Notes: a model not told the origin generated them from the sequence alone. 64,000 nt of DNA from Chiloscyllium plagiosum (GCF_004010195.1 NC_057726.1:60842070-60906069); one strand, 5' to 3'. Shown: positions 1 through 64,000, counted from the first letter of the stretch. A program made the numbers and translations.

Positions 1-78
1 CTCTCCTACCCCCTCTCTCTCTCTCTCTCTCCTACCCTCTCTCTCTTTCTCCTTTTCTCTTTTTGTCTGTCTCTCTTG
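1..78. repeat. (CT)n-rich microsatellite/polypyrimidine tract
   Basis: Direct reading of imperfect CT repeats. Confidence 0.9.
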
Positions 79-1622
79 ACTACATTGATTTATAAATCAT
101 TCATTCTCCTGGTCAAATCCTTTCATGGCCTGACACCCTCTCATCTTTAGAATTTGCTCCAACCCTACAACCTCAGGGGACTGTACAGACCTTCAACTTT
201 GATATTGTGTAAACCCTATTCCCATTGCCCTGTCATTAGTGACAAGTCATCGAAACCTCAAGATCCTGAATTCCCCACCTAAACCCCTCACCTCTCCTCT
301 TACATCCTACAGATTACTTGTCCAAACCATCAGGCAGCCATCTTAATCCCATTTGTTTTATCTTAGTGGCAGTTTTTATTTAATTCTTCTGTGAAATACC
401 TCACCAATATTTTATTGCCTTGAGGGTGTTCTATAAATATAACATCTTTACTTATCTTTAGCAAAGTGATACAGTAAAAATGATAAATTTTGTGATTTCA
501 TTTTGTATCAGCATTGGACCACAGATTTGCTAACGATCAAGGTAAAAACTTCTTTAAGCCAAAGTTGCAGTAAATTGCATTTTTCAACCAAACCAATATG
601 GGAGGTTTGAGCTTGCAAAACTACAATATATTGTGACGGAACTTCTGTAGCCAACTATGGTAGAGAATTGCAATGAATTAGCACTTTGTGAAAACAATGC
701 TTCTTACCTCAGTGCTACGTGGCCTACCTCTTATTCTAAGACTCTGTCCCCTCATTCTAGATACCCCAGCCAGCGAACTATGCTTCCTACATATAATCTA
801 TCAAGTTCTGGAAGAATTTCATGCTTTAGTTAGATTGCACCTTGTTCTTCAAAACATGAGAGAATTCAGGTCAAGTCTGCTCCCTTATAGCATTGAATTA
901 ATACTTGAATGTTTTAATGTTTGTTTATCATCCTGATTTTGCTTGTTTTCTTGCTTATTAAATGTTCTTTGTTTGAAATTCCCTAGTTAATAGGGAACAT
1001 TCAGCAGGCAATATAATCAGCTTTAACTGCTATTAGTAAGCCTTGCTACTAGTAATAAAACTTTTGAAATTAATAAATTGTACCTAAATTTTGAAAATAA
1101 ATATGAAAAGTACCAAGCAATCAACCTACTATCTGTTGCCCTGTGATGCCATAGTTGACTTTTCTCAAAATGTAGTTAATCTGTTCACTGCTGTCCCTGG
1201 GCCCTCCTCTTAATCATTCTATGGGTGCTGCTGTCCTGTTTCTGGGTTCTCTTTTCTCTTTTTTTTGCCATGTGGCTCGAATACCGGTTTAACCCAGAGT
1301 CAAGAGACTGCCTGTTAGGCAGGACCAATGCTGTACACTACAAGGAGTCATGTATGTATGCCTTGATGTCTATTGTGTGTTTTCAAGGACTTGAAGGTGA
1401 GCCTTCAAGGGTTTAATGGAGCAGAACTGCTTTCTGGCATTGAGCATGTGACTGAGATATTCATAGTTTGCTTCAGGCATTTTGCTCCCCAACTCCCATT
1501 TTCTAAACAGTTTATAAATTTTTCTCTAAACAAAGTATAGGCATTCTAAACATGCTGTCGCCATGAACTGAATGAATATCTAATATTGTTACAATAGTGC
1601 ATGCAGACTATAGCAGTCTATA

Positions 1623-2629
1623 GGATTTCAGTGAGTCCCTCTCTCACTGCACGCCCCAGGTAATCTCCTCTGCCCTGAAGCTCTTCAGCCACATTCTCAA
1701 ACCGACTCACTACCACAGCCACATCTCCTTCCTCAGCACCTGCCTATGGAACCGACTGACTCCGGACTAAGGTCAGACCAACAAAATTTGGACCCAACCA
1801 GTACCTACAACAAATCCGAAGCCTCCAGCAACAGCCCTCCCTCCGGATCCTTCGCTCCACGCTTGCAGCCATGCGCCACTACCTACATTCCCTGCAATTA
1901 GACCTACTCCAGCTCAGGACAACACTCTCACAGACCTGCAAAGGACCTCTACTGTTCTTCATCCACAGAAGAATCCATACACTAAACAAACAGTTCTTTT
2001 TAGCCATATCGGAAATTAAAGACAGTAAGTACCAAAAACTTTCATGTACTTAGCCCGACACTCTGGGTTCCTCAACTGTTCCAGAATCTTCCATCGGCCT
2101 CCGAAATCACTCCGGTGCCATGAACCACGCGGCTGCTACAGCGCCCGCGGCAACAACTGCCGCCGCGAACCATGCAGGTCCTTGGACTCCTCCATCGCCA
2201 GACCATAGCAACACGACGGTTGGAGGAAGAGCGCCTCATCTTCTGCCTCGGAACCCTCCAACCACAAGGGATGAACTCAAATTTCTCCAGTTTCCTCATT
2301 TCCCCTCCCCCCCCACCTTATCTCAGTCAAATCCCTCAAACTCAGCACCGCCTTCCTAACCTGCAATCTTCTTCCTGACCTCTCCGCCCCCACCCCCACT
2401 CCGGCCTATCACCCTCACCTTGACCTCCTTCCACCTATCACATTTCCAAAACCCCTCTCCCAAGTCCCTTCTCCTTACCTTTTATACACACTTTCCTCAT
2501 TCCTGAAGAAGGGCTCATGCCCGAAACGTTAATTCTTCTGCTCCTTGGATGCTGCCTGACCTGCGCTTTTCCAGCAACACATTTTCAGCTCTGATCTCCA
2601 GTATCTGCAGTCCTCACTTTCTCCTCCAT
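1623..2629 (+). mobile_element. Internally deleted Penelope-like element (family A)
   Basis: The 5' part reads HYHSHISFLSTCLWNRLTP (PLE N-terminal H..FL..C motif) and is fused near 2170 to the endonuclease C-terminus (RRLEEERLIFCLGTLQPQGMN). It ends in a C-rich UTR and a hammerhead motif. GCAGTCTATA is duplicated at 1613-1622 and 2630-2639. Confidence 0.75.
2499..2533 (+). ncRNA. Minimal hammerhead ribozyme motif (stem I imperfect)
   Basis: CTGAAGA-A-GGGC tcat GCCC-GAAA-CG-TT. Confidence 0.55.
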
Positions 2630-4399
2630 GCAGTCTATACTCAGCCAAGAGCCTTTTGTTATCTAAAATTTTGTCATTTCCTGGAAGTTCTCCCTGATAT
2701 GGCATTATTGGCTGTCAGCATTTTGCGAGCATCACCCCCAAGGGGTCCTTGTTCCATGAGCCTGGACTCGGCGTATTTATAGACTTTTCAAGCTTAGGAC
2801 AATGTACTCCAAGTTCAAGCCACATTGAGCATGGCTCCCTGAATAATAATCAAAAATAAGACTTTATCTGCTAGTTGTAGAGCATGGCTGTAATTATGAT
2901 GTTTCTACTGCTACTTAAATTCTCCAATATGTATGTCTTTGGTTCTAGATAAAGCAGTGCTTTCCAACATTGAATTGCTTCGAGAACATAGGGTTTTTAA
3001 GGTGGGAAAAAATGAAATGTGCAGTAAGCAGGTGTGTTTGTTGGGAGGGCTCTATCTACTCCATTTTTCACTTAGCATATGCAAGTGCACAGTTGCAGCA
3101 TTATTTGCAGGCCTGAGGGTGGTTAGGTTGCACTACCATTTTGTACTAAACACCATCTATTCTCTTGTTCAGGCTTTTCATTCTATCCATTGTGGTGTTG
3201 CCCCTTCTGTGGTTTCTTTTTCCTTTGCATTCTTTTTGAACAATATAGTTGCTAGGTCATCACCTACGCAAGTCGCGAGAGTCGTAATTTCACAGTATTT
3301 GTCTGAAACAAAATACTGGAGACTGACTTCATTCGATAGGTTCATGGTAATGTGAAGTTCATAACGAACTGAGTTTTGGATTTTGGCATGTTTGTACGTG
3401 TAATTAGTTCAGTGTTGCTGGCATTGGGCATATGAGCTGTTACTTAAACTTTTTTTCCCTAAAGTGTCAGCTCAAATCATTGTCCTGTCAGTCACTGGGA
3501 GCGTAAGTGTTATTACAATGCAGTAAGGACACAGACATTTTAAAATCTTTTAGATTTGAAATAGAAATAACTATGTCCAAAGAAATTAAGTTTCATCACT
3601 AAGAAGCAAACGAATAACTAACCTGAAGAGTGAATTAGATTTAAACTAGGTATAGCAAGATAAGAGGGAAAGAGATTGCATTGGGAAGGAGGAAAAGAGT
3701 CAAAGTTAAAATACAAAATGTTATTTGTTCAAATCTCAAAGGTGAATTTACACATAATTGAATTAATGATTATTTTGTTTAAAATATACTTTTGGTGTTA
3801 TGGCACAGCTCAAAACTACTGAGGCAAGTTTTAATTTTGGTTTACTTTACAAATCCAGCATATTCTGTAATAAAAGTAGCAGGGAGCTTAAGGGTGAGCT
3901 GCAGGTTTTGTGACAGACAGCAGAGTGGTATAACTCTATGACATTATAGCTCTTGACAGCTCGTGGAATATTTCTTTAGTTGAATTTGCTGACTGGTCAA
4001 TAACAACAACATGTTCTGTGAGCAGTTACTTTTAAAACAGGATTTGAACCGTACATTATGAACTGGAACCTGGTGAATATTTGCTTATTCATGGTTTTTC
4101 TTTGAATTTTGATCCACAGCTTGGTCTGTCAAAACAGAAATGTTGACAGTCTTGGTTGCTAAAGACTATGAGGTCACTTGAAAGTGATGCAAAGAATGGT
4201 TGCTATTCGTAAACGAAGCTGCTGGGAAGTTGTTGTGAATAAGAGGGTTCCAACATGACACTCAGCAATCATGAAGGTTATAATTGTTACTAATCAATGA
4301 GATAAAAAAAAATCAAGGCCACTCATTTATACTTATTACCCAATAAGCTATTTCAAAAATGACTGATTTTTAAAAAATCAACATTGCTGAGTTTGGATA

Positions 4400-5795
4400 G
4401 TTGATCAGTGGTAGCAGTATAACTTGCACAGTTCCTTTGCAGCAGTAACAAAGTGGTGTACTGTTGCTGGTGTCATAGTTCTAATGAAATATTGAATCAA
4501 GGTCCTTTCTGTAGATGAGTGGTATAATTTTGAAGAAGAGTAACTTGTTCTCCCTGGAATAAAGCTGTTGAAAGGGGGAGAAGTACAATGGGATCATAAG
4601 GGAATGTTAGGGAAAGGCTACGGGAGGTTAGTAATCAAAGGCGCAGTGGATCAAAAGAGGAAAAGAATGATGGTTATAAAGAAGACTCAATGTCAATTCA
4701 GAATAGGTTCTGAGGATTTTTTTTTTAAACAGCAAGAAAAAGCACAGAAAACAAGAAGCAGGTGCTGGGGTGGGAGAAGAGGGAAGTGTTCAAATGGAGG
4801 AAAGAATTCATGGTTTGAAGTTGTAGAACTTAATGTTGAATCCAGAAGGCTGTAAAGTGCCTATCTAAGAATTAAAATGTTATTTCTTTAGCTTGAATTG
4901 ACTTCACTGGAATGCTGCATCAGACCTAGGACTGAAATGTGAGCATAAATACATATGTGCACTGAAATGGCAAATGACTGAAAATTGGGGGTCATGCTTG
5001 CTGATCAAAAAGGTGTAAAGTGGTTACTCAAACTGTATTTGCTGTCTCCAGTGTAAAGAAAGTGGGATTGAGTGTGGACCAAGTTAAAAGTTATACAAGT
5101 AGATTTCTACTTCGTATAGGAGTGGAGTGGTTGAGGCCAATGAACAGTCAGGAGAGAGAAGGTACAGGAACAAGTCTTGTATACTGAGATTACATGGAAA
5201 CGTATTGATGGGAGGGAGGTGGTAGTGGTGTGGAGGCTGTGGCTTGGGCATGATGGAGGAATGGGCTCAGGTGCTGTAGGACAAACAATTGCTACAGAGT
5301 ACTGAAGGGGGAAGGGAAGATGTTTGGCAAATTGCTGAAGGTGGCAGAATTGGCAGATGATCCTTTGAAAGCCAAGGGTGGTGGATGGCAAATAAGAAGA
5401 GTGCTGTGGTGTTCAGGATGGGAAGTGCTGTGTAAAAGTGAAAGAGGAAGTGTAGGAAATGGGTTGGATGTGGCTGTGGGGTGGAGATGGAGGGATTTGA
5501 GGGAAAGGAAGGCCTGTCAAAGCATCTTTGTGGAAGGAAGCATATAACAGATGTACTGCACAACTGTGAAAGTGGAACTGATGTCCTTGCTGATGTCCTG
5601 GTCAATATTTATAGCTTAAGTGGCAGCTTCAAACATATTAACCCATCATTAATATATCATTGCTTGTGGGAGCTTGCTTACCATGTTTCCTACAATGACA
5701 ATGGTAACTATGCTGCAAAAGTCCTCTCTTGGGATAAGTGTATTGGGATGTTCTGAGATTGTCAAAGGCATTGTATAAATACAAGTTTGTTTCCT
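4400..5795 (+). mobile_element. Old DeuSINE (SacSINE1-like) relic split by a minus-strand PLE fragment (about 4570-5570)
   Basis: Deu-domain/tail-like ttgtgggagcttgc...aaaggcattgtataaatacaag at 5655-5795. The reverse strand near 4830-4880 reads LGTLQPSGFNIKF, as in family A. Confidence 0.5.
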
Positions 5796-6239
5796 TTTTG
5801 TAGTGGATATATTTATATGAAAAGACATATTTTTTGTATTTTAGAAAAAAAACGATTTTGGTCAGCTGCCTACACTCAAGGTTGAAAAGCATCCTTCAGT
5901 TTAAAAAAAAGTCTGAACTTTTTAGGACTTTAAATGGAATTTTCTCCGAGGAATAAATGAACTTTTTCAGGAATCTGTGTGCTAGACACTGTGCAGACTT
6001 CTAATGTAAACACATTGTCCTGTATCACAGAAGATTTGTTCTGGGGGTTATTGTGTTGTCTAGTTGCTGCCACTTTATTACTGTGATCTGCTTTCCTGAC
6101 CTGGCTCTAGAGACTGTACTGTCACACACAAATGGAGTTGATATGATATCCTATATGATTCCTATCTGATCCTGGTCCATGTGTGATTGGTGTTGGAGGT
6201 CTCTCCTCTTACTGTCTCTTCAAAGAGATCAAGTATATG

Positions 6240-6394
6240 CAGAGGAACCTCTATCATCCAGCATTTGATAATCCGAATTTCAGATTGTCTGGCAAGATTG
6301 CAAGGTTCCGATGCTTGGCTAAACTGTTGTGGAATTCCATTATCCAAACAAAATACTCCCCGCCCGTGTTACTTGGATAATCGAGATTCCTCCG
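6240..6394. mobile_element. Short Tigger/pogo-like MITE
   Basis: Imperfect 20 bp terminal inverted repeats: CAGAGGAACCTCTATCATCC and GGATAATCGAGATTCCTCCG. Confidence 0.65.
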
Positions 6395-7079
6395 CATTGT
6401 GCAATGTTAGCTGGATCCATAGAGTATAAGTGAGGCAGAGTCTCAATTGGAATAATATTACACCTTCAGTAGTGGATGAATGCATCATTCTACAATGTCT
6501 TATTAATACTCCTTCATGAACTTTTAAGCTGTTTAAGTTTACATTGAGACCATATATTGCTATTATTTCTGAGATTAGAAGATTGTGGAAGTTACACTTA
6601 GCTATTAAAGCAGGTGAGAAAGGAAATCCACAGTTACAGCTCTGTTGGTGTAACTTGTTCAAAAATTATTTCGATGTGTAAATAAGAATGAAGTGACTGA
6701 ACACCTTGAACATTTATAGCTGATTAGAGAACCAGCATGGATTTGTAAAGAATAGTCATGTCTGACAAATCTAATTACATTTTTTGGAGAGAGATGGGAA
6801 ATATCTAGGATTTTTTTTATATGGATTTCCAGAAGGCATTTGTTAAAAGCCCTCACTGAGGGCTGTTAGTTGATTTTGAAGTTGATAGAATTGAAGGACA
6901 ATTAGTGGCCAATTATCTCAGCATTCTGATTTGAATAGAGATAATTGACAAACTCTGGAAGGATGGGACTAGTGGTTTCCTACAGGTGTTTATGCTGGGT
7001 CTTAAGTTTTTATCATGTTTATGCATGAGTTGGATTATGGGGTAGAATGTCACATAGCTGAATTTGCCTTGAGTTTTTC

Positions 7080-8290
7080 AAAATCATGGGATGCAGACAT
7101 TGCAGGTTGGGCCAGCATTTATTGTCCATCCTTAATTGCCCTTAAGGCAGTGGTGAGCTGCTTTCTTGAGCCACTGCAATCCATGTGGCGTGCACTCAAT
7201 GCTGTTAATGGCTTCCTGGATTTTGACCCAGGGCAGTGAAGGAATGGTGATACAGTTCCAAGTCAAGCTGATCTGTGGCTTGAATGGGAACTTGCTCGTG
7301 GTTGTGTTATGTATTTGCAGCCCTTAGCCTTCTAGGTGGCTGAGTTTGAGGGTTTGGAAAGTGCTGTTCAAGGAGCCTTAGTGAGAAATTGTAAGCTAGA
7401 AGGTCTAGATTAAGTCTCACTTGCACCAGAGGTATCAAAACATCTGAGCATTTTAATTAGAAGTATCTGCTCCGAGGAACTGAGGACTGTTGTGGTGCAT
7501 TGGTAGTGTTTCTACCTCTGAACCAAGAGGTTGAAGTTCAAGTCTCTCATGCTTCATTGGTATGTAATAATATCTTTGAACGGGTTGATTTTTAAAAAAA
7601 ATCTACCCTGAGAAACTTCTGCAGTAATATCCAGGGACGGAAATGAATGACTGCCAGCATCCACAGCCATGTTGTTCCCTGTGAACTTTGACTCCAGATT
7701 TTCCACTGATTCCCATTGACTCAAGTTTGTCAGTGCTCCTAGATGCCACACTTGGTCGAATTCTGCCTTGTTGAGGGTAGTCACTGCATCTCACTTCCGG
7801 AGTTCAGCTTTCTTTCATGTTTGGACCAAGGCTGTAAGGCAGTCAGTGAATTTTGCTGAATACTGCATCATATAACACTGTTGACAATATCTTTTACCAC
7901 ATTTGTGCTAATTATTGCGAGTAGAGTGATGAGAAAATTGGCCAGTTGGATTTGTTCTGCTTTCTGTCCACAACAACACTGGGCAATTTTTCATGTAGTT
8001 AGATAGATGCCAATGTGCAGCTGCAGTGAAATAGCTTGGCTAGGAGTGCACCTGTTTGTGGTGCACAAGTCTTCATTACTATTGCCAGAATTTTGTCAAG
8101 GCCAATTGCTTTTGCAGTATCCAATACCTTCAGCCATTTTTTTTGTTTTTAAAAAGTAGAGTGAATCAAATTGGTTGAAGACTAGCATTTGTAATTTTGG
8201 GGATCCCAGGAGAAGGCAGCAGTGCATGTCCACTTGGCTCTTCCGGATTAGTCTTGACTTGTGAACTGGTACGCTGGGCACTCTGAACAT
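7080..8290 (-). mobile_element. Decayed non-LTR retrotransposon fragments (CR1/L2-superclade, second family)
   Basis: The minus-strand ORF has the remnant AEFDQVWHLGALTNL (AFDRVWH). The 3' end is homologous to the + copy ending near 59560. Confidence 0.6.
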
Positions 8291-8389
8291 TGCAGCCTAT
8301 TCTAGCGAGTTATTAAATTTTCCACTTCCATTCATTGTTGGACATGGCAGGTTTACAGAACTTGTGATATGATCCCTTAGTGATGGTAT

Positions 8390-9225
8390 TGCTATACTAT
8401 CTAACACTGTAGATGTGAGCCTAAAACTATGGATCTGCTGATAGATTATGTGGGCAAAATTGTGCCAAATGGATTTCAGTGTTGGCAGATGTGAAGTAAT
8501 CCACTTTGGACTTAAAACAAAATATGACAAAGTACTTCTAAAAGGGTGAAAAAGCAGAAAATTGTGGCAGTCCAAAGAGATTTATGGTCCCAAAGTTATA
8601 GGTCAATAAAATGTCATGAACAGGTACAGAAACTAATCAAGGTTAATTTAATAGCCTTTCTATTTGAAGGATAGAAGTCATGCTTTGGCTACATAATGTT
8701 CTGGTTACACCATACTTGGAATGCTACAATTATTCCGTGCACAATGCCACCTTAGGAAGCTTGCATTGTCCTTTGAGGGAGTACAGTGTAAATTTTCCAG
8801 AAGTGTACTTGAGACACCAAAAGTTGCTCATTATGGATACATTAAGGGATGTAGCCCCTCCAAGTTGGAAGGCTGTGTCGATTTAACTCCAATTTACACC
8901 ATACTGGATCAGATGAGGTGATTAAAGTGGAATTATTTTTCTTGTTTAGGTTTAGGGGACATAGTCTAAAATTTGGAGCCACACATTTCTGAACTAAAAT
9001 TGAGAAGCACTTCCACATAAGGATAGTAACTATGAATTTGTCTTTTGTAAGTGGATTTACGCTAAATCAACTGGAAATTTTAAAAATCTGTGATTGAGGA
9101 TTTTTGGGATCCATAAGCATTGAGGGAAATAGGACAAAGGCAGGTATATAGTTACATGAAGCAGCCAAAATCCACTTGAATGATGCAACAGCCTAAAGTG
9201 CTAACTGTGTCCTGTTCCAGTTCTG
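8390..9225 (+). mobile_element. Decayed CR1-type LINE 3' fragment
   Basis: Remnants of WQMDFSVGRCEVIHFG and LVTPYLECY; CR1-like 3' end. Confidence 0.65.
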
Positions 9226-11012
9226 TACTCAGGAACTTTACACACAATTTTGTTCAGGATGCAAAGCGATGTTCAGCCTTTTTCTTAGAGAAACTTAAAT
9301 AAGACCAGTTATAAGTTTAATACATTATCTCTATATAGAAGCCAAAATTTGCTAACTGCTGTGTCAATCTTTACTATGTAAAATGTTAAAACAAAACTAC
9401 AGTTTGCTTCCTGTGGCTTATTGCATCTGAATTTCATCACTTGGTTTTTTTTCAAGAATACGGAGACAGGTTTACTTTTAATTTTCTGCTTAACTGGGGA
9501 TTAGTATGCTGTGAGAGTTGCATTGTTCTGCATAGAAGAAATGTGTGTGACTCAACTAGTGTAATTCTTGAATTTTGCACTCATTACCTGTTATGTAGAA
9601 CTGAAATATTGTGAACCCTGAACTTGAGATTACCGTGCAAATCAAGCACTTATTGGGAAAGCTCATTTATAACCATTGCATCGTAGACAATTTTGGTACT
9701 ACAGTGTGTCATCTGAATGCATTAAATTTTAAGAACTTTGTGGCTACATAAAGACAGGAATTAAGTTGACGAGATGTGTACAGAAGAAAACTAGCATGAT
9801 CCTTGGCTCAACAAAAAAAGGCCAACAGCAGAGAAAGGGTTTTGTCTGATTTAAACTGGGTACTGTTTTAGGATTAGGGAGTGTAGACATTGCTGTAGTT
9901 TCTAATTTGTAAGTGAATATCCTTCAGCATCCATAAGCACTGTATTCTCAGTGCTCTGGAGCTTTAGCCTCGTGACACTACAGAAAATAGTGGGCTTCAC
10001 ACTTCTGAAACTGGATCCTCAAGTAATTGAATTAGGTACCTTTTGAGTGTGCAAGCATTAGCTTCACCAGATATAATTGTGTAAAGAGGGAATAAGTTTA
10101 GCCCGGGTGGAGAATGGAGTTATATAAGCTTAACTACCCCCTTCCCAAAGCATATTGTGTTTGGACACTGCTCAGAACTGTAAAGGTTGGGGCAATAGGC
10201 AGTTTGCAGGGGTTAGAAACTTAGCTGTATAGGCAGTTCTTTGGTTGTATTCTTGTTTTAAAAGATTGTGCTTTAGATTATCCCCTATTCGTCAGTTGCG
10301 TGACCCCTAATTTGTGTTGACGAAACATGCATTATAGCAGAATGACCTGTATAAATAAAGGGCAGGACCGACTTCTCAATTTTTGAAAGATTGTGATATT
10401 TGCTTTCATAAGTAATGCCTGTGATTTGAAGTAAGAATTGTCTTGTCACTTGAAAATTGGAGAGGTGGCTGGCAGGAAATGGAATGAAGGGCTGGAGGTG
10501 CAAAGCAGGAAAATGTGACTGAAATGTTTTATATGCGATGGATAAGTATTGATGTGTGTTGGTTGAATCCATTTCCGTTTGTGCTGCAATTTCATGTGTA
10601 GATAAATTAGGAGTGTCATGCATGTACATACGTATATCCATAATACGTAAATATATCTTATGCTTCAGATACAAGTATTGCATGCTTTCACAAATTCTCT
10701 ATTTGGTTTTCAGCAAGTGCAAGGTTTATGTACCTTATTGCAACTCTGAGGTATTTGTCGATATGGTGCAGAAAGAGGCCTGATTTAAATAGTTCTTTAC
10801 ATGTTGGAGCAGACTGTGAAATAACTGTTGAATTCCTTGCTGCAGTAGAAACAGTGCCAATGATGTAGGGTGTTGAATGCTTAGAGGAAGGATGCAGGTT
10901 GCAGTTTGTTTTCACAAAAAGCACCTGGCTAGTAGTTCTTGAGTACTGAGTCTTTAGCTTTGACTCATCAATCATGAATAGGAACTGTCAAATGCACAGG
11001 TTTGATGAATAA

Positions 11013-11222
<210 letters not shown>

Positions 11223-11302
11223 TAGTCAATATTAGGCACAGTGTGAGCATTTCAGTATCATTTTGCATCTACTCTACCCATATAAATCAATCACTATAGC
11301 AT

Positions 11303-12545
11303 GATAGTCATACAGCACAGAAACAGACCGTTCAGTCTGACTCATCCGCGCCAACCAGATGTCCCAATCTGACCTAGACCCATTTGCCAGCATTTGGCCC
11401 ATATCACTCTAAACCGTTCCTATTCCTATACCTTTCAGATGCCTTTTAAATGTTGTAATCATACCCTCTTTCACCACCACCTCCTCTGGTAGCTCCATTC
11501 CATACACGCACCGCCCTCTATGTGAAAACATTCACTCATGTCCTTTTTAAAATCTTTCCCCTCTCATCTTAAGCCTATGTCCTCCTGTTTTGGACTTGCC
11601 CAACCTTGGGGGAAAAAAAAACTTTGACTATTCACCCTATCCATGTACCTCATGATTTTATACATCTCAGCCTTTGATGTTCCAGGGAAAGAAAGAAGTC
11701 CCTGTCTTTTCAGCTTCTCCCTATAACTCAAACCCTCCAATCCCAGCAATATCCTTGTAAATCTTTTCTGCACCCTCTCAATTTTTACAACATCCTTGCT
11801 ATAGAAAGGCAATCAGAATTGTAGTTCATATTCCAAAAATGCTCTCACCAATGTACTGTACAACCTCAACGTGACACCCACTCCTATACTCAATGACCAA
11901 TGAAGGCGAGTGTGCCAAATGCTGCCTTCACCACCCTGTCTACCTTCCACTTTCAGGGAATTAAGCACCTGCACCCTGAGGTCTCTTTGTTCGGCAACAC
12001 TCTCCAGAGCCCTATATAAGTCCTACCTAGTTTGCTTTACAAAAATCCAACATCTCACATTTATCTAAATTAAACTGCATCTGCCAGTCCTTAGCCCATT
12101 GGCCCATCTGATCAAGATCCTGTTGTACTTTGAGATAATCTTCTTCACTATCCACGACACCACCCATTTTGGTGTCATCTGCACACTTACTAACTATACT
12201 TCCTATATGCACATCCAAATCATTTAATATAAATGAGAAGAAGCAGTGTACTCAGGACTGATACTTGTGGCACGCCACTGGTCACAAACATCTGGTCCCA
12301 AAATCTTCCCTCTACCACCACTCTCTGTCCTTCAAGGCAGTTTGTTTCCAGTTGGTGGGCTCTCCTGGGTCGCATGTGATCTAACCTTACTAAATAGTCT
12401 ACCATGTGGAACCGCATCAAGCATTTTACTGAAGTCCATATAGACAATGTCCACTGGACTGCCTTCATCGATCTTCTTTGTGTCCTCTTCTAAAACTTCT
12501 AAGTTAGTGAGACATGATTTCCCATGCACAACGCTATGCTGCCTT
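11303..12545 (-). mobile_element. CR1/HER1 LINE, 5'-truncated
   Basis: Minus-strand ORFs DIVYMDFSK..VPHGRL, SGVPQVSVL, SKCADDTK, WQMQFNLDKCE and ERVQKRFTR. Confidence 0.9.
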
Positions 12546-14378
12546 GTAGGAATCAAAAAAAAAGTAATGTTGGATAATGAATGGAGGCTTTTTGAAGATT
12601 TAGCAGAGGCATTTTGTTAGGTGATTTAATAGTGTTGTAAGTCATTTGGTAATGGTTGATGTTGTAGATTTCTTAAATTAAGGACTTAATTTGCCAACCT
12701 CATTTGTTGGTTGACTGTAAGACTATAAAACCACAATAATGATTAACAACAAGACCCAACTTGGTGTTTCTGTCCACTAGTCACTGTTGAAAAATATGTA
12801 GGCAGCAGATGGTTCTTAAAACAAAATTCTGGAGGTTGATTCCTTTTTAGATGTTGAGTTAGTTGCTTTCATTCGGTTCATATGGTGCTCAGACTCCTAC
12901 GTTAGAAGGCATAAATTGCCACAGTTTGCAATGTGTGCAATGCAATAAAGTATATTTTTGATGACAACTATAATAGTTTTGTTGCTACTTTGTGTTCAGC
13001 CTGTTGACTATCACTGTAAAGACTTGTGACTAATGCCAGTTGGATACTGAAGAGTGTTAGCTGCCCATGGAGATGTCCCATAGTGAATAGTTGACTATTT
13101 CAGGAGAAAAGATTCAGAAATACAATTCTGGGATACAGAACAAATGTGGAGTGCCATTGGGTTACACTGCATGTAGTGTAGCAGTTTAATTGCAATCTCC
13201 ACAGGTAGCCCTGTAAATTGGCAAACCACTGAACCATTTGACAATTCTAATGATTAGGCTAACAATTAAATGAAAGATCATAGGAAAAGGGTAAAGCTGC
13301 TTATTTTTGATTAGTCAAAATGTTATGAACTGAAACTTGTATTGCCGGTTTCTCCTTTTCATTTTTATTTTCTTGGCATTTTCTGGCTTTTCATCTGTGC
13401 AATGAACTCAGTGTGATCTCTTGGATTTTAGAAGTACATGATTTAATTGAACCAGCTCCATAGGGGGTGTCTGTAGCACCACGAAAATGTCAAGTATAGA
13501 TGAACGTGAAAAGATGGGAAGGATTTGTTACAGTATTTGAAAGACTTGTTTTCAACTAAATCAATTCTTGAAATCTCTTCCGGAATATAGAGGAAAATGT
13601 GGCATTTGGAGTCATTTGTATTTTGTCAGTTTATCAAATTTACATTTTTTGCGTACTGAAAATCTGCAGGGAAAGCTTAAACTTTTGTAAAATCAACAAA
13701 ATTGTTGGTCAATCGAATTGTAAGAAGCAACTGTCTGCAATAAATGTAACATAGCTAAATCATTTCACAGGTTGGCGCAACATTGAGGGCTGAAGGGCCT
13801 GTACTGCGCTGTAATGTTCTATGTTCTAAATGGGAGCCAGTTACAAGGCTGTTCTATAATTATGCATTATTAGTATATGCTGTTCTGTCAAAGCTGCTAG
13901 AATGCCAACCATCTGTTTCTAAGAAAGTTTTGGGAGCATTTATCACACTTCAGGCAACAGAATTCCACCATCACACTTTATATAATACACCAGTGATTCA
14001 CAACTGAATATAACTTTTAACAAGGGCACAGATGCCCAACTGTTATCCCAGTTGTTGCGATAATGAGGTGAGATGCCATGCAACTGCTAATCTAGAGAAA
14101 CCTCTAACAGATGCAGGTATAATCAAAACATTTAAAAGACATTTAGGCAGGTTTGAAGAGGAAAGGTTCGGAGGGATGTGGGCCAAATGCAGGCAAATGG
14201 TTAAGTTTAGTTTGCGAAACTTGGGCAATGTGGATGAGTTGAACTTAAGGGTCTGTTTTCTATGCTGTATAACTCTAACAGTAAGTTGTCTTTAATTGAC
14301 CTCAACGTTCACTGACATAATTTCCAGAAAAGTATTTCACTAGTGGCCTTAAGGGGACTGAATAGATTATTGGTGCAA

Positions 14379-14480
14379 TAAATTTCCTGCTTCTCGGATG
14401 CAGCGTGACCTGCTGTGCTTTTCGAGCACCACTCTAATTTAGACTCTGATTTCCAGCATCTGCAGTCCTCGCTTTTGCCG
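14379..14480 (+). mobile_element. PLE family A 3'-terminal fragment with 15 bp TSD
   Basis: Homologous to 2535-2625. AGATTATTGGTGCAA occurs at 14364-14378 and 14481-14495. Confidence 0.8.
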
Positions 14481-14653
14481 AGATTATTGGTGCAAGCCCA
14501 TCACTACCTTTGATTTGTTTACTTGTGTGTGAAAGCTGTTTTTTTCAGGGTAAAGTTACCCTCTTTCTGTATTTGTATTTCATCCCTTCCTTTTATGAAC
14601 GGTCCTGCATTTGCTATCCATGATTGAAAGGTTAAGTGGAAGTGAGTGTTATA

Positions 14654-15128
14654 TAGAGTCATACAGATGTACAGCACAGAAACAGACCCTTCGGTCCAAC
14701 TCGTCCATGCTGACCAGATACCCGGCCCATATCCCTCCAAACCCTTTCTAGTCATATACCCATCCAGATGCCTTTTAAATGTTGCAATTGTACCAGCCTC
14801 CACCACTTCCCCTGGCAGTTCGTTCCATACATGTACCACCCTCTACGTGGAAAAAGTTGCCCCTTGGGTCTCTTTTATATCTTTCCCCTCTCACCATAAA
14901 CCTATGCCCTCTAGTTCTGGACTCTCCAAAGCCCAGGCAAAAGACTTTGCCTATTTATCCTATCCATGTCCCTCATGACTTTATAAATCTCGAAAAGGTC
15001 ACTCCTCAGCCTCTAACACTCTGGGGAAAACAGCCCCAGCCTATTCAACCTCTCCCTAGAGCTCAAATCCTCCAACCCTGGTAATATCCTTGTAAATCCT
15101 TTCTGAACCCTTTCAAGTTTCACAGCAT
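14654..15128 (-). mobile_element. CR1/HER1 LINE 3' fragment
   Basis: VWNELPGEVVEAGTIATFKRHLD and the conserved 3' UTR. Confidence 0.88.
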
Positions 15129-16931
15129 TTTGCTGCTATGTTTCATGATTACCTGGCATGTAATTGGAGTTGCAAAGTGGCTTAATCTATAAAAATAGAT
15201 AGGTTACTCAGTTTGGGGCTTACTAAGTGGAAATGTGTAATGTTTTAGCGCATTCTGTTGTGTTGGAGGGAGAAATATGTTGCTAATATTTTCTGCATTA
15301 AGCTGTGGACTAAGCCAATACATTGTGCAAAAGGAGGTTAGTGCAAGAAAAACAGTACTGTAATACTGATCAGAAGGAAATTTAATTTCTTGATTAGTAT
15401 ATCTGTTTGCCAGACAGTACAAAAGACAGGTGATGCAGTTAATGGTGAGGAAACCTATCTTTGTTCTTGGAAACTCAGTTCAATATTAATGAGAGGGCTG
15501 GCATAAGAAGTATGGGAACAACATTAGTCCCTTGAATCTTTTCTCCCATTCAGAGAAATCATGAATCATCTCAGCCTTAATTCCTTATACTGTACTCACC
15601 TTTGCGCTATATCCTTACTATCTTTGGTTAACAAGCTAATAAGTTTCTGATTTACAAAGACAATTGCATGAGCAATAATTTATCATCCATGGAAGAAAGT
15701 TCCAAACATCTACAATTCTTGTGGGTAGAAGTGCTTGCTGACTCCCGTCCTGAAAAATACATCTCTGGTGTCCTTTCATCTCTCCAAACATAGATCGATT
15801 GTTGCACAGTTGCTGAGGAAACAATTGAGAGTTGAAATGATAGCTCCCTGAAAGTGTTTACCTGGAGGCCAGTTGTGTGACTGCACGTCTATAGCCAGGT
15901 TCACTATTTTTTGGTATTATATTGTATGATGTGTTTTAGTACTATGGGGAGGGAAAAGCTGATGGTAGACTTGAACTACTTATGGTAAGTTTTGCTGCTA
16001 ACCATTCTGTTTGTAAGGAACTCTTGGTAATTATTGTCTAAATTCGTGAGGCTTGAAACCACATTTGTTTCGTGTCAAGTAGGAGGTCTGAAGCTGAGAG
16101 GTTGTTTCCTTCTTGGAAAAGTAGAGGACCAGAGAGCATAATCTCAGTAAGGGTTTTCCGATTTAAAATAAGTTTTTCTGCTTCATCTCTACCTAACCTA
16201 TCAGCACCCTCTCTGCAAATGACATAAAACAGTGTCTCAGTTTTCAGTTTGTTTCTTGCTTCCTAGTTCTGATGACTATAAGATGAAAAACTTCACTTTC
16301 TAGTCTCCTTTTAGCAATGTTTAAGTTCTCTACTGCCGTGCTTTTGTTTCAGACAGATCAGGAGGAATCACCTCCGAGTGTAGTGAATCTGTGGAATTCT
16401 TCATGGAGGGCCTTTGAGGTCGTTGAGTATTTTCAAGGCTGAGACTCATTTTTAATCAGTGAGGGAATTAAGGGTTGACCAATCTGAATGGTAGGCAACT
16501 AGTGTTGAAGGTTATTAGATCAGACATTATCTCATTCAAGAGTGGAACAGATTTGATCAGCTGAATGGCCTATTTCTCCTTCTGTCTTCTTGAGATCTCT
16601 TAGAATTGACTCATTCCAAGTTAACGGGCCTCTCTCAAAGTCCAGAAGATCAGAGTACTTCAGAATTGCACTGCTGACTCATTAACCTGGCGGCTCATTA
16701 GGGCTGCATTGCTTCCCACTTTGAGGCTTGCTTTGCATGTTCATATCCAAGTGTATAGGTTGGTCTTGGACTAGGATCTCAAAGCTCTTTGCTGATATAT
16801 TGACTGTTTTTAACTGTTCAAACATTTGTATGGATCTCTTGGTAACTCACTTAGTCTGTCAAGTATGACAATGGGTTAACTGCAATTTAGACATCCAGCT
16901 GACCAGCGTAACAGGTTCTGATAATTGTGAG

Positions 16932-17240
16932 ATGACTTAAAGACATACAAGGTGATGAGAGGATTAGATAGGGTGGACATTGAGAGCCTTTTTCCATGGA
17001 TAGTGATGGCTAGCACAAGGGGGCACAGCTTTGCATTGGGAGGGGATAGATAGAGGACAGATGTCAAAGGTAGGTTCTTTACTCAAGAGTATTAAGGCCT
17101 GGAATGCCCTACCTGCAACAGTAGTGGACTCGCCAACTTTAAGGGCATTTAAATGGTGATTGGATAAACATATGGATGATAATGGAATAGTGTAGGTCAG
17201 ATGGGCTTCAGATTGATTTCACAGGTCAGTGCAACATCAA
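16932..17240 (+). mobile_element. CR1 LINE 3' fragment
   Basis: Reads TYKVMRGLDRVD...WNALPATVVDS...FKW.LD. Confidence 0.8.
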
Positions 17241-17769
17241 GGAAGGAAGCAACTTATCTTTGTGACATTTTCATATGCTGACAGTCATTCTGAGTGTAGG
17301 TAGTCATTGAGATGTTCAAATTGTCTCTTCATACCATTACAAACATATATAACTCTCCTTTGGCTACAGTTTGACTGCTGTGGTGACAATATTCCAGCAG
17401 AAAATAAGGATTTGAGTCATTCTAATGTGTGGAAGTTGGGATTCCTGGAGTTTTAATTTTAGGGAGTTTTAATTTTTCTAACTAGTTTGACTTGCAACTA
17501 CATTGTCACTTTTTCACTTGTAACTAGTTCAAAATCTGGATCTATCGACACCATCTAGATGGTAATGGTTCAGGGGGTGCTTACCAGGGAAGAGGGGGAC
17601 TAAGCCAGGAAATAAATGCTAGCTTTGTCAGTGATGCCCACATCCTAGGATAGAATACATTTTAAAAATTAACCCAATATTTATCTTGGGGAAATCTTTG
17701 GAATCCATTATTAGGGAAGTAGTAGCAGGAGATGTAGAGAATACTAATACAATTAAGATTTAACGTGGT

Positions 17770-18700
17770 TTTATGAAAGGTCATTATTTGATAAAGAGTT
17801 TCAGATTTATAAGCTTGCTTAGAGGAGGGACAAACAGAATAGATACAGGGGACTTGGGTGGAGTTTTGCATTTCCAAAAGAATTTGATAAGATGTGACAT
17901 TACTGTGCAAGTTCAGAGCTCATGACATTAGGATGGTATATTAGCACGAAAAGGATTGGTTAATTAATTAACCAGACTTACAAGAGAGATGCCACAGAAG
18001 TCAGTGCTGGGTCCTCAATGATTTATAATCTGTTTAATGTGGATGAAGATATAGCGTATAGTATTCAAATTTGTTAATCATGCAAATGTAAGTAAGTTGA
18101 GCAAGTCTGTAATTTAATCTACAGAGGCATACAGGTAAGTGAGTGGGCAAAAAATTGGCACATGGCTTATAATGTAGATGAATAATATTGGTCTGTTTGG
18201 TAGGAAGAATCAAAAAGCAGAATTTGATTTAAGTGGAGGTAAACCACAAAATACTGCAGTATTGAGGAGTCTGGTTAAATCACAAAGTTAACATGCTAGT
18301 ACAGTAATCAGGAACACAAATGAAGTTTTATTCCTTACAGTAATGGGGATGGAGTTTAAAAAAGAGAGAATTCTTGCTACATCTGCATGCAGTGATGGTG
18401 AGACCACACCCAGACTGTGTGCAATTTTTGCTTCCTTACTTTGGAATGTTTGTCCATGTATTGGAGGCAGTGCAGTGGATGTTGAAGGGGGTAATTTCTG
18501 GACCAAATTAATTGTTTTGTAAGAAAAGATGGGCAGGTTGGCCATATACTTAGTGGCGTTTAAAAGGATACAGGGTGATCTTATTGAAGCAATGGAGAGG
18601 GTTTGACAGGATAAATATTGAATGTCCCCCTTATGGGGGAGTCTTGAATTGGAGAGCACAGTTCCAAAGTAAGGAATCTTCTGTTTAACCCAAATGAGGC
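17770..18700 (+). mobile_element. Decayed CR1 LINE fragment
   Basis: Degenerate RT C-terminal motifs (tcagtgctgggtcctca; gagtgggcaaaaaattggca; ggtgagaccacacc). Confidence 0.6.
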
Positions 18701-21168
18701 GGAGCTTAGATCATAAGACATATAAGTAAGAGGACATTCGGTCCATCAGGTCTTCTCTGCTACTCAGTGAGAATGGTTGATCTAATAATCCTCAAGCAAC
18801 CTTGCTTTTTCCCCATAATTCTGGATTCCCTTACTAATTTAAAAATGTCTGTCAGTCTTGATTGTACTTAGCATCTGCAGCTCTCTGTGGTAAAGGATAT
18901 CATAGACTCACTGCCTCATAAGGAAAAAGAAATCCTCCTCCTCTTGTAAATGGGATAACACTTTCAGAATAGGAACAAGCTTTCAACAGCCCCCAGAATG
19001 AATGTTTTCTTTCCAGAAGGTTGCCCCTCATTCTTCCAAACTTGAACATGCGTAGGTCCATTCTGTTGAACAACTTCTCATTAGAAAATCTCTCTGTACC
19101 CAGGATCAACCTTATAAACCTACACTGGATTGCCTCCAATGTCACTGTATATTTCATTAGATTAGAGGGTCAGCTTCTTTACTATGCTTTGTTAATCTTT
19201 GGATTTCTCTCCATTGCAGAAGAGTAGAGGCAGAGTCAATGAATTCTTGAATGCTAGGTTAGATAAATACTTGATTCACAAAGAAATTCAGCATAATAGA
19301 GGCAGGCAGTAGAATTCTATCCATAATTAGATCAGTCGTGAGCTTATTGGTCAGCAGAGCAAGATTGAGAGGCAAAACAGCCTATTTCCCCTGTATCTTA
19401 TGTTGTGATATTTTTTGATTGTTAAATGAACTGCATTTGCCATTCACACCTCGCCTTTCCACCTTCAACTTTCTTTGGGGTTTTACACTGGAACCTACTG
19501 CGATGAGGATTTTTTTAGTCAAGCACCGTCCACAGGAGATTCGGGACCTGCCCGGACACATTAATAGAGCATAGAACAATGGAACATAGAACAGTACAGT
19601 GCAGAACAGGCCCTTCGGCCTTTGATGTTGCGCTGACCTGTGAACTAATCTAAGCCCATACTCCTACGCAATCCCATCATCATCCATGTGCTTATCCAAG
19701 GATTGTTTAAATCTCCCTAAGTGTCTATTTTCTTTATCAATCTGGTTAAAGAATTTTCACTGAGCATGAAGTCTGAACGAGGAAATATAAAATAGAATAT
19801 TTAATTTGATTTGGAATCCATATACAGAAATTAAAACAAAATCTAAATAGTTCCAAAGACTCAACACCCTGAGTGTGTACATTTCTTGGTCCTAGATTGC
19901 CAACCTCTTGTGCCATTCATAGTTACTTAAATTGGAATTGACCTGCCGTGATTATGCAGGAGTGTTATATCTGTCACTTCAGTAAAGCATATCTTTTTTT
20001 GTCTACAACATTCTAAGGCAACTCTCATTGCCACATAGTTCTGATGAAGAGTCATCGGACTTAAAACATTAACTCAGCTTTCTCTCCGCAGATGCTGCCA
20101 GACCTGCTGATTTTCACCAGCAATTTCTGGTTTTGTTTCTGACAGCCATGTCCTGATTCCACATTTAATTGCATATGCAGCATCACTTATGTTTGTATGC
20201 TGTGAATTTAAATAACTGAACATTGGCAAGAGTGGCAGGGAAGCTAGCAAAAATCTAGACTGTTGCTTTCAGTCTTGCTTTTAGTCATCAGATTCTCCCC
20301 GGAATTTGGAAAATACATGATGCAATATGAGCTAGATTTTCAGCACATCTGAGGAGATATTCACACTTTTCTCAAAGTTGATCTATTCTAACCTTTATTT
20401 AAAATAGAGGATTTTTAAGTCAAGTTCATACATTTTCGAATTAACAGCTTTTGTTTTGTCTAATGTTTTTGAAATGCAGTTGATGAAATTGCAATCTGCC
20501 TCTGTCATTCTGGAAACTACCTAATGATGCACGAGCAGTGTTAATGACTTGAGTTTCGATTTATATTTAAACTCAGTTGACTTCCTTTGATATAGTGATG
20601 TCTTGCATCTGGCTATTTAGCAATGCATTTGTAGCATTCCAAATGTTTTGCTTCTAAAAATGCTCAATAATTTTCTGAAAAGAGAAAGCCAGGCAGTTTA
20701 TTTTGCTTGAATTAAAACCTCACATTTGCAAATAAGATACATTAGCTACTTGTATTTGGGGTGTTTTATTTAATCACAATGTGCTTTATCAATGTTATGG
20801 ACATTATAAAACAATTTCTGACAGTCTACCATGAGATGTTGGGGCAGATGACCAAAACCTGACCAGGGAGGTTATGTTGGGGAGTATCTTAGAGAAGTTT
20901 AGGAAGGAAATTACGGAGCTAGATCTTGGTTGCAGTTAAGTCAGGGGTGCTAAAGGATATTTTTGATTATGGGGCTAGAAGCAATTGCAGAGATAAGGAC
21001 CAAAATAGTAAAAGGATTTGAGTGTGAAAAAGGTCAGAAGTTTAAAACTGAGGCTGTGCTGAACTGGGAGCCAATTTAGGCAAGGAAGCTAATGAGTGAT
21101 TTGGACTTGTCGCAAGTTAGGACTCCGACAGAGTTTTTGGATGATGTCAAGTTTATATGTGATAGTGT

Positions 21169-21395
21169 TGTTGTGGTTCTGTTCACCGAGCTGGGAATTT
21201 GTGTTGCTGACGTTTCGTCCCCTGTCTAGGTGACATCCTCAGTGCTTGCTAGCCTCCTGTGAAGCGCTTCTGTGATCTTTCCTCTGGCATTTGTAGTGGT
21301 TTGAATCTGCCGCTTCCGGTTGCCAGTTCCAGCTGTTCAGTTGCAGTGGTCGGTATATTGGGTCCAGATTGATGTGCTTATTGATTGAATCTGTG
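21169..21395 (-). mobile_element. PLE family B terminal-repeat fragment (single arm)
   Basis: Near-identical to the left arm at 26310-26510; contains a hammerhead motif. Confidence 0.8.
21206..21245 (-). ncRNA. Minimal hammerhead ribozyme motif (one stem I mismatch)
   Basis: Reverse complement: gca-CTGAGGA-T-GTCACCT agac AGGGGAC-GAAA-CG-TC-agc. Confidence 0.6.
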
Positions 21396-21854
21396 GTAGT
21401 GTGCTAGAGTACTTTGGAATAGTCAAGTCTAAAGACAGCAGAAGGTTGGGTGAGAATTTTGGCAGCACACATGCTAAATAAAGGCTGAAGATGCGGGTGC
21501 TGCAGAGATGAAAATATTTGGCCTCTGATCTCAAAGTATGCATACAGCTACAATTACTTACGTTCTCCGAGTCAATACTTAAGCAAAGATCTTAGACTGG
21601 CCAGTATCGTAGCTAAATGTCACATCACACTAAATGACTCTACATTACTGATGAGCAAAGCTCAGTTGCTAGCAAGATACCAAATTTATAATTTTAGTAC
21701 TGTATGGATTTCCATATAATTAACTTCTCTAGAAATCTTGCTTCATGTGAATCTTTATTTTTAAACAGAAGCATGCAACAGGATGGAGTGAAAAGGCCCA
21801 ACTCAGAATGGCAAAAGGCCATTTTTAAACTATGATGCAGAGCTGCTGGTCTTA

Positions 21855-23050
21855 TACTGGGGTGGATAAAGCCAGAAGTCATATGACAATAGGTCTTAGT
21901 CCAACAGGTTTATTTGAAATCTCAAACTTTCGGAGTGTAGCACCTTCGTCAGGTGAACTGAGAGAAGCACACAGGCACAAAATTTATAGGTAGAGAGATC
22001 AAATGATCGTACAATGGTATGAGCGGAGTGTCAAATAATAAGTCTCTACACATGATCAAAAGTGTCACAGTGTGAGTAAAGTGTGAACAGCTGAATAACA
22101 AGCAAAGGGTTACTTATTGTCTGATGAAATGAGGCAGAGAGGTCATTACAAAAAAATTAAAATTAAGGTGCTGAAGATAAACCAAATGACTGGAATAACA
22201 AGTATAAGAGTTGCATGCTGAGAGTCTAACCAAAGTAGAAAGTAATGCCAAACCATACAAACTAATTAAGATAGAGAGATCATAACAATTTATGAAGGTG
22301 ATGGTGTCAAAACAGGACAGTAAGGAAGATTTTACAGATACAGAACAGTGTAGTGGGGTCACACGTAGCATGACATGCACCCACGGTCACAGTTAAGACA
22401 GTCTTCATGGGTACAGAACTTGGCTATCAGTTTCTGCTTGGCGATTCTGCATTCTTATGCATCTCAAAGGCCGCTTACCTGAAGATCATAGCAGTGCTTG
22501 ACAGTTGAAGTGTTCCCTGACTGAAAGGGAATATTCCTAACTGGCGATTGTTGCATGGTGTCCATGCATTCATTGTCATAAGGTCTGCATGGTCTCACTG
22601 AAATATCATGCTTTGGGGAATCCTTGCCTGCAGCATATGAGACAACATTGGCCGAGTCGCATGAGTATCTGCTGTGTACGTGTTGGGTGGTGTTCTCACA
22701 CATGATGGTAGTATTCAAGTCGATGATCTGATGTGTCTTGCAAGTTTGTGTGGTGTTGTGGTCGATGTTGTCCTGAAGGTTGAGTAGTTTGCTGCGAATG
22801 ATGGTCTGCTTAAGGTTGGGCGGTTGTTTGAAGGTGAGAAGTGGAGGCATAGGGATAATCTTGGTGAGATGCTCATCGTCATTGATGACATGATGAAGGC
22901 TGTGAAGAACATGGCGTAGTTTCTCCACTCCGGGGAAGCACTGGAAAATGAATGGTACTCCATTAATCCTTGCCTTCTGAGGAGTACATTGCAGTTTTTT
23001 GTTGTGGCATGTCAGAAATGGTGATCAATAAGTTGAGCATCGTATCCCAT
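21855..23050 (-). mobile_element. Penelope-like element (family C), 5'-truncated, with GIY-YIG remnant
   Basis: ORF 22464-22928 reads PPLLTFKQPPNLKQTIIRSKL...YSCDSANVV. The terminus near 21860-21960 is homologous to 23750-23870 and has a decayed hammerhead. Confidence 0.75.
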
Positions 23051-23688
23051 TCTTTTAGGCTGCTAATGATGTGCCAACCTATTTAGCTTATTCTGTTGTT
23101 TAGTTCTATGTATAGCACCCATTCTAACCATTTTGATCCTCACTTGTCATGATATCAAGCCATTCTGTTCAAACGTACAAAATTATTAAAGGCTTGACAG
23201 AGTAGATGCAAGAAGGATATTTTGCCTGGCTGGGATCATGACCCAGGGGTCACAGTCTCAGAATCAGGGGCAGGTCATTTATGACTGAGGTGAGGAATTT
23301 CTTGGTGAATTCCTTGTCCCAGAGGGCTGTGGAGACTCAGCCATTGAGTATAATCAAGACTAAGATCAAAATATTTCTACATCATTGAAAACATTGAGTA
23401 TGGGGATTTTGCTGAAAAATCATGTTGCATTAGGCCTCATAGAACGGGGCCTAAAGGGCTGAAAGGCCTACTTCTATTTCTTACGTTTCTGGTTGACTTT
23501 GAGCATTGCAATTTTAATTTGATTATTTCTCATCCACTCTCAATAGTTACCTTTTTATAGGTTACTCTCCAGGGGTGTTACATCATTTGTAAATCATGTT
23601 AAGATGACTTTTATCTCTGGCTATTTTCCAACAAACATGCAAAATGTTTTGTAAAGCCATTTTGGCATAAAGGCTTTCTTGCTAAATC

Positions 23689-23874
23689 TTTCTTACATCA
23701 CACTGCAAATTTTTGCTATCAATTCTGTGTTACGATCGAGCCCTCCACAATCACCTGATGAAGGAGCGTCGCTCCGAAAGCTAGTGTGCTTCCAATTAAA
23801 CCTGTTGGACTATAACCAGGTGTTGTGATTTTTAACTTTGTACACCTCAGTCCAACACCGGCATCTCCAAATCA
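23689..23874 (+). mobile_element. PLE family C 3'-terminal fragment with 10 bp TSD
   Basis: TTGCTAAATC occurs at 23679-23688 and 23875-23884; homologous to 62260-62380. Confidence 0.8.
23752..23786 (+). ncRNA. Minimal type-I hammerhead ribozyme motif, intact
   Basis: cac-CTGATGA-A-GGAGC gtc GCTCC-GAAA-GC-TA-gtg. Stems I and II pair perfectly and a palindromic AGCT replaces stem III. Confidence 0.75.
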
Positions 23875-26345
23875 TTGCTAAATCATGTTTAGCTGAAGGA
23901 TTCCTTGAGTTGTCATACTAGTAAGTAACTTCATAAGTAACATTTCTATTATTTACTTTCTCTTTGCCTTTTGAGATGAGACAGTATTTCCCTTCCTCTG
24001 ACTCTTCCTTATTTAAAAGAGCTACCATTAATGCCCATTAAACCTGTTCTGTTGTCTACCTTTTTACACAGTGGTCAAGACTGTGGTTACATTGTAATTT
24101 ATCAATATCACTTCCTTCAAACTCCTTTGGTTTTTAACAATACAGTCTTACCATATGACAAAATGTTTATCTCATGACTTAATTAGTATTATTATAAACT
24201 TGGAATCAGTTCACCAATGCAGCCATACTATTGATACTGAGCAACACATACCGGGGAGAGTTGAAATCCATTATATACCAAAAGGCTCATTATTGCAAGA
24301 GTGAAGATTAAGTGGCACGCACGCTTCTTTTGCTTACATGCTGATTGTGGGCCAGTAGCCCAGAATGCCCCAAAGAGCTTGCAATTGCATGGATCCTCCA
24401 GTGACATGTTACTGGCATCTGGTGACAGGTGAGAAAATCAAATTATTGTTCATGCTTGTACATCATTATTCTAGGTGAGTGGTAAGTAGCTAACATATGA
24501 ATGAACACGAAAAACTTCTTCTTTTCAGCCTGCTCTACCATTAAACAAGATCATGGCTGATCTGATTTTAATCTTAACTCTATATTCCTGTATTCTCCTG
24601 ATATAATTTCATTTTCTTGGTAATCAAGAGCCTATCTATTTCTTCCATAAAAATATTTGAAGACCTTGCATCCATTGCCTTTTAGGGATGGGAATTCTAA
24701 ACACTGATTGGTCTGAGAGAAAAAATAACTCCTCACCTGTTTTAAACGAACAGCCCCTTAGTTTAAAACTGTAATCCCTTGTTCTAGACTCTCCCACAAG
24801 TGAAAACCCTTTCCAACATTCATCTTGTCAAGTCCCCTCAAGGTCGTGTTTATTTCAATTAAGTTGTCTCTTGACTCTTCTAAACCCTAGTAGATACAGT
24901 TTCCAGCCTGTCAAGCCTTCCTTGATTACTTGCTGTATCACCATGCTAACCTCCTTTACTTCATGCACCAATCCACCCAGATCTCTCTGCCTCTAAGAGC
25001 TCTGCAACCTACCTCCATTTAGATGATATGCTTTTTAAAAAAATTTTCTACCAAAATGGACAACTTCACACTTTGACATTTTACTCCATTTGCCAGATCT
25101 TTGCTCACTCACTTAACCTACCTATATCCTTTGTAGGCTTGTTATATCCTCTTCACAATTCACTCTCTGGTCTTATTTGTGACATCAGCAAATTTAGCTG
25201 CTATTCCTTCAACCAGATCATTGATATAAACTGTAAAGAGTTGAGATCTGTGGGATCGTGTTCAAATAATAACCAAATCAGTGAGTGGCAAAAATAGCCT
25301 CCTTTATTCAGCAACCGCAAGTAGCGCGAGTACAAGGTGGTAATAAAATCCCGAAAACAGTGGTTACAATAGCCTATTACACACAGTCCTTACATATAAT
25401 TAAAATTCCATTACTATGGTGTTACCTTTTATCTATAGTACACACAGGATGTAGGGGCTCTGCCCTGGGAGGCAGGAGATGGGTTAAAATGTGCTAAATT
25501 CTGGCAGCTACTTCTGGTGGGATTAAGAGTGTCCCTCCAGTCTGCCTTCATAATTAAGAAGTGTTATTCCTTTTGTCTTTTAAGTTAGTTAATGTTAGTA
25601 AAATAAAAATTAGGCCTACATGCTCTAAATAAGTTAGAAATTGTACCTGTGCTTAATGAAAGTAAAGGATATTAAATTGATTACCACAGCTGGGTTGTGA
25701 GATTTGTTTACTATTTGGCTGTGTAAGGTTCATTCATGCTATTTTATGGAAACGCTGTTTTGTCAGTTATTTTCTTGAAGGGATAACTGCCCAGTTAAAA
25801 GGTATTCAACAAGTACATACTGATTGAAGAAGCTGTTTGATGTTCTGTAATCTATTCAGGGCCAAGAGATGGTTGGTCAGGTCTGATTAATATTATAATG
25901 TTTTGTTGCGACCTAATGGGGATGGTGTGGGTTGCGATATTGACGTCTCTTCAGAAGTAACAAGGGCTGATAAGGTGTGAAAATGCAGTCATGGGTTTGA
26001 AAGGGTTGTTTTAAGTTTGGTCTATTTTATGATAGTGAATTTTACTACAGAGCCACAATTTTACAAATGAATGAAAACTGTTATTAGTAGGGAGTTGTGA
26101 ATGAAATAGGAATGCAGTGTTCACTTGAGTGGGTTAGTAAAGGAGTTATCAATGAATAAGCATAAACTGGGTTAGTCAAGGGTCCTAGAATACAATGTCT
26201 CTCAGATCCCAGCACTGACCGTTGTGATGTGCCACTCATGACATCCTGCAAGATTGAAATTGACCTATTTATTACTACTCTGATTCATGTTAAGCAACCA
26301 ATCTTTTTTGTTGTGGTTCTGTTCACCGAGCTGGGAATTTGTGTT

Positions 26346-26385
26346 GCAGACGTTTCGTCCCCTGTCTAGGTGACATCCTCAGTGC
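26346..26385 (-). ncRNA. Minimal type-I hammerhead ribozyme motif, intact
   Basis: Reverse complement: gca-CTGAGGA-T-GTCACCT agac AGGGGAC-GAAA-CG-TC-tgc, with palindromic ACGT. Confidence 0.75.
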
Positions 26386-26612
26386 TTGGGATCCTCCTGT
26401 GAAGCGCTTCTGTGATGTTTCCTCCGGCATTTATAGTGGTTTGTCTCTGCTGCTTCCGGTTGTCAGTTCCAGCTGTCCACTGCAGTGGCTGGTATATTGG
26501 GTCCAGGTCGATCTGCAGCGGACAGCTGGAACTGACAACCGGAAGCGGCAGATACAAATCACTACAAATGCTGGAGGAAACATCACAGAAGTGCTTCACA
26601 GGAGTCTCCCAA

Positions 26613-26652
26613 GCACTGAGGATGTCACCTAGACAGGGGATGAAACATCTGC
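26613..26652 (+). ncRNA. Hammerhead motif, CpG-decayed copy
   Basis: gca-CTGAGGA-T-GTCACCT agac AGGGGAT-GAAA-CA-TC-tgc; the ACGT palindrome is lost. Confidence 0.45.
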
Positions 26653-27909
26653 AACACAAATTCCCAGCTCGGCGAACAGAACCACAACAACGAGCACCCG
26701 AGCTACAAATCTTCTCCCAAACTTTGAATCTTCTTTTTGCCACTGTTACATCCAAAGCCATGAGCTTTTATCCAGTAACCTTAGATGTGGCATCTTATCA
26801 AATACCTTCTTGAAATATCAGTACAATATATCTACTGCTACCCCTTTATCCACAGCACAGGTTACATTTTCAAAGAACTCTAATAAATTAGTTAAGTGTG
26901 ATTTCCTTTGACAAGACCATGTTGGTTCTGTCTGACTTTCCTTGAACCTATCCAAGTATCCTGTTATAACATCTTTAATAATTTTAACAGATTTTAAGTG
27001 AACTGGCCTGTAGTTTTCTGTTATTTGCTCCCTCTCTTTTTGAATTCAGAAGTTATATTAACTATTCTAATCAAAAGGATCATTCCCCAAAAGTTAAAAC
27101 CAGTGCATCAACATCTTCCTGGTAAGACCCTAGGATGAAATCCATTAGCACCCAGTGACTTATCAACTTATAGTTCAACAACTTTCTCCATAATACTAAT
27201 TGTAATTTTCTTGAGTTCCTCTCTCCCTTTCAATTCTTGATTTACAACCATTTCCGAGGTGTTATTTGTATCGTCTCTAGTGAAGACTGATACAAAGCTA
27301 GCTTGTAGCTAATGGCTGTTGAGAAATTGTGCTTGAAATGCTCTAGCTTGTGGGAAGAGATACTTGCTGACTTGATCTGGGAACTGAGATGCAGCTGTTC
27401 AGATTAACTAAACCAGTGTTCCAAAGAAATCCTTAATCTGGGATGTAACAGCCTTGGGATGTGCAACCACAGGAGAAAAAGCTGCATGAAAATACTTGTG
27501 GAGTTAAAGCCATCTGCATTGAAATGGGAGATCTTTTATAATTGTTTCCAGATAAATCATTATCCATTAAATCCTTTTGATCTCAGTTCAATGCAAAATA
27601 ACTTGTAATAATTGTTTACTATGTTAATCAAATTTTGCAATATTAATTTTGGTTTTAAGACCTTTTAACAGAAATTTCAAATCTGGGTAAATTATACACG
27701 TGATGGGTAGTTGTGCCCCTACGTTTGAGTGAAGAGACCTGGGTTCAAGTCCCACTATTTCAAAGGTGCGTCATAACATCTCTGAACAGCTGAAAATATC
27801 TGAAATGTGTCCAGTATAATATTTAATTTCCTTTGTAGCTACTGTCTTTTAGTATCTGATGCCTGTTGGCGAGATTGCAGAGTTGTCAACATACATGACT
27901 GTGTGTCAA

Positions 27910-30250
27910 AGTCATAGAATTGTACATCATGGAAACAGACCCTTTGGTCCAATTCGTCCATGCTGACCAGATATCCTAACCTAATCTAGTACCATTTGCC
28001 AGCACTTGGCCGATGTCCTTCTAAACCCTTCTTATTCATATACCCAGCCAGTTACCTTTTAACTGTAATTGTACCAGCCTTCACCATTTCCTCTGGCAGC
28101 TCATTCCAGACACGCACCACCCTCTATGTGAAAAAGTTGCCCCTTAGGTCCCTTTTTAAACTTTCCCCTCTCACTCCAGGGCATAGGTTTAGACTCCCCC
28201 ACCCCTACAGGGAAAAGACCTTGTCTGTTTATCCTATCCATGCCCCTTGTGATTTTATAAACCTCCTCAGGTCACCCCTCAGCCTCCGATGCTTCAGGGA
28301 AAACAGCCCCAGCCTATTCAGCCTCTCCTTGTAGTTCAAATCCTCCAACCTTGGCAACATCCTTGTAAATCTTTTCTGAACCATTTCAAGTTTCACGACA
28401 TCCTTCTGATAGGTAGGAGACCAGAATTGCCCATGGTTTTCCAAAAATGGCCTAACCAATGTCCTGAACAGCTGCAGCATGACTTCCCAACTCCTGCACT
28501 CAATGCTGTGACCAATAAAGGAAAGCATATCAACTGCCATGTTCACCATCCTATCTATCTGTGACTCCACTTTCAAGGAGCTATAACACTGCACTTTAAG
28601 GTCTCTTTGTTCAGCAACACTCCCCAAGAACATACCATTAAATGTATAAATGCTGCTCTGATTTGTCTTTCCCAAATGCAGCACCTCTCATTTATCAAAA
28701 TTAAACGCCCATCTGAGGTAACCTTCGTTGTCCAATACACCTCAATTTTGGTGTCAATTGCAAACTTACTAACCATACCTCCCATGTTCGCATCCAAATC
28801 GATCCTTATGGCACACTACTCACAGGCCTCCAGTCTGAAAAGCACCCTCCTCCACCACCCTCTGTCTTCTGCCTTCGAGTAGGTTCTGTATCCAAATGGC
28901 TAGTTCTCCACGTATTCTGAGATCTAACATTATTAACCAGTCTACCACGAGGAACCTTGTCGAACGCCTTATGGAAGTCTGTATAGATCACATCCACCGC
29001 TCTTCCCTCATAAATCCTTTTCGTTATTTCAAAAACCTCAATCAAGTTCATGAGACATAATTTCCCATACACAAAGCCATATTGACTAGCCCTAATCATT
29101 ATTTGGCTTACCAAATACATGTAAATCCTGTCCCTCAGAATTCCCTCCAACAATTCGCCCACCACTCACGTCGAGCTCACTGATCTATAGTTCCCTGGCT
29201 TTTTCTTATCACCTTTCTTAAATAGTGGCACCATGTTAGCCAACGTCCAGTATTCTGACACCTCACCTGTGACTATCGATGATATAAATATCTCAGCAAA
29301 GGGCCCAGCAATCACTTCCCTAGCTTCCCATAAAGTTCTAGGGTACACCTGATCAGGTCCTGGGGATTTATCCACTTTTATGCTTTTTAAGATCTCCATC
29401 ACCTCCACTTCTGGAATAGGGACATTTTTCAAGATGTCACCAGCTATTTCCCCACATGCTTGTATCTTCCATGTCCTCCTCCACAGTAAACACTGATGCA
29501 AAATATTTGTTTAATTTCTCTCCCATCTCCTGTGGTTCCACACACAAGCTGCCTTGCTGATCTTTGAGAGACCCTATCTCTCCCTAGTTACCCTTTTGTC
29601 CTTAATATATTTATAAAATCCCTTTGGATTCTCCTTAACCCTATTTGCCAAAGCTATCTCATGCCCTCTTTTGCCCTCCTGATTTCCCTTGCATGTACTC
29701 CTGCCTTTATACTCATCTCAGGATTCACTTGATCTCTTGTCTATACCTGACATTTGCTTCCTTTCTCTTAACCAAAACCTCAATTTCTCTAGTCATCCCG
29801 CATTCCCTACACCTACCAGCCTTGCCTTTCACTGTAACAGGAGTATACTGTCTCTGGACACTCATCTCATTTTTGAAGGCTTCCCATTTTCCAGCTGTCT
29901 TTATCTGCAAACATCTGCCCCCAATCAACTTTTCAAACTTCTTACCTAATGCTGTCAAAATTGGCCTTCCTCCAATTTAGAACTTTAACTTTTCGATTTG
30001 GTCTATCCTTTTCCATCACTATTTTAAAACTAGTAGATTTATGGTCTCTGGCCCCAAAGTGCTCCCCCACTGACACCGCAGTCACCTGCCCTGCTTTATT
30101 TCTCAAAAGTAGGTCAAGTTTTGCACCTTCTCTAATAGGTATATCCACATACCAAATCAGAAAATTTTCTGGTATGCACTTAAATTCGTCTCTATCTAAA
30201 CTCTTAAAGCTATGGCAGTCCCAGTCTATGTTTGGAAAGTTAAAATCCTG
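27910..30250 (-). mobile_element. CR1/HER1 LINE ORF2 fragment (about 2.3 kb, frameshifted)
   Basis: Minus-strand ORFs LDLLL..EHFGARDH (APE endonuclease end), KSPGPDQVYPRTL, VPLFKKGDKKKPGNYRSVS, DFHKAFDKVP and LVRPFLE. Confidence 0.93.
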
Positions 30251-32045
30251 TGAGCTTGTTCAAAAGTCTTGGATGTTTTAGTTTGCAGCAACAAGTCCAC
30301 TGTTGTAATGAGATTCATATGGTGCAGGTACCTATTCATGGACTATTTAACAGACTACTTGGTTTAGATATTGGACACAGTATGACTGGTTTTCTGAAAC
30401 TAGTTGCTGTGGGAATTTGCCCATTTCAAAAGTGTTCTGCTGTCTCTCTTAGAATATACTTGTTTGAGTGCGTGGTGGTTAATGAATGGAACATGAAGGG
30501 CTGCTTGAATATTCTTTGCTGAGCTGCTGGTTTTGAGAAATGTATTTGTTGCTCACCTTAGTTTAATGCTAACAGTTCTGTGGATATAAATACTCCATCT
30601 TTCTGGTTTTCCTATTGCCACATACAGAAACATTTAAAACATTGTGTATGCTTTGCTAAAGACGTCAGGATCTAGCAGTTCCTTTGGGGATGGATGTAGA
30701 CTAAACTGGTGTATTGTAACCGAGGCATTTTCGAGAATGAATCCTTAATGATGTGAATTAGTGGTGCTATTCTTTCATCAGGGCACGACAAATAATTAAT
30801 TATCATCTAAATCTTTTGTTCAGACATCAAGCATTGTAGCATTTCTGTTTGCATAAGATCACAGGACATTGGCACTACAATCCAACCAAATAACTACCAA
30901 ATTCTAGTTGGCTGTGAAATTAATGATCCATACCAGCTGCTAGCTTGGTTAATCTGTGCAGTGTTAGAAATGGTGTTCATCTGACTTGGACACAGTAGAG
31001 CTGTGTTGGACTGTGCATCAGTCCCGTTTGATTCAAGTGTTAATTTTAACAGGATCAGATTTTTGGGTAGGTGCAAAACAAAATGAAAAAGGCAAATGGA
31101 ATATTAGCTTTTAACAAAGAAGCATGTAAATTTGCTGCTAATCAAAGTTTCCAGTTTAAACCACGGCTGGAGTATTAGTTCTGAGCACTGCACTTTAGGA
31201 AGGGTAAATCCATTTTGGAGTGTGTGACACAGATTCACCGAATGTAACCAGGACTCTCTGACTATTGCATTAATAGAAACGTGGATGGTTTAGAAATGTT
31301 TTGACTGAGCTTTTCAACGATTTTGAAAGTACTTGATAATTAACTTCAGCAAATGACTGATCACTCATAATCTCATTGAATGATACAACGTGCTCCAAAG
31401 GTTGGATGGCCTACTATGTTACTTTTGAGGATTGTGGTACATATTTTCACAATGATAAACTGGAACATGCCTGACTTTTTGCTACTTTTCAGAGATTAAG
31501 TTGAAAGTTTTTAAGTTCTGTGCACTCACTACTTTATCTTTATTGGCGCTATTAGTGGCAACTTTGGGCAAATTTAAGTTTAATGATCACTAAGCTATTA
31601 AACAACAAATTCATCTGGAAGTGACAATCATGATTTTAGTTCAATATAGAAGTAGTTTTGTGTTAATTTTGAATTGTGTGCTCTGTGGCTTTTTCGGTCC
31701 TTTTTAAATAAATGAAGCCCTCTGAGCAGCATAACTTGCTTGACTTGTAACATGGCTGGGTCAGAGCATTCTGTTGAACCACATGGCAGCCTGGTACACA
31801 GCACAGTGGCATCTTTCTTCATAGGTTTATGCAATGGTGTGTGGCAGCAGAGCTTGAGAAACCGAACTGAGGAATGTGACAACATCACTCATTTACACTC
31901 TCAACCAGCTTTAGAACCAAAGTATGCACTTATCAATTTTTCTTTGTGCTAAGATGTCAGCAAATCTGTTAAGCATCCTACCTTGTTTGAGTTCATCCAG
32001 TGCTCTTGTTAAAATTCATTTTAAACCTGTATTTTAATTTTGCAG

Positions 32046-32147
32046 CCTGTTAAAAAGAAGAAAATAAAGCGGGAAATCAAAATATTAGAGAACCTCCGTG
32101 GAGGGCCTAACATCATCAAGCTGCTAGATGTTGTAAAGGACCCTGTG
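32046..32147 (+). CDS. CSNK2A2: CK2 alpha-prime coding exon (basic cluster/helix C): [34 protein letters not shown]
   Basis: Acceptor tttgcag, donor gtgagt, 102 nt, CK2 KKKKIKRE signature. Confidence 0.97.
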
Positions 32148-32512
32148 GTGAGTAACTGCTGTGGCTTGATCCAGATGTTGATTTCAGCCTGAAACCTAAT
32201 TGAAAGGTTGCATGCTTAGTTTGGTCAGCTTGGCTCAGTTGGTGCAACTTACAATTCCCTAACTCATTGAAATTTTAAGCCCCATGTCCACACACAAAGT
32301 CATAGAATCACAAAGATGTAGAGCATGGAAACAGACCCTTCGGACCAACCTGTCCATGCCGACCAGATATCCCAACCCAATCTAGTCTGAGCAACATATT
32401 CAAAGTTATCCCCAGTGCAGTACAGACACAACGTTGTATTGTCCTTTGGGAAACGAAGACCCTGTTTTAGTTTGGATTAACACAAAAGATCTCATGATAA
32501 TAATTAAAGAAG

Positions 32513-33042
32513 GTTGTACCTTTGCTCGCTGAGCTGGTAGGTTTGTTTTCGGACGTTTCGTCACCATGCTAGGTAACATTATTAGTGAGCCTCTGGTGAA
32601 GCGCTGTCCAATGTACTGTTTGTTATAGTCCTTGCATGGTATTTTGTAAATGACATTTGTTTCGCTGGTTGTTGGTATCCTTAGAAACGAAGAAGGACAT
32701 CACTTTGACTGGGACATCACATCCATCCTAAGACAGGCTAAACACAGACGTGAATGGGATTTCCTAGAGGCCTGGCATGCAAACCAGAACTCTATCAATA
32801 AACACATCGATTTGGACTCCATTTACCAACCTCTGAGAAAAAGAACAGCAAATGATATCACTCACCTTCACAGACCAAGACACAGAAATAGAAAGCAGGA
32901 CAGAACACCAGCACTTCACTGGAGGCTCACTGATTATGTTACTTAGCATGGTGACAAAACATCTGTAAACAAACCTGCCAGCTCAGTGAGCTAACTTACA
33001 ACCTAAACCTCAACCTGAGCTACAAATCTTCTCAAAAATCAC
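32513..33042. mobile_element. PLE family B insertion with inverted 5' arm, nested in a DeuSINE relic
   Basis: ORF GHHFDWDITSILRQAKHRREWDFLEAWH (end of the GIY-YIG domain). Left arm 32513-32605 is inverted relative to 32905-33003. TSD-like AATTAAAG(A/C)AG at 32502 and 33043. Confidence 0.82.
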
Positions 33043-34109
33043 AATTAAAGCAGAGATTGGCTTTGTTCTCATATTCTCCTTCAGTTTACATCATCAAAAG
33101 CAGATTGGCTATTCATTTAATTGCTGTTTGTGGGATCTTAATGAGTGTAAAATGTAGGCTTGCATAAAGATATTTCGTGAAGTGATTCACTTTGACAGGG
33201 TAAGGCAGCATGACTTAATGTCTTTGATTTGAAAACTCCACTGATCCAACCCTACCTGCACCCATATTTTTCTGACCCAGCCCCATATCTATTACTGACT
33301 GCTCCAGGGGCCAATTTTTCTACCACTTCTTTTCTAATTTGTGTTTTGGGAATAAGAATTTTGCTGCATGTTGTTTGTGGCCTATTCAAATTTTTTGGTT
33401 AGTGTTGAACAGAGGGTAGCTGGTTCAATATGGAGTGGGAATGCACATTGCTGCTGACACACTACTCCCTGGGCATTTTTAATACAACTCTCACATGGTG
33501 TTGTATAGCATTTGCAGTAATTGCAAAACTGGTCTGCTGCATTAGCTGACAAGCAGTATTTGACTGAGGAATATAGGAGTGGGATATGATTTTTCAGAAA
33601 GCTGAACTCTCTTAAAGAGATTAGGCTTGAAAAACACAACTTGCATATATGGAATGAATTAGGCACACTATGCACAGGCAATACTTATCTTTTTTTCACT
33701 CCTGCCCCATTTGCTGTCTTCATTCATACTGTTGTTTCATCTTTAAAACAAAAACAATGAACTGACTAAGTTTCTGTGACCCAAATCAAAGCACCTAATG
33801 ACCACATCTTGGCAATCACATAGTTCACCTACATAAACCATTGTAGTGAGGTTTGATCATGAATTATGTTTCATTGATTACAGAACCAAACTGTCAACAC
33901 TGTGTCTAGTATACTTTCATGACCCAAGATTTTTATCTTCTGAACTTTTCATTCTATTCCAGAGTATTACTAAACCAGAATTTCTGTGTACAGAATTATT
34001 CCAGGTCATTCTTAGCCACAGGTTGGGCATCTGAAGAGTTACTATATTAAACAAAATCCGTTCATCAATACAGGAGAAAGGAAGAGTTAACCTGAGCTGT
34101 GCTAGTTAA

Positions 34110-34315
34110 AGCAAAGTGCTGTACTGCAAGTGTTGGAGATCATAACTAAAACTGAGAATGCTGGAGGAACTAAGTAGTTCTGGCAGCATCTGGAGGGAGA
34201 GAAATACTTGAATCCAACATGACTCCTCTTTGAGTAAACAAGGATCATATTGGGCTTGAGATGTTAACTCTCCACAGATACTACCAGTCTTGAGTTTCTC
34301 CAGCACTGTTTTTAT
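34110..34315. mobile_element. Old palindromic PLE family A-related terminus pair
   Basis: aatgctggaggaact..ctggcagcatctg is inverted relative to cagatactaccag..gagtttctccagcact; homologous to 20040-20140 and 42460-42590. Confidence 0.55.
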
Positions 34316-34685
34316 TTATCTTGGGTGGCTACTGTTGTCATCTAGCAGTAAATTTGAGAACAGTATTGTGTTGTCAGGAGCTTGGGTGAAGGATTGCTGC
34401 ACCACCTCTTCACTGAGATGGTACTTACATAATCCATCAAAAAACTCATCGTGCCGATGCCTTGTCAAGTATACAACATTGTGCAATCAAAAATTAATGT
34501 GATGTCTACTGTGGAAATGCATTTTCAACCACTGTGTCTTGCAATAGTTCATCTTGGCACAGATGCAATGTGTATTGTTGGCTGAAACATTTCTTGTTGA
34601 TTATTTGTGGTAGAGTTTCCTAAAGAGTTTCTGTCATGTTGCCTTTGTGCTGTACCTCGTGTAATGATCCTGTTTTTTTCCACAG

Positions 34686-34736
34686 TCAAGGACTCCAGCT
34701 CTTGTTTTCGAGCACATTGATAACACTGACTTCAAG
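34686..34736 (+). CDS. CSNK2A2: CK2 alpha-prime coding exon (hinge): SRTPALVFEHIDNTDFK
   Basis: Acceptor ttttccacag, donor gtgagc, 51 nt, in frame. Confidence 0.96.
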
Positions 34737-34887
34737 GTGAGCTTGTAGGTGCATTTGCATCTTATCTATTTCATTAAGATTACTGTTTAGTCCAGTAACA
34801 AACTGACAATGTTTTTACTCACTTATGCTAAATTTCCTTCCCCCTCCCTACCCAATATCACATCCCCCATCTTCTCTCTTTGTCTAG

Positions 34888-34947
34888 CAACTGTATCAGA
34901 TTTTGACAGATTATGACATACGGTTCTACATGTATGAAATATTAAAG
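34888..34947 (+). CDS. CSNK2A2: CK2 alpha-prime coding exon: QLYQILTDYDIRFYMYEILK
   Basis: Acceptor tttgtctag, donor gtgagt, 60 nt, in frame. Confidence 0.96.
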
Positions 34948-35328
34948 GTGAGTTGAAAGCTAACTGATTATATAAACTGAGTAGTAATAGTGTTAGTATA
35001 TTTATGTTTTGGTAACCTTTGGGGTTATCTCCACCATGTCAGTGCCCTGTCCACCATCAGTAATTGATGTGGGTCCTAAACTTCTTCCAATATCGATGTT
35101 TACTTCACTTGGTATCCAATGAGTGATTGACATTAAATTGATGGGAGGCCACTCACTTCAGGATCAAGCAATTTATGCTTCATCTGGTGGTCTGGATGAA
35201 TGGGTCTTATGAGACTGCTGTATAGAGAGCTAGCATGGACTCTGTGCTGAATTGATGCTTTCTGTGCTGAAATGACTTATAATCCATTAAATGACATCAA
35301 ATGACTCTTCACTGCCCTCTGCTGTCAT

Positions 35329-35463
35329 GATTTGGAGGTGCCAGTGTTGGACTGGGGTGTGCAAAGTTTAAAAATCTCTCAACACTAGGTTAGGGTCCAG
35401 CAGGTTTATTTGGAAGCACAAATAAACATGTTGGACAATAACCTGGTGTTGTGATTTTTTAAT
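35329..35463. mobile_element. Miniature palindromic PLE family C insertion with 11 bp TSD
   Basis: TCTGCTGTCAT occurs at 35318-35328 and 35464-35474, with inverted terminal arms inside. Confidence 0.78.
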
Positions 35464-35978
35464 TCTGCTGTCATCGTATGCTGGTGCTTTAGTGGTTATT
35501 TTCTGACTATTGAAAGCGCGTATGCTGGTCTCCACACTGGACAAAATGTTAAATCTATCATTTCATTCTTGTAAGCAATGCTGACTTAAAAGCAAGGATA
35601 AACTGGAAGAGGTCAATTCTGATTTTTTTGGGGGATTTAATCTTAAAGCCTTTTTGTCTAAGACTGAAGGGAATATGAATACATTTAAAAAGAAAGGTAC
35701 AATGATTAAGTTGTAGGATTTCCCAGAATGAGCCATCCATGCAGAATGTCCTCATCTACATTAATATGATAATTTGGAAGCTAGTTTCTTCAGGAAGGAG
35801 GATGTTCTGATATTAACCATTCCAAGTTGCTGTGTTTCAAAGTACTGGAGGTTATTTTAAGGCATGAAGGATGTTTCTCACTTTGACTTGATAGCAGAGT
35901 AAGTGGGACAAAAGCTGTGGAATGAAATTGGGAAATTGTGCAAAAATAATAACAAGTTTAAAACTCTTCTCCCCACAG

Positions 35979-36062
35979 GCCTTGGATTACTGCCATAGTA
36001 TGGGCATTATGCATAGGGACGTGAAACCACATAATGTGATGATCGACCATGCACAGAGGAAG
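35979..36062 (+). CDS. CSNK2A2: CK2 alpha-prime coding exon (catalytic loop): [28 protein letters not shown]
   Basis: Acceptor ccccacag, donor gtatgg, 84 nt, HRDVKPHN catalytic motif. Confidence 0.97.
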
Positions 36063-36720
36063 GTATGGGCTGACTGCAGGTTTGACTGTTTTATGGTGGG
36101 GGCGTGTCATCGTGAGCAGCAAAATGTGTGCGAACATTTGGTGTTAACTGAAATGTGTTCTATGACTCACTTTCTCCACAGTGTTGTAGCATCAGGCTGC
36201 TACTTCAAGGTTACATTGAGCTTCTGATGAGATGTTGTCAATTAAATTGAAATTTAAGTGAGTTTACAGATATCTACTGTTTCCAGTTTTCTGGTAAACA
36301 AAGAGGGCTGCTGCAGCAGGTGAGCTGATCAGATGGCTGACAAATGGAGTCTGTAGCAAGTTATGTAACCCGGTTACTAGTCATTTAAGATCAGTTTCCC
36401 AGCTCCCCTCTTTGAGTAGTTTTGTTTAGATTATTTGCTTTCTACTGAAGGGCATGTTTAATCAAAGAGATGAAAAGTATTTTCTCTTTGGAACTTGTTG
36501 CTGAACCATACCAGTGAATTGGTAGATCTGCTCATTCTAATCTCCACCTTGTGAAACTGAAGTAAGAGATCAATTTTCTTGGCTTTCATTTTCTGCTTTC
36601 TCCTTGATTCAGAGTTCCACTGTGTCCCATATATATCAATATCATTTTAAAGCACGTTTAGTTCTATCTAATTGACATTTCAGATTGATAACCGTATTCT
36701 CATGAAGAATACTTGTGGGA

Positions 36721-39024
36721 AACGATTTTGGAGAAGATTTGTAGTTCAGTTTGTGGATCCGGTTGTAAGTTTGCAAACTGAGCTGATAAATTTGCTCACA
36801 AATGTTGCATCACCAAGCGAGGTAACATCATCAGTGAGCCTCCAATAAAGCGCTGGTGTTCTGTCCCGCTTGCTATTTGTGTGTCTTGGTCTGTTGTGGT
36901 GTTTGACATCACTTCCAGTTCTTTTTCTGACAGGTTGGTAAATGGGGTACAAATCGATATATTTGTTAATGGAGTTCTGGTTGAATGCCAGGCCTCTAGG
37001 AATTCCCGTGTATGTCTCTCTTTAGCCCGTCCCAGGATGGCCCTAGTGGAACTCGTGTCCCTCTTCATCTGTGTATGGCTACTAGTGATAGTTGGACAAG
37101 TCTTTTGGTGGCTAGTTTGTGCTCATGTCTCCTAATGGCTAGCTTCCTGCCGGTTTGTCCAATGTCATGTTTATTGCAGTCTTTGCAGGGTATTTTGTAT
37201 ATGACGTCTGCTCTGCTGGTTGTTGGTTTTCTTTTTGGATTAGATTAGATTACTTAGGGTGGAAACAGGCCCTTCAGCCCAACAAGTCCACACCGACCCT
37301 CCGAAGAGCAACCCACCCAGACCCATTCCCCTACACCTAACACTACGGGCAATTTAGCACGGCAATTTAGCATGGCCAATTCACCTAACCTGCACATCTT
37401 TAGACTGTGGGAGGAAACCGGAGCACCCGGAGAAGTCTGGGTCTTTTAAATTCATCAGGAGCTGTTTCAGTGTGTTGGTAGGTTTTGTGGGCTGCCATAA
37501 TGCCTAGGGTCCTAGTAGTCTGGTTGTCATCTCCCAGACGTCTTTGTTTGGCGGGGTGTCTAGAGTCTCTGGGGGTGTTGTGTTGTCTTGTTTAGGTATA
37601 TTGTGTAAGAATTGAAAGACTATGCTTATCGGGTATCTGTTGTTCCTGAATACGTTGTACAGGTGTTCTTGCTGTGCTTCTCCTAGTCCCTAGGTGCTGT
37701 AGTGTTTTGTCTTGTTTAAATAATGTCCTGATGCAGCTTCGTTTGTGGGTGTTGGTATGATTGCTCCTGTAGTTGAGTATCTTGTCAGTGTGTGTGACTT
37801 TCCTGTAAATGCTGGTCTGTAGCTCTCCATTGGCTTTGTGTTCTACTGTGACGTCTAGGAAGGGGAGTCTGTTGTTGGTCTCCTCTTGTTGACCTTTATA
37901 GTTTTAAGGACGTTGTTTGTGTTTGTGGGTTTTTTCTAGTTTGTTGCGATCATGATGACCAAGGTGTCATCCTCATAGTGGACCCAAAGCTTGGACTGGG
38001 TCTTGGGAAGGAAAGGCTGTTCGTTCTAACCTCTGCATAACTGCTTCTGCCTGATATTGGTGATCTCATTGGTGTCCTGTTGATTTGTTTGTAAATCTTG
38101 TAGTAGAAGGTGAAGAGGGTTATGAGGCACAGATCTACTAGTTTGAAGATACTGTCCTTGCTGATGGAGTTAGTGCTGTCAGGTGTTTGTGTTGTTGGTT
38201 CATCCAGCAGCGAGGCCAATGTTTCTTTTGGCTCGGGTAATGTTTATCGATGTGAATAGGGCCATCGTGTCGAAGGAAATCATGACTACCTCGTCCTCTA
38301 CCTTGGTGTCTTTGATGTTAAGGAATTCCTGCATAGTGGCTTGAGTCTTCTACGTGTTTCAGTTTGCATTGCAGTTCCTTTGCTAATCTGTATGATGGTG
38401 TATTGGGAAGTGAGACTTTGGGACTGAGGGGGGGGCCCTTATTTATGTACCTTTGCTAATCCAAAGAAATGGGATGTGTTGGATACTTTAGGTTTCATTC
38501 TTTTGGAGGTCTGTCTTGTTAATTTCACCTGTCTTATGAAGTCTCCTCAGGGGATGCTGTAATATGGTTTTCTAGCTGTGGAGTTGGGTCCATCGCCACC
38601 TGTTGGTTGGTGTTGGTATCTGCGAGTAGTGTGTTTGCTTTTTCAATGTACCAGCAGCAAACATTACATTGGACAGACGGGCAGGAAACTAGCCACCAGG
38701 ATACATAAGCACCAACTAGCCTCAAAAGACATGACCAACTATCACTAGTACCCATACATACAGATGAAGGAAAACATCAGTTCGACTGGGACAATACATC
38801 CATCCTGAGACAGGAGAAACAAAGACATGCATGGGCATTTAACTCTATTAACAAACATCAATTTGGACCCCATTTCCCAACCCTTCAAAAAGAACCAGAC
38901 GTGATATCACCCACCACAACAGACCAAGACACACAAATAGCAAGCGGGACAGATGTTACCTAGCATGGTGACGAAACATCTGAGAACAAATCTACCAGCT
39001 CAGCTAGCAAATCTACAATCTGAG
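36721..39024 (-). mobile_element. Penelope-like element (family B): RT plus GIY-YIG remnant with an inverted + strand 3' arm (about 38655-39024)
   Basis: The minus strand reads MISFDTMALFTS, YKQINRTPMRSPIS and WVHYEDDT (RT motifs) and REFLEAWHS. The + arm reads YIGQTGRKLATRI. TTGTGGGA is duplicated at 36713 and 39025. Confidence 0.88.
37238..37432 (-). mobile_element. HE1-type SINE 3' half inserted in the PLE
   Basis: (gatta)n tail and reverse-complement match to 41330-41522. Confidence 0.85.
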
Positions 39025-39105
39025 TTGTGGGAGAAGTGGACTGTTAAAATTTGAGCAATAAAATTGCATGTAGTATCGATTTACCAGCTAATATCTGATT
39101 ACTAA

Positions 39106-39288
<183 letters not shown>

Positions 39289-41206
39289 TGAGGGAGAAGT
39301 GTATGGAAGTAGTGTACGATTTCTGTACTGAGGTTCTCTACGTTTGTCTCCTTTTTAATGTCATCCTTGCTGTCAGTGAAAAAAGAACATGAAATAGAAG
39401 CTCTGTTGGGTAAAGCCCTTCAAGGCTGTTCCACTGTTTAGTGCATGGCTGATCTTCTGTCTCCCTTTCTGGCATGCTCCCTTTATACCTTGATCAAAAA
39501 TATCTCTCTCAGCCTTGCTCAACCATGTACATTTACAATCTACTGAGGCTGAGAATTTGAAAGACTTTTTCTTCTAATTGAAGAAACTTCTCATTTCAAT
39601 CTTGAATCATTAATCCCTTATCCTGGGTCTAACCCTGTATTCTCGATTCTTCAGCCAACCCCTCTATCAGAATCTTGTAGGTTTCAAGGAGATCACCTTT
39701 CATTCTTCAAAACCTCAAATCTACATCCCATTTACTCTACCTCTCCTTTTTAAACAACCTTCTCAACACAGTGGCCATTCTAGTGAACCTTGGCTGTACC
39801 ACCTCCAAAATAAGTACGCTTTCCCTTAACATATGCACTTTCTCTTAAATGGCTCAAAGTAGTCCAGATGTGGTCTCAAAAGTCCAGTGCAGTAGTACAT
39901 ATTAGAAATAGGAGCAGGAGTAGACTATTCGGCCCCTTTGAACCTGCCCCACTATATTCTGTAAGATCATAGCTGTTTTGTTCCAGGCCTCGACCCTCTT
40001 TCATACCAGCTGCTCATAGCCCTTAATTTCTCTATTTGAAATATCTATCTACCTGTACCTCCTCTTTAAATACTTTCATTTATTAGCCTCTATAATTCTC
40101 TGGGTTAGAGCATTCCATATATTCTCTACTGAGACAAAGTCATTTGCATGTCTATCTTAAATGAATGTTCCCTAATTCTGTAGCTTTTTTAAAATTGTGC
40201 ACTCCATTCCAGTGGCAGTGACCTCCATGCTGTTGACCACCTTGATTGCTTGTGGTGTTTGCAGGTGGAAATTATGTTCCTTGTACAATTGCACCCAAGT
40301 TTCTGAACACTAATGGTTTAAAGTTTCAAGGCCTTTTAATTAAAAAAAAAAACTTCTGTTCTAATTTTATCAGCAAAGTGGTTAAACTCTTCCCCACATT
40401 ATGCTCCTTTTGTAAAGAATTATTCACTCATGCCCTTTGCTGGTAAGGCTATCCGTAAATGTCCCAGACAGCAGTTAAGAGTTAACCAAACTGCAGTGGG
40501 TATAGGATTCGATCTGTACAGAACCTGTTCGTCAGACCAGGTGAGGATGGCAGAAGGGACATTAGTGAATCAGATGTGTATCATTGGTTACGTTTTCTTC
40601 ATTCGTTATTTTTGAAACTGAATTCAAATACCCTCTGCTTCCATGGTAGGATTCAAACCCATGTTCCAAGAGCATTAACCTGTGGTTCTGGATTACATGT
40701 TCAGTAACATTATCTCTGTGCCATTGCAATTGTCTTGTCCACTCAACCTGTCTATATTTCTTTGGAGCTCCTCTATATCCTTCTCACCATTTATATTCGC
40801 ATTCAACTTTGTTGCCAACAACCTTGAATGCATTACTCATGGTGTTTTCATCCAAACCACTGAATGTTAATTATAAATGCTGAGATAACAACATTGTTTC
40901 TTGAAGCACTGCACTAGTTCTTGAAAGTCTTGTTTAACTTGACTGACTGCTTCCTGTCTGTTAACTCATTCTCCATCCATAGTAATATATTGCCCCAATC
41001 TCTCTGAGCTCTTAAATTTCATATTAATCTTTCTGTGGCACCTTATTGAATACCTATTTGAAATTCAAGTATGTTCTCTCTTCTAACATATTTGTTACAT
41101 GCTCAGAAAATTTTACTATATTGTCCAACTCTATGTTGACTTTGTCTGATGACACTGATTTTCTAAATGTATTGTTTGGGCTTCCTTAAGAATATATTCC
41201 AGCAGT

Positions 41207-41522
41207 GGGCGGCATGATGGCACAGTGGTTAGCACTGCTGCCTCACAGCGCCAGAGACCCGGGTTCAATTCCCGCCTCAGGCGACTGACTGTGTGGAGTT
41301 TGCACATTCTCCTCGTGTCTGCGTGGGTTTCCTCCGGGTGCTCCGGTTTCCTCCCACAGTCCAAAGATGTGCAGGGTCAGGTGAATTGGCCATACTGAAT
41401 TGCCCGTAGTGTTAGGTAAGGGGTAAATGTAGGGGTATGGGTGGGTTTCGCTTCGGCGGGTCGGTGTGGACTTGTTGGGCCGAAGGGCCTGTTTCCACAC
41501 TGTAATCTAATCTAATCTAATC
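41207..41522 (+). mobile_element. Full-length HE1-type V-SINE (tRNA-derived head, CR1-shared tail)
   Basis: A box tggcacagtggttag, B box ggttcaattccc, V-domain gtggagtttgcacattctcc...ggtttcctccgggtgctccggtttcctcccacagtccaaagat, CR1-like 3' end and (taatc)n tail. Confidence 0.92.
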
Positions 41523-41746
41523 AGTCCCTTAACTTCTCCTGAGATATAATCATGTACTTCAACTGGATAATATCTTTCCATTTTGATCCTTCCCATCTCA
41601 AATACAGGAACTAGAGCAAGACATGTTTATATGGGGCATATGTATTTTTTAAATAGGGCAGATATAATGCTGTCGTTTAAAACAGATATCTGCCTTGTGA
41701 TTTAATATAACTGTTTGGATGCAGATTTTTTGATACCTAAGTCTGA

Positions 41747-41962
<216 letters not shown>

Positions 41963-43404
41963 TAGAGCTGTTATCTTGGATATCTTGCAGAGTAGAGCAA
42001 GCATCTAGTTGCAATGAGTCAATACAATTGCATCAAGAATTTCTTCAGAAGTCAGTAAAGGATCAGGCTTGAAAGGCCTATTCGTTGTTTTGAAGTTATA
42101 CCAACAGTTGTAGTAATTTCATTTGATTACCTTCCAAACTCTAATACAGGGTTGAAAACTCTTTCTTTGTATCGGTATTATCTTTTGAACAAAATTCAGT
42201 TTTATAACCTGAATACCACCTTCCATGTCCTTCACCCACCCGCACACCTACAGGCGGCCCTGTTATGACATAGGCTGCTTTTAGCACAACCAACTCATTT
42301 TCACTTACTTATGGTCCCCATTATCAGTTTTTTTTCTCTCTTGAGCATACTATCACTCCTTTGCCTTGCTGACTGTCTCTTGCTCACTCACTCTTAGCTC
42401 CATCTTCCTCATCCGCTGTTCCTTTTCTCACCCCACCACCACATTTCCTAACCACTATCAGTTCAGAAGGGTCACTGGGCTTATAACATTAACTCTGCTT
42501 TCTCTCCACAGATCCTGCCAGACTTGTTAGAGTATCTCCAGTTTTTGCTTTTGTTTCAGATTTCCAGCTTCCACAGTTCTTTGTTTTATTTCAATTTAAA
42601 TTCAATTATTTTTTAAAATGAACAACCCATGTATCTTATCGCAGGCAATTTAAAAGTTGAAGACTGGTTTCATAAACCTTCCATCAGACCTGATACTTCA
42701 CTGACTTCTGAAGAAAAGTAATTGCTTGTTATTTTGTTAGTTGTTTAGTCCTCTGAGAATTCACGGTTAGGGAAAACTATGTGAGTCTTTAGCTTTTCTG
42801 TTTCCCTTTCTAGCAATGCATTTCTGCATCTGGACAGATTAAGTGTGATGGAAGGTAGTTTTTTTTTTCTGGACTTGACAATATTTGTTTTTCATTAAAT
42901 ATGTGGAAGCTCTTGCAAACTTGGAGCTGAGTGCCGAACTGGCACATTTGCTGTCCATGACTGAGGCTGTGAAGGCAAACAGACCATTTACCACATCTGC
43001 ATGCTTACTTTCAACAACTGGTGTACAAGGGTACCCAGGTCTCCTTTTCCCAGTCTACCGTCACTTCAAGTAGCAATGTGCCTGCCTGTTTTTGCTTCCA
43101 AAGTGGACAATCTCATTTATCAAAATTTATTCTTCCTCCTCCATGCATTTATCTACCTATTCAACTTGTCCAAATTATACTGTTGCCCTTCTTACAGCTC
43201 ACCCTTCCACCCAGTTTTGTGTTTGCACGCTTGAGGATATTATATTTGGTTCCTTAATCTAAAAGTTCAAGTAAACCACGTCCACTGGCACCGCCTTATC
43301 AACTTGTTACATCCTTTAAAAATTCCAATGTACTTGTCAAGCATGATTTCCCTATTGACTGTGATCTGATTTCCAAGTTCTATGCTATTAAATCTTTTGA
43401 TTTG

Positions 43405-44235
43405 GACTCCACTGTTTTCCCCAATTCTTCTGCCTCTGCTCCCAGGAAGAGCAATTCAACTCCAGGACATCCCAAATGGCCTTCTATTTCAAGGACCGCA
43501 GTTTTCACTCCCACGTGGTCAACAATGCCCTCGCAAAAGATGTAAAACCCGTGCCCACACCTCCTTCCCCCCCCCCCCCCCCCCGCCCACCTCTCTCCAA
43601 GGCCCCAAAGGATCCTTCTACATCTGCACCTAAACACATCATCTACAGCGTTCATTGTTCTTGATGTGGGGGAGACAGGATGCTAACTTGCAGAATGTTT
43701 CAGGGAACATCTCTGGGACACACTCACCAAGCATCTCCACTGACCTGTGGCCAACCACTTCAATTCCCTCTCCCATTCCAAGGACATGCAAGTCCTGGGC
43801 GGCCTTCCACTGCCAAATCTGAGCTACCCGATTCCTGGACAAAGAATGCCTCATTTTCCGCCTTGGGACCCTCCAACCACATGGCATCAATGTCCAACTT
43901 CACCAACTCCCTCATCTCCCCACCACCACCTCCTCCCAGATCCAACCCTCCAATTCAGCAACGACCTCTTGAACTGTCTTACCTGTCCATCTTTCTGCCC
44001 ACTTATCCACTCCACCCTCCCCTCCGACCTATTGCCATCACCCCCGCTCTGCATTTACCTATCGCCTTCCCATCTACCAGCCCAACCCTTACCTTCCTAT
44101 TTATCTATGCGCCCCCCCCCCCCCCCCCCCCCCCCATTCCTGATTAAGGGCTTATGCCCGAAATGTTGATTCTCCTACTCCTCAGGTTGCTACCTGACCT
44201 GCTTTGCTTTTCCAATGCCACACTTCTCAACTCAT
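43405..44235 (+). mobile_element. PLE family A 3' fragment
   Basis: ANHFNSLSHSKDMQVLG is homologous to 2172-2300. It has a C-rich UTR and a decayed hammerhead, CTGATTA..GGGCttatGCCC GAAA, at 44140-44166. Confidence 0.75.
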
Positions 44236-44543
44236 ATGAAAACATCTAAATATTAAATTCTAAAACTGTTCAAGGGGTTTGTCTCTCTTTCACTTTAGGG
44301 CTCTATGTTACGAATGTTAGTATTATTGAATGTTGTGTTATGAGATTAATTCCAAGTTGACTACTTTAAATACTTGCAAATCCTGACAATTGCAGTTTAA
44401 AAATATTGAAGCATTGGGTGAGCTATGGTGTTGCAGACAAAGGAGTTCTCTTTTATGTGGGAGACTGTTGTACACCTGTGCTCAAATATGCCCTGAAGAA
44501 GAAGAATAGAAGGGAGAAACCTGGAAGTCTTGGTTAGAATGTG

Positions 44544-44862
44544 GATTAGATTAGATTAGATTCCCTACAGTATGGAAATAGACCCTTCAGCCCAACAAAT
44601 TCTCACCCACCCTCTGAAGAGTAATCCATCCAGACCATTCCCCTATTTACTAATGCACTTAACACTATGGGGCAATTTAGCATGGCCAATTCACCTGACC
44701 TGCACATCTTTGGACTGTGGGAAGAAAGCAGAGCACCCGGAGGAACCCACGCAGACACTGGGAGAATGTGCAAACTCTACACAGACAGTTGCCCAGGGTG
44801 GGATCTAACCGGGTCCCTGGCGCTGAGGCAGCAATGCTAACCACTGAGCCACGGTGCCACCC
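44544..44862 (-). mobile_element. HE1-type SINE
   Basis: Reverse complement of the 41207 copy, with (gatta)n tail. Confidence 0.9.
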
Positions 44863-45029
44863 TGTGTTAATATTTAGGCTCAATTGTAGCATTCTTGGTT
44901 GCTTCCTCAACATTGACGGATGTAAAACTACTATCTTCTCTTTAGCTCCAAAGGAGTGTTTTTGGATCACAGTTAGTTTTGCCAGGCAATTCCTGACTTT
45001 GAAGGTGTTGTATGATCTAGCTAAGGTTA

Positions 45030-45335
45030 GATTACATTCGTTTAGATTCCCTCCAGTGTGGAAACAGGCCCTTCGGTCCAACCAGTCCACACCAACCCTC
45101 CAAAGAGTAACCCACCCAGACCCATTTCTCTCTGACTAATGCACTTAACACTATGGGCAATTTAGCATGGCCAATTCATCTGACCTGCTCAGTTTTGGAC
45201 TGAGAGGAAACCGGAGCACCCGGAAGAAATCCACGCAGACACTGAGAATGTGCAAACTCCACACTGACAGTCACCCAAGGCTGGAATCGAACCTGGGACC
45301 CTGGTGCTGAGGCAGCAGTGCTAACCACTGAGCCA
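45030..45335 (-). mobile_element. HE1-type SINE
   Basis: Reverse complement of the 41207 copy. AAGGTTA is duplicated at 45023 and 45336. Confidence 0.9.
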
Positions 45336-45793
45336 AAGGTTAATAGTTTATAGAACATACGTAAAACAGCACAGTACAAGCCCTTCAGCCCTCAATGTTG
45401 CACCAACCTGTGGAATCAGTCTGAAACCCATCTTACCTAGTGTTCAATTTTCATCCATAATGTTTCGTTCTCAAAATTGATTACTGACTAACCTGATTCT
45501 CAGATTTCTGTATTAAGAAAATCAATTTGAACCAATGGCAGCTGTGTACAGCTTTGGTAATGAAGTTCTCTTTTAGTAAAAATTTATTGGTTCTGGTTAT
45601 TTTCTCAAACCACTGACTACCTAGAGATACTGAGGAGTGCTATATAATTATCTTGCCATTGAAGTAAATATTGTCAGCTGTGCTACATGGTTCCAAGTGA
45701 CCCTGTTTGAAAGCTGGTAAATGATAGATCACATTGGTCTGATCATCATTACATGCATCAGTATATTAAATCAATTCCATGTTTATCTTCCAG

Positions 45794-45894
45794 CTTGTTC
45801 GTATTGCCAAGGTTTTAGGAACTGATGAATTGTTTGACTACCTCAAGAAATATCACATTGAACTGGATCCTCGATTTAATGATACTTTGGGCCA
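45794..45894 (+). CDS. CSNK2A2: CK2 alpha-prime coding exon: [33 protein letters not shown](Q)
   Basis: Acceptor tcttccag, donor gtgagt, 101 nt. YLKKYHI and LGQ are alpha-prime-like. Confidence 0.96.
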
Positions 45895-46484
45895 GTGAGT
45901 AGTAGAATTAAAATTAATCATTAAAAATATTTGTTAACCTGAAGTACTTGTTCCCTGTGACCTGATATTTAAGTGCACATCTTTTGCAAGGGGAAGACAG
46001 AAGTACTGAAAAGTTCATTTCAGAAAAATCTGTATTATCAAGCGAGTTAGGGCTTCAAATGTTTAGACATGATTCCTAAATTTGAATTAAATTTTGGGCA
46101 AATAGTGACTTAGAGAAATCGGGAGCCATCAGTCTGAGTTCTGTAAACTCTCATGGAGTGGAGAGTTAAGAAAGATGATCCTTAAGATAGCACAGCACAC
46201 TTTTGTCCACTGGAACGAATTCCTTCTTAATAAATGATTACTGTTCAGATCTGGTAAGGGTGCAGGAAAAACCTACATTTAATTTAAGTCAACTTGATGT
46301 ATTCTGTTCATTTAATGAAGAATAGTGCATTTTATAAATTCACTATATGGTCAAAACATGATACATTGTCACTTAGTAATGCAGAGCTTGAAAATGCTAT
46401 AGCAGGAGATGCTGTTGAAGCTTTGTCTTGTGTTCACCGGAGCAAATGCAAGAAATTTGATACTTTAGAACGTAGGTTTGATAT

Positions 46485-46524
46485 CCAGACGTTTCATTAC
46501 CTGGCTAGGTAACATCGTCAGTGG
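46485..46524 (-). ncRNA. Minimal hammerhead ribozyme motif, near-intact
   Basis: Reverse complement: cca-CTGACGA-T-GTTACCT agcc AGGTAAT-GAAA-CG-TC-tgg. Confidence 0.68.
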
Positions 46525-46780
46525 CGACCTCCAAGTGAAGCAAAGCTGTTGTCTCCTGCTTTCTATTTATATCTTTCTCCTGTATGGGGTTCCTGGGGTT
46601 TGTGGTGATGTCATTTCCTGTTCGTTTTCGGAGGGGTTGATAGATGGCATCTAGATCTGTGTGTTTGTTTATGGTGTTGTAGTTGGAGTGCCAGGCCTCT
46701 AGGAATTCTCTGGCATGTCTTTGCTTAGCCTGTCCCAGGATAAATGTGTTGTCCCAGTCGAAATGGTGGTTTTTTTCATC

Positions 46781-47089
46781 NNNNNNNNNNNNNNNNNNNN
46801 NNNNNNNNNNNNNNNNNNNNNNNNNNNNNNNNNNNNNNNNNNNNNNNNNNNNNNNNNNNNNNNNNNNNNNNNNNNNNNNNNNNNNNNNNNNNNNNNNNNN
46901 NNNNNNNNNNNNNNNNNNNNNNNNNNNNNNNNNNNNNNNNNNNNNNNNNNNNNNNNNNNNNNNNNNNNNNNNNNNNNNNNNNNNNNNNNNNNNNNNNNNN
47001 NNNNNNNNNNNNNNNNNNNNNNNNNNNNNNNNNNNNNNNNNNNNNNNNNNNNNNNNNNNNNNNNNNNNNNNNNNNNNNNNNNNNNNNNN
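46781..47089. other. Assembly gap (N run)
   Basis: 309 Ns. Confidence 1.
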
Positions 47090-47198
47090 CTCAGAAAACG
47101 AACAGGAAATGACATCACCACAAACCCCAGGAACCCCATCCAGGACAAAGATATAAATAGAAAGCAGGAGACAACAACTTCGCTTCACTTGGAAGTCG

Positions 47199-47235
47199 CC
47201 ACTGATGATACCTAGCCAGGTAATGAAACGTCTGG
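47199..47235 (+). ncRNA. Hammerhead motif with a 3-nt deletion in stem II
   Basis: cca-CTGATGA-TACCT agcc AGGTA AT-GAAA-CG-TC-tgg. Confidence 0.45.
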
Positions 47236-47391
47236 ATATCAAACCTACAGCTCAGCGAGCAAACCTACACCCTAAACCTCAACCTGAGCTACAAACCTTG
47301 CAAATTTGATACTATTGCACAATTCTTCATGACTGCTAGTCTGTGTTGTTTAATTGGTCAGTGCATTCAGCTAAGTAAAAGATTGATGTTT

Positions 47392-50125
47392 CAAGACATC
47401 CAGGGTGGAGTTGTCATTATTTTCACTCTACCTGCTTGTGGGGCTTGGGTAGGGGAACATTTGTTATATATGTCCAGGATGGTTTTCTTGTAACAGTGTG
47501 TAAATAGGCCCTCCAGGAAAGGGGCCACATTAGGCCTGATACTGGGGAATGAGCCTGGCCAGGTGATCGAGGTTTGTGGAAGAGCAGTGACCATAATTCT
47601 AAGTTTTTTTTATAACTTATGGGTAAGGATAAGAGTAGTCTTCGGGTGAAAGTATTAATTTGAGGGAAGATTAACTACCACGATAATAAAAACTCTGAAA
47701 TATAGACAGGGACAGCAGTTTGAGGGTAAATCCTCTTCTGGCCTATGGAAATCTTCTAAAGGCCAGTTGATTGAAGTTCAGGACTAGCATCATCCTGTGA
47801 AAGTGAAGGATAAGTATGGCAAGGTTTGGGAATCCTGGGTGATGCGAGAAATTGAGTGTTTTGTAAAATGAAAGAAGGCATATGAAAGGTTTAGGAAACT
47901 GAAGACAGAGCCCGTGAAGAATACTAATATAGCAGGAAAGAACTCAAACAAGGAATTAGGAGAGCTAAAAAGGGCTACGAAATGATGTTAGCAAACAGGA
48001 TTAAGGAACATCTCAAGTTTTTTTTTATATAAAAGAAACACTAGGGTAGCTAGGGAAAGGGTAGGTCCACCTGAGCACAAAGGGAATTTGAGTGAAGCCA
48101 AAGGAAGTGGGTGAGGTCATTAATGAAAACTTTACATCAGTATTCACAAAGCAGAAGGATGTAGTAGATGGTGAGTCTCAGAAGTTGATATTCTGGGAAA
48201 TGTCAATGTTAAAAAAAAAAAGTGTTAAGTGTTTTAAAAGGCATTAAGGTAGACAGGTCCCCAGAACCTGATGGATCTATCTCAGAATGCTGAAGGAGGA
48301 AATTGCTGGAGCTTTGAAGAAAATCTTTAAAACCTCTTTAGTTACGGGAGAGGTCCAGAGGACTAGAGAATAGCCGATGTTGGTTTGTTTAAGAAGGGCA
48401 ACAGAGATAATCTGGGAAATTGCAGGCCACTGAGCCCTATGTCAATGGTAGGGAAATTATTGCAGGAGATTCTTTGTGACAGGCTTTTTATGTACATTTG
48501 GAGAAATATAGACTTCTTAATGATATTCAGCATGATTTTGTAGGAAGGTAGCACCTCAAACTTGATTGAGTAGTTTTGAGGAAGTGACGAAGGTGATTGA
48601 GGGAACAGTGGCAGATGTTGTCTATGTGGACTTTAGCAAAGCATTTGATAAGGTCATGGCTGGCTTATATAAAAGATGATGTCACATGGGATCTGTGGTG
48701 AGATGGATACAGAACTGGCTTGGTCATAGAGAGTTGCAGTGGAAGGGTGTTTTTCTGACTGGAAATCTGTAACTATGGGTGTTCCACAGGGACCCCTGCT
48801 GTTTGTAATATAATAAATAATTTGGAGGAGAATGCAGGTGGTTTGATTATTAAGTTTGTGGATGGCACGAAGATTGGGGGAGCTGCGGATATTAAGGATT
48901 GCTAGAGGAGACAGTAGGATACAGATAGGTCGGAGACATAGGTAGAGAAATGGCAGATGGACTTTAATTTGGACAAACTTAAGTTGATGCATTTTGGAAG
49001 ACCTAATGCAGGAGGGAACTACACAGTAAATAGGAGAACCCTTAGTTGCAACAACCTAGGGTATTAGGCATACAGGTCCACAGTTCCCCTGAAAGTGGCA
49101 ACACAAATGGATAAGGTAGTCAAATAGGTACATAGCATACTCTCCTTCGGTTGGGGCACAGAGTTTAAAAATTGGCAGGTCAGACTGCAGCTCTATCCAC
49201 AGACCCTCAGTCACAGATCCTTCAATCCAACCAGTCCGTGCTGTACAATAATTCCAAACTAAACTAATCCCACCTGCCTTCTCCTGGCCCCTATCCCTCC
49301 AAACCTTTCCTATTCATGTACTTAACTAAAGTGTTTTTTAAGTATTGTAACTGTACCTGCATCCACCACTTCCTCAGGAAGTTCATTCCACATGCGAATC
49401 ACTTTGTTTTGAAACAGAAATTGCCTTTCATATCTTTAAATTTCTCTCTTCTCACCTTAAACATATGCTCCCTACTCATGAAATTTCCTATCTTAGGGAA
49501 AAGACACCACCTATTAGCTCTAATGTAAACTCCTCATGATTTTATAAATCTTTATAACATGTCAATCTCCTATGTTCCAGTGAGAAAAGTCCCAACCTGT
49601 CTATCCTTTCTTTATTTGAAATATTGCGTACAGTTCTGGTTGCCATGAAGGATGTGGAGGCTTTGTAGAGGCACAGAAGCAATTTGCCAGGATGTTGCCT
49701 GGTTTGGAGGGTATTAACCGTGAGCGAAGAGATTGAACAAACTTTGTTTGTTTTCTCTTGAATGTCAGAGGCTGATGATTGACCTGATGAAAGTTTTTTA
49801 AAAGATTATTAGAGGCATGGATAGAATCGGATAGTGGGACTCTCTCTCCCATGGTAGAAAAGTCATTTGCTACATGACGTAGATTTAAAATAGAAAGAGG
49901 AAATTTAAAGGAGATTTGAGAGGCAAGTTTTTTACGTGGGCAGTGGTGCGCCAGAGGAAGTGGTAAAAGCAGATACAATAACAACGGAGAGTCATCTTGA
50001 CAGATATATGAGTAGACAGGGAGTGGAGGGATATGCACTTGTGTAAAGGCCAAAGGTTTTTTAGTTTTGAAAGCCATCATGTGTTCGTGCAGTCTTGGTG
50101 GACCAAAGGCCTGTCTGTACCTGTG
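47392..50125 (+). mobile_element. Decayed CR1 LINE ORF2 (about 2.3 kb) interrupted by a minus-strand CR1 3' fragment (about 49200-49600)
   Basis: Motifs DVVYVDFSKAFDK, GVPQG, KFVDGTK and WQMDFNLDK; CR1 3' UTR near 50090-50125. Confidence 0.85.
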
Positions 50126-50184
50126 CAATACTTTGTTCTTTGACTGCAAGTTACAAAGCGTCATATGCAGTCTTTTTTTTTTGA

Positions 50185-50457
<273 letters not shown>

Positions 50458-50644
50458 TGATCTGCAGCTTTACAGAGTTCTGTCTAAGCTCAGGGATATT
50501 CATGGGAGTCATCTATTTTCTTTGGTTATACTACTGTTTCTCGTTTGGGTGGAGAGGGGAGTTTCTCATAATTTGTCCCATCCCTCTATTCAGATCACAA
50601 ATTCAGGTTACAATGCTGTTGTAGTGAGAGCAAATAATTAGAAG

Positions 50645-51070
50645 AAAGATAGACTTGCATAACTATAGCATTTTTTTTACAAGCACCAGTTATTTCCAAG
50701 CTCTTTAATATTTTAATATTTTCGAGCTGTAGTCATGACTAAACATGACAGCCAGCTAGCATACAGCAAACTGCCATGGACAATAATGTGGTAAAGGTGA
50801 GGTTGTGTGTTCTTATGTCAATTGAGGGATAAATATTGGACACAACATTGGGGAAAAAACCATAACTTTTGTTCACATCAGTGCCAGATTTCTTTTACAT
50901 CCACCTGAAAGCACAGGTGTCCTTGGTTTAAAATCTTAACTATAAACAGCACCTCCAATCCTTCAATATCACACTGGTGTGTGTCAGCCTTTTATTTGCT
51001 AAAGTCTTAATGTTGGATTGGAATCTACAGCTTCTGACTTGGGTGTGTGTGCTACCCACTGAACAATGGC
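50645..51070 (-). mobile_element. DeuSINE (SacSINE1-like) relic
   Basis: The reverse complement shows a tRNA-like head near 51030-51070, a central ccaatatttatccctcaa motif and a tail homologous to 5655-5795. Confidence 0.55.
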
Positions 51071-51287
51071 GTACACTTATTGAAGAGTGTGACCCTATCT
51101 CACTTTCCAGATATCCCAGTTCCCACTGAGTTAAAACTTGCCCAGCACCCCCACCTTGGAGAAGGTAGTAAATAGTCAATCTTCCTTTGTGCATCTGGAC
51201 TGATTTTAAACTGGTGCGTAACAATTATTGGGTAGGTCAGTGATCTGTCAGTGTCTTTCAGATAACTAGAAACTGAGCCACAAAATA

Positions 51288-51613
51288 CTGATAGATAACC
51301 CTTTATCCGAAAAACTCCAAAATCTGAAGGTTTTTTGTGAAGTTTTTATCTCATTAACAAGATGTGGTGTGCAAATAGTTAACCCAACTCCACACCCACT
51401 CGATGTGTGTCACTCAGATGTAATGTGGGGGGGCATGGCCCAGCACTGCAGGCCTCAATTCTGTCTCCGGGTCCGTTATTCAGTGAGCCTGCTGTTTGGT
51501 AAGATATTTTAAGAATTTAATCGTTGAACTGACACTTATTCTGAAATTCGAAAAATTCCGAATTCCAAAAACCAGCTAGTCCTGAGTGTTTTGGATAAAG
51601 GATTGTGTACCTC
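51288..51613. mobile_element. Tigger4/MER46(Zombi)-like non-autonomous DNA transposon
   Basis: Inverted ends CCTTTATCCGAAA and TTTTGGATAAAGG, subterminal (t)ccgaaa-type repeats, and a TA at the right flank. Confidence 0.65.
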
Positions 51614-52147
51614 TACTATGAAATATGAGGCAGGAGTGGATTGTGGCTGTCACTAAGTTGGTTAACTGTTCCACCTAGGAATGGAGTGCGCATGGAGCAA
51701 TTTCAGAGTAATACAAAACAAGTACCTTGTTTTCTGAAAAGTATCCTAATGCTCTTGTTGCCCTTTTATATGTTAGGAGTATATCGCATTTTCTTGGGAG
51801 TCCATGAATATTGATCCATGTTAAAGAACCATTGGTTTGTCAGAAACCCTGTTGGTATCTGAATATAACTTTAAAAAGTGGCTCTGAATACTTTGTCATT
51901 GCTGCCCTGTTTGTTGTGGGTGCTATTAAGGATACTCCCTTTACATTGACATATAGTATTTTTCTAATGGCAATTCAGAAATATGAAGATTCTGTCTGTC
52001 ATTTTATCCCCCACTGCAGTTTCGTTAACAAGGATTCTTGAGTCTGTTGACTAATGGGTTGCAGTAGTTGGTTTGGAGCATCACTATTGACAACCAGCAG
52101 TTATTTCAACTGATTTGTTTATTCCTCTCATTCCTTGCCCATCTCAG

Positions 52148-52227
52148 ATCCAATAATCAAGGAGCATTCGGATGGTGCTCGGAGTAACAGCTCACATGTG
52201 CCCAGTGTTTCTGCAGCTGTACGATGA
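52148..52227 (+). CDS. CSNK2A2: Last coding exon, short alpha-prime-type C-tail: (Y)PIIKEHSDGARSNSSHVPSVSAAVR*
   Basis: Acceptor atctcag, phase fits the preceding exon, TGA at 52225-52227. The short tail resembles human alpha-prime YPVVKE...TAAR* and not the long alpha tail. Confidence 0.88.
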
Positions 52228-52505
52228 ATCCTTCTGCTGTCAGCACAATTCATACTGCAAGACGATGAGTTACAGGTTTTACAGGGGAGACATTGGGCAA
52301 AGAAGAGCTATCACAGTCTAGGAATGTGAACTTGTGACTGCAGCTACACAGGTGACCATGGCTTACCCTAAATCCAGTGGCAACACTCTTCTACATCCAT
52401 TTATTTTAGATTTCCATTTATGTTTCAGAGAGAATTACAACTTACTAGATATTTTGGTTCTGAAATTAAATGTTTTTGTATATTTATATATTTTTTTTGT
52501 ATTGT

Positions 52506-52511
52506 AATAAA
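52506..52511 (+). terminator. Candidate proximal polyadenylation signal
   Basis: AATAAA after a U-rich stretch with TGTA motifs, followed by a GT/T-rich element (gtgttgtcctttc). Confidence 0.5.
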
Positions 52512-54248
52512 ATACCTAGAATGTGTTCAATTACCAGATTTCCTCGTGTTGTCCTTTCTCCCCATCTTGTTTCTGTAAATATTTATCCAATTTGCCAAAT
52601 GCAGTTAATATCTTTAAAAGAAAAGCTATAATGAGCTCAAGGTTCTGAGCTGCTCATGAACAGTCCATCGTTGGGTACGTGCTTTTTTTTATTTAATCCA
52701 ACCTCTGTTTAAAGTCGCACTGTCTTATCTCCAGGTGATTCTAATCAATTCTAGGTCTCTTTTGTAAAATTCAAACTTTGTTGGTATCTTTGGGCAGATG
52801 TGCCCTGTAACTGCTCATTCTCTGGTAATGATTCAGATGAATTATCTAGCTATTATTTGATGCCTTGAGTTGCTCTCTTGTTCACACCATCAGTCTTGGC
52901 TGTACTGTGTTCCTTAATACAATGATCTGTGGATAAGCAGGACAGACTTGGTGGAAAGGGGAACTCTATCCAAAGTGATGCTGAGTGCCATTATAACCTA
53001 CTACAGGTTGTAACAATAAAGCAGCAGTACGATATTCTAAGAAAGTTTAACTAACTTGATTGGAATGGAGCTAATAACTTGAGCACAGAAGGTATCATTT
53101 GATGTTTCTGCTACAGTTCCATGTCCTGGGCTGATGCTGACCAGTGTTTTTATTCGCAGACGGTGTTTCCCTGGAGGCTTCAAAAATGCCACACTCACCA
53201 AAGTGCACGTTTTTACAACCAATTGCTGGAAATGTATGGGATCCAAGAGAGAATACAGAGAGCTGTGCAGGCACATCATTCACAAAACAAAAACTGAATA
53301 GTTTAGATTTTTGTTCCAAAAAATTTTGTTGAGACAATCTATTAAATGCCATACAAAAAAAACAACTGTACAGAGTGGGCCTGGGCTATAGCAGGTGACA
53401 CAATCGCAGTGTAGCAAAGGAGCTGAAGACATACCAATGGGTAGAAGGAAGACAGGGGTAGCCACAAAAACCTACACTTTGTATATATGATATGGGCTAT
53501 GGCCTGGATGAAAATATTACAACTTTGTTTGGAAAAAAAAAACTACGGGTGCTAGAAAATATGCTTGACCGTGTGCAGGGAAAAGTATGTGAAGTACAAA
53601 TGGTTGGAGCGCTTGCCAAAAGAAAAAGCATGAGAATGTTTACAAATTGTACAGTTGTTAATTGCAGTAACATGGTAAATTGTTCCATTACAACTTTCAT
53701 CTAAGGCAAACTGCTGTGTACCTGATGCTAAATCCAATCAATTAAGTACTGCAGTGTACAGATTGGGAAATCCTGATCCAGACAACATTCAACCCTTTTC
53801 AAAGGGTTAAGGGAAAATTTCTGTTGGCTAATATTTAAAAGAAAACCCTTGCATGTTGATTTTAATTTTTTTTAAAAATCTGCATGGGGTATGACTTTTT
53901 CAAATTTTGCTCCTGACAAACTAATTACAATCTCAATTGAAACATATTTGCTGCTTTAGTAACAGAGGCTGTGTTAAAGCACTTGTAAGTAATGGAACTT
54001 TATCCTTCGCAGATCCCACGCAATCACTGAGTGTGATCCACTTCATTAAGGTTTGTTTATCCAAATTGGCCAAGCAAATGAAATTATTTTTTCTGAACCC
54101 ATTTGCTACAATCTAGTGCATGGTGTAGTGCAAAACTGTGCTTCATTTTAACCGTGTATCAGTCAGTTGACTTGTTTGTGTGGGGTTGGTGCGATGATGT
54201 GATGTACCCAATTGATGACAGCTATCATTCTAAGACCCAAGTTAACAA

Positions 54249-54335
54249 AATAAATAAAACATGGAGTTATTGGCATTGTATGCAAGTGTGTCTGGATTAA
54301 TACAAGTACTGTAATTTTTGTTTATTCAGAATAAA
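54249..54335 (+). terminator. Candidate distal polyadenylation signals
   Basis: AATAAA at 54249, 54253 and 54330, at the end of a repeat-poor AT-rich region, with GT/T-rich sequence downstream. Confidence 0.45.
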
Positions 54336-55784
54336 AACATTGAGCAAATGTATTCTATGGTTCTTTTGTCAAAGAAAACGAACTCCTTAGTTTGTGTTTT
54401 CTGTATCACCCAAGTTTGATGTGGTTTTAAATTGGTCGTGATTTGAACTAAAGTACCCTGAGTTTTGACCATTTTGGATATCTCTAGTTACAGTAAATAT
54501 CATGGGTTTTTAAAAATAAGCTCGATATTCTGTGCTCTATGAATCTCTGGCAATGGGAATTGAATAAGAGAGCAAGAGTAAGTCTATAGAAAGAAAGCCC
54601 TTTTAAAGACTGCTTCATTATGCATATATAGCATGTCAGTAATTATTTTACGATGACATTACCAAGCATATGACCCAACCTGTATCATTTTCTCAGCATC
54701 TCTGATGCTAGGAACAAACATATATCTTATGTCTCCATAACAGATCTGTTTACCTCCCATCTTTCTTTCCAAGATCTGGTTATGAGCTGCAGATTCTTCC
54801 TTGTTTTACCAACCTTGTTAATAGAATGATTATTGCTTTTTACTGGCCCCGCAAGTTCCTGCTGCATAATCTTTCAAGCAAGTTGTCATGAGTTTGGTCT
54901 GACAGATTCATCTTTTATGGGTGATTGCTGTGCTATTGCTGGTTCCTGACTGTCCTTTAGTATAGTAACATAAAATTGAAGATAAACATTTTTGGATTTG
55001 CTACAATCATCTGGTAAGAAGACCTGATCTAAAATCTAACCAAAAGTAAGCTGATACTTCCTGTTGTGCTGTTTCCCATTAGTCAGCGACAGCCTTAGGT
55101 GCTTCAAAGAAATTTTCCTTATTATTTTAAAATGAAATCAGTAAGAGGATTAACATTAAGATAACATTAGGATAACTGTTTAAAGAAGCATTTTATTGTA
55201 GATTTCATTAGGCGTTTTGCTTGTGATTTTTAAAAATGTCCATCTGTCTCAATAGCTAATCGATACATTGTATGTGCTGAAATGCAGCATGTACTTTCAT
55301 CTATGAGTAATTTTACAAATATTCAAATAAATTGCTTTCTTTTTGAAAGAAACTTATTTAGATGACGAAAGTTTCAGGAATACTCTCCATGTTGGCTGAT
55401 ATAAAAATCAGTGTAGTAAGAGTCTGTGTGCTCTCAACACTTGCATCAGAGAGCTGCTCTAATTTCTAGTCTGAAATGGTTAGTCATTTTAAACATGACA
55501 CTGAAGGATAGAATGGAGATGGTAATGCGCAGGAGACAAATAATAGTAATTTTGGCTGAAGTAAGATTAGAAAGTGAAATCAGCTGCTGAAAGTGATGCA
55601 TGAGAATAGCAAAAAGCTAAGGGAAAACTTTGTGGGACAGAGAGAATGGGTTAGTGATTGAACTGTGGGGAGGAAATGTTTTACTCTGCTTGTCTCCACA
55701 GATGCTACCAGACCTGCTGAGTTTTTCCAATTTCCAGCGTCCAGAGTTTTTTTTGGTTAAATGAAAACACCTTCAGGAGTATTT

Positions 55785-56525
55785 AGACAAATTTGGTGAA
55801 TGGAGAAGAACATGGCAGAAGGAAGGTTGTTTGGAAAAATGTGAAGTTATCCGCTTGTATGGAGAAATGGATGCACAATATTTCTTTAGTAAGAAGGTGG
55901 AAAGTGTCGATGTACAAAGGTGTCCTTGTCAATAACTCACTGACTGCTAACATGCAGGTGCAGCATGCTATTGATGGGATATTAGCCTTTATCATAAGAG
56001 GATTTGTGTACAAAAGTAGTGAAGTGTTGCATCAATTGTCTAGGAGCTTGGTCTGGTTGCACTTTTTGCAATTTTTGACTCTATCTCAGGAAAGATTATT
56101 ATGCCATAGAAGGTGGTACAGTGAAGGTTTAACAGACTTGCTTCTGGGATGTTGGGACTATTCTATGAAGATAGATTGGGTCTGTTTTTCTCTAGAGTTT
56201 AGAAGAATAAGAGGTGATCTCATTACAACCTACAAAATACTTAAAATGGATATTCAAGATAGGTGCAGATGTTTCTCCTGGTTAGAAAGTCTAGAACCTG
56301 GGGTACAGTTTAAAAATAAGGGGAATGCCACTGTTATTAAAGGTCTGTTTTCGTGCTGTACAACTCCGACTATAGAGCAAGCTTAGTCTTTGAGACTGTG
56401 TAAGATAGATGTCGTTTTCTTTTTATCATCAAGGGTTATGGAATAGGGGGAGTAAAAGATGTTGAGGTAATGAATCAGCCACGATGATAGTGAATGGGGC
56501 AGGCTCGACGGGCTAAATGGCCTGC
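55785..56525 (+). mobile_element. Decayed CR1 LINE 3' fragment
   Basis: ILAFIIRGFVYKSSEV and FSLEFRRIRGDLITTYKILK. Confidence 0.8.
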
Positions 56526-56559
56526 CCTTGGGTTCATCTTTCCAAGAGAGAGGAAGTTT

Positions 56560-57230
56560 TTTTATTACCCTAGCAACAAAAATGAGCGGTGTTTGGTTGT
56601 CGAGGAGGCTTTTGCCTTTTTGAATCTAGGCTGATAAGCATGTCTGACATCTATGTCCATGATTGCGTGTTTAGTTCAGATTTATCATTTGGCAGCGTAT
56701 TATTTTGTTCAGCAAGGGGTGTCGAGGGCTCCTCCTTCCGTGTGGGGGACGGTTATGGGTCTATGTATGTATTATTTATTATCTATTTTGTACAAGTTTT
56801 CTTGAAGTTTAACTTCCACGAATGACCATGGAGTTTTCCGGATCTCAGCTCGAACGGTTGCTAGGATGGCAGGCAGCGTTGCCTAGTGACAGCTGACGCA
56901 TGTTTCGGTCTCCATGGAAATTAGCCGCCGGCCGCGTTACGCCCGGTGTACACGCGCGGCTTGTTTCCATGGCTGCCCGGTCAGACGCTCTCCTCGAGCT
57001 CGTGCGCGCACCTTGTTCTCGGGTCCGCATAAAGGTGCAAATAAGCTTCCCTGGGTTTTAGTCCTACTTGAACGAAATACAAAAGGAGAACTCTGGCCGA
57101 AGGTCACTATTGTGTTTCTCTTTTCCCACAGCTACTCGCAGGGCGCCTCTGGTATTTTCTGTCCTTGGTCAGACGACATTGAGCAGCGTGCAGTTCTCTG
57201 ATACGAAAAGGTTGTTGAGGCATCGGAGGA
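56560..57230. promoter_or_regulatory. CpG-rich putative promoter with clustered RFX X-box-like motifs
   Basis: The only CpG-dense unique segment in the window. X-box-like sites: ATTACCCTAGCAAC (56564-56577), GTTGCTAGG (56857), GTTGCCTAGTGAC (56878-56890), GTCTCCATGGAAAT (56908-56921), GTTTCCATGGCTGC (56963-56976). CRE half-site TGACGCA at 56894. Confidence 0.65.
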
Positions 57231-57264
57231 GGTGGGAAAACCAGTTTCAAAGGGAGTGTTACCA

Positions 57265-57720
57265 CCTTGTGGGTGGTTCAGTGTTCAGCACTCTTGCCTC
57301 AGGACCAAGGACCCAAGTTCGATTCCAGCCTTTGGTGATTGTGGTTTCCCTCCCACAGCCCAAACATGCCCAGGTTTGGTGGATTGGCCATGGTAAATTG
57401 CCCAATTCTCCAAGGTTACCAGAGAGGGTTAGGGGTTGGAGCTGGGCAGTTAGGTGTGGATTTGATGGCCCAAATGGCCTGCTTCCACAGCAAAGGAGAT
57501 TAGGCTTATGCTCCATATTGTAGAAAAAAGAACGTTGCGATTAGATTAGATTCCCTAGTGTGAAAACAGGCCCTTCGGCCCAACCAGTCCACACCAACTC
57601 TCTGGACAGTAACCCACCCAGACCCACTTCCCTCTGACTAATGCACCTAACACTATGGGCAATTTAGCATGGCCAATTTCACCTGACCTGCACATCTTTG
57701 GACTGTGGGAGGAAACCAGA
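57265..57720. mobile_element. Two tail-to-tail HE1-type SINE fragments (+ about 57265-57490, - about 57541-57720)
   Basis: Homology to the 41207 copy in opposite orientations. Confidence 0.75.
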
Positions 57721-57772
57721 GTCTGAGAAAGATCCATGACAAGGAGCCATAGTACAATTGGAGTTGATACCT

Positions 57773-58612
57773 TAGAATCATAGAGATGTACCACATGGAG
57801 ACAGATCCTTCGGTCCCACTCGTCCATGCTAAGTACCAGATATTCTAAATTAATCTAGTCCCAATGGCCAGCTCTTGGCCTATATCCCTCCCTATACAAG
57901 TACCCATCCAGATGCCTTTTAAATTCTATAATATTACCAGCCTCCACCACTTCCTCTGTCAGCTCATGTCATCATACACGCAACCACCCATTTTCTGAAA
58001 AAAGCGACCTAAGGGGCAACTTTAAATCTTTTCTCTCTCACCCTAAACTTAGGCCCTCTGATTTTGGACTCTTTCCCCGCTCCCCCCCCCCCCACCCAAC
58101 CCAGGGAAAAGACCTTGTCTGTTTATCTTATCCATGCCCCTCATGATTTTATAAACCGAAACAAGGTCACCCTGCAGCCTCTGACACTCCAGGGTAAACA
58201 GCCTGGCCTATTCAGCCTCTTTCTTTCACTCAACCTCTGCAACCCTGGCAACATCCTTGTAAATCTTTTCTGAACCCTTTCAAGTTTCACAGCATCCTTC
58301 CTACAGGAGAGAGATCAGAATTGTGCACAATATTCCAAAGTGGCCTATTCCAAAAGTACAGCCACAACATGTCCTCCCAACTCCTATACTTCATGCTCTG
58401 ATCAGTAAAGTTTACTAAACACTACTTTCACTATTCTATTTACCTGTGACTCCACTTTCAAGGAACTGTGAACCTGCACTCCTTGGTCTCTTTGTTCTTC
58501 AACACGTGCCAGAATCTTACCATTAAGGGTATAAGTCCTGTGCTGATTTGCCTTTCCAAAATGCAGCACATCACATTTATCTAAATTAAACTCCATCTGT
58601 CACTCATTGGCC
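57773..58612 (-). mobile_element. CR1/HER1 LINE 3' fragment
   Basis: MEFNLDKCDVLHFGKAN...QRDQGVQVHSSLK and the CR1 3' UTR. Confidence 0.88.
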
Positions 58613-58614
58613 CT

Positions 58615-59560
58615 TGCAGTCATACATGGCACAAAGCTAAACGGTTGTGGTTGTTGGAGATCTGTCTTTCAGCCCCAGGACGTTACTGAAGGAGTTTCTC
58701 AGGATAGTGTCCCAGTGTTTTCAACTACCTCAAACCTTCCTTCCTTCAAAGATTATAAGTGGGAATGCACGCTGATTGTGCTATACTCAGTCATCAGGTA
58801 TTGAAGCAATTTGTAGCAAAGCTTATCAACTCCCATCTGGATGTTGTTTAAGTAACAATGATATTCATACCCACAAGTGCCAGGCAATGACCATCTCCAA
58901 TGAAAGAGAATCTAGTCATCATTCCACTGACATTCAAAAGCACTACCATTGCTGAAGCCCACACTATCAACATCCTGGAGTTACCATTGACCAGAAGCTG
59001 AAGTAGATCAGCCATAAAAATACTGTGGCTGCAAGATCAGGTCAGAGACCAATAATTCTGCAACAAGTAACTCTTCTAACTCCTACCATCTACAGGCACA
59101 AGCCTGGAATGTAATGGAATATTCTCCACTGACCTGGGTGCATCTCCAACAATACTCTAGAAATTTGACAACATCTAGGATAAAGCAGCTAGCTTGATTG
59201 GCATGCAATCCGCCACCTTGAGCATTCATTCCTTCACTAAAGACAGTTTGCGCTATCATTGCAGTGTCGATGCACTGCTGTAACTCACCAAGGCGTTCAA
59301 CGGTGTCTTCCAAACCCACAACCTTTTGCACCTCAAAGAATGGAGGCTGCAGATACATGGGAACACCACTACCTACAATTTCTCCTTACAATACCCTAAC
59401 TTAGATTTATATTGTTGCTCTTTCATAGTTTCAGGGTCACACCCCGAAATTCCCTTCAAAACAGCATTCTGGATGTTGTTATACCACACGGATTGCAGCA
59501 GTTCAAAAAAGCAGCTCTGCAACACTTCCAGGATATTTGCAGTTGGGCAATAAATGTTTG
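58615..59560 (+). mobile_element. Decayed non-LTR retrotransposon 3' fragment (second family)
   Basis: Reads KCQAMTIS...INILELPL/GVTIDQKL (RT thumb-like). The 3' end gggcaataaatg matches the 7080 copy. Confidence 0.65.
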
Positions 59561-60277
59561 AGTGTGCAATTAACAAATGAAAAAGAAACTATGCTTGTTG
59601 ACATCAATAAACATATGCATTAGTAGTGCAGTGATATATTTCATAAAAGTAAAAAGTATATAATTTTAAGGTGTGTGTATGGAGTCACAGAAGTATTAAA
59701 CAATTTGAAAAATTGGCACACAGGCCCTCGGCAGTTATCATCAATGCATTGGTGCCAGCAAATGGATCCGTTTAATATAAAAAAGTTGCTAAACTTTTGC
59801 AATTAAGTGGATAGGGAATGAATTACAGGGGGTCTGTAAATGAGTGGAGAAAAGATAAGTAGCCTTCCTCGTCCTCCTTGATCTTGTGTGGGTCAATTCA
59901 ACCAATGAAGACAAATCATGTTCTCTTATCCTATTTTTAAAAGTGTCGATAGCAAGACCAACACTTGTTGCTCATTGCTTATCCCTAACAGCCCTTGAGA
60001 AGGGTAAAGTTAGCTTACACCTGGACATCATATAACCACAGCAGTGAGGAAGGGAGTTTCAGCATTTAGGCCCCATGACAGTGAAGGGAATATTAATTTC
60101 AATATGAGCAAGTGCGAGGTCTTGAACTTTGGAAAAAAGAATACAGGCATGGAGTTTTTTTTTAATAAGGTGAAAAAATTCATAAAGCCAAAGTGCAAAG
60201 GGATCTGGGAGTGTTAGTCCAGGATTCTCTAAAGGTTGATTTGCAGGTTGAGTCCGTGATTAAGAAAGCAAATGTAA

Positions 60278-60962
60278 TTAGATTAGATTAGACTACTTAG
60301 TGTGGAAACAGGCCCTTCGGCCCAACAAGTCAACAATGACCCGCCGAAGTGCAACCCACCCATACATTTACCCCTTCACCTAACACTAGGGGCAATTTAG
60401 CATAGCCAATTCACCTGATCGTCACATCTTTGGACTGTGGGAGGAAACCGGAGCAAACCCACACAGACATGGGGAGAATGTGCAAACTCCACACAGTCAG
60501 TCGCCTGAGGCGGGAATTGAACCTGGGTCTCTGGCGCTATGAGGCAGCAGTGCTAACTAGTGGTGCCCACCATTGATTACCTATAGTGTGGAAACTGGCC
60601 CTTCGGCCCAACTCCACACAGTCAGTCGCCTGAGGCGGGAATTGAACCTGGGTCTCTGGCGCTATGAGGCAGCAGTGCTAACCACTGTGGTGCCCACCAT
60701 TGATTACCTATAGTGTGGAAACTGGCCCTTCGGCCCAACAAGTCCACGCTGACCCTCCGAAGAGTAACCCACCCAGACCCATTTCCTTCTGATGAATACA
60801 CCATGGCTAATCCACCCTAACCTGCACATCTTCAGACTGTGGGAGGAAAACAGACACAGACACAGGGAGAATGTGAAAACTCCACACAGACAGTCAGCCA
60901 AGCTGGAATTGAAGTCATGACCCTGATGCTGTGAGGCAGCAATGCTAACCACCATGCCACCA
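60278..60962 (-). mobile_element. Tandem HE1-type SINEs with a duplicated junction, inserted in a CR1
   Basis: Two minus-strand SINEs; 60485-60609 is repeated at 60610-60736. Confidence 0.88.
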
Positions 60963-60964
60963 AT

Positions 60965-61555
60965 TATCTTGAGGGTTGGAATATAAAAGCAGTGATGTGC
61001 TTCTGAGACTTTATAAACCTCCAGTTAGGCCCCATTTAGAATACTGTGTCCAATTTTGGGCCCCATACCTCAGGAAGGACATACTGGCACTGGAGTGTGT
61101 CCAGCAGAGATTCACATGGATGATTCCTGGAATGGCAGGCCTACATATGATGACCGGCTGAGGATCCTGGGATTGTATTCATTACAGTTTAGAAGATTGA
61201 GGGGATGTCTAATAGAAACTTACAAGATAATGCATGGCTTCGAAAGGGTGGATGCTGGGAAGTTGTTTCTGTTAGGCGGTGAGACTAGGACCCGTGGGCA
61301 CAGCCTTAAAATTAGAGGGGGTCAATTTAGAACGAGATGAGACATTTCTTCAGCCTGAGAATGGTGGGCCTGTGGAATTCATTGCCACAGAGCACAGTGG
61401 AGGCCTGGACGTTGGGTGTCTTCAAGGCAGAGATTGGTAAATTCTAGATCTTGCAAGGAATTAAGGGCAACACCCATCAGTCATGATTAAGTGGTGGAGT
61501 GGACTCAATGGGCCAAATGGCCTTGCTTCCACTCCTATATCTTATGGTCTTATGA
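60965..61555 (+). mobile_element. CR1 LINE 3' fragment (continues 60095-60277)
   Basis: VRPHLEYCVQFWAPYLRKD and LYSLQFRRLRGCLIETYK, with a (cttat)-type tail. Confidence 0.9.
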
Positions 61556-62021
61556 TTATGAGGTTTTGAGAGATACTTGCGTCTGCTACCCTTGTCCGTC
61601 TCAATGAAGAGAGCTTGGTGAATTGTTGCAGTTTATGATATACACAGTTGCCACTCATTGTTGAAGGTTTAATGTGAGAAATGAGCCAATTAAGCAGTCC
61701 ACTTTTGTCCTCTGTGTTGAGACTTTTGAGTGTTTTTTGAGCTGCATTGATCCAGGCAAGTTATTATTTCACATTTCTGATATATGCCTTATCACAGGTT
61801 TTAGGGAGTTAGGAGGTGCATTATTCACTGTAGAATTCCTAGCTTCTTGTAACCACATGTACATGGCTGTTCCAGTTCAGTTTCTGATCAATAATAACCT
61901 TCAGGGTGTTAACAAGAGTCTTGGTGATTGTAATACCATTTAGTATTAAGGGGAAATGGTTACATTCTCATTGGAGATGGTCATTGCCATCATTCACGAC
62001 TCGATTTGCCAAGAATGCTGA

Positions 62022-62690
62022 TAGAGTCAGAGTTATACAGCATGGAAACAGACCTTTTGGTCCAACTTGTCCATGCTGACCAGATATCCTAAATTGATCT
62101 AGTCCCATTTGTGTCAGCATTTGGCCCATATTCCACTAAACCCTATCTATTCTTGTACCCGTCCAGATGCCTTTTAAATGTTAAAAATCACACAACACCA
62201 GGTTATTGTCCAACAGGTCTATTTGGAACCACTAGCTTTCGAAGCGCTGCTTCTTCACCACCTGATGAAGAAGCAGAGCTCCAAAAGCCAGTGCTTCCAA
62301 ATAAACCTTTGGACTATATCCTGATGTTTAGTGATTTTTAATTTTGTCCATCCATTCCAACACCGGCACCTCCAAATCATGACTTTTAAATGTTGTCATT
62401 GTACCCACTGCCAATACTTCCTCTGGCAGCTCATTCCATACACGTGCCACCATCTCATGAAAAAGTTGTCCCTTAGGTCACTTGTAAATCACCCCCCCCC
62501 CCCCCCCCACCTTAAACCTATGCTGTCTAGTTTTTAATTCCTGTACCCTGGGAAAAAAGACTTTTGCTATACATCCTATCCATCCCCATCATGAGTTTCT
62601 AAACCTCTATAACACCCCACAGCCTCCAATGCTCCAGAGAGAAAAAAAGCCATAGCCAATTCAGCCTCTACCTATAGCTCAGATCCTCCA
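62022..62690 (-). mobile_element. CR1/HER1 3' fragment containing a PLE palindrome
   Basis: Homologous to 27910-28350. Confidence 0.82.
62183..62382. mobile_element. Palindromic PLE family C insertion with 12 bp TSD
   Basis: CTTTTAAATGTT occurs at 62171-62182 and 62383-62394. The arms meet at back-to-back decayed hammerhead motifs (62230-62293). Confidence 0.82.
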
Positions 62691-62989
62691 ATTGCTCTTT
62701 GATTAAAGAATGTAGATTGACATGCATTTCCTTACAATAGTCCTTTTGTGGGATGAAACAGGAGGAACACCAATTATCTGATGTTTGTGAGTCAGATTTC
62801 TTTTCAATATCTGAAGTTAAACAAAACTTTTAGTTAAAATGAAGGGCATCACTTTGAAAAGAAAAGTAGCATAGCACCCAAGTAATCAGTGCACTTATTA
62901 GAGAATCTGGCAGTCACAGGTAAGGAACCATATAAGTCTGTCATTTATTTGATTAGAGTTGGACCAGTAGCTAAGCTGGTTTTGAATCA

Positions 62990-63313
62990 GAGAAGTAAGG
63001 AAGGGAATGCCGCACACCACCTGCAGTCCAAGTACATCTTGTATCTATTACATACAGCATCATTAGAATTCTTGTCTAGAAGGCATCAATGATTTTGAAG
63101 GTTAGTAAGCTTTGAGAAGATTTGTAGCTCAGGTTGAGGTTCTGGATATAGGTGAGAAGTAAGGAAGGGAATGCCGCACACCACCTGCAGTCCAAGTACA
63201 TCTTGTATCTATTACATACAGCATCATTAGAATTCTTGTCCAGAAGGCATCAATGATTTTGATAGTAAGTTTTGAGAAGATTTGTAGCTCAGGTTGAGGT
63301 TCTGGATATAGGT
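62990..63313. repeat. Tandem duplication of about 160 bp (unique flank plus PLE terminus)
   Basis: 62990-63153 versus 63154-63313, with few differences. Confidence 0.92.
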
Positions 63314-64000
63314 TTGCTCACTGAGCTGGAAGGTTTGTTTTCAGACGTTTCGTTACCATACTAGGTAACATCATCAGTGAGCCTCTGGATGAAGCCGGGT
63401 GAAGGAAAATCACCTATACAGTGTATTCAAAAAGAATGGGTACCCAATGAACATAGTCTGCTGATTTCTCAACAGCAGACAAAACACATCCAGAAACCCT
63501 AGCCACTCTTCCCTTATATCAAAGACATCTTAGAAATGACTGCCAGACTACTCAGACCTCTTGGCATCATGGTAGCCCACAAACCTAAAACAGCAGCTAA
63601 TGAACTTGAAAGACCCTATACAGACAACTAGCAAAATTAATGTCATTTACAAAATACTGTGCAAGAACTGTGACAAACACTACATTGCACAAACAGGCAG
63701 AAAACTAGCCACCAGGATACGTGAACATCAACTAGTCACAAAAAGACATGTCCCACTCTCACGAGTATCTTTACATGCAGATGAGGAAGGACACCACTTC
63801 GACTGGGACAACATATCCATCCTAGGACAAGCCAAACAGAGACACGCATGAGAATTTCTAGAAGTATGGCATTCCAAATGGAACTCTATCAACAAACATA
63901 CTGACTTGGATCCCATTTACCACCCCCTGAGAAAAAGAACAGGAAATGACATCACCAATCCAAGGAAACCTAAACATATAAATAGGAAGCGGGCCATGCC
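63265..64000. mobile_element. PLE family B: minus-strand terminal arm followed by a + strand GIY-YIG 3' region (runs off the window)
   Basis: ORF 63600-63851 NVIYKILCKNCDKHYIAQTGRKLATRIREH is a GIY-YIG endonuclease motif. Confidence 0.88.
63341..63380 (-). ncRNA. Minimal type-I hammerhead ribozyme motif, intact
   Basis: Reverse complement: tca-CTGATGA-T-GTTACC tagtat GGTAAC-GAAA-CG-TC-tga; stems I and II are perfect. Confidence 0.8.

What the first reader, a model, noticed from the sequence alone, without database searches (positions are those of the whole stretch)
2499..63380. About a dozen minimal hammerhead ribozyme motifs from three PLE families, with covarying stems
Seen in the sequence: the core CUGANGA-N-[stem II]-GAAA-NN-UH recurs with different but pairing stems. 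Examples are GGAGC/GCTCC with cac/gtg (23752 +), GTCACCT/AGGGGAC with gca/tgc (26346 -), GTTACCT/AGGTAAT with cca/tgg (46485 -), GTTACC/GGTAAC with tca/tga (63341 -) and GGGC/GCCC (2503 +, 44140 +). Stem III is always reduced to a palindrome (ACGT or AGCT). Decayed copies lie near 20041, 21930, 32550, 32930, 36800, 38955 and 62262. Established: Penelope-like elements carry minimal type-I hammerheads that cleave as dimers. Inference: these elasmobranch families use self-cleavage to define RNA ends, and some copies here may still be catalytically competent. The class is known, but these families may be uncharacterised.
Basis: partly seen in the sequence, partly recalled or inferred. Interest (0 to 1): 0.7.

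Follow-up and report, generated by a model that had tools for sequence, protein, structure and literature searches.

The report
Penelope hammerheads with in-vivo cutting record
These are real, already-described tiny hammerhead-ribozyme motifs in the end repeats of Penelope-type jumping genes; the inserted copies do not begin or end at the predicted cut, but at nine other places in this genome the small RNA U6 is joined exactly at that predicted cut, which likely records the ribozymes cutting their RNA in living germ cells.

Summary
The motifs are real. A 1.34 Mb genome sample holds 68 intact motifs against 0 in 5 shuffles. The class is known (Cervera 2014). The idea that cleavage defines the ends is not supported for insertions: 2 of 304 copies end near the predicted cut, and most end 35-100 nt beyond it (the known 'tail'). 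Half of the A and E copies begin at the motif's 5' edge, likely the capped transcription start. No window copy has a tandem partner. Yet U6 snRNA is fused exactly at the predicted cut at 9 of 9 loci found within the searched span, in three families. This fits ligation of U6 to a ribozyme-made 5'-OH end and is indirect evidence of cutting in vivo. Family A also carries a used poly(A) site about 30 nt past the cut. The scan noted the U6, start-site and poly(A) points before on other DNA; U6 was a lead from those notes, re-tested here.

The parts
23752..23786 (+). Family A (Neptune-type) minimal hammerhead, intact; C3 at 23755, predicted cut after 23783
   Evidence: the same subfamily sequence is fused to U6 at the cut in L260
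23795..23830 (+). Poly(A) signal ATTAAA (23795-23800), poly(A) addition at 23812/23815 in family reads, GU/U-rich stretch behind
   Evidence: 377 and 463 of 2727 laid reads carry non-templated A runs; the reads come from many family copies
23689..23874 (+). 5'-truncated family A pLTR with long ('tail') end, flanked by TSD TTGCTAAATC
26346..26385 (-). Family B (Poseidon-type) hammerhead, intact; predicted cut after 26349; short-end arm of an inverted pair
26613..26652 (+). Family B hammerhead, decayed (loop ACAU, G10.1.U11.1); tail-bearing arm
26308..26728 (.). Head-to-head inverted pLTR pair (family B) with a one-sided tail; the centre junction differs between copies elsewhere, so each pair is made at insertion
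21206..21245 (-). Family B hammerhead, core intact, first stem I pair broken (A.A)
46485..46524 (-). Family C (Poseidon-type) hammerhead, intact; predicted cut after 46488; inverted arm of a TSD-flanked insertion (about 46465-47301, assembly gap inside)
47199..47235 (+). Family C hammerhead with a 3-nt deletion at the base of stem II, behind a GIY-YIG C-terminal fragment
63341..63380 (-). Family D (Poseidon-type) hammerhead, intact; predicted cut after 63344; tail-bearing inverted arm
   Evidence: family D is fused to U6 at the cut in L261
63390..64000 (+). 5'-truncated, broken Poseidon ORF fragment (thumb/linker and GIY-YIG), running off the window end
   Evidence: Pfam GIY-YIG E=0.032, below the curated cut-off
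32549..32588 (-). Family D, dead core (CTAATAA)
32927..32966 (+). Family D, dead core (G8>U, G12>A); partner of 32585- with an endonuclease fragment between
36798..36837 (-). Family D, decayed (GCAA, loop non-palindromic)
38952..38983 (+). Family D, 5' half of the core deleted
2499..2534 (+). Family E (Neptune-type) hammerhead; core intact, first stem I pair broken; endonuclease fragment upstream
44136..44171 (+). Family E, dead core (G8>U); endonuclease fragment upstream
20038..20076 (+). Family F (E-related) solo stub, G12>A
42455..42560 (+). Family F, strongly decayed stub
21921..21955 (-). Family A, decayed; 3' end of a broken Neptune-type copy whose endonuclease fragment lies at 22464-23024(-)
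62182..62380 (.). Family A mini-palindrome: two decayed hammerhead arms (C3 at 62262+, partner at 62261-) joined at the motif's 5' edge, TSD CTTTTAAATGTT
35377..35456 (.). Family A coreless palindrome; the minus arm starts at the predicted cut (0/+1), the plus arm at about +7
   Evidence: a single case

Best explanation
The motifs are minimal type-I hammerheads in the pseudo-LTRs of Neptune- and Poseidon-type Penelope-like retrotransposons; the window's copies are truncated, mostly decayed insertions whose ends lie away from the predicted cut, while the source elements' ribozymes likely do cut a fraction of their RNA in germ cells. Mechanism, step by step. (1, inferred) Neptune-type RNA starts, capped, at the 5' edge of the hammerhead. 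(2, end positions shown; enzymology taken from PMC11167929) The element's RT primes internally at two sites about 35-100 nt past the cut, giving the short end and the tail end. (3, inferred) Priming in the 5'-most pLTR runs off at the RNA start and leaves roughly 85-130-nt solo stubs or head-to-head palindromes; priming further downstream gives ORF-bearing copies. (4, inferred from U6 fusions) Some RNA self-cleaves after H17, probably helped by protein and/or a second copy, leaving a 5'-OH end that a ligase such as RtcB can join to U6; such chimeras were then retrotransposed. (5, inferred) The likeliest role is control or processing of the element's RNA, not setting insertion ends: the cut would remove the cap, in family A also the poly(A) end, and in B/C/D the probable start codon. 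Odds by step: identity 0.97; ends not set by the cut 0.9; in-vivo cutting 0.85; start-site run-off 0.6; regulatory role 0.5.
For: Motif far above chance. Stem I types among 68 intact motifs: TTC/GAT 31, CAC/GTG 12, TTC/GAA 11, GCA/TGC 6, CCA/TGG 2, ATC/GAT 2, four single cases. In B/C/D one pair is U-A, C-G or G-C by family; 90.7% of cells pair vs 29-47% with slid partners. RT/GIY-YIG frames lie upstream, with the C-x4-C-xx-C linker in A and E-like copies and none in B/D; a near-full-length A copy carries a hammerhead at both ends (L126). 3' ends are two-peaked and at the cut in 2 of 304. 5' ends at -45..-26: A 31 of 53, E 97 of 192, Poseidon 1 of 25; the next 35 nt upstream hold 4 and 13. A G replaces the templated pyrimidine before the apparent start in 9 of 29 short vs 0 of 32 long copies. 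U6 is fused exactly at the cut at 7 E loci, 1 A locus and 1 D locus, with 0 hits in the upstream span where ordinary copies start. The E fusions come from seven different subfamily sequences, so they are independent events. Poly(A) reads lie 29-32 nt past the cut in A.
Against: No cleavage was measured. RNA reads show no pile of starts or ends at the cut (table 6 empty), though a poly(A) single-cell library could hardly show one. Frangieh et al. also saw no cut ends in anole RNA-seq and found the ribozyme dispensable in vitro. The dimer fold is not the minimum-energy form. Nine U6 events is a small set; a strict B/C/D pattern gave none; the D junction has a one-T ambiguity; 2 of the 30 top U6 loci join Neptune endonuclease DNA at unrelated places. 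Compensatory change rests on one pair in three related families (465 of 500 shuffles reach that count). The extra-G test is post hoc, and 16 of the 29 short copies with an intact start motif keep C or T (p about 0.006 for 9 G vs 2 A). No full-length Poseidon copy was recovered, so use of the ATG in the core is inferred.
Confidence: 0.8

Rival explanations
1. Cut-and-circle model: the ribozyme cuts at both pLTRs, the unit-length RNA is ligated into a circle that restores the motif, and the RT copies this circle. Cleavage would then define the RNA unit although insertions span the cut.
For: The U6 chimeras suggest that cut ends get ligated and that ligated RNA is a usable template. In A the cut lies between the apparent start and the poly(A) site, and insertion ends lie beyond the poly(A) site, which a linear polyadenylated RNA could not template. 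Proposed in PMC4209133.
Against: Half of the A/E copies stop at the motif's 5' edge, which a circle would not impose. Read-through transcripts explain the ends equally well. No circle junction can be seen, since ligation restores the genomic sequence. The ribozyme was dispensable for insertion in vitro (PMC11167929).
Confidence: 0.25
2. One reading: self-cleavage by tandem dimers directly sets the 5' and 3' ends of the RNA that is inserted, and some window copies still do this.
For: The palindromic loop is kept as ACGU or AGCU; four intact motifs; a few stubs start at the cut (window 35421-; A 5 of 53 within -5..+9).
Against: 2 of 304 3' ends and 5 of 245 A/E 5' ends lie at the cut; no same-strand tandem partner in the window.
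Confidence: 0.07
3. The motif is a catalytically silent structure (protein-binding or promoter element), and the U6 joins arise from a protein nuclease or an RT template switch at the same bond.
For: Very low in-vitro activity was reported for minimal hammerheads (PMC4209133); template switching is the older model for U6 chimeras (PMC4476161); no cut ends in reads.
Against: The join is at the hammerhead's own scissile bond in three families with different flanking sequence, without microhomology in E and A, and ordinary cDNAs rarely stop there.
Confidence: 0.1
4. The 5' pile-up at the motif's edge is an RT stall or an endonuclease or microhomology preference rather than a transcription start.
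For: Starts are spread over about 20 nt; an ATT (the preferred cut of the anole enzyme, PMC11167929) lies there in E; the G excess is modest.
Against: The stop comes after, not before, the structure is copied; it is seen in A and E but not in Poseidon families with similar motifs; a G excess is present.
Confidence: 0.3

Closest known systems
[quoted passage not shown]
   Same: Core, bulged base after A9, G10.1-C11.1, palindromic 15.2-16.2, thousands of mostly single copies, opposite-strand pairs 100-700 bp apart; reported in fish Poseidon and Neptune elements.
   Different: No shark family is named in the parts read (supplements not seen); the copy number here is far higher (about 170,000 intact by extrapolation); that paper had no in-vivo evidence.
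Poseidon element PAc of Anolis (Frangieh et al. 2024, PMC11167929; read parts 1-2 of 4)
   Same: Two internal RT start sites that make the tail; ORF start at the base of stem II with the cut 26 nt inside (28 nt after the ATG in B/C/D here); uncut RNA as the main template.
   Different: They found no cut ends in vivo; here U6 fusions mark the cut. The Neptune-type start pile-up and poly(A) site are not described there.
EN+ PLE insertion structure (Arkhipova et al. 2013, PMC3846280, passages; Craig et al. 2021, PMC8557442, passages)
   Same: 5' truncation, inverted pLTR, one-sided 30-40-bp tail, TSD, pLTR holding the first codons, Neptune Zn-finger-like linker.
   Different: Junctions concentrated at the hammerhead's 5' edge are not mentioned in the passages seen; Craig et al. 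call the ribozyme's function unclear.
U6/LINE-1 chimeras made by RtcB ligation (Moldovan et al. 2019, PMC6789731, passages; Doucet et al. 2015, PMC4476161, passages)
   Same: Mature U6 end with five U joined to retroelement RNA, then retrotransposed; needs a 5'-OH end.
   Different: The partner is a Penelope-like element and the join sits at one fixed, predicted ribozyme bond instead of variable positions.
Non-LTR retrozymes (Li et al., bioRxiv 10.64898/2026.07.22.740005; read parts 1-2 of 5 and passages)
   Same: Type-I hammerheads related to pLTRs; found in one cartilaginous fish.
   Different: Defined by same-strand tandem units; none in this window.

Membership tests
Minimal type-I hammerhead of metazoan PLEs | Core CUGANGA / GAAA / UH with stems I and II | tested here: met
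   4 of 18 window motifs intact; 68 in 1.343 Mb vs 0 in 5 shuffles
Minimal type-I hammerhead of metazoan PLEs | Unpaired base between 9 and 10.1; G10.1-C11.1 | tested here: met
   29 of 30 hits have the extra base when it is optional; G-C in A, B, D, E; G.U in family C
Minimal type-I hammerhead of metazoan PLEs | Palindromic residues in place of stem III | tested here: met
   CG 67, GC 19 of 146; CA/TG 44 fit CpG decay
Minimal type-I hammerhead of metazoan PLEs | Located in the pLTR of a PLE | tested here: met
   not shown for family F, whose ORF was not recovered
Minimal type-I hammerhead of metazoan PLEs | Self-cleavage 3' of H17 | not testable with these tools
   Indirect only: U6 joined at that bond at 9 loci
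Minimal type-I hammerhead of metazoan PLEs | Works as a dimer | tested here: inconclusive
   The double-hammerhead fold gains at most about 2 kcal/mol over stem II alone in 3 of 7 sequences and is never the minimum
Rfam hammerhead families | Covariance-model match | tested here: not met
   No hammerhead family among 9 matches at E<=10; expected for motifs without stem III
Neptune clade PLE (families A, E) | RT followed by CX2-5CxxC linker and GIY-YIG endonuclease | tested here: met
   L002, L126, L139 for A; L056 RT and L060 linker for E-like copies; read by motif, Pfam gave no hit for L002
Penelope/Poseidon clade PLE (families B, C, D) | GIY-YIG endonuclease without the Zn-finger-like linker | tested here: met
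   L065, L076, window 63576-63848; Pfam GIY-YIG E 0.0004-0.03, under the cut-off
Neptune / Poseidon clades | Placement in an RT tree | not tested
   No reference PLE sequences were at hand
EN+ PLE insertions | Inverted pLTR, one-sided tail, TSD | tested here: met
Non-LTR retrozyme | Two or more same-strand tandem units, each with a hammerhead | tested here: not met
   Window copies are solo or inverted
U6 ligation chimera (RtcB type) | Full U6 3' end with five U joined without microhomology | tested here: met
   8 of 8 E/A loci; the D locus is compatible but ambiguous by one T
U6 ligation chimera (RtcB type) | RtcB dependence | not testable with these tools
   inferred from PMC6789731

The most novel reading that the evidence does not exclude
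The genome keeps a fossil record of the whole Penelope RNA cycle: the hammerhead sits between cap and poly(A) site, cuts in the germ line, its 5'-OH product is ligated by the host (to U6 by accident, to its own 3' end by design), and the element's RT copies the ligated RNA. U6 fusions could then serve as a general genomic assay for which bond a ribozyme cuts in vivo, and circular RNA would be a real Penelope intermediate.
Probability: 0.3. Interest if true: 0.78.

Novelty: new member of a known kind. Interest (0 to 1): 0.48.

Why it matters
The motifs themselves are ordinary for this class. What matters is that the role of Penelope hammerheads is an open question: activity in vitro is weak, cut ends were not found in anole RNA-seq, and a 2021 paper calls the function unclear. 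Exact U6 joins at the predicted bond in three families are indirect in-vivo evidence, and they give a cheap test that can be run on any genome with Penelope elements. The end maps also separate the two jobs: insertion ends come from internal priming and likely from the transcription start, not from the cut. I found no paper on U6-Penelope ribozyme fusions (0 papers; none evident from the listing), but subscription papers and supplements were not searched.

Tried and rejected
Rfam scan: no hammerhead match; the mir-214 hit at 26438-26562 is only the centre of the inverted pair. Pfam on 10 window frames: nothing relevant. Idea that 26308-26728 is a MITE-like unit that moves whole: rejected, the centre junction differs among the 9 distinct loci aligned. 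Descriptor hits at 36224 and 40230, and other core-like strings without pairing stems: treated as chance. The look-up of sequencing runs: no RNA holder listed on record. Run X21 laid 0 reads. No pile of read ends at the cut in X20; uninformative for a fragmented poly(A) library. No poly(A) ends among the 6 loose-end rows shown for E and B; 134 rows were hidden. U6 patterns with no hit: B/C/D strict, upstream spans for E and A. A minor class of ordinary copies starting at the cut: weak in A (5 of 53 within -5..+9 vs 1 in -25..-6), absent in E. Upstream-extension estimate: confounded by inverted partners and replaced. No full-length Poseidon copy among 20 fetched loci. Lunse et al. (dimer cleavage) could not be read; known only through the review PMC6765202 (passages). 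The host gene of the window was not identified.


Full report
Observation. A descriptor with stems gives 3 strict hits in the window and 0 in 20 shuffles; allowing one stem II mismatch adds 26382-, the decayed 26616+ and one likely chance hit. BLAST with the window's own motifs gives 18 copies in six families: A 4, B 3, C 2, D 5, E 2, F 2. Four are intact: 23755+, 26382-, 46521-, 63377-. In 140 genome stretches taken at round coordinates (1.343 Mb without N), a sequence-only core pattern gives 146 hits vs 8-16 in shuffles; 68 are fully intact vs 0 in 5 of 5 shuffles, roughly 170,000 per genome by extrapolation. Rfam does not detect them.

Covariation. It is between families, not within them. 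Stem I appears as CAC/GTG, TTC/GAA or GAT, GCA/TGC, CCA/TGG and TCA/TGA. In 14 distinct aligned B/C/D rows, 90.7% of cells pair against 29-47% for slid partners, but only one pair changes on both sides (U-A, C-G, G-C), and these rows stand for three related lineages.

What the motifs sit in. Upstream frames are GIY-YIG C-termini. B, C and D lack a cysteine linker (Poseidon type); A and E-like copies carry C-x4-C-xx-C (Neptune type, feature from PMC8557442 passages). Locus L126 shows a near-full-length A element: inverted pLTR, direct pLTR with hammerhead and tail, ATG straight after the tail, RT, endonuclease, 3' UTR, second hammerhead 3251 nt on, including a gap and an E insertion. In B, C and D an ATG overlaps A9 and opens a frame through the cut and tail, while the upstream ORF stops in the stem II loop. 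This matches the anole element, but no full-length Poseidon copy was recovered. The inverted pair at 26308-26728 has relatives with different centre junctions, 10-13-bp TSDs and a tail on one arm only: the structure described in PMC3846280 and PMC8557442.

Do ends map to the cut? 3' ends were measured for 304 of 318 copies (14 skipped for gaps or short flanks; the set includes loci chosen by search). Two lie within 5 nt of the cut. The rest form two peaks: A +55-64 and +85-94, B +35-49 and +70-79, D +35-49 and +70-79, E +45-69 and +90-99. These correspond to the two internal priming sites of PMC11167929. 5' ends were measured in the round-coordinate sample for copies at least 85% like a reference. 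In A, 31 of 53 start at -45..-26 and 4 in the next 35 nt upstream; in E, 97 of 192 and 13; in B, C and D, 1 of 25. Of those starting at -45..-21, 22 of 31 A and 63 of 107 E copies are arms of small palindromes with differing junctions. Starts at the cut +-1 are 1 of 53 and 4 of 192. So cleavage does not set insertion ends. I read the pile-up as run-off at a capped start. After a lead from note e1-8027663 I counted the base before the apparent start: G in 9 of 29 short copies, 0 of 32 long ones; this is modest and post hoc. The Inr-like look of TCATTC and TCAGTT is recalled, not tested.

RNA. In about 2% of a poly(A) single-cell run (X20), 377 and 463 of 2727 laid reads carry A runs behind 23812 and 23815, 12-15 nt after ATTAAA and 29-32 nt after the predicted cut; the DNA there is not A-rich. 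The reads come from many family copies, so this shows that the family's pLTR supplies a poly(A) site, not that this locus does. Contigs of run X1, from the same coded organism, match unique window DNA with 0-1 differences, so it is likely the same species. No pile of ends was seen at the cut for A, B or E, which this library could hardly show.

In-vivo cutting. Earlier notes (e1-8159350, e1-8160647) reported U6 fused at the cut; I tested this. Of the 30 best U6 loci fetched (48 scored), 2 join family E exactly at the cut, 2 join Neptune endonuclease DNA elsewhere and 26 have other neighbours. Patterns that let the join vary over 31 positions returned 7 E hits (6 loci, one already seen) and 1 A hit, all at the cut, controls 0. 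The upstream 30 positions, where ordinary copies start, gave none. A strict B/C/D pattern gave none. A looser one gave one D hit (control 1), confirmed by 39 nt of U6 and 40 nt of D starting at the cut, with one ambiguous T. Total: 9 of 9 independent loci within the searched span, in three families; the seven E cases differ in subfamily sequence. RtcB joins U6's cyclic phosphate to 5'-OH RNA (PMC6789731, passages), and a hammerhead leaves a 5'-OH on its 3' product (established chemistry). The simplest reading is cleavage, ligation and retrotransposition; ligase and timing are inferred. These loci lie outside the window.

Dimer. Nearest-neighbour energies give the double-hammerhead little or no gain over two free stem II hairpins and never the minimum, in line with reported weak or protein-assisted activity. 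Window copies have no same-strand partner, so activity at these loci is unlikely without trans pairing.

Verdict. Real, known class, new members. Literature seen: PMC4209133 and PMC11167929 (parts 1-2 of 4), the retrozyme preprint (parts 1-2 of 5, passages), passages of PMC8557442, PMC3846280, PMC2377424, PMC6789731, PMC4476161, PMC6765202, PMC6155905; Lunse et al. not seen; no supplements seen, and those of PMC4209133 may list shark motifs. Searches for prior reports.

Noticed in passing
L246, L258/L259, L261: In 3 of 3 informative U6-chimera palindromes both arms carry the U6 join. Since such RNAs must be rare, both arms likely derive from one RNA molecule, or one arm from the other's cDNA. 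In L254, L257 and L260 the second arm stops before the cut.
   Followed up: partly
window 23795-23815: Family A pLTR carries a poly(A) signal that alternates between ATTAAA and AATAAA among subfamilies, 11 nt past the predicted cut; an E subfamily also has AATAAA further down.
   Followed up: partly
window 35377-35456 and 14380: Coreless stubs that begin at or within 2 nt of the predicted cut; single cases.
   Followed up: partly
window 20075-20095; tails of families A and E: Pyrimidine tracts ending in AG, with branch-point-like words, follow the hammerhead and resemble 3' splice sites (recalled consensus); Penelope pLTR introns are known.
   Followed up: no
L241, L245: U6 fused inside Neptune endonuclease-coding DNA, about 300-450 nt upstream of the hammerhead.
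   Followed up: partly
L223-L252: About a dozen of the 30 top U6 copies are followed by one other repeat family beginning GGTGGCACGGTGGCTCAGTGG, likely a SINE, and one by a tRNA-like sequence (L230).
   Followed up: no
window 62170-62392: The family A mini-palindrome is inserted into a copy of the window's common LINE-end repeat, with a 12-bp TSD.
   Followed up: partly
L105, L114, L029: Short same-strand repeats of family B ends next to a main copy; L114 repeats the post-cut segment.
   Followed up: no
window 21592-21926, 21959-22110, 22930-23132: Unique window DNA is matched by contigs of a run guessed to be RNA, so the region may lie in an intron; host gene not identified.
   Followed up: no
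window 28229-28687, 55787-56386: Decayed CR1/L2-type RT C-terminal fragments (recalled resemblance; no Pfam support).
   Followed up: no
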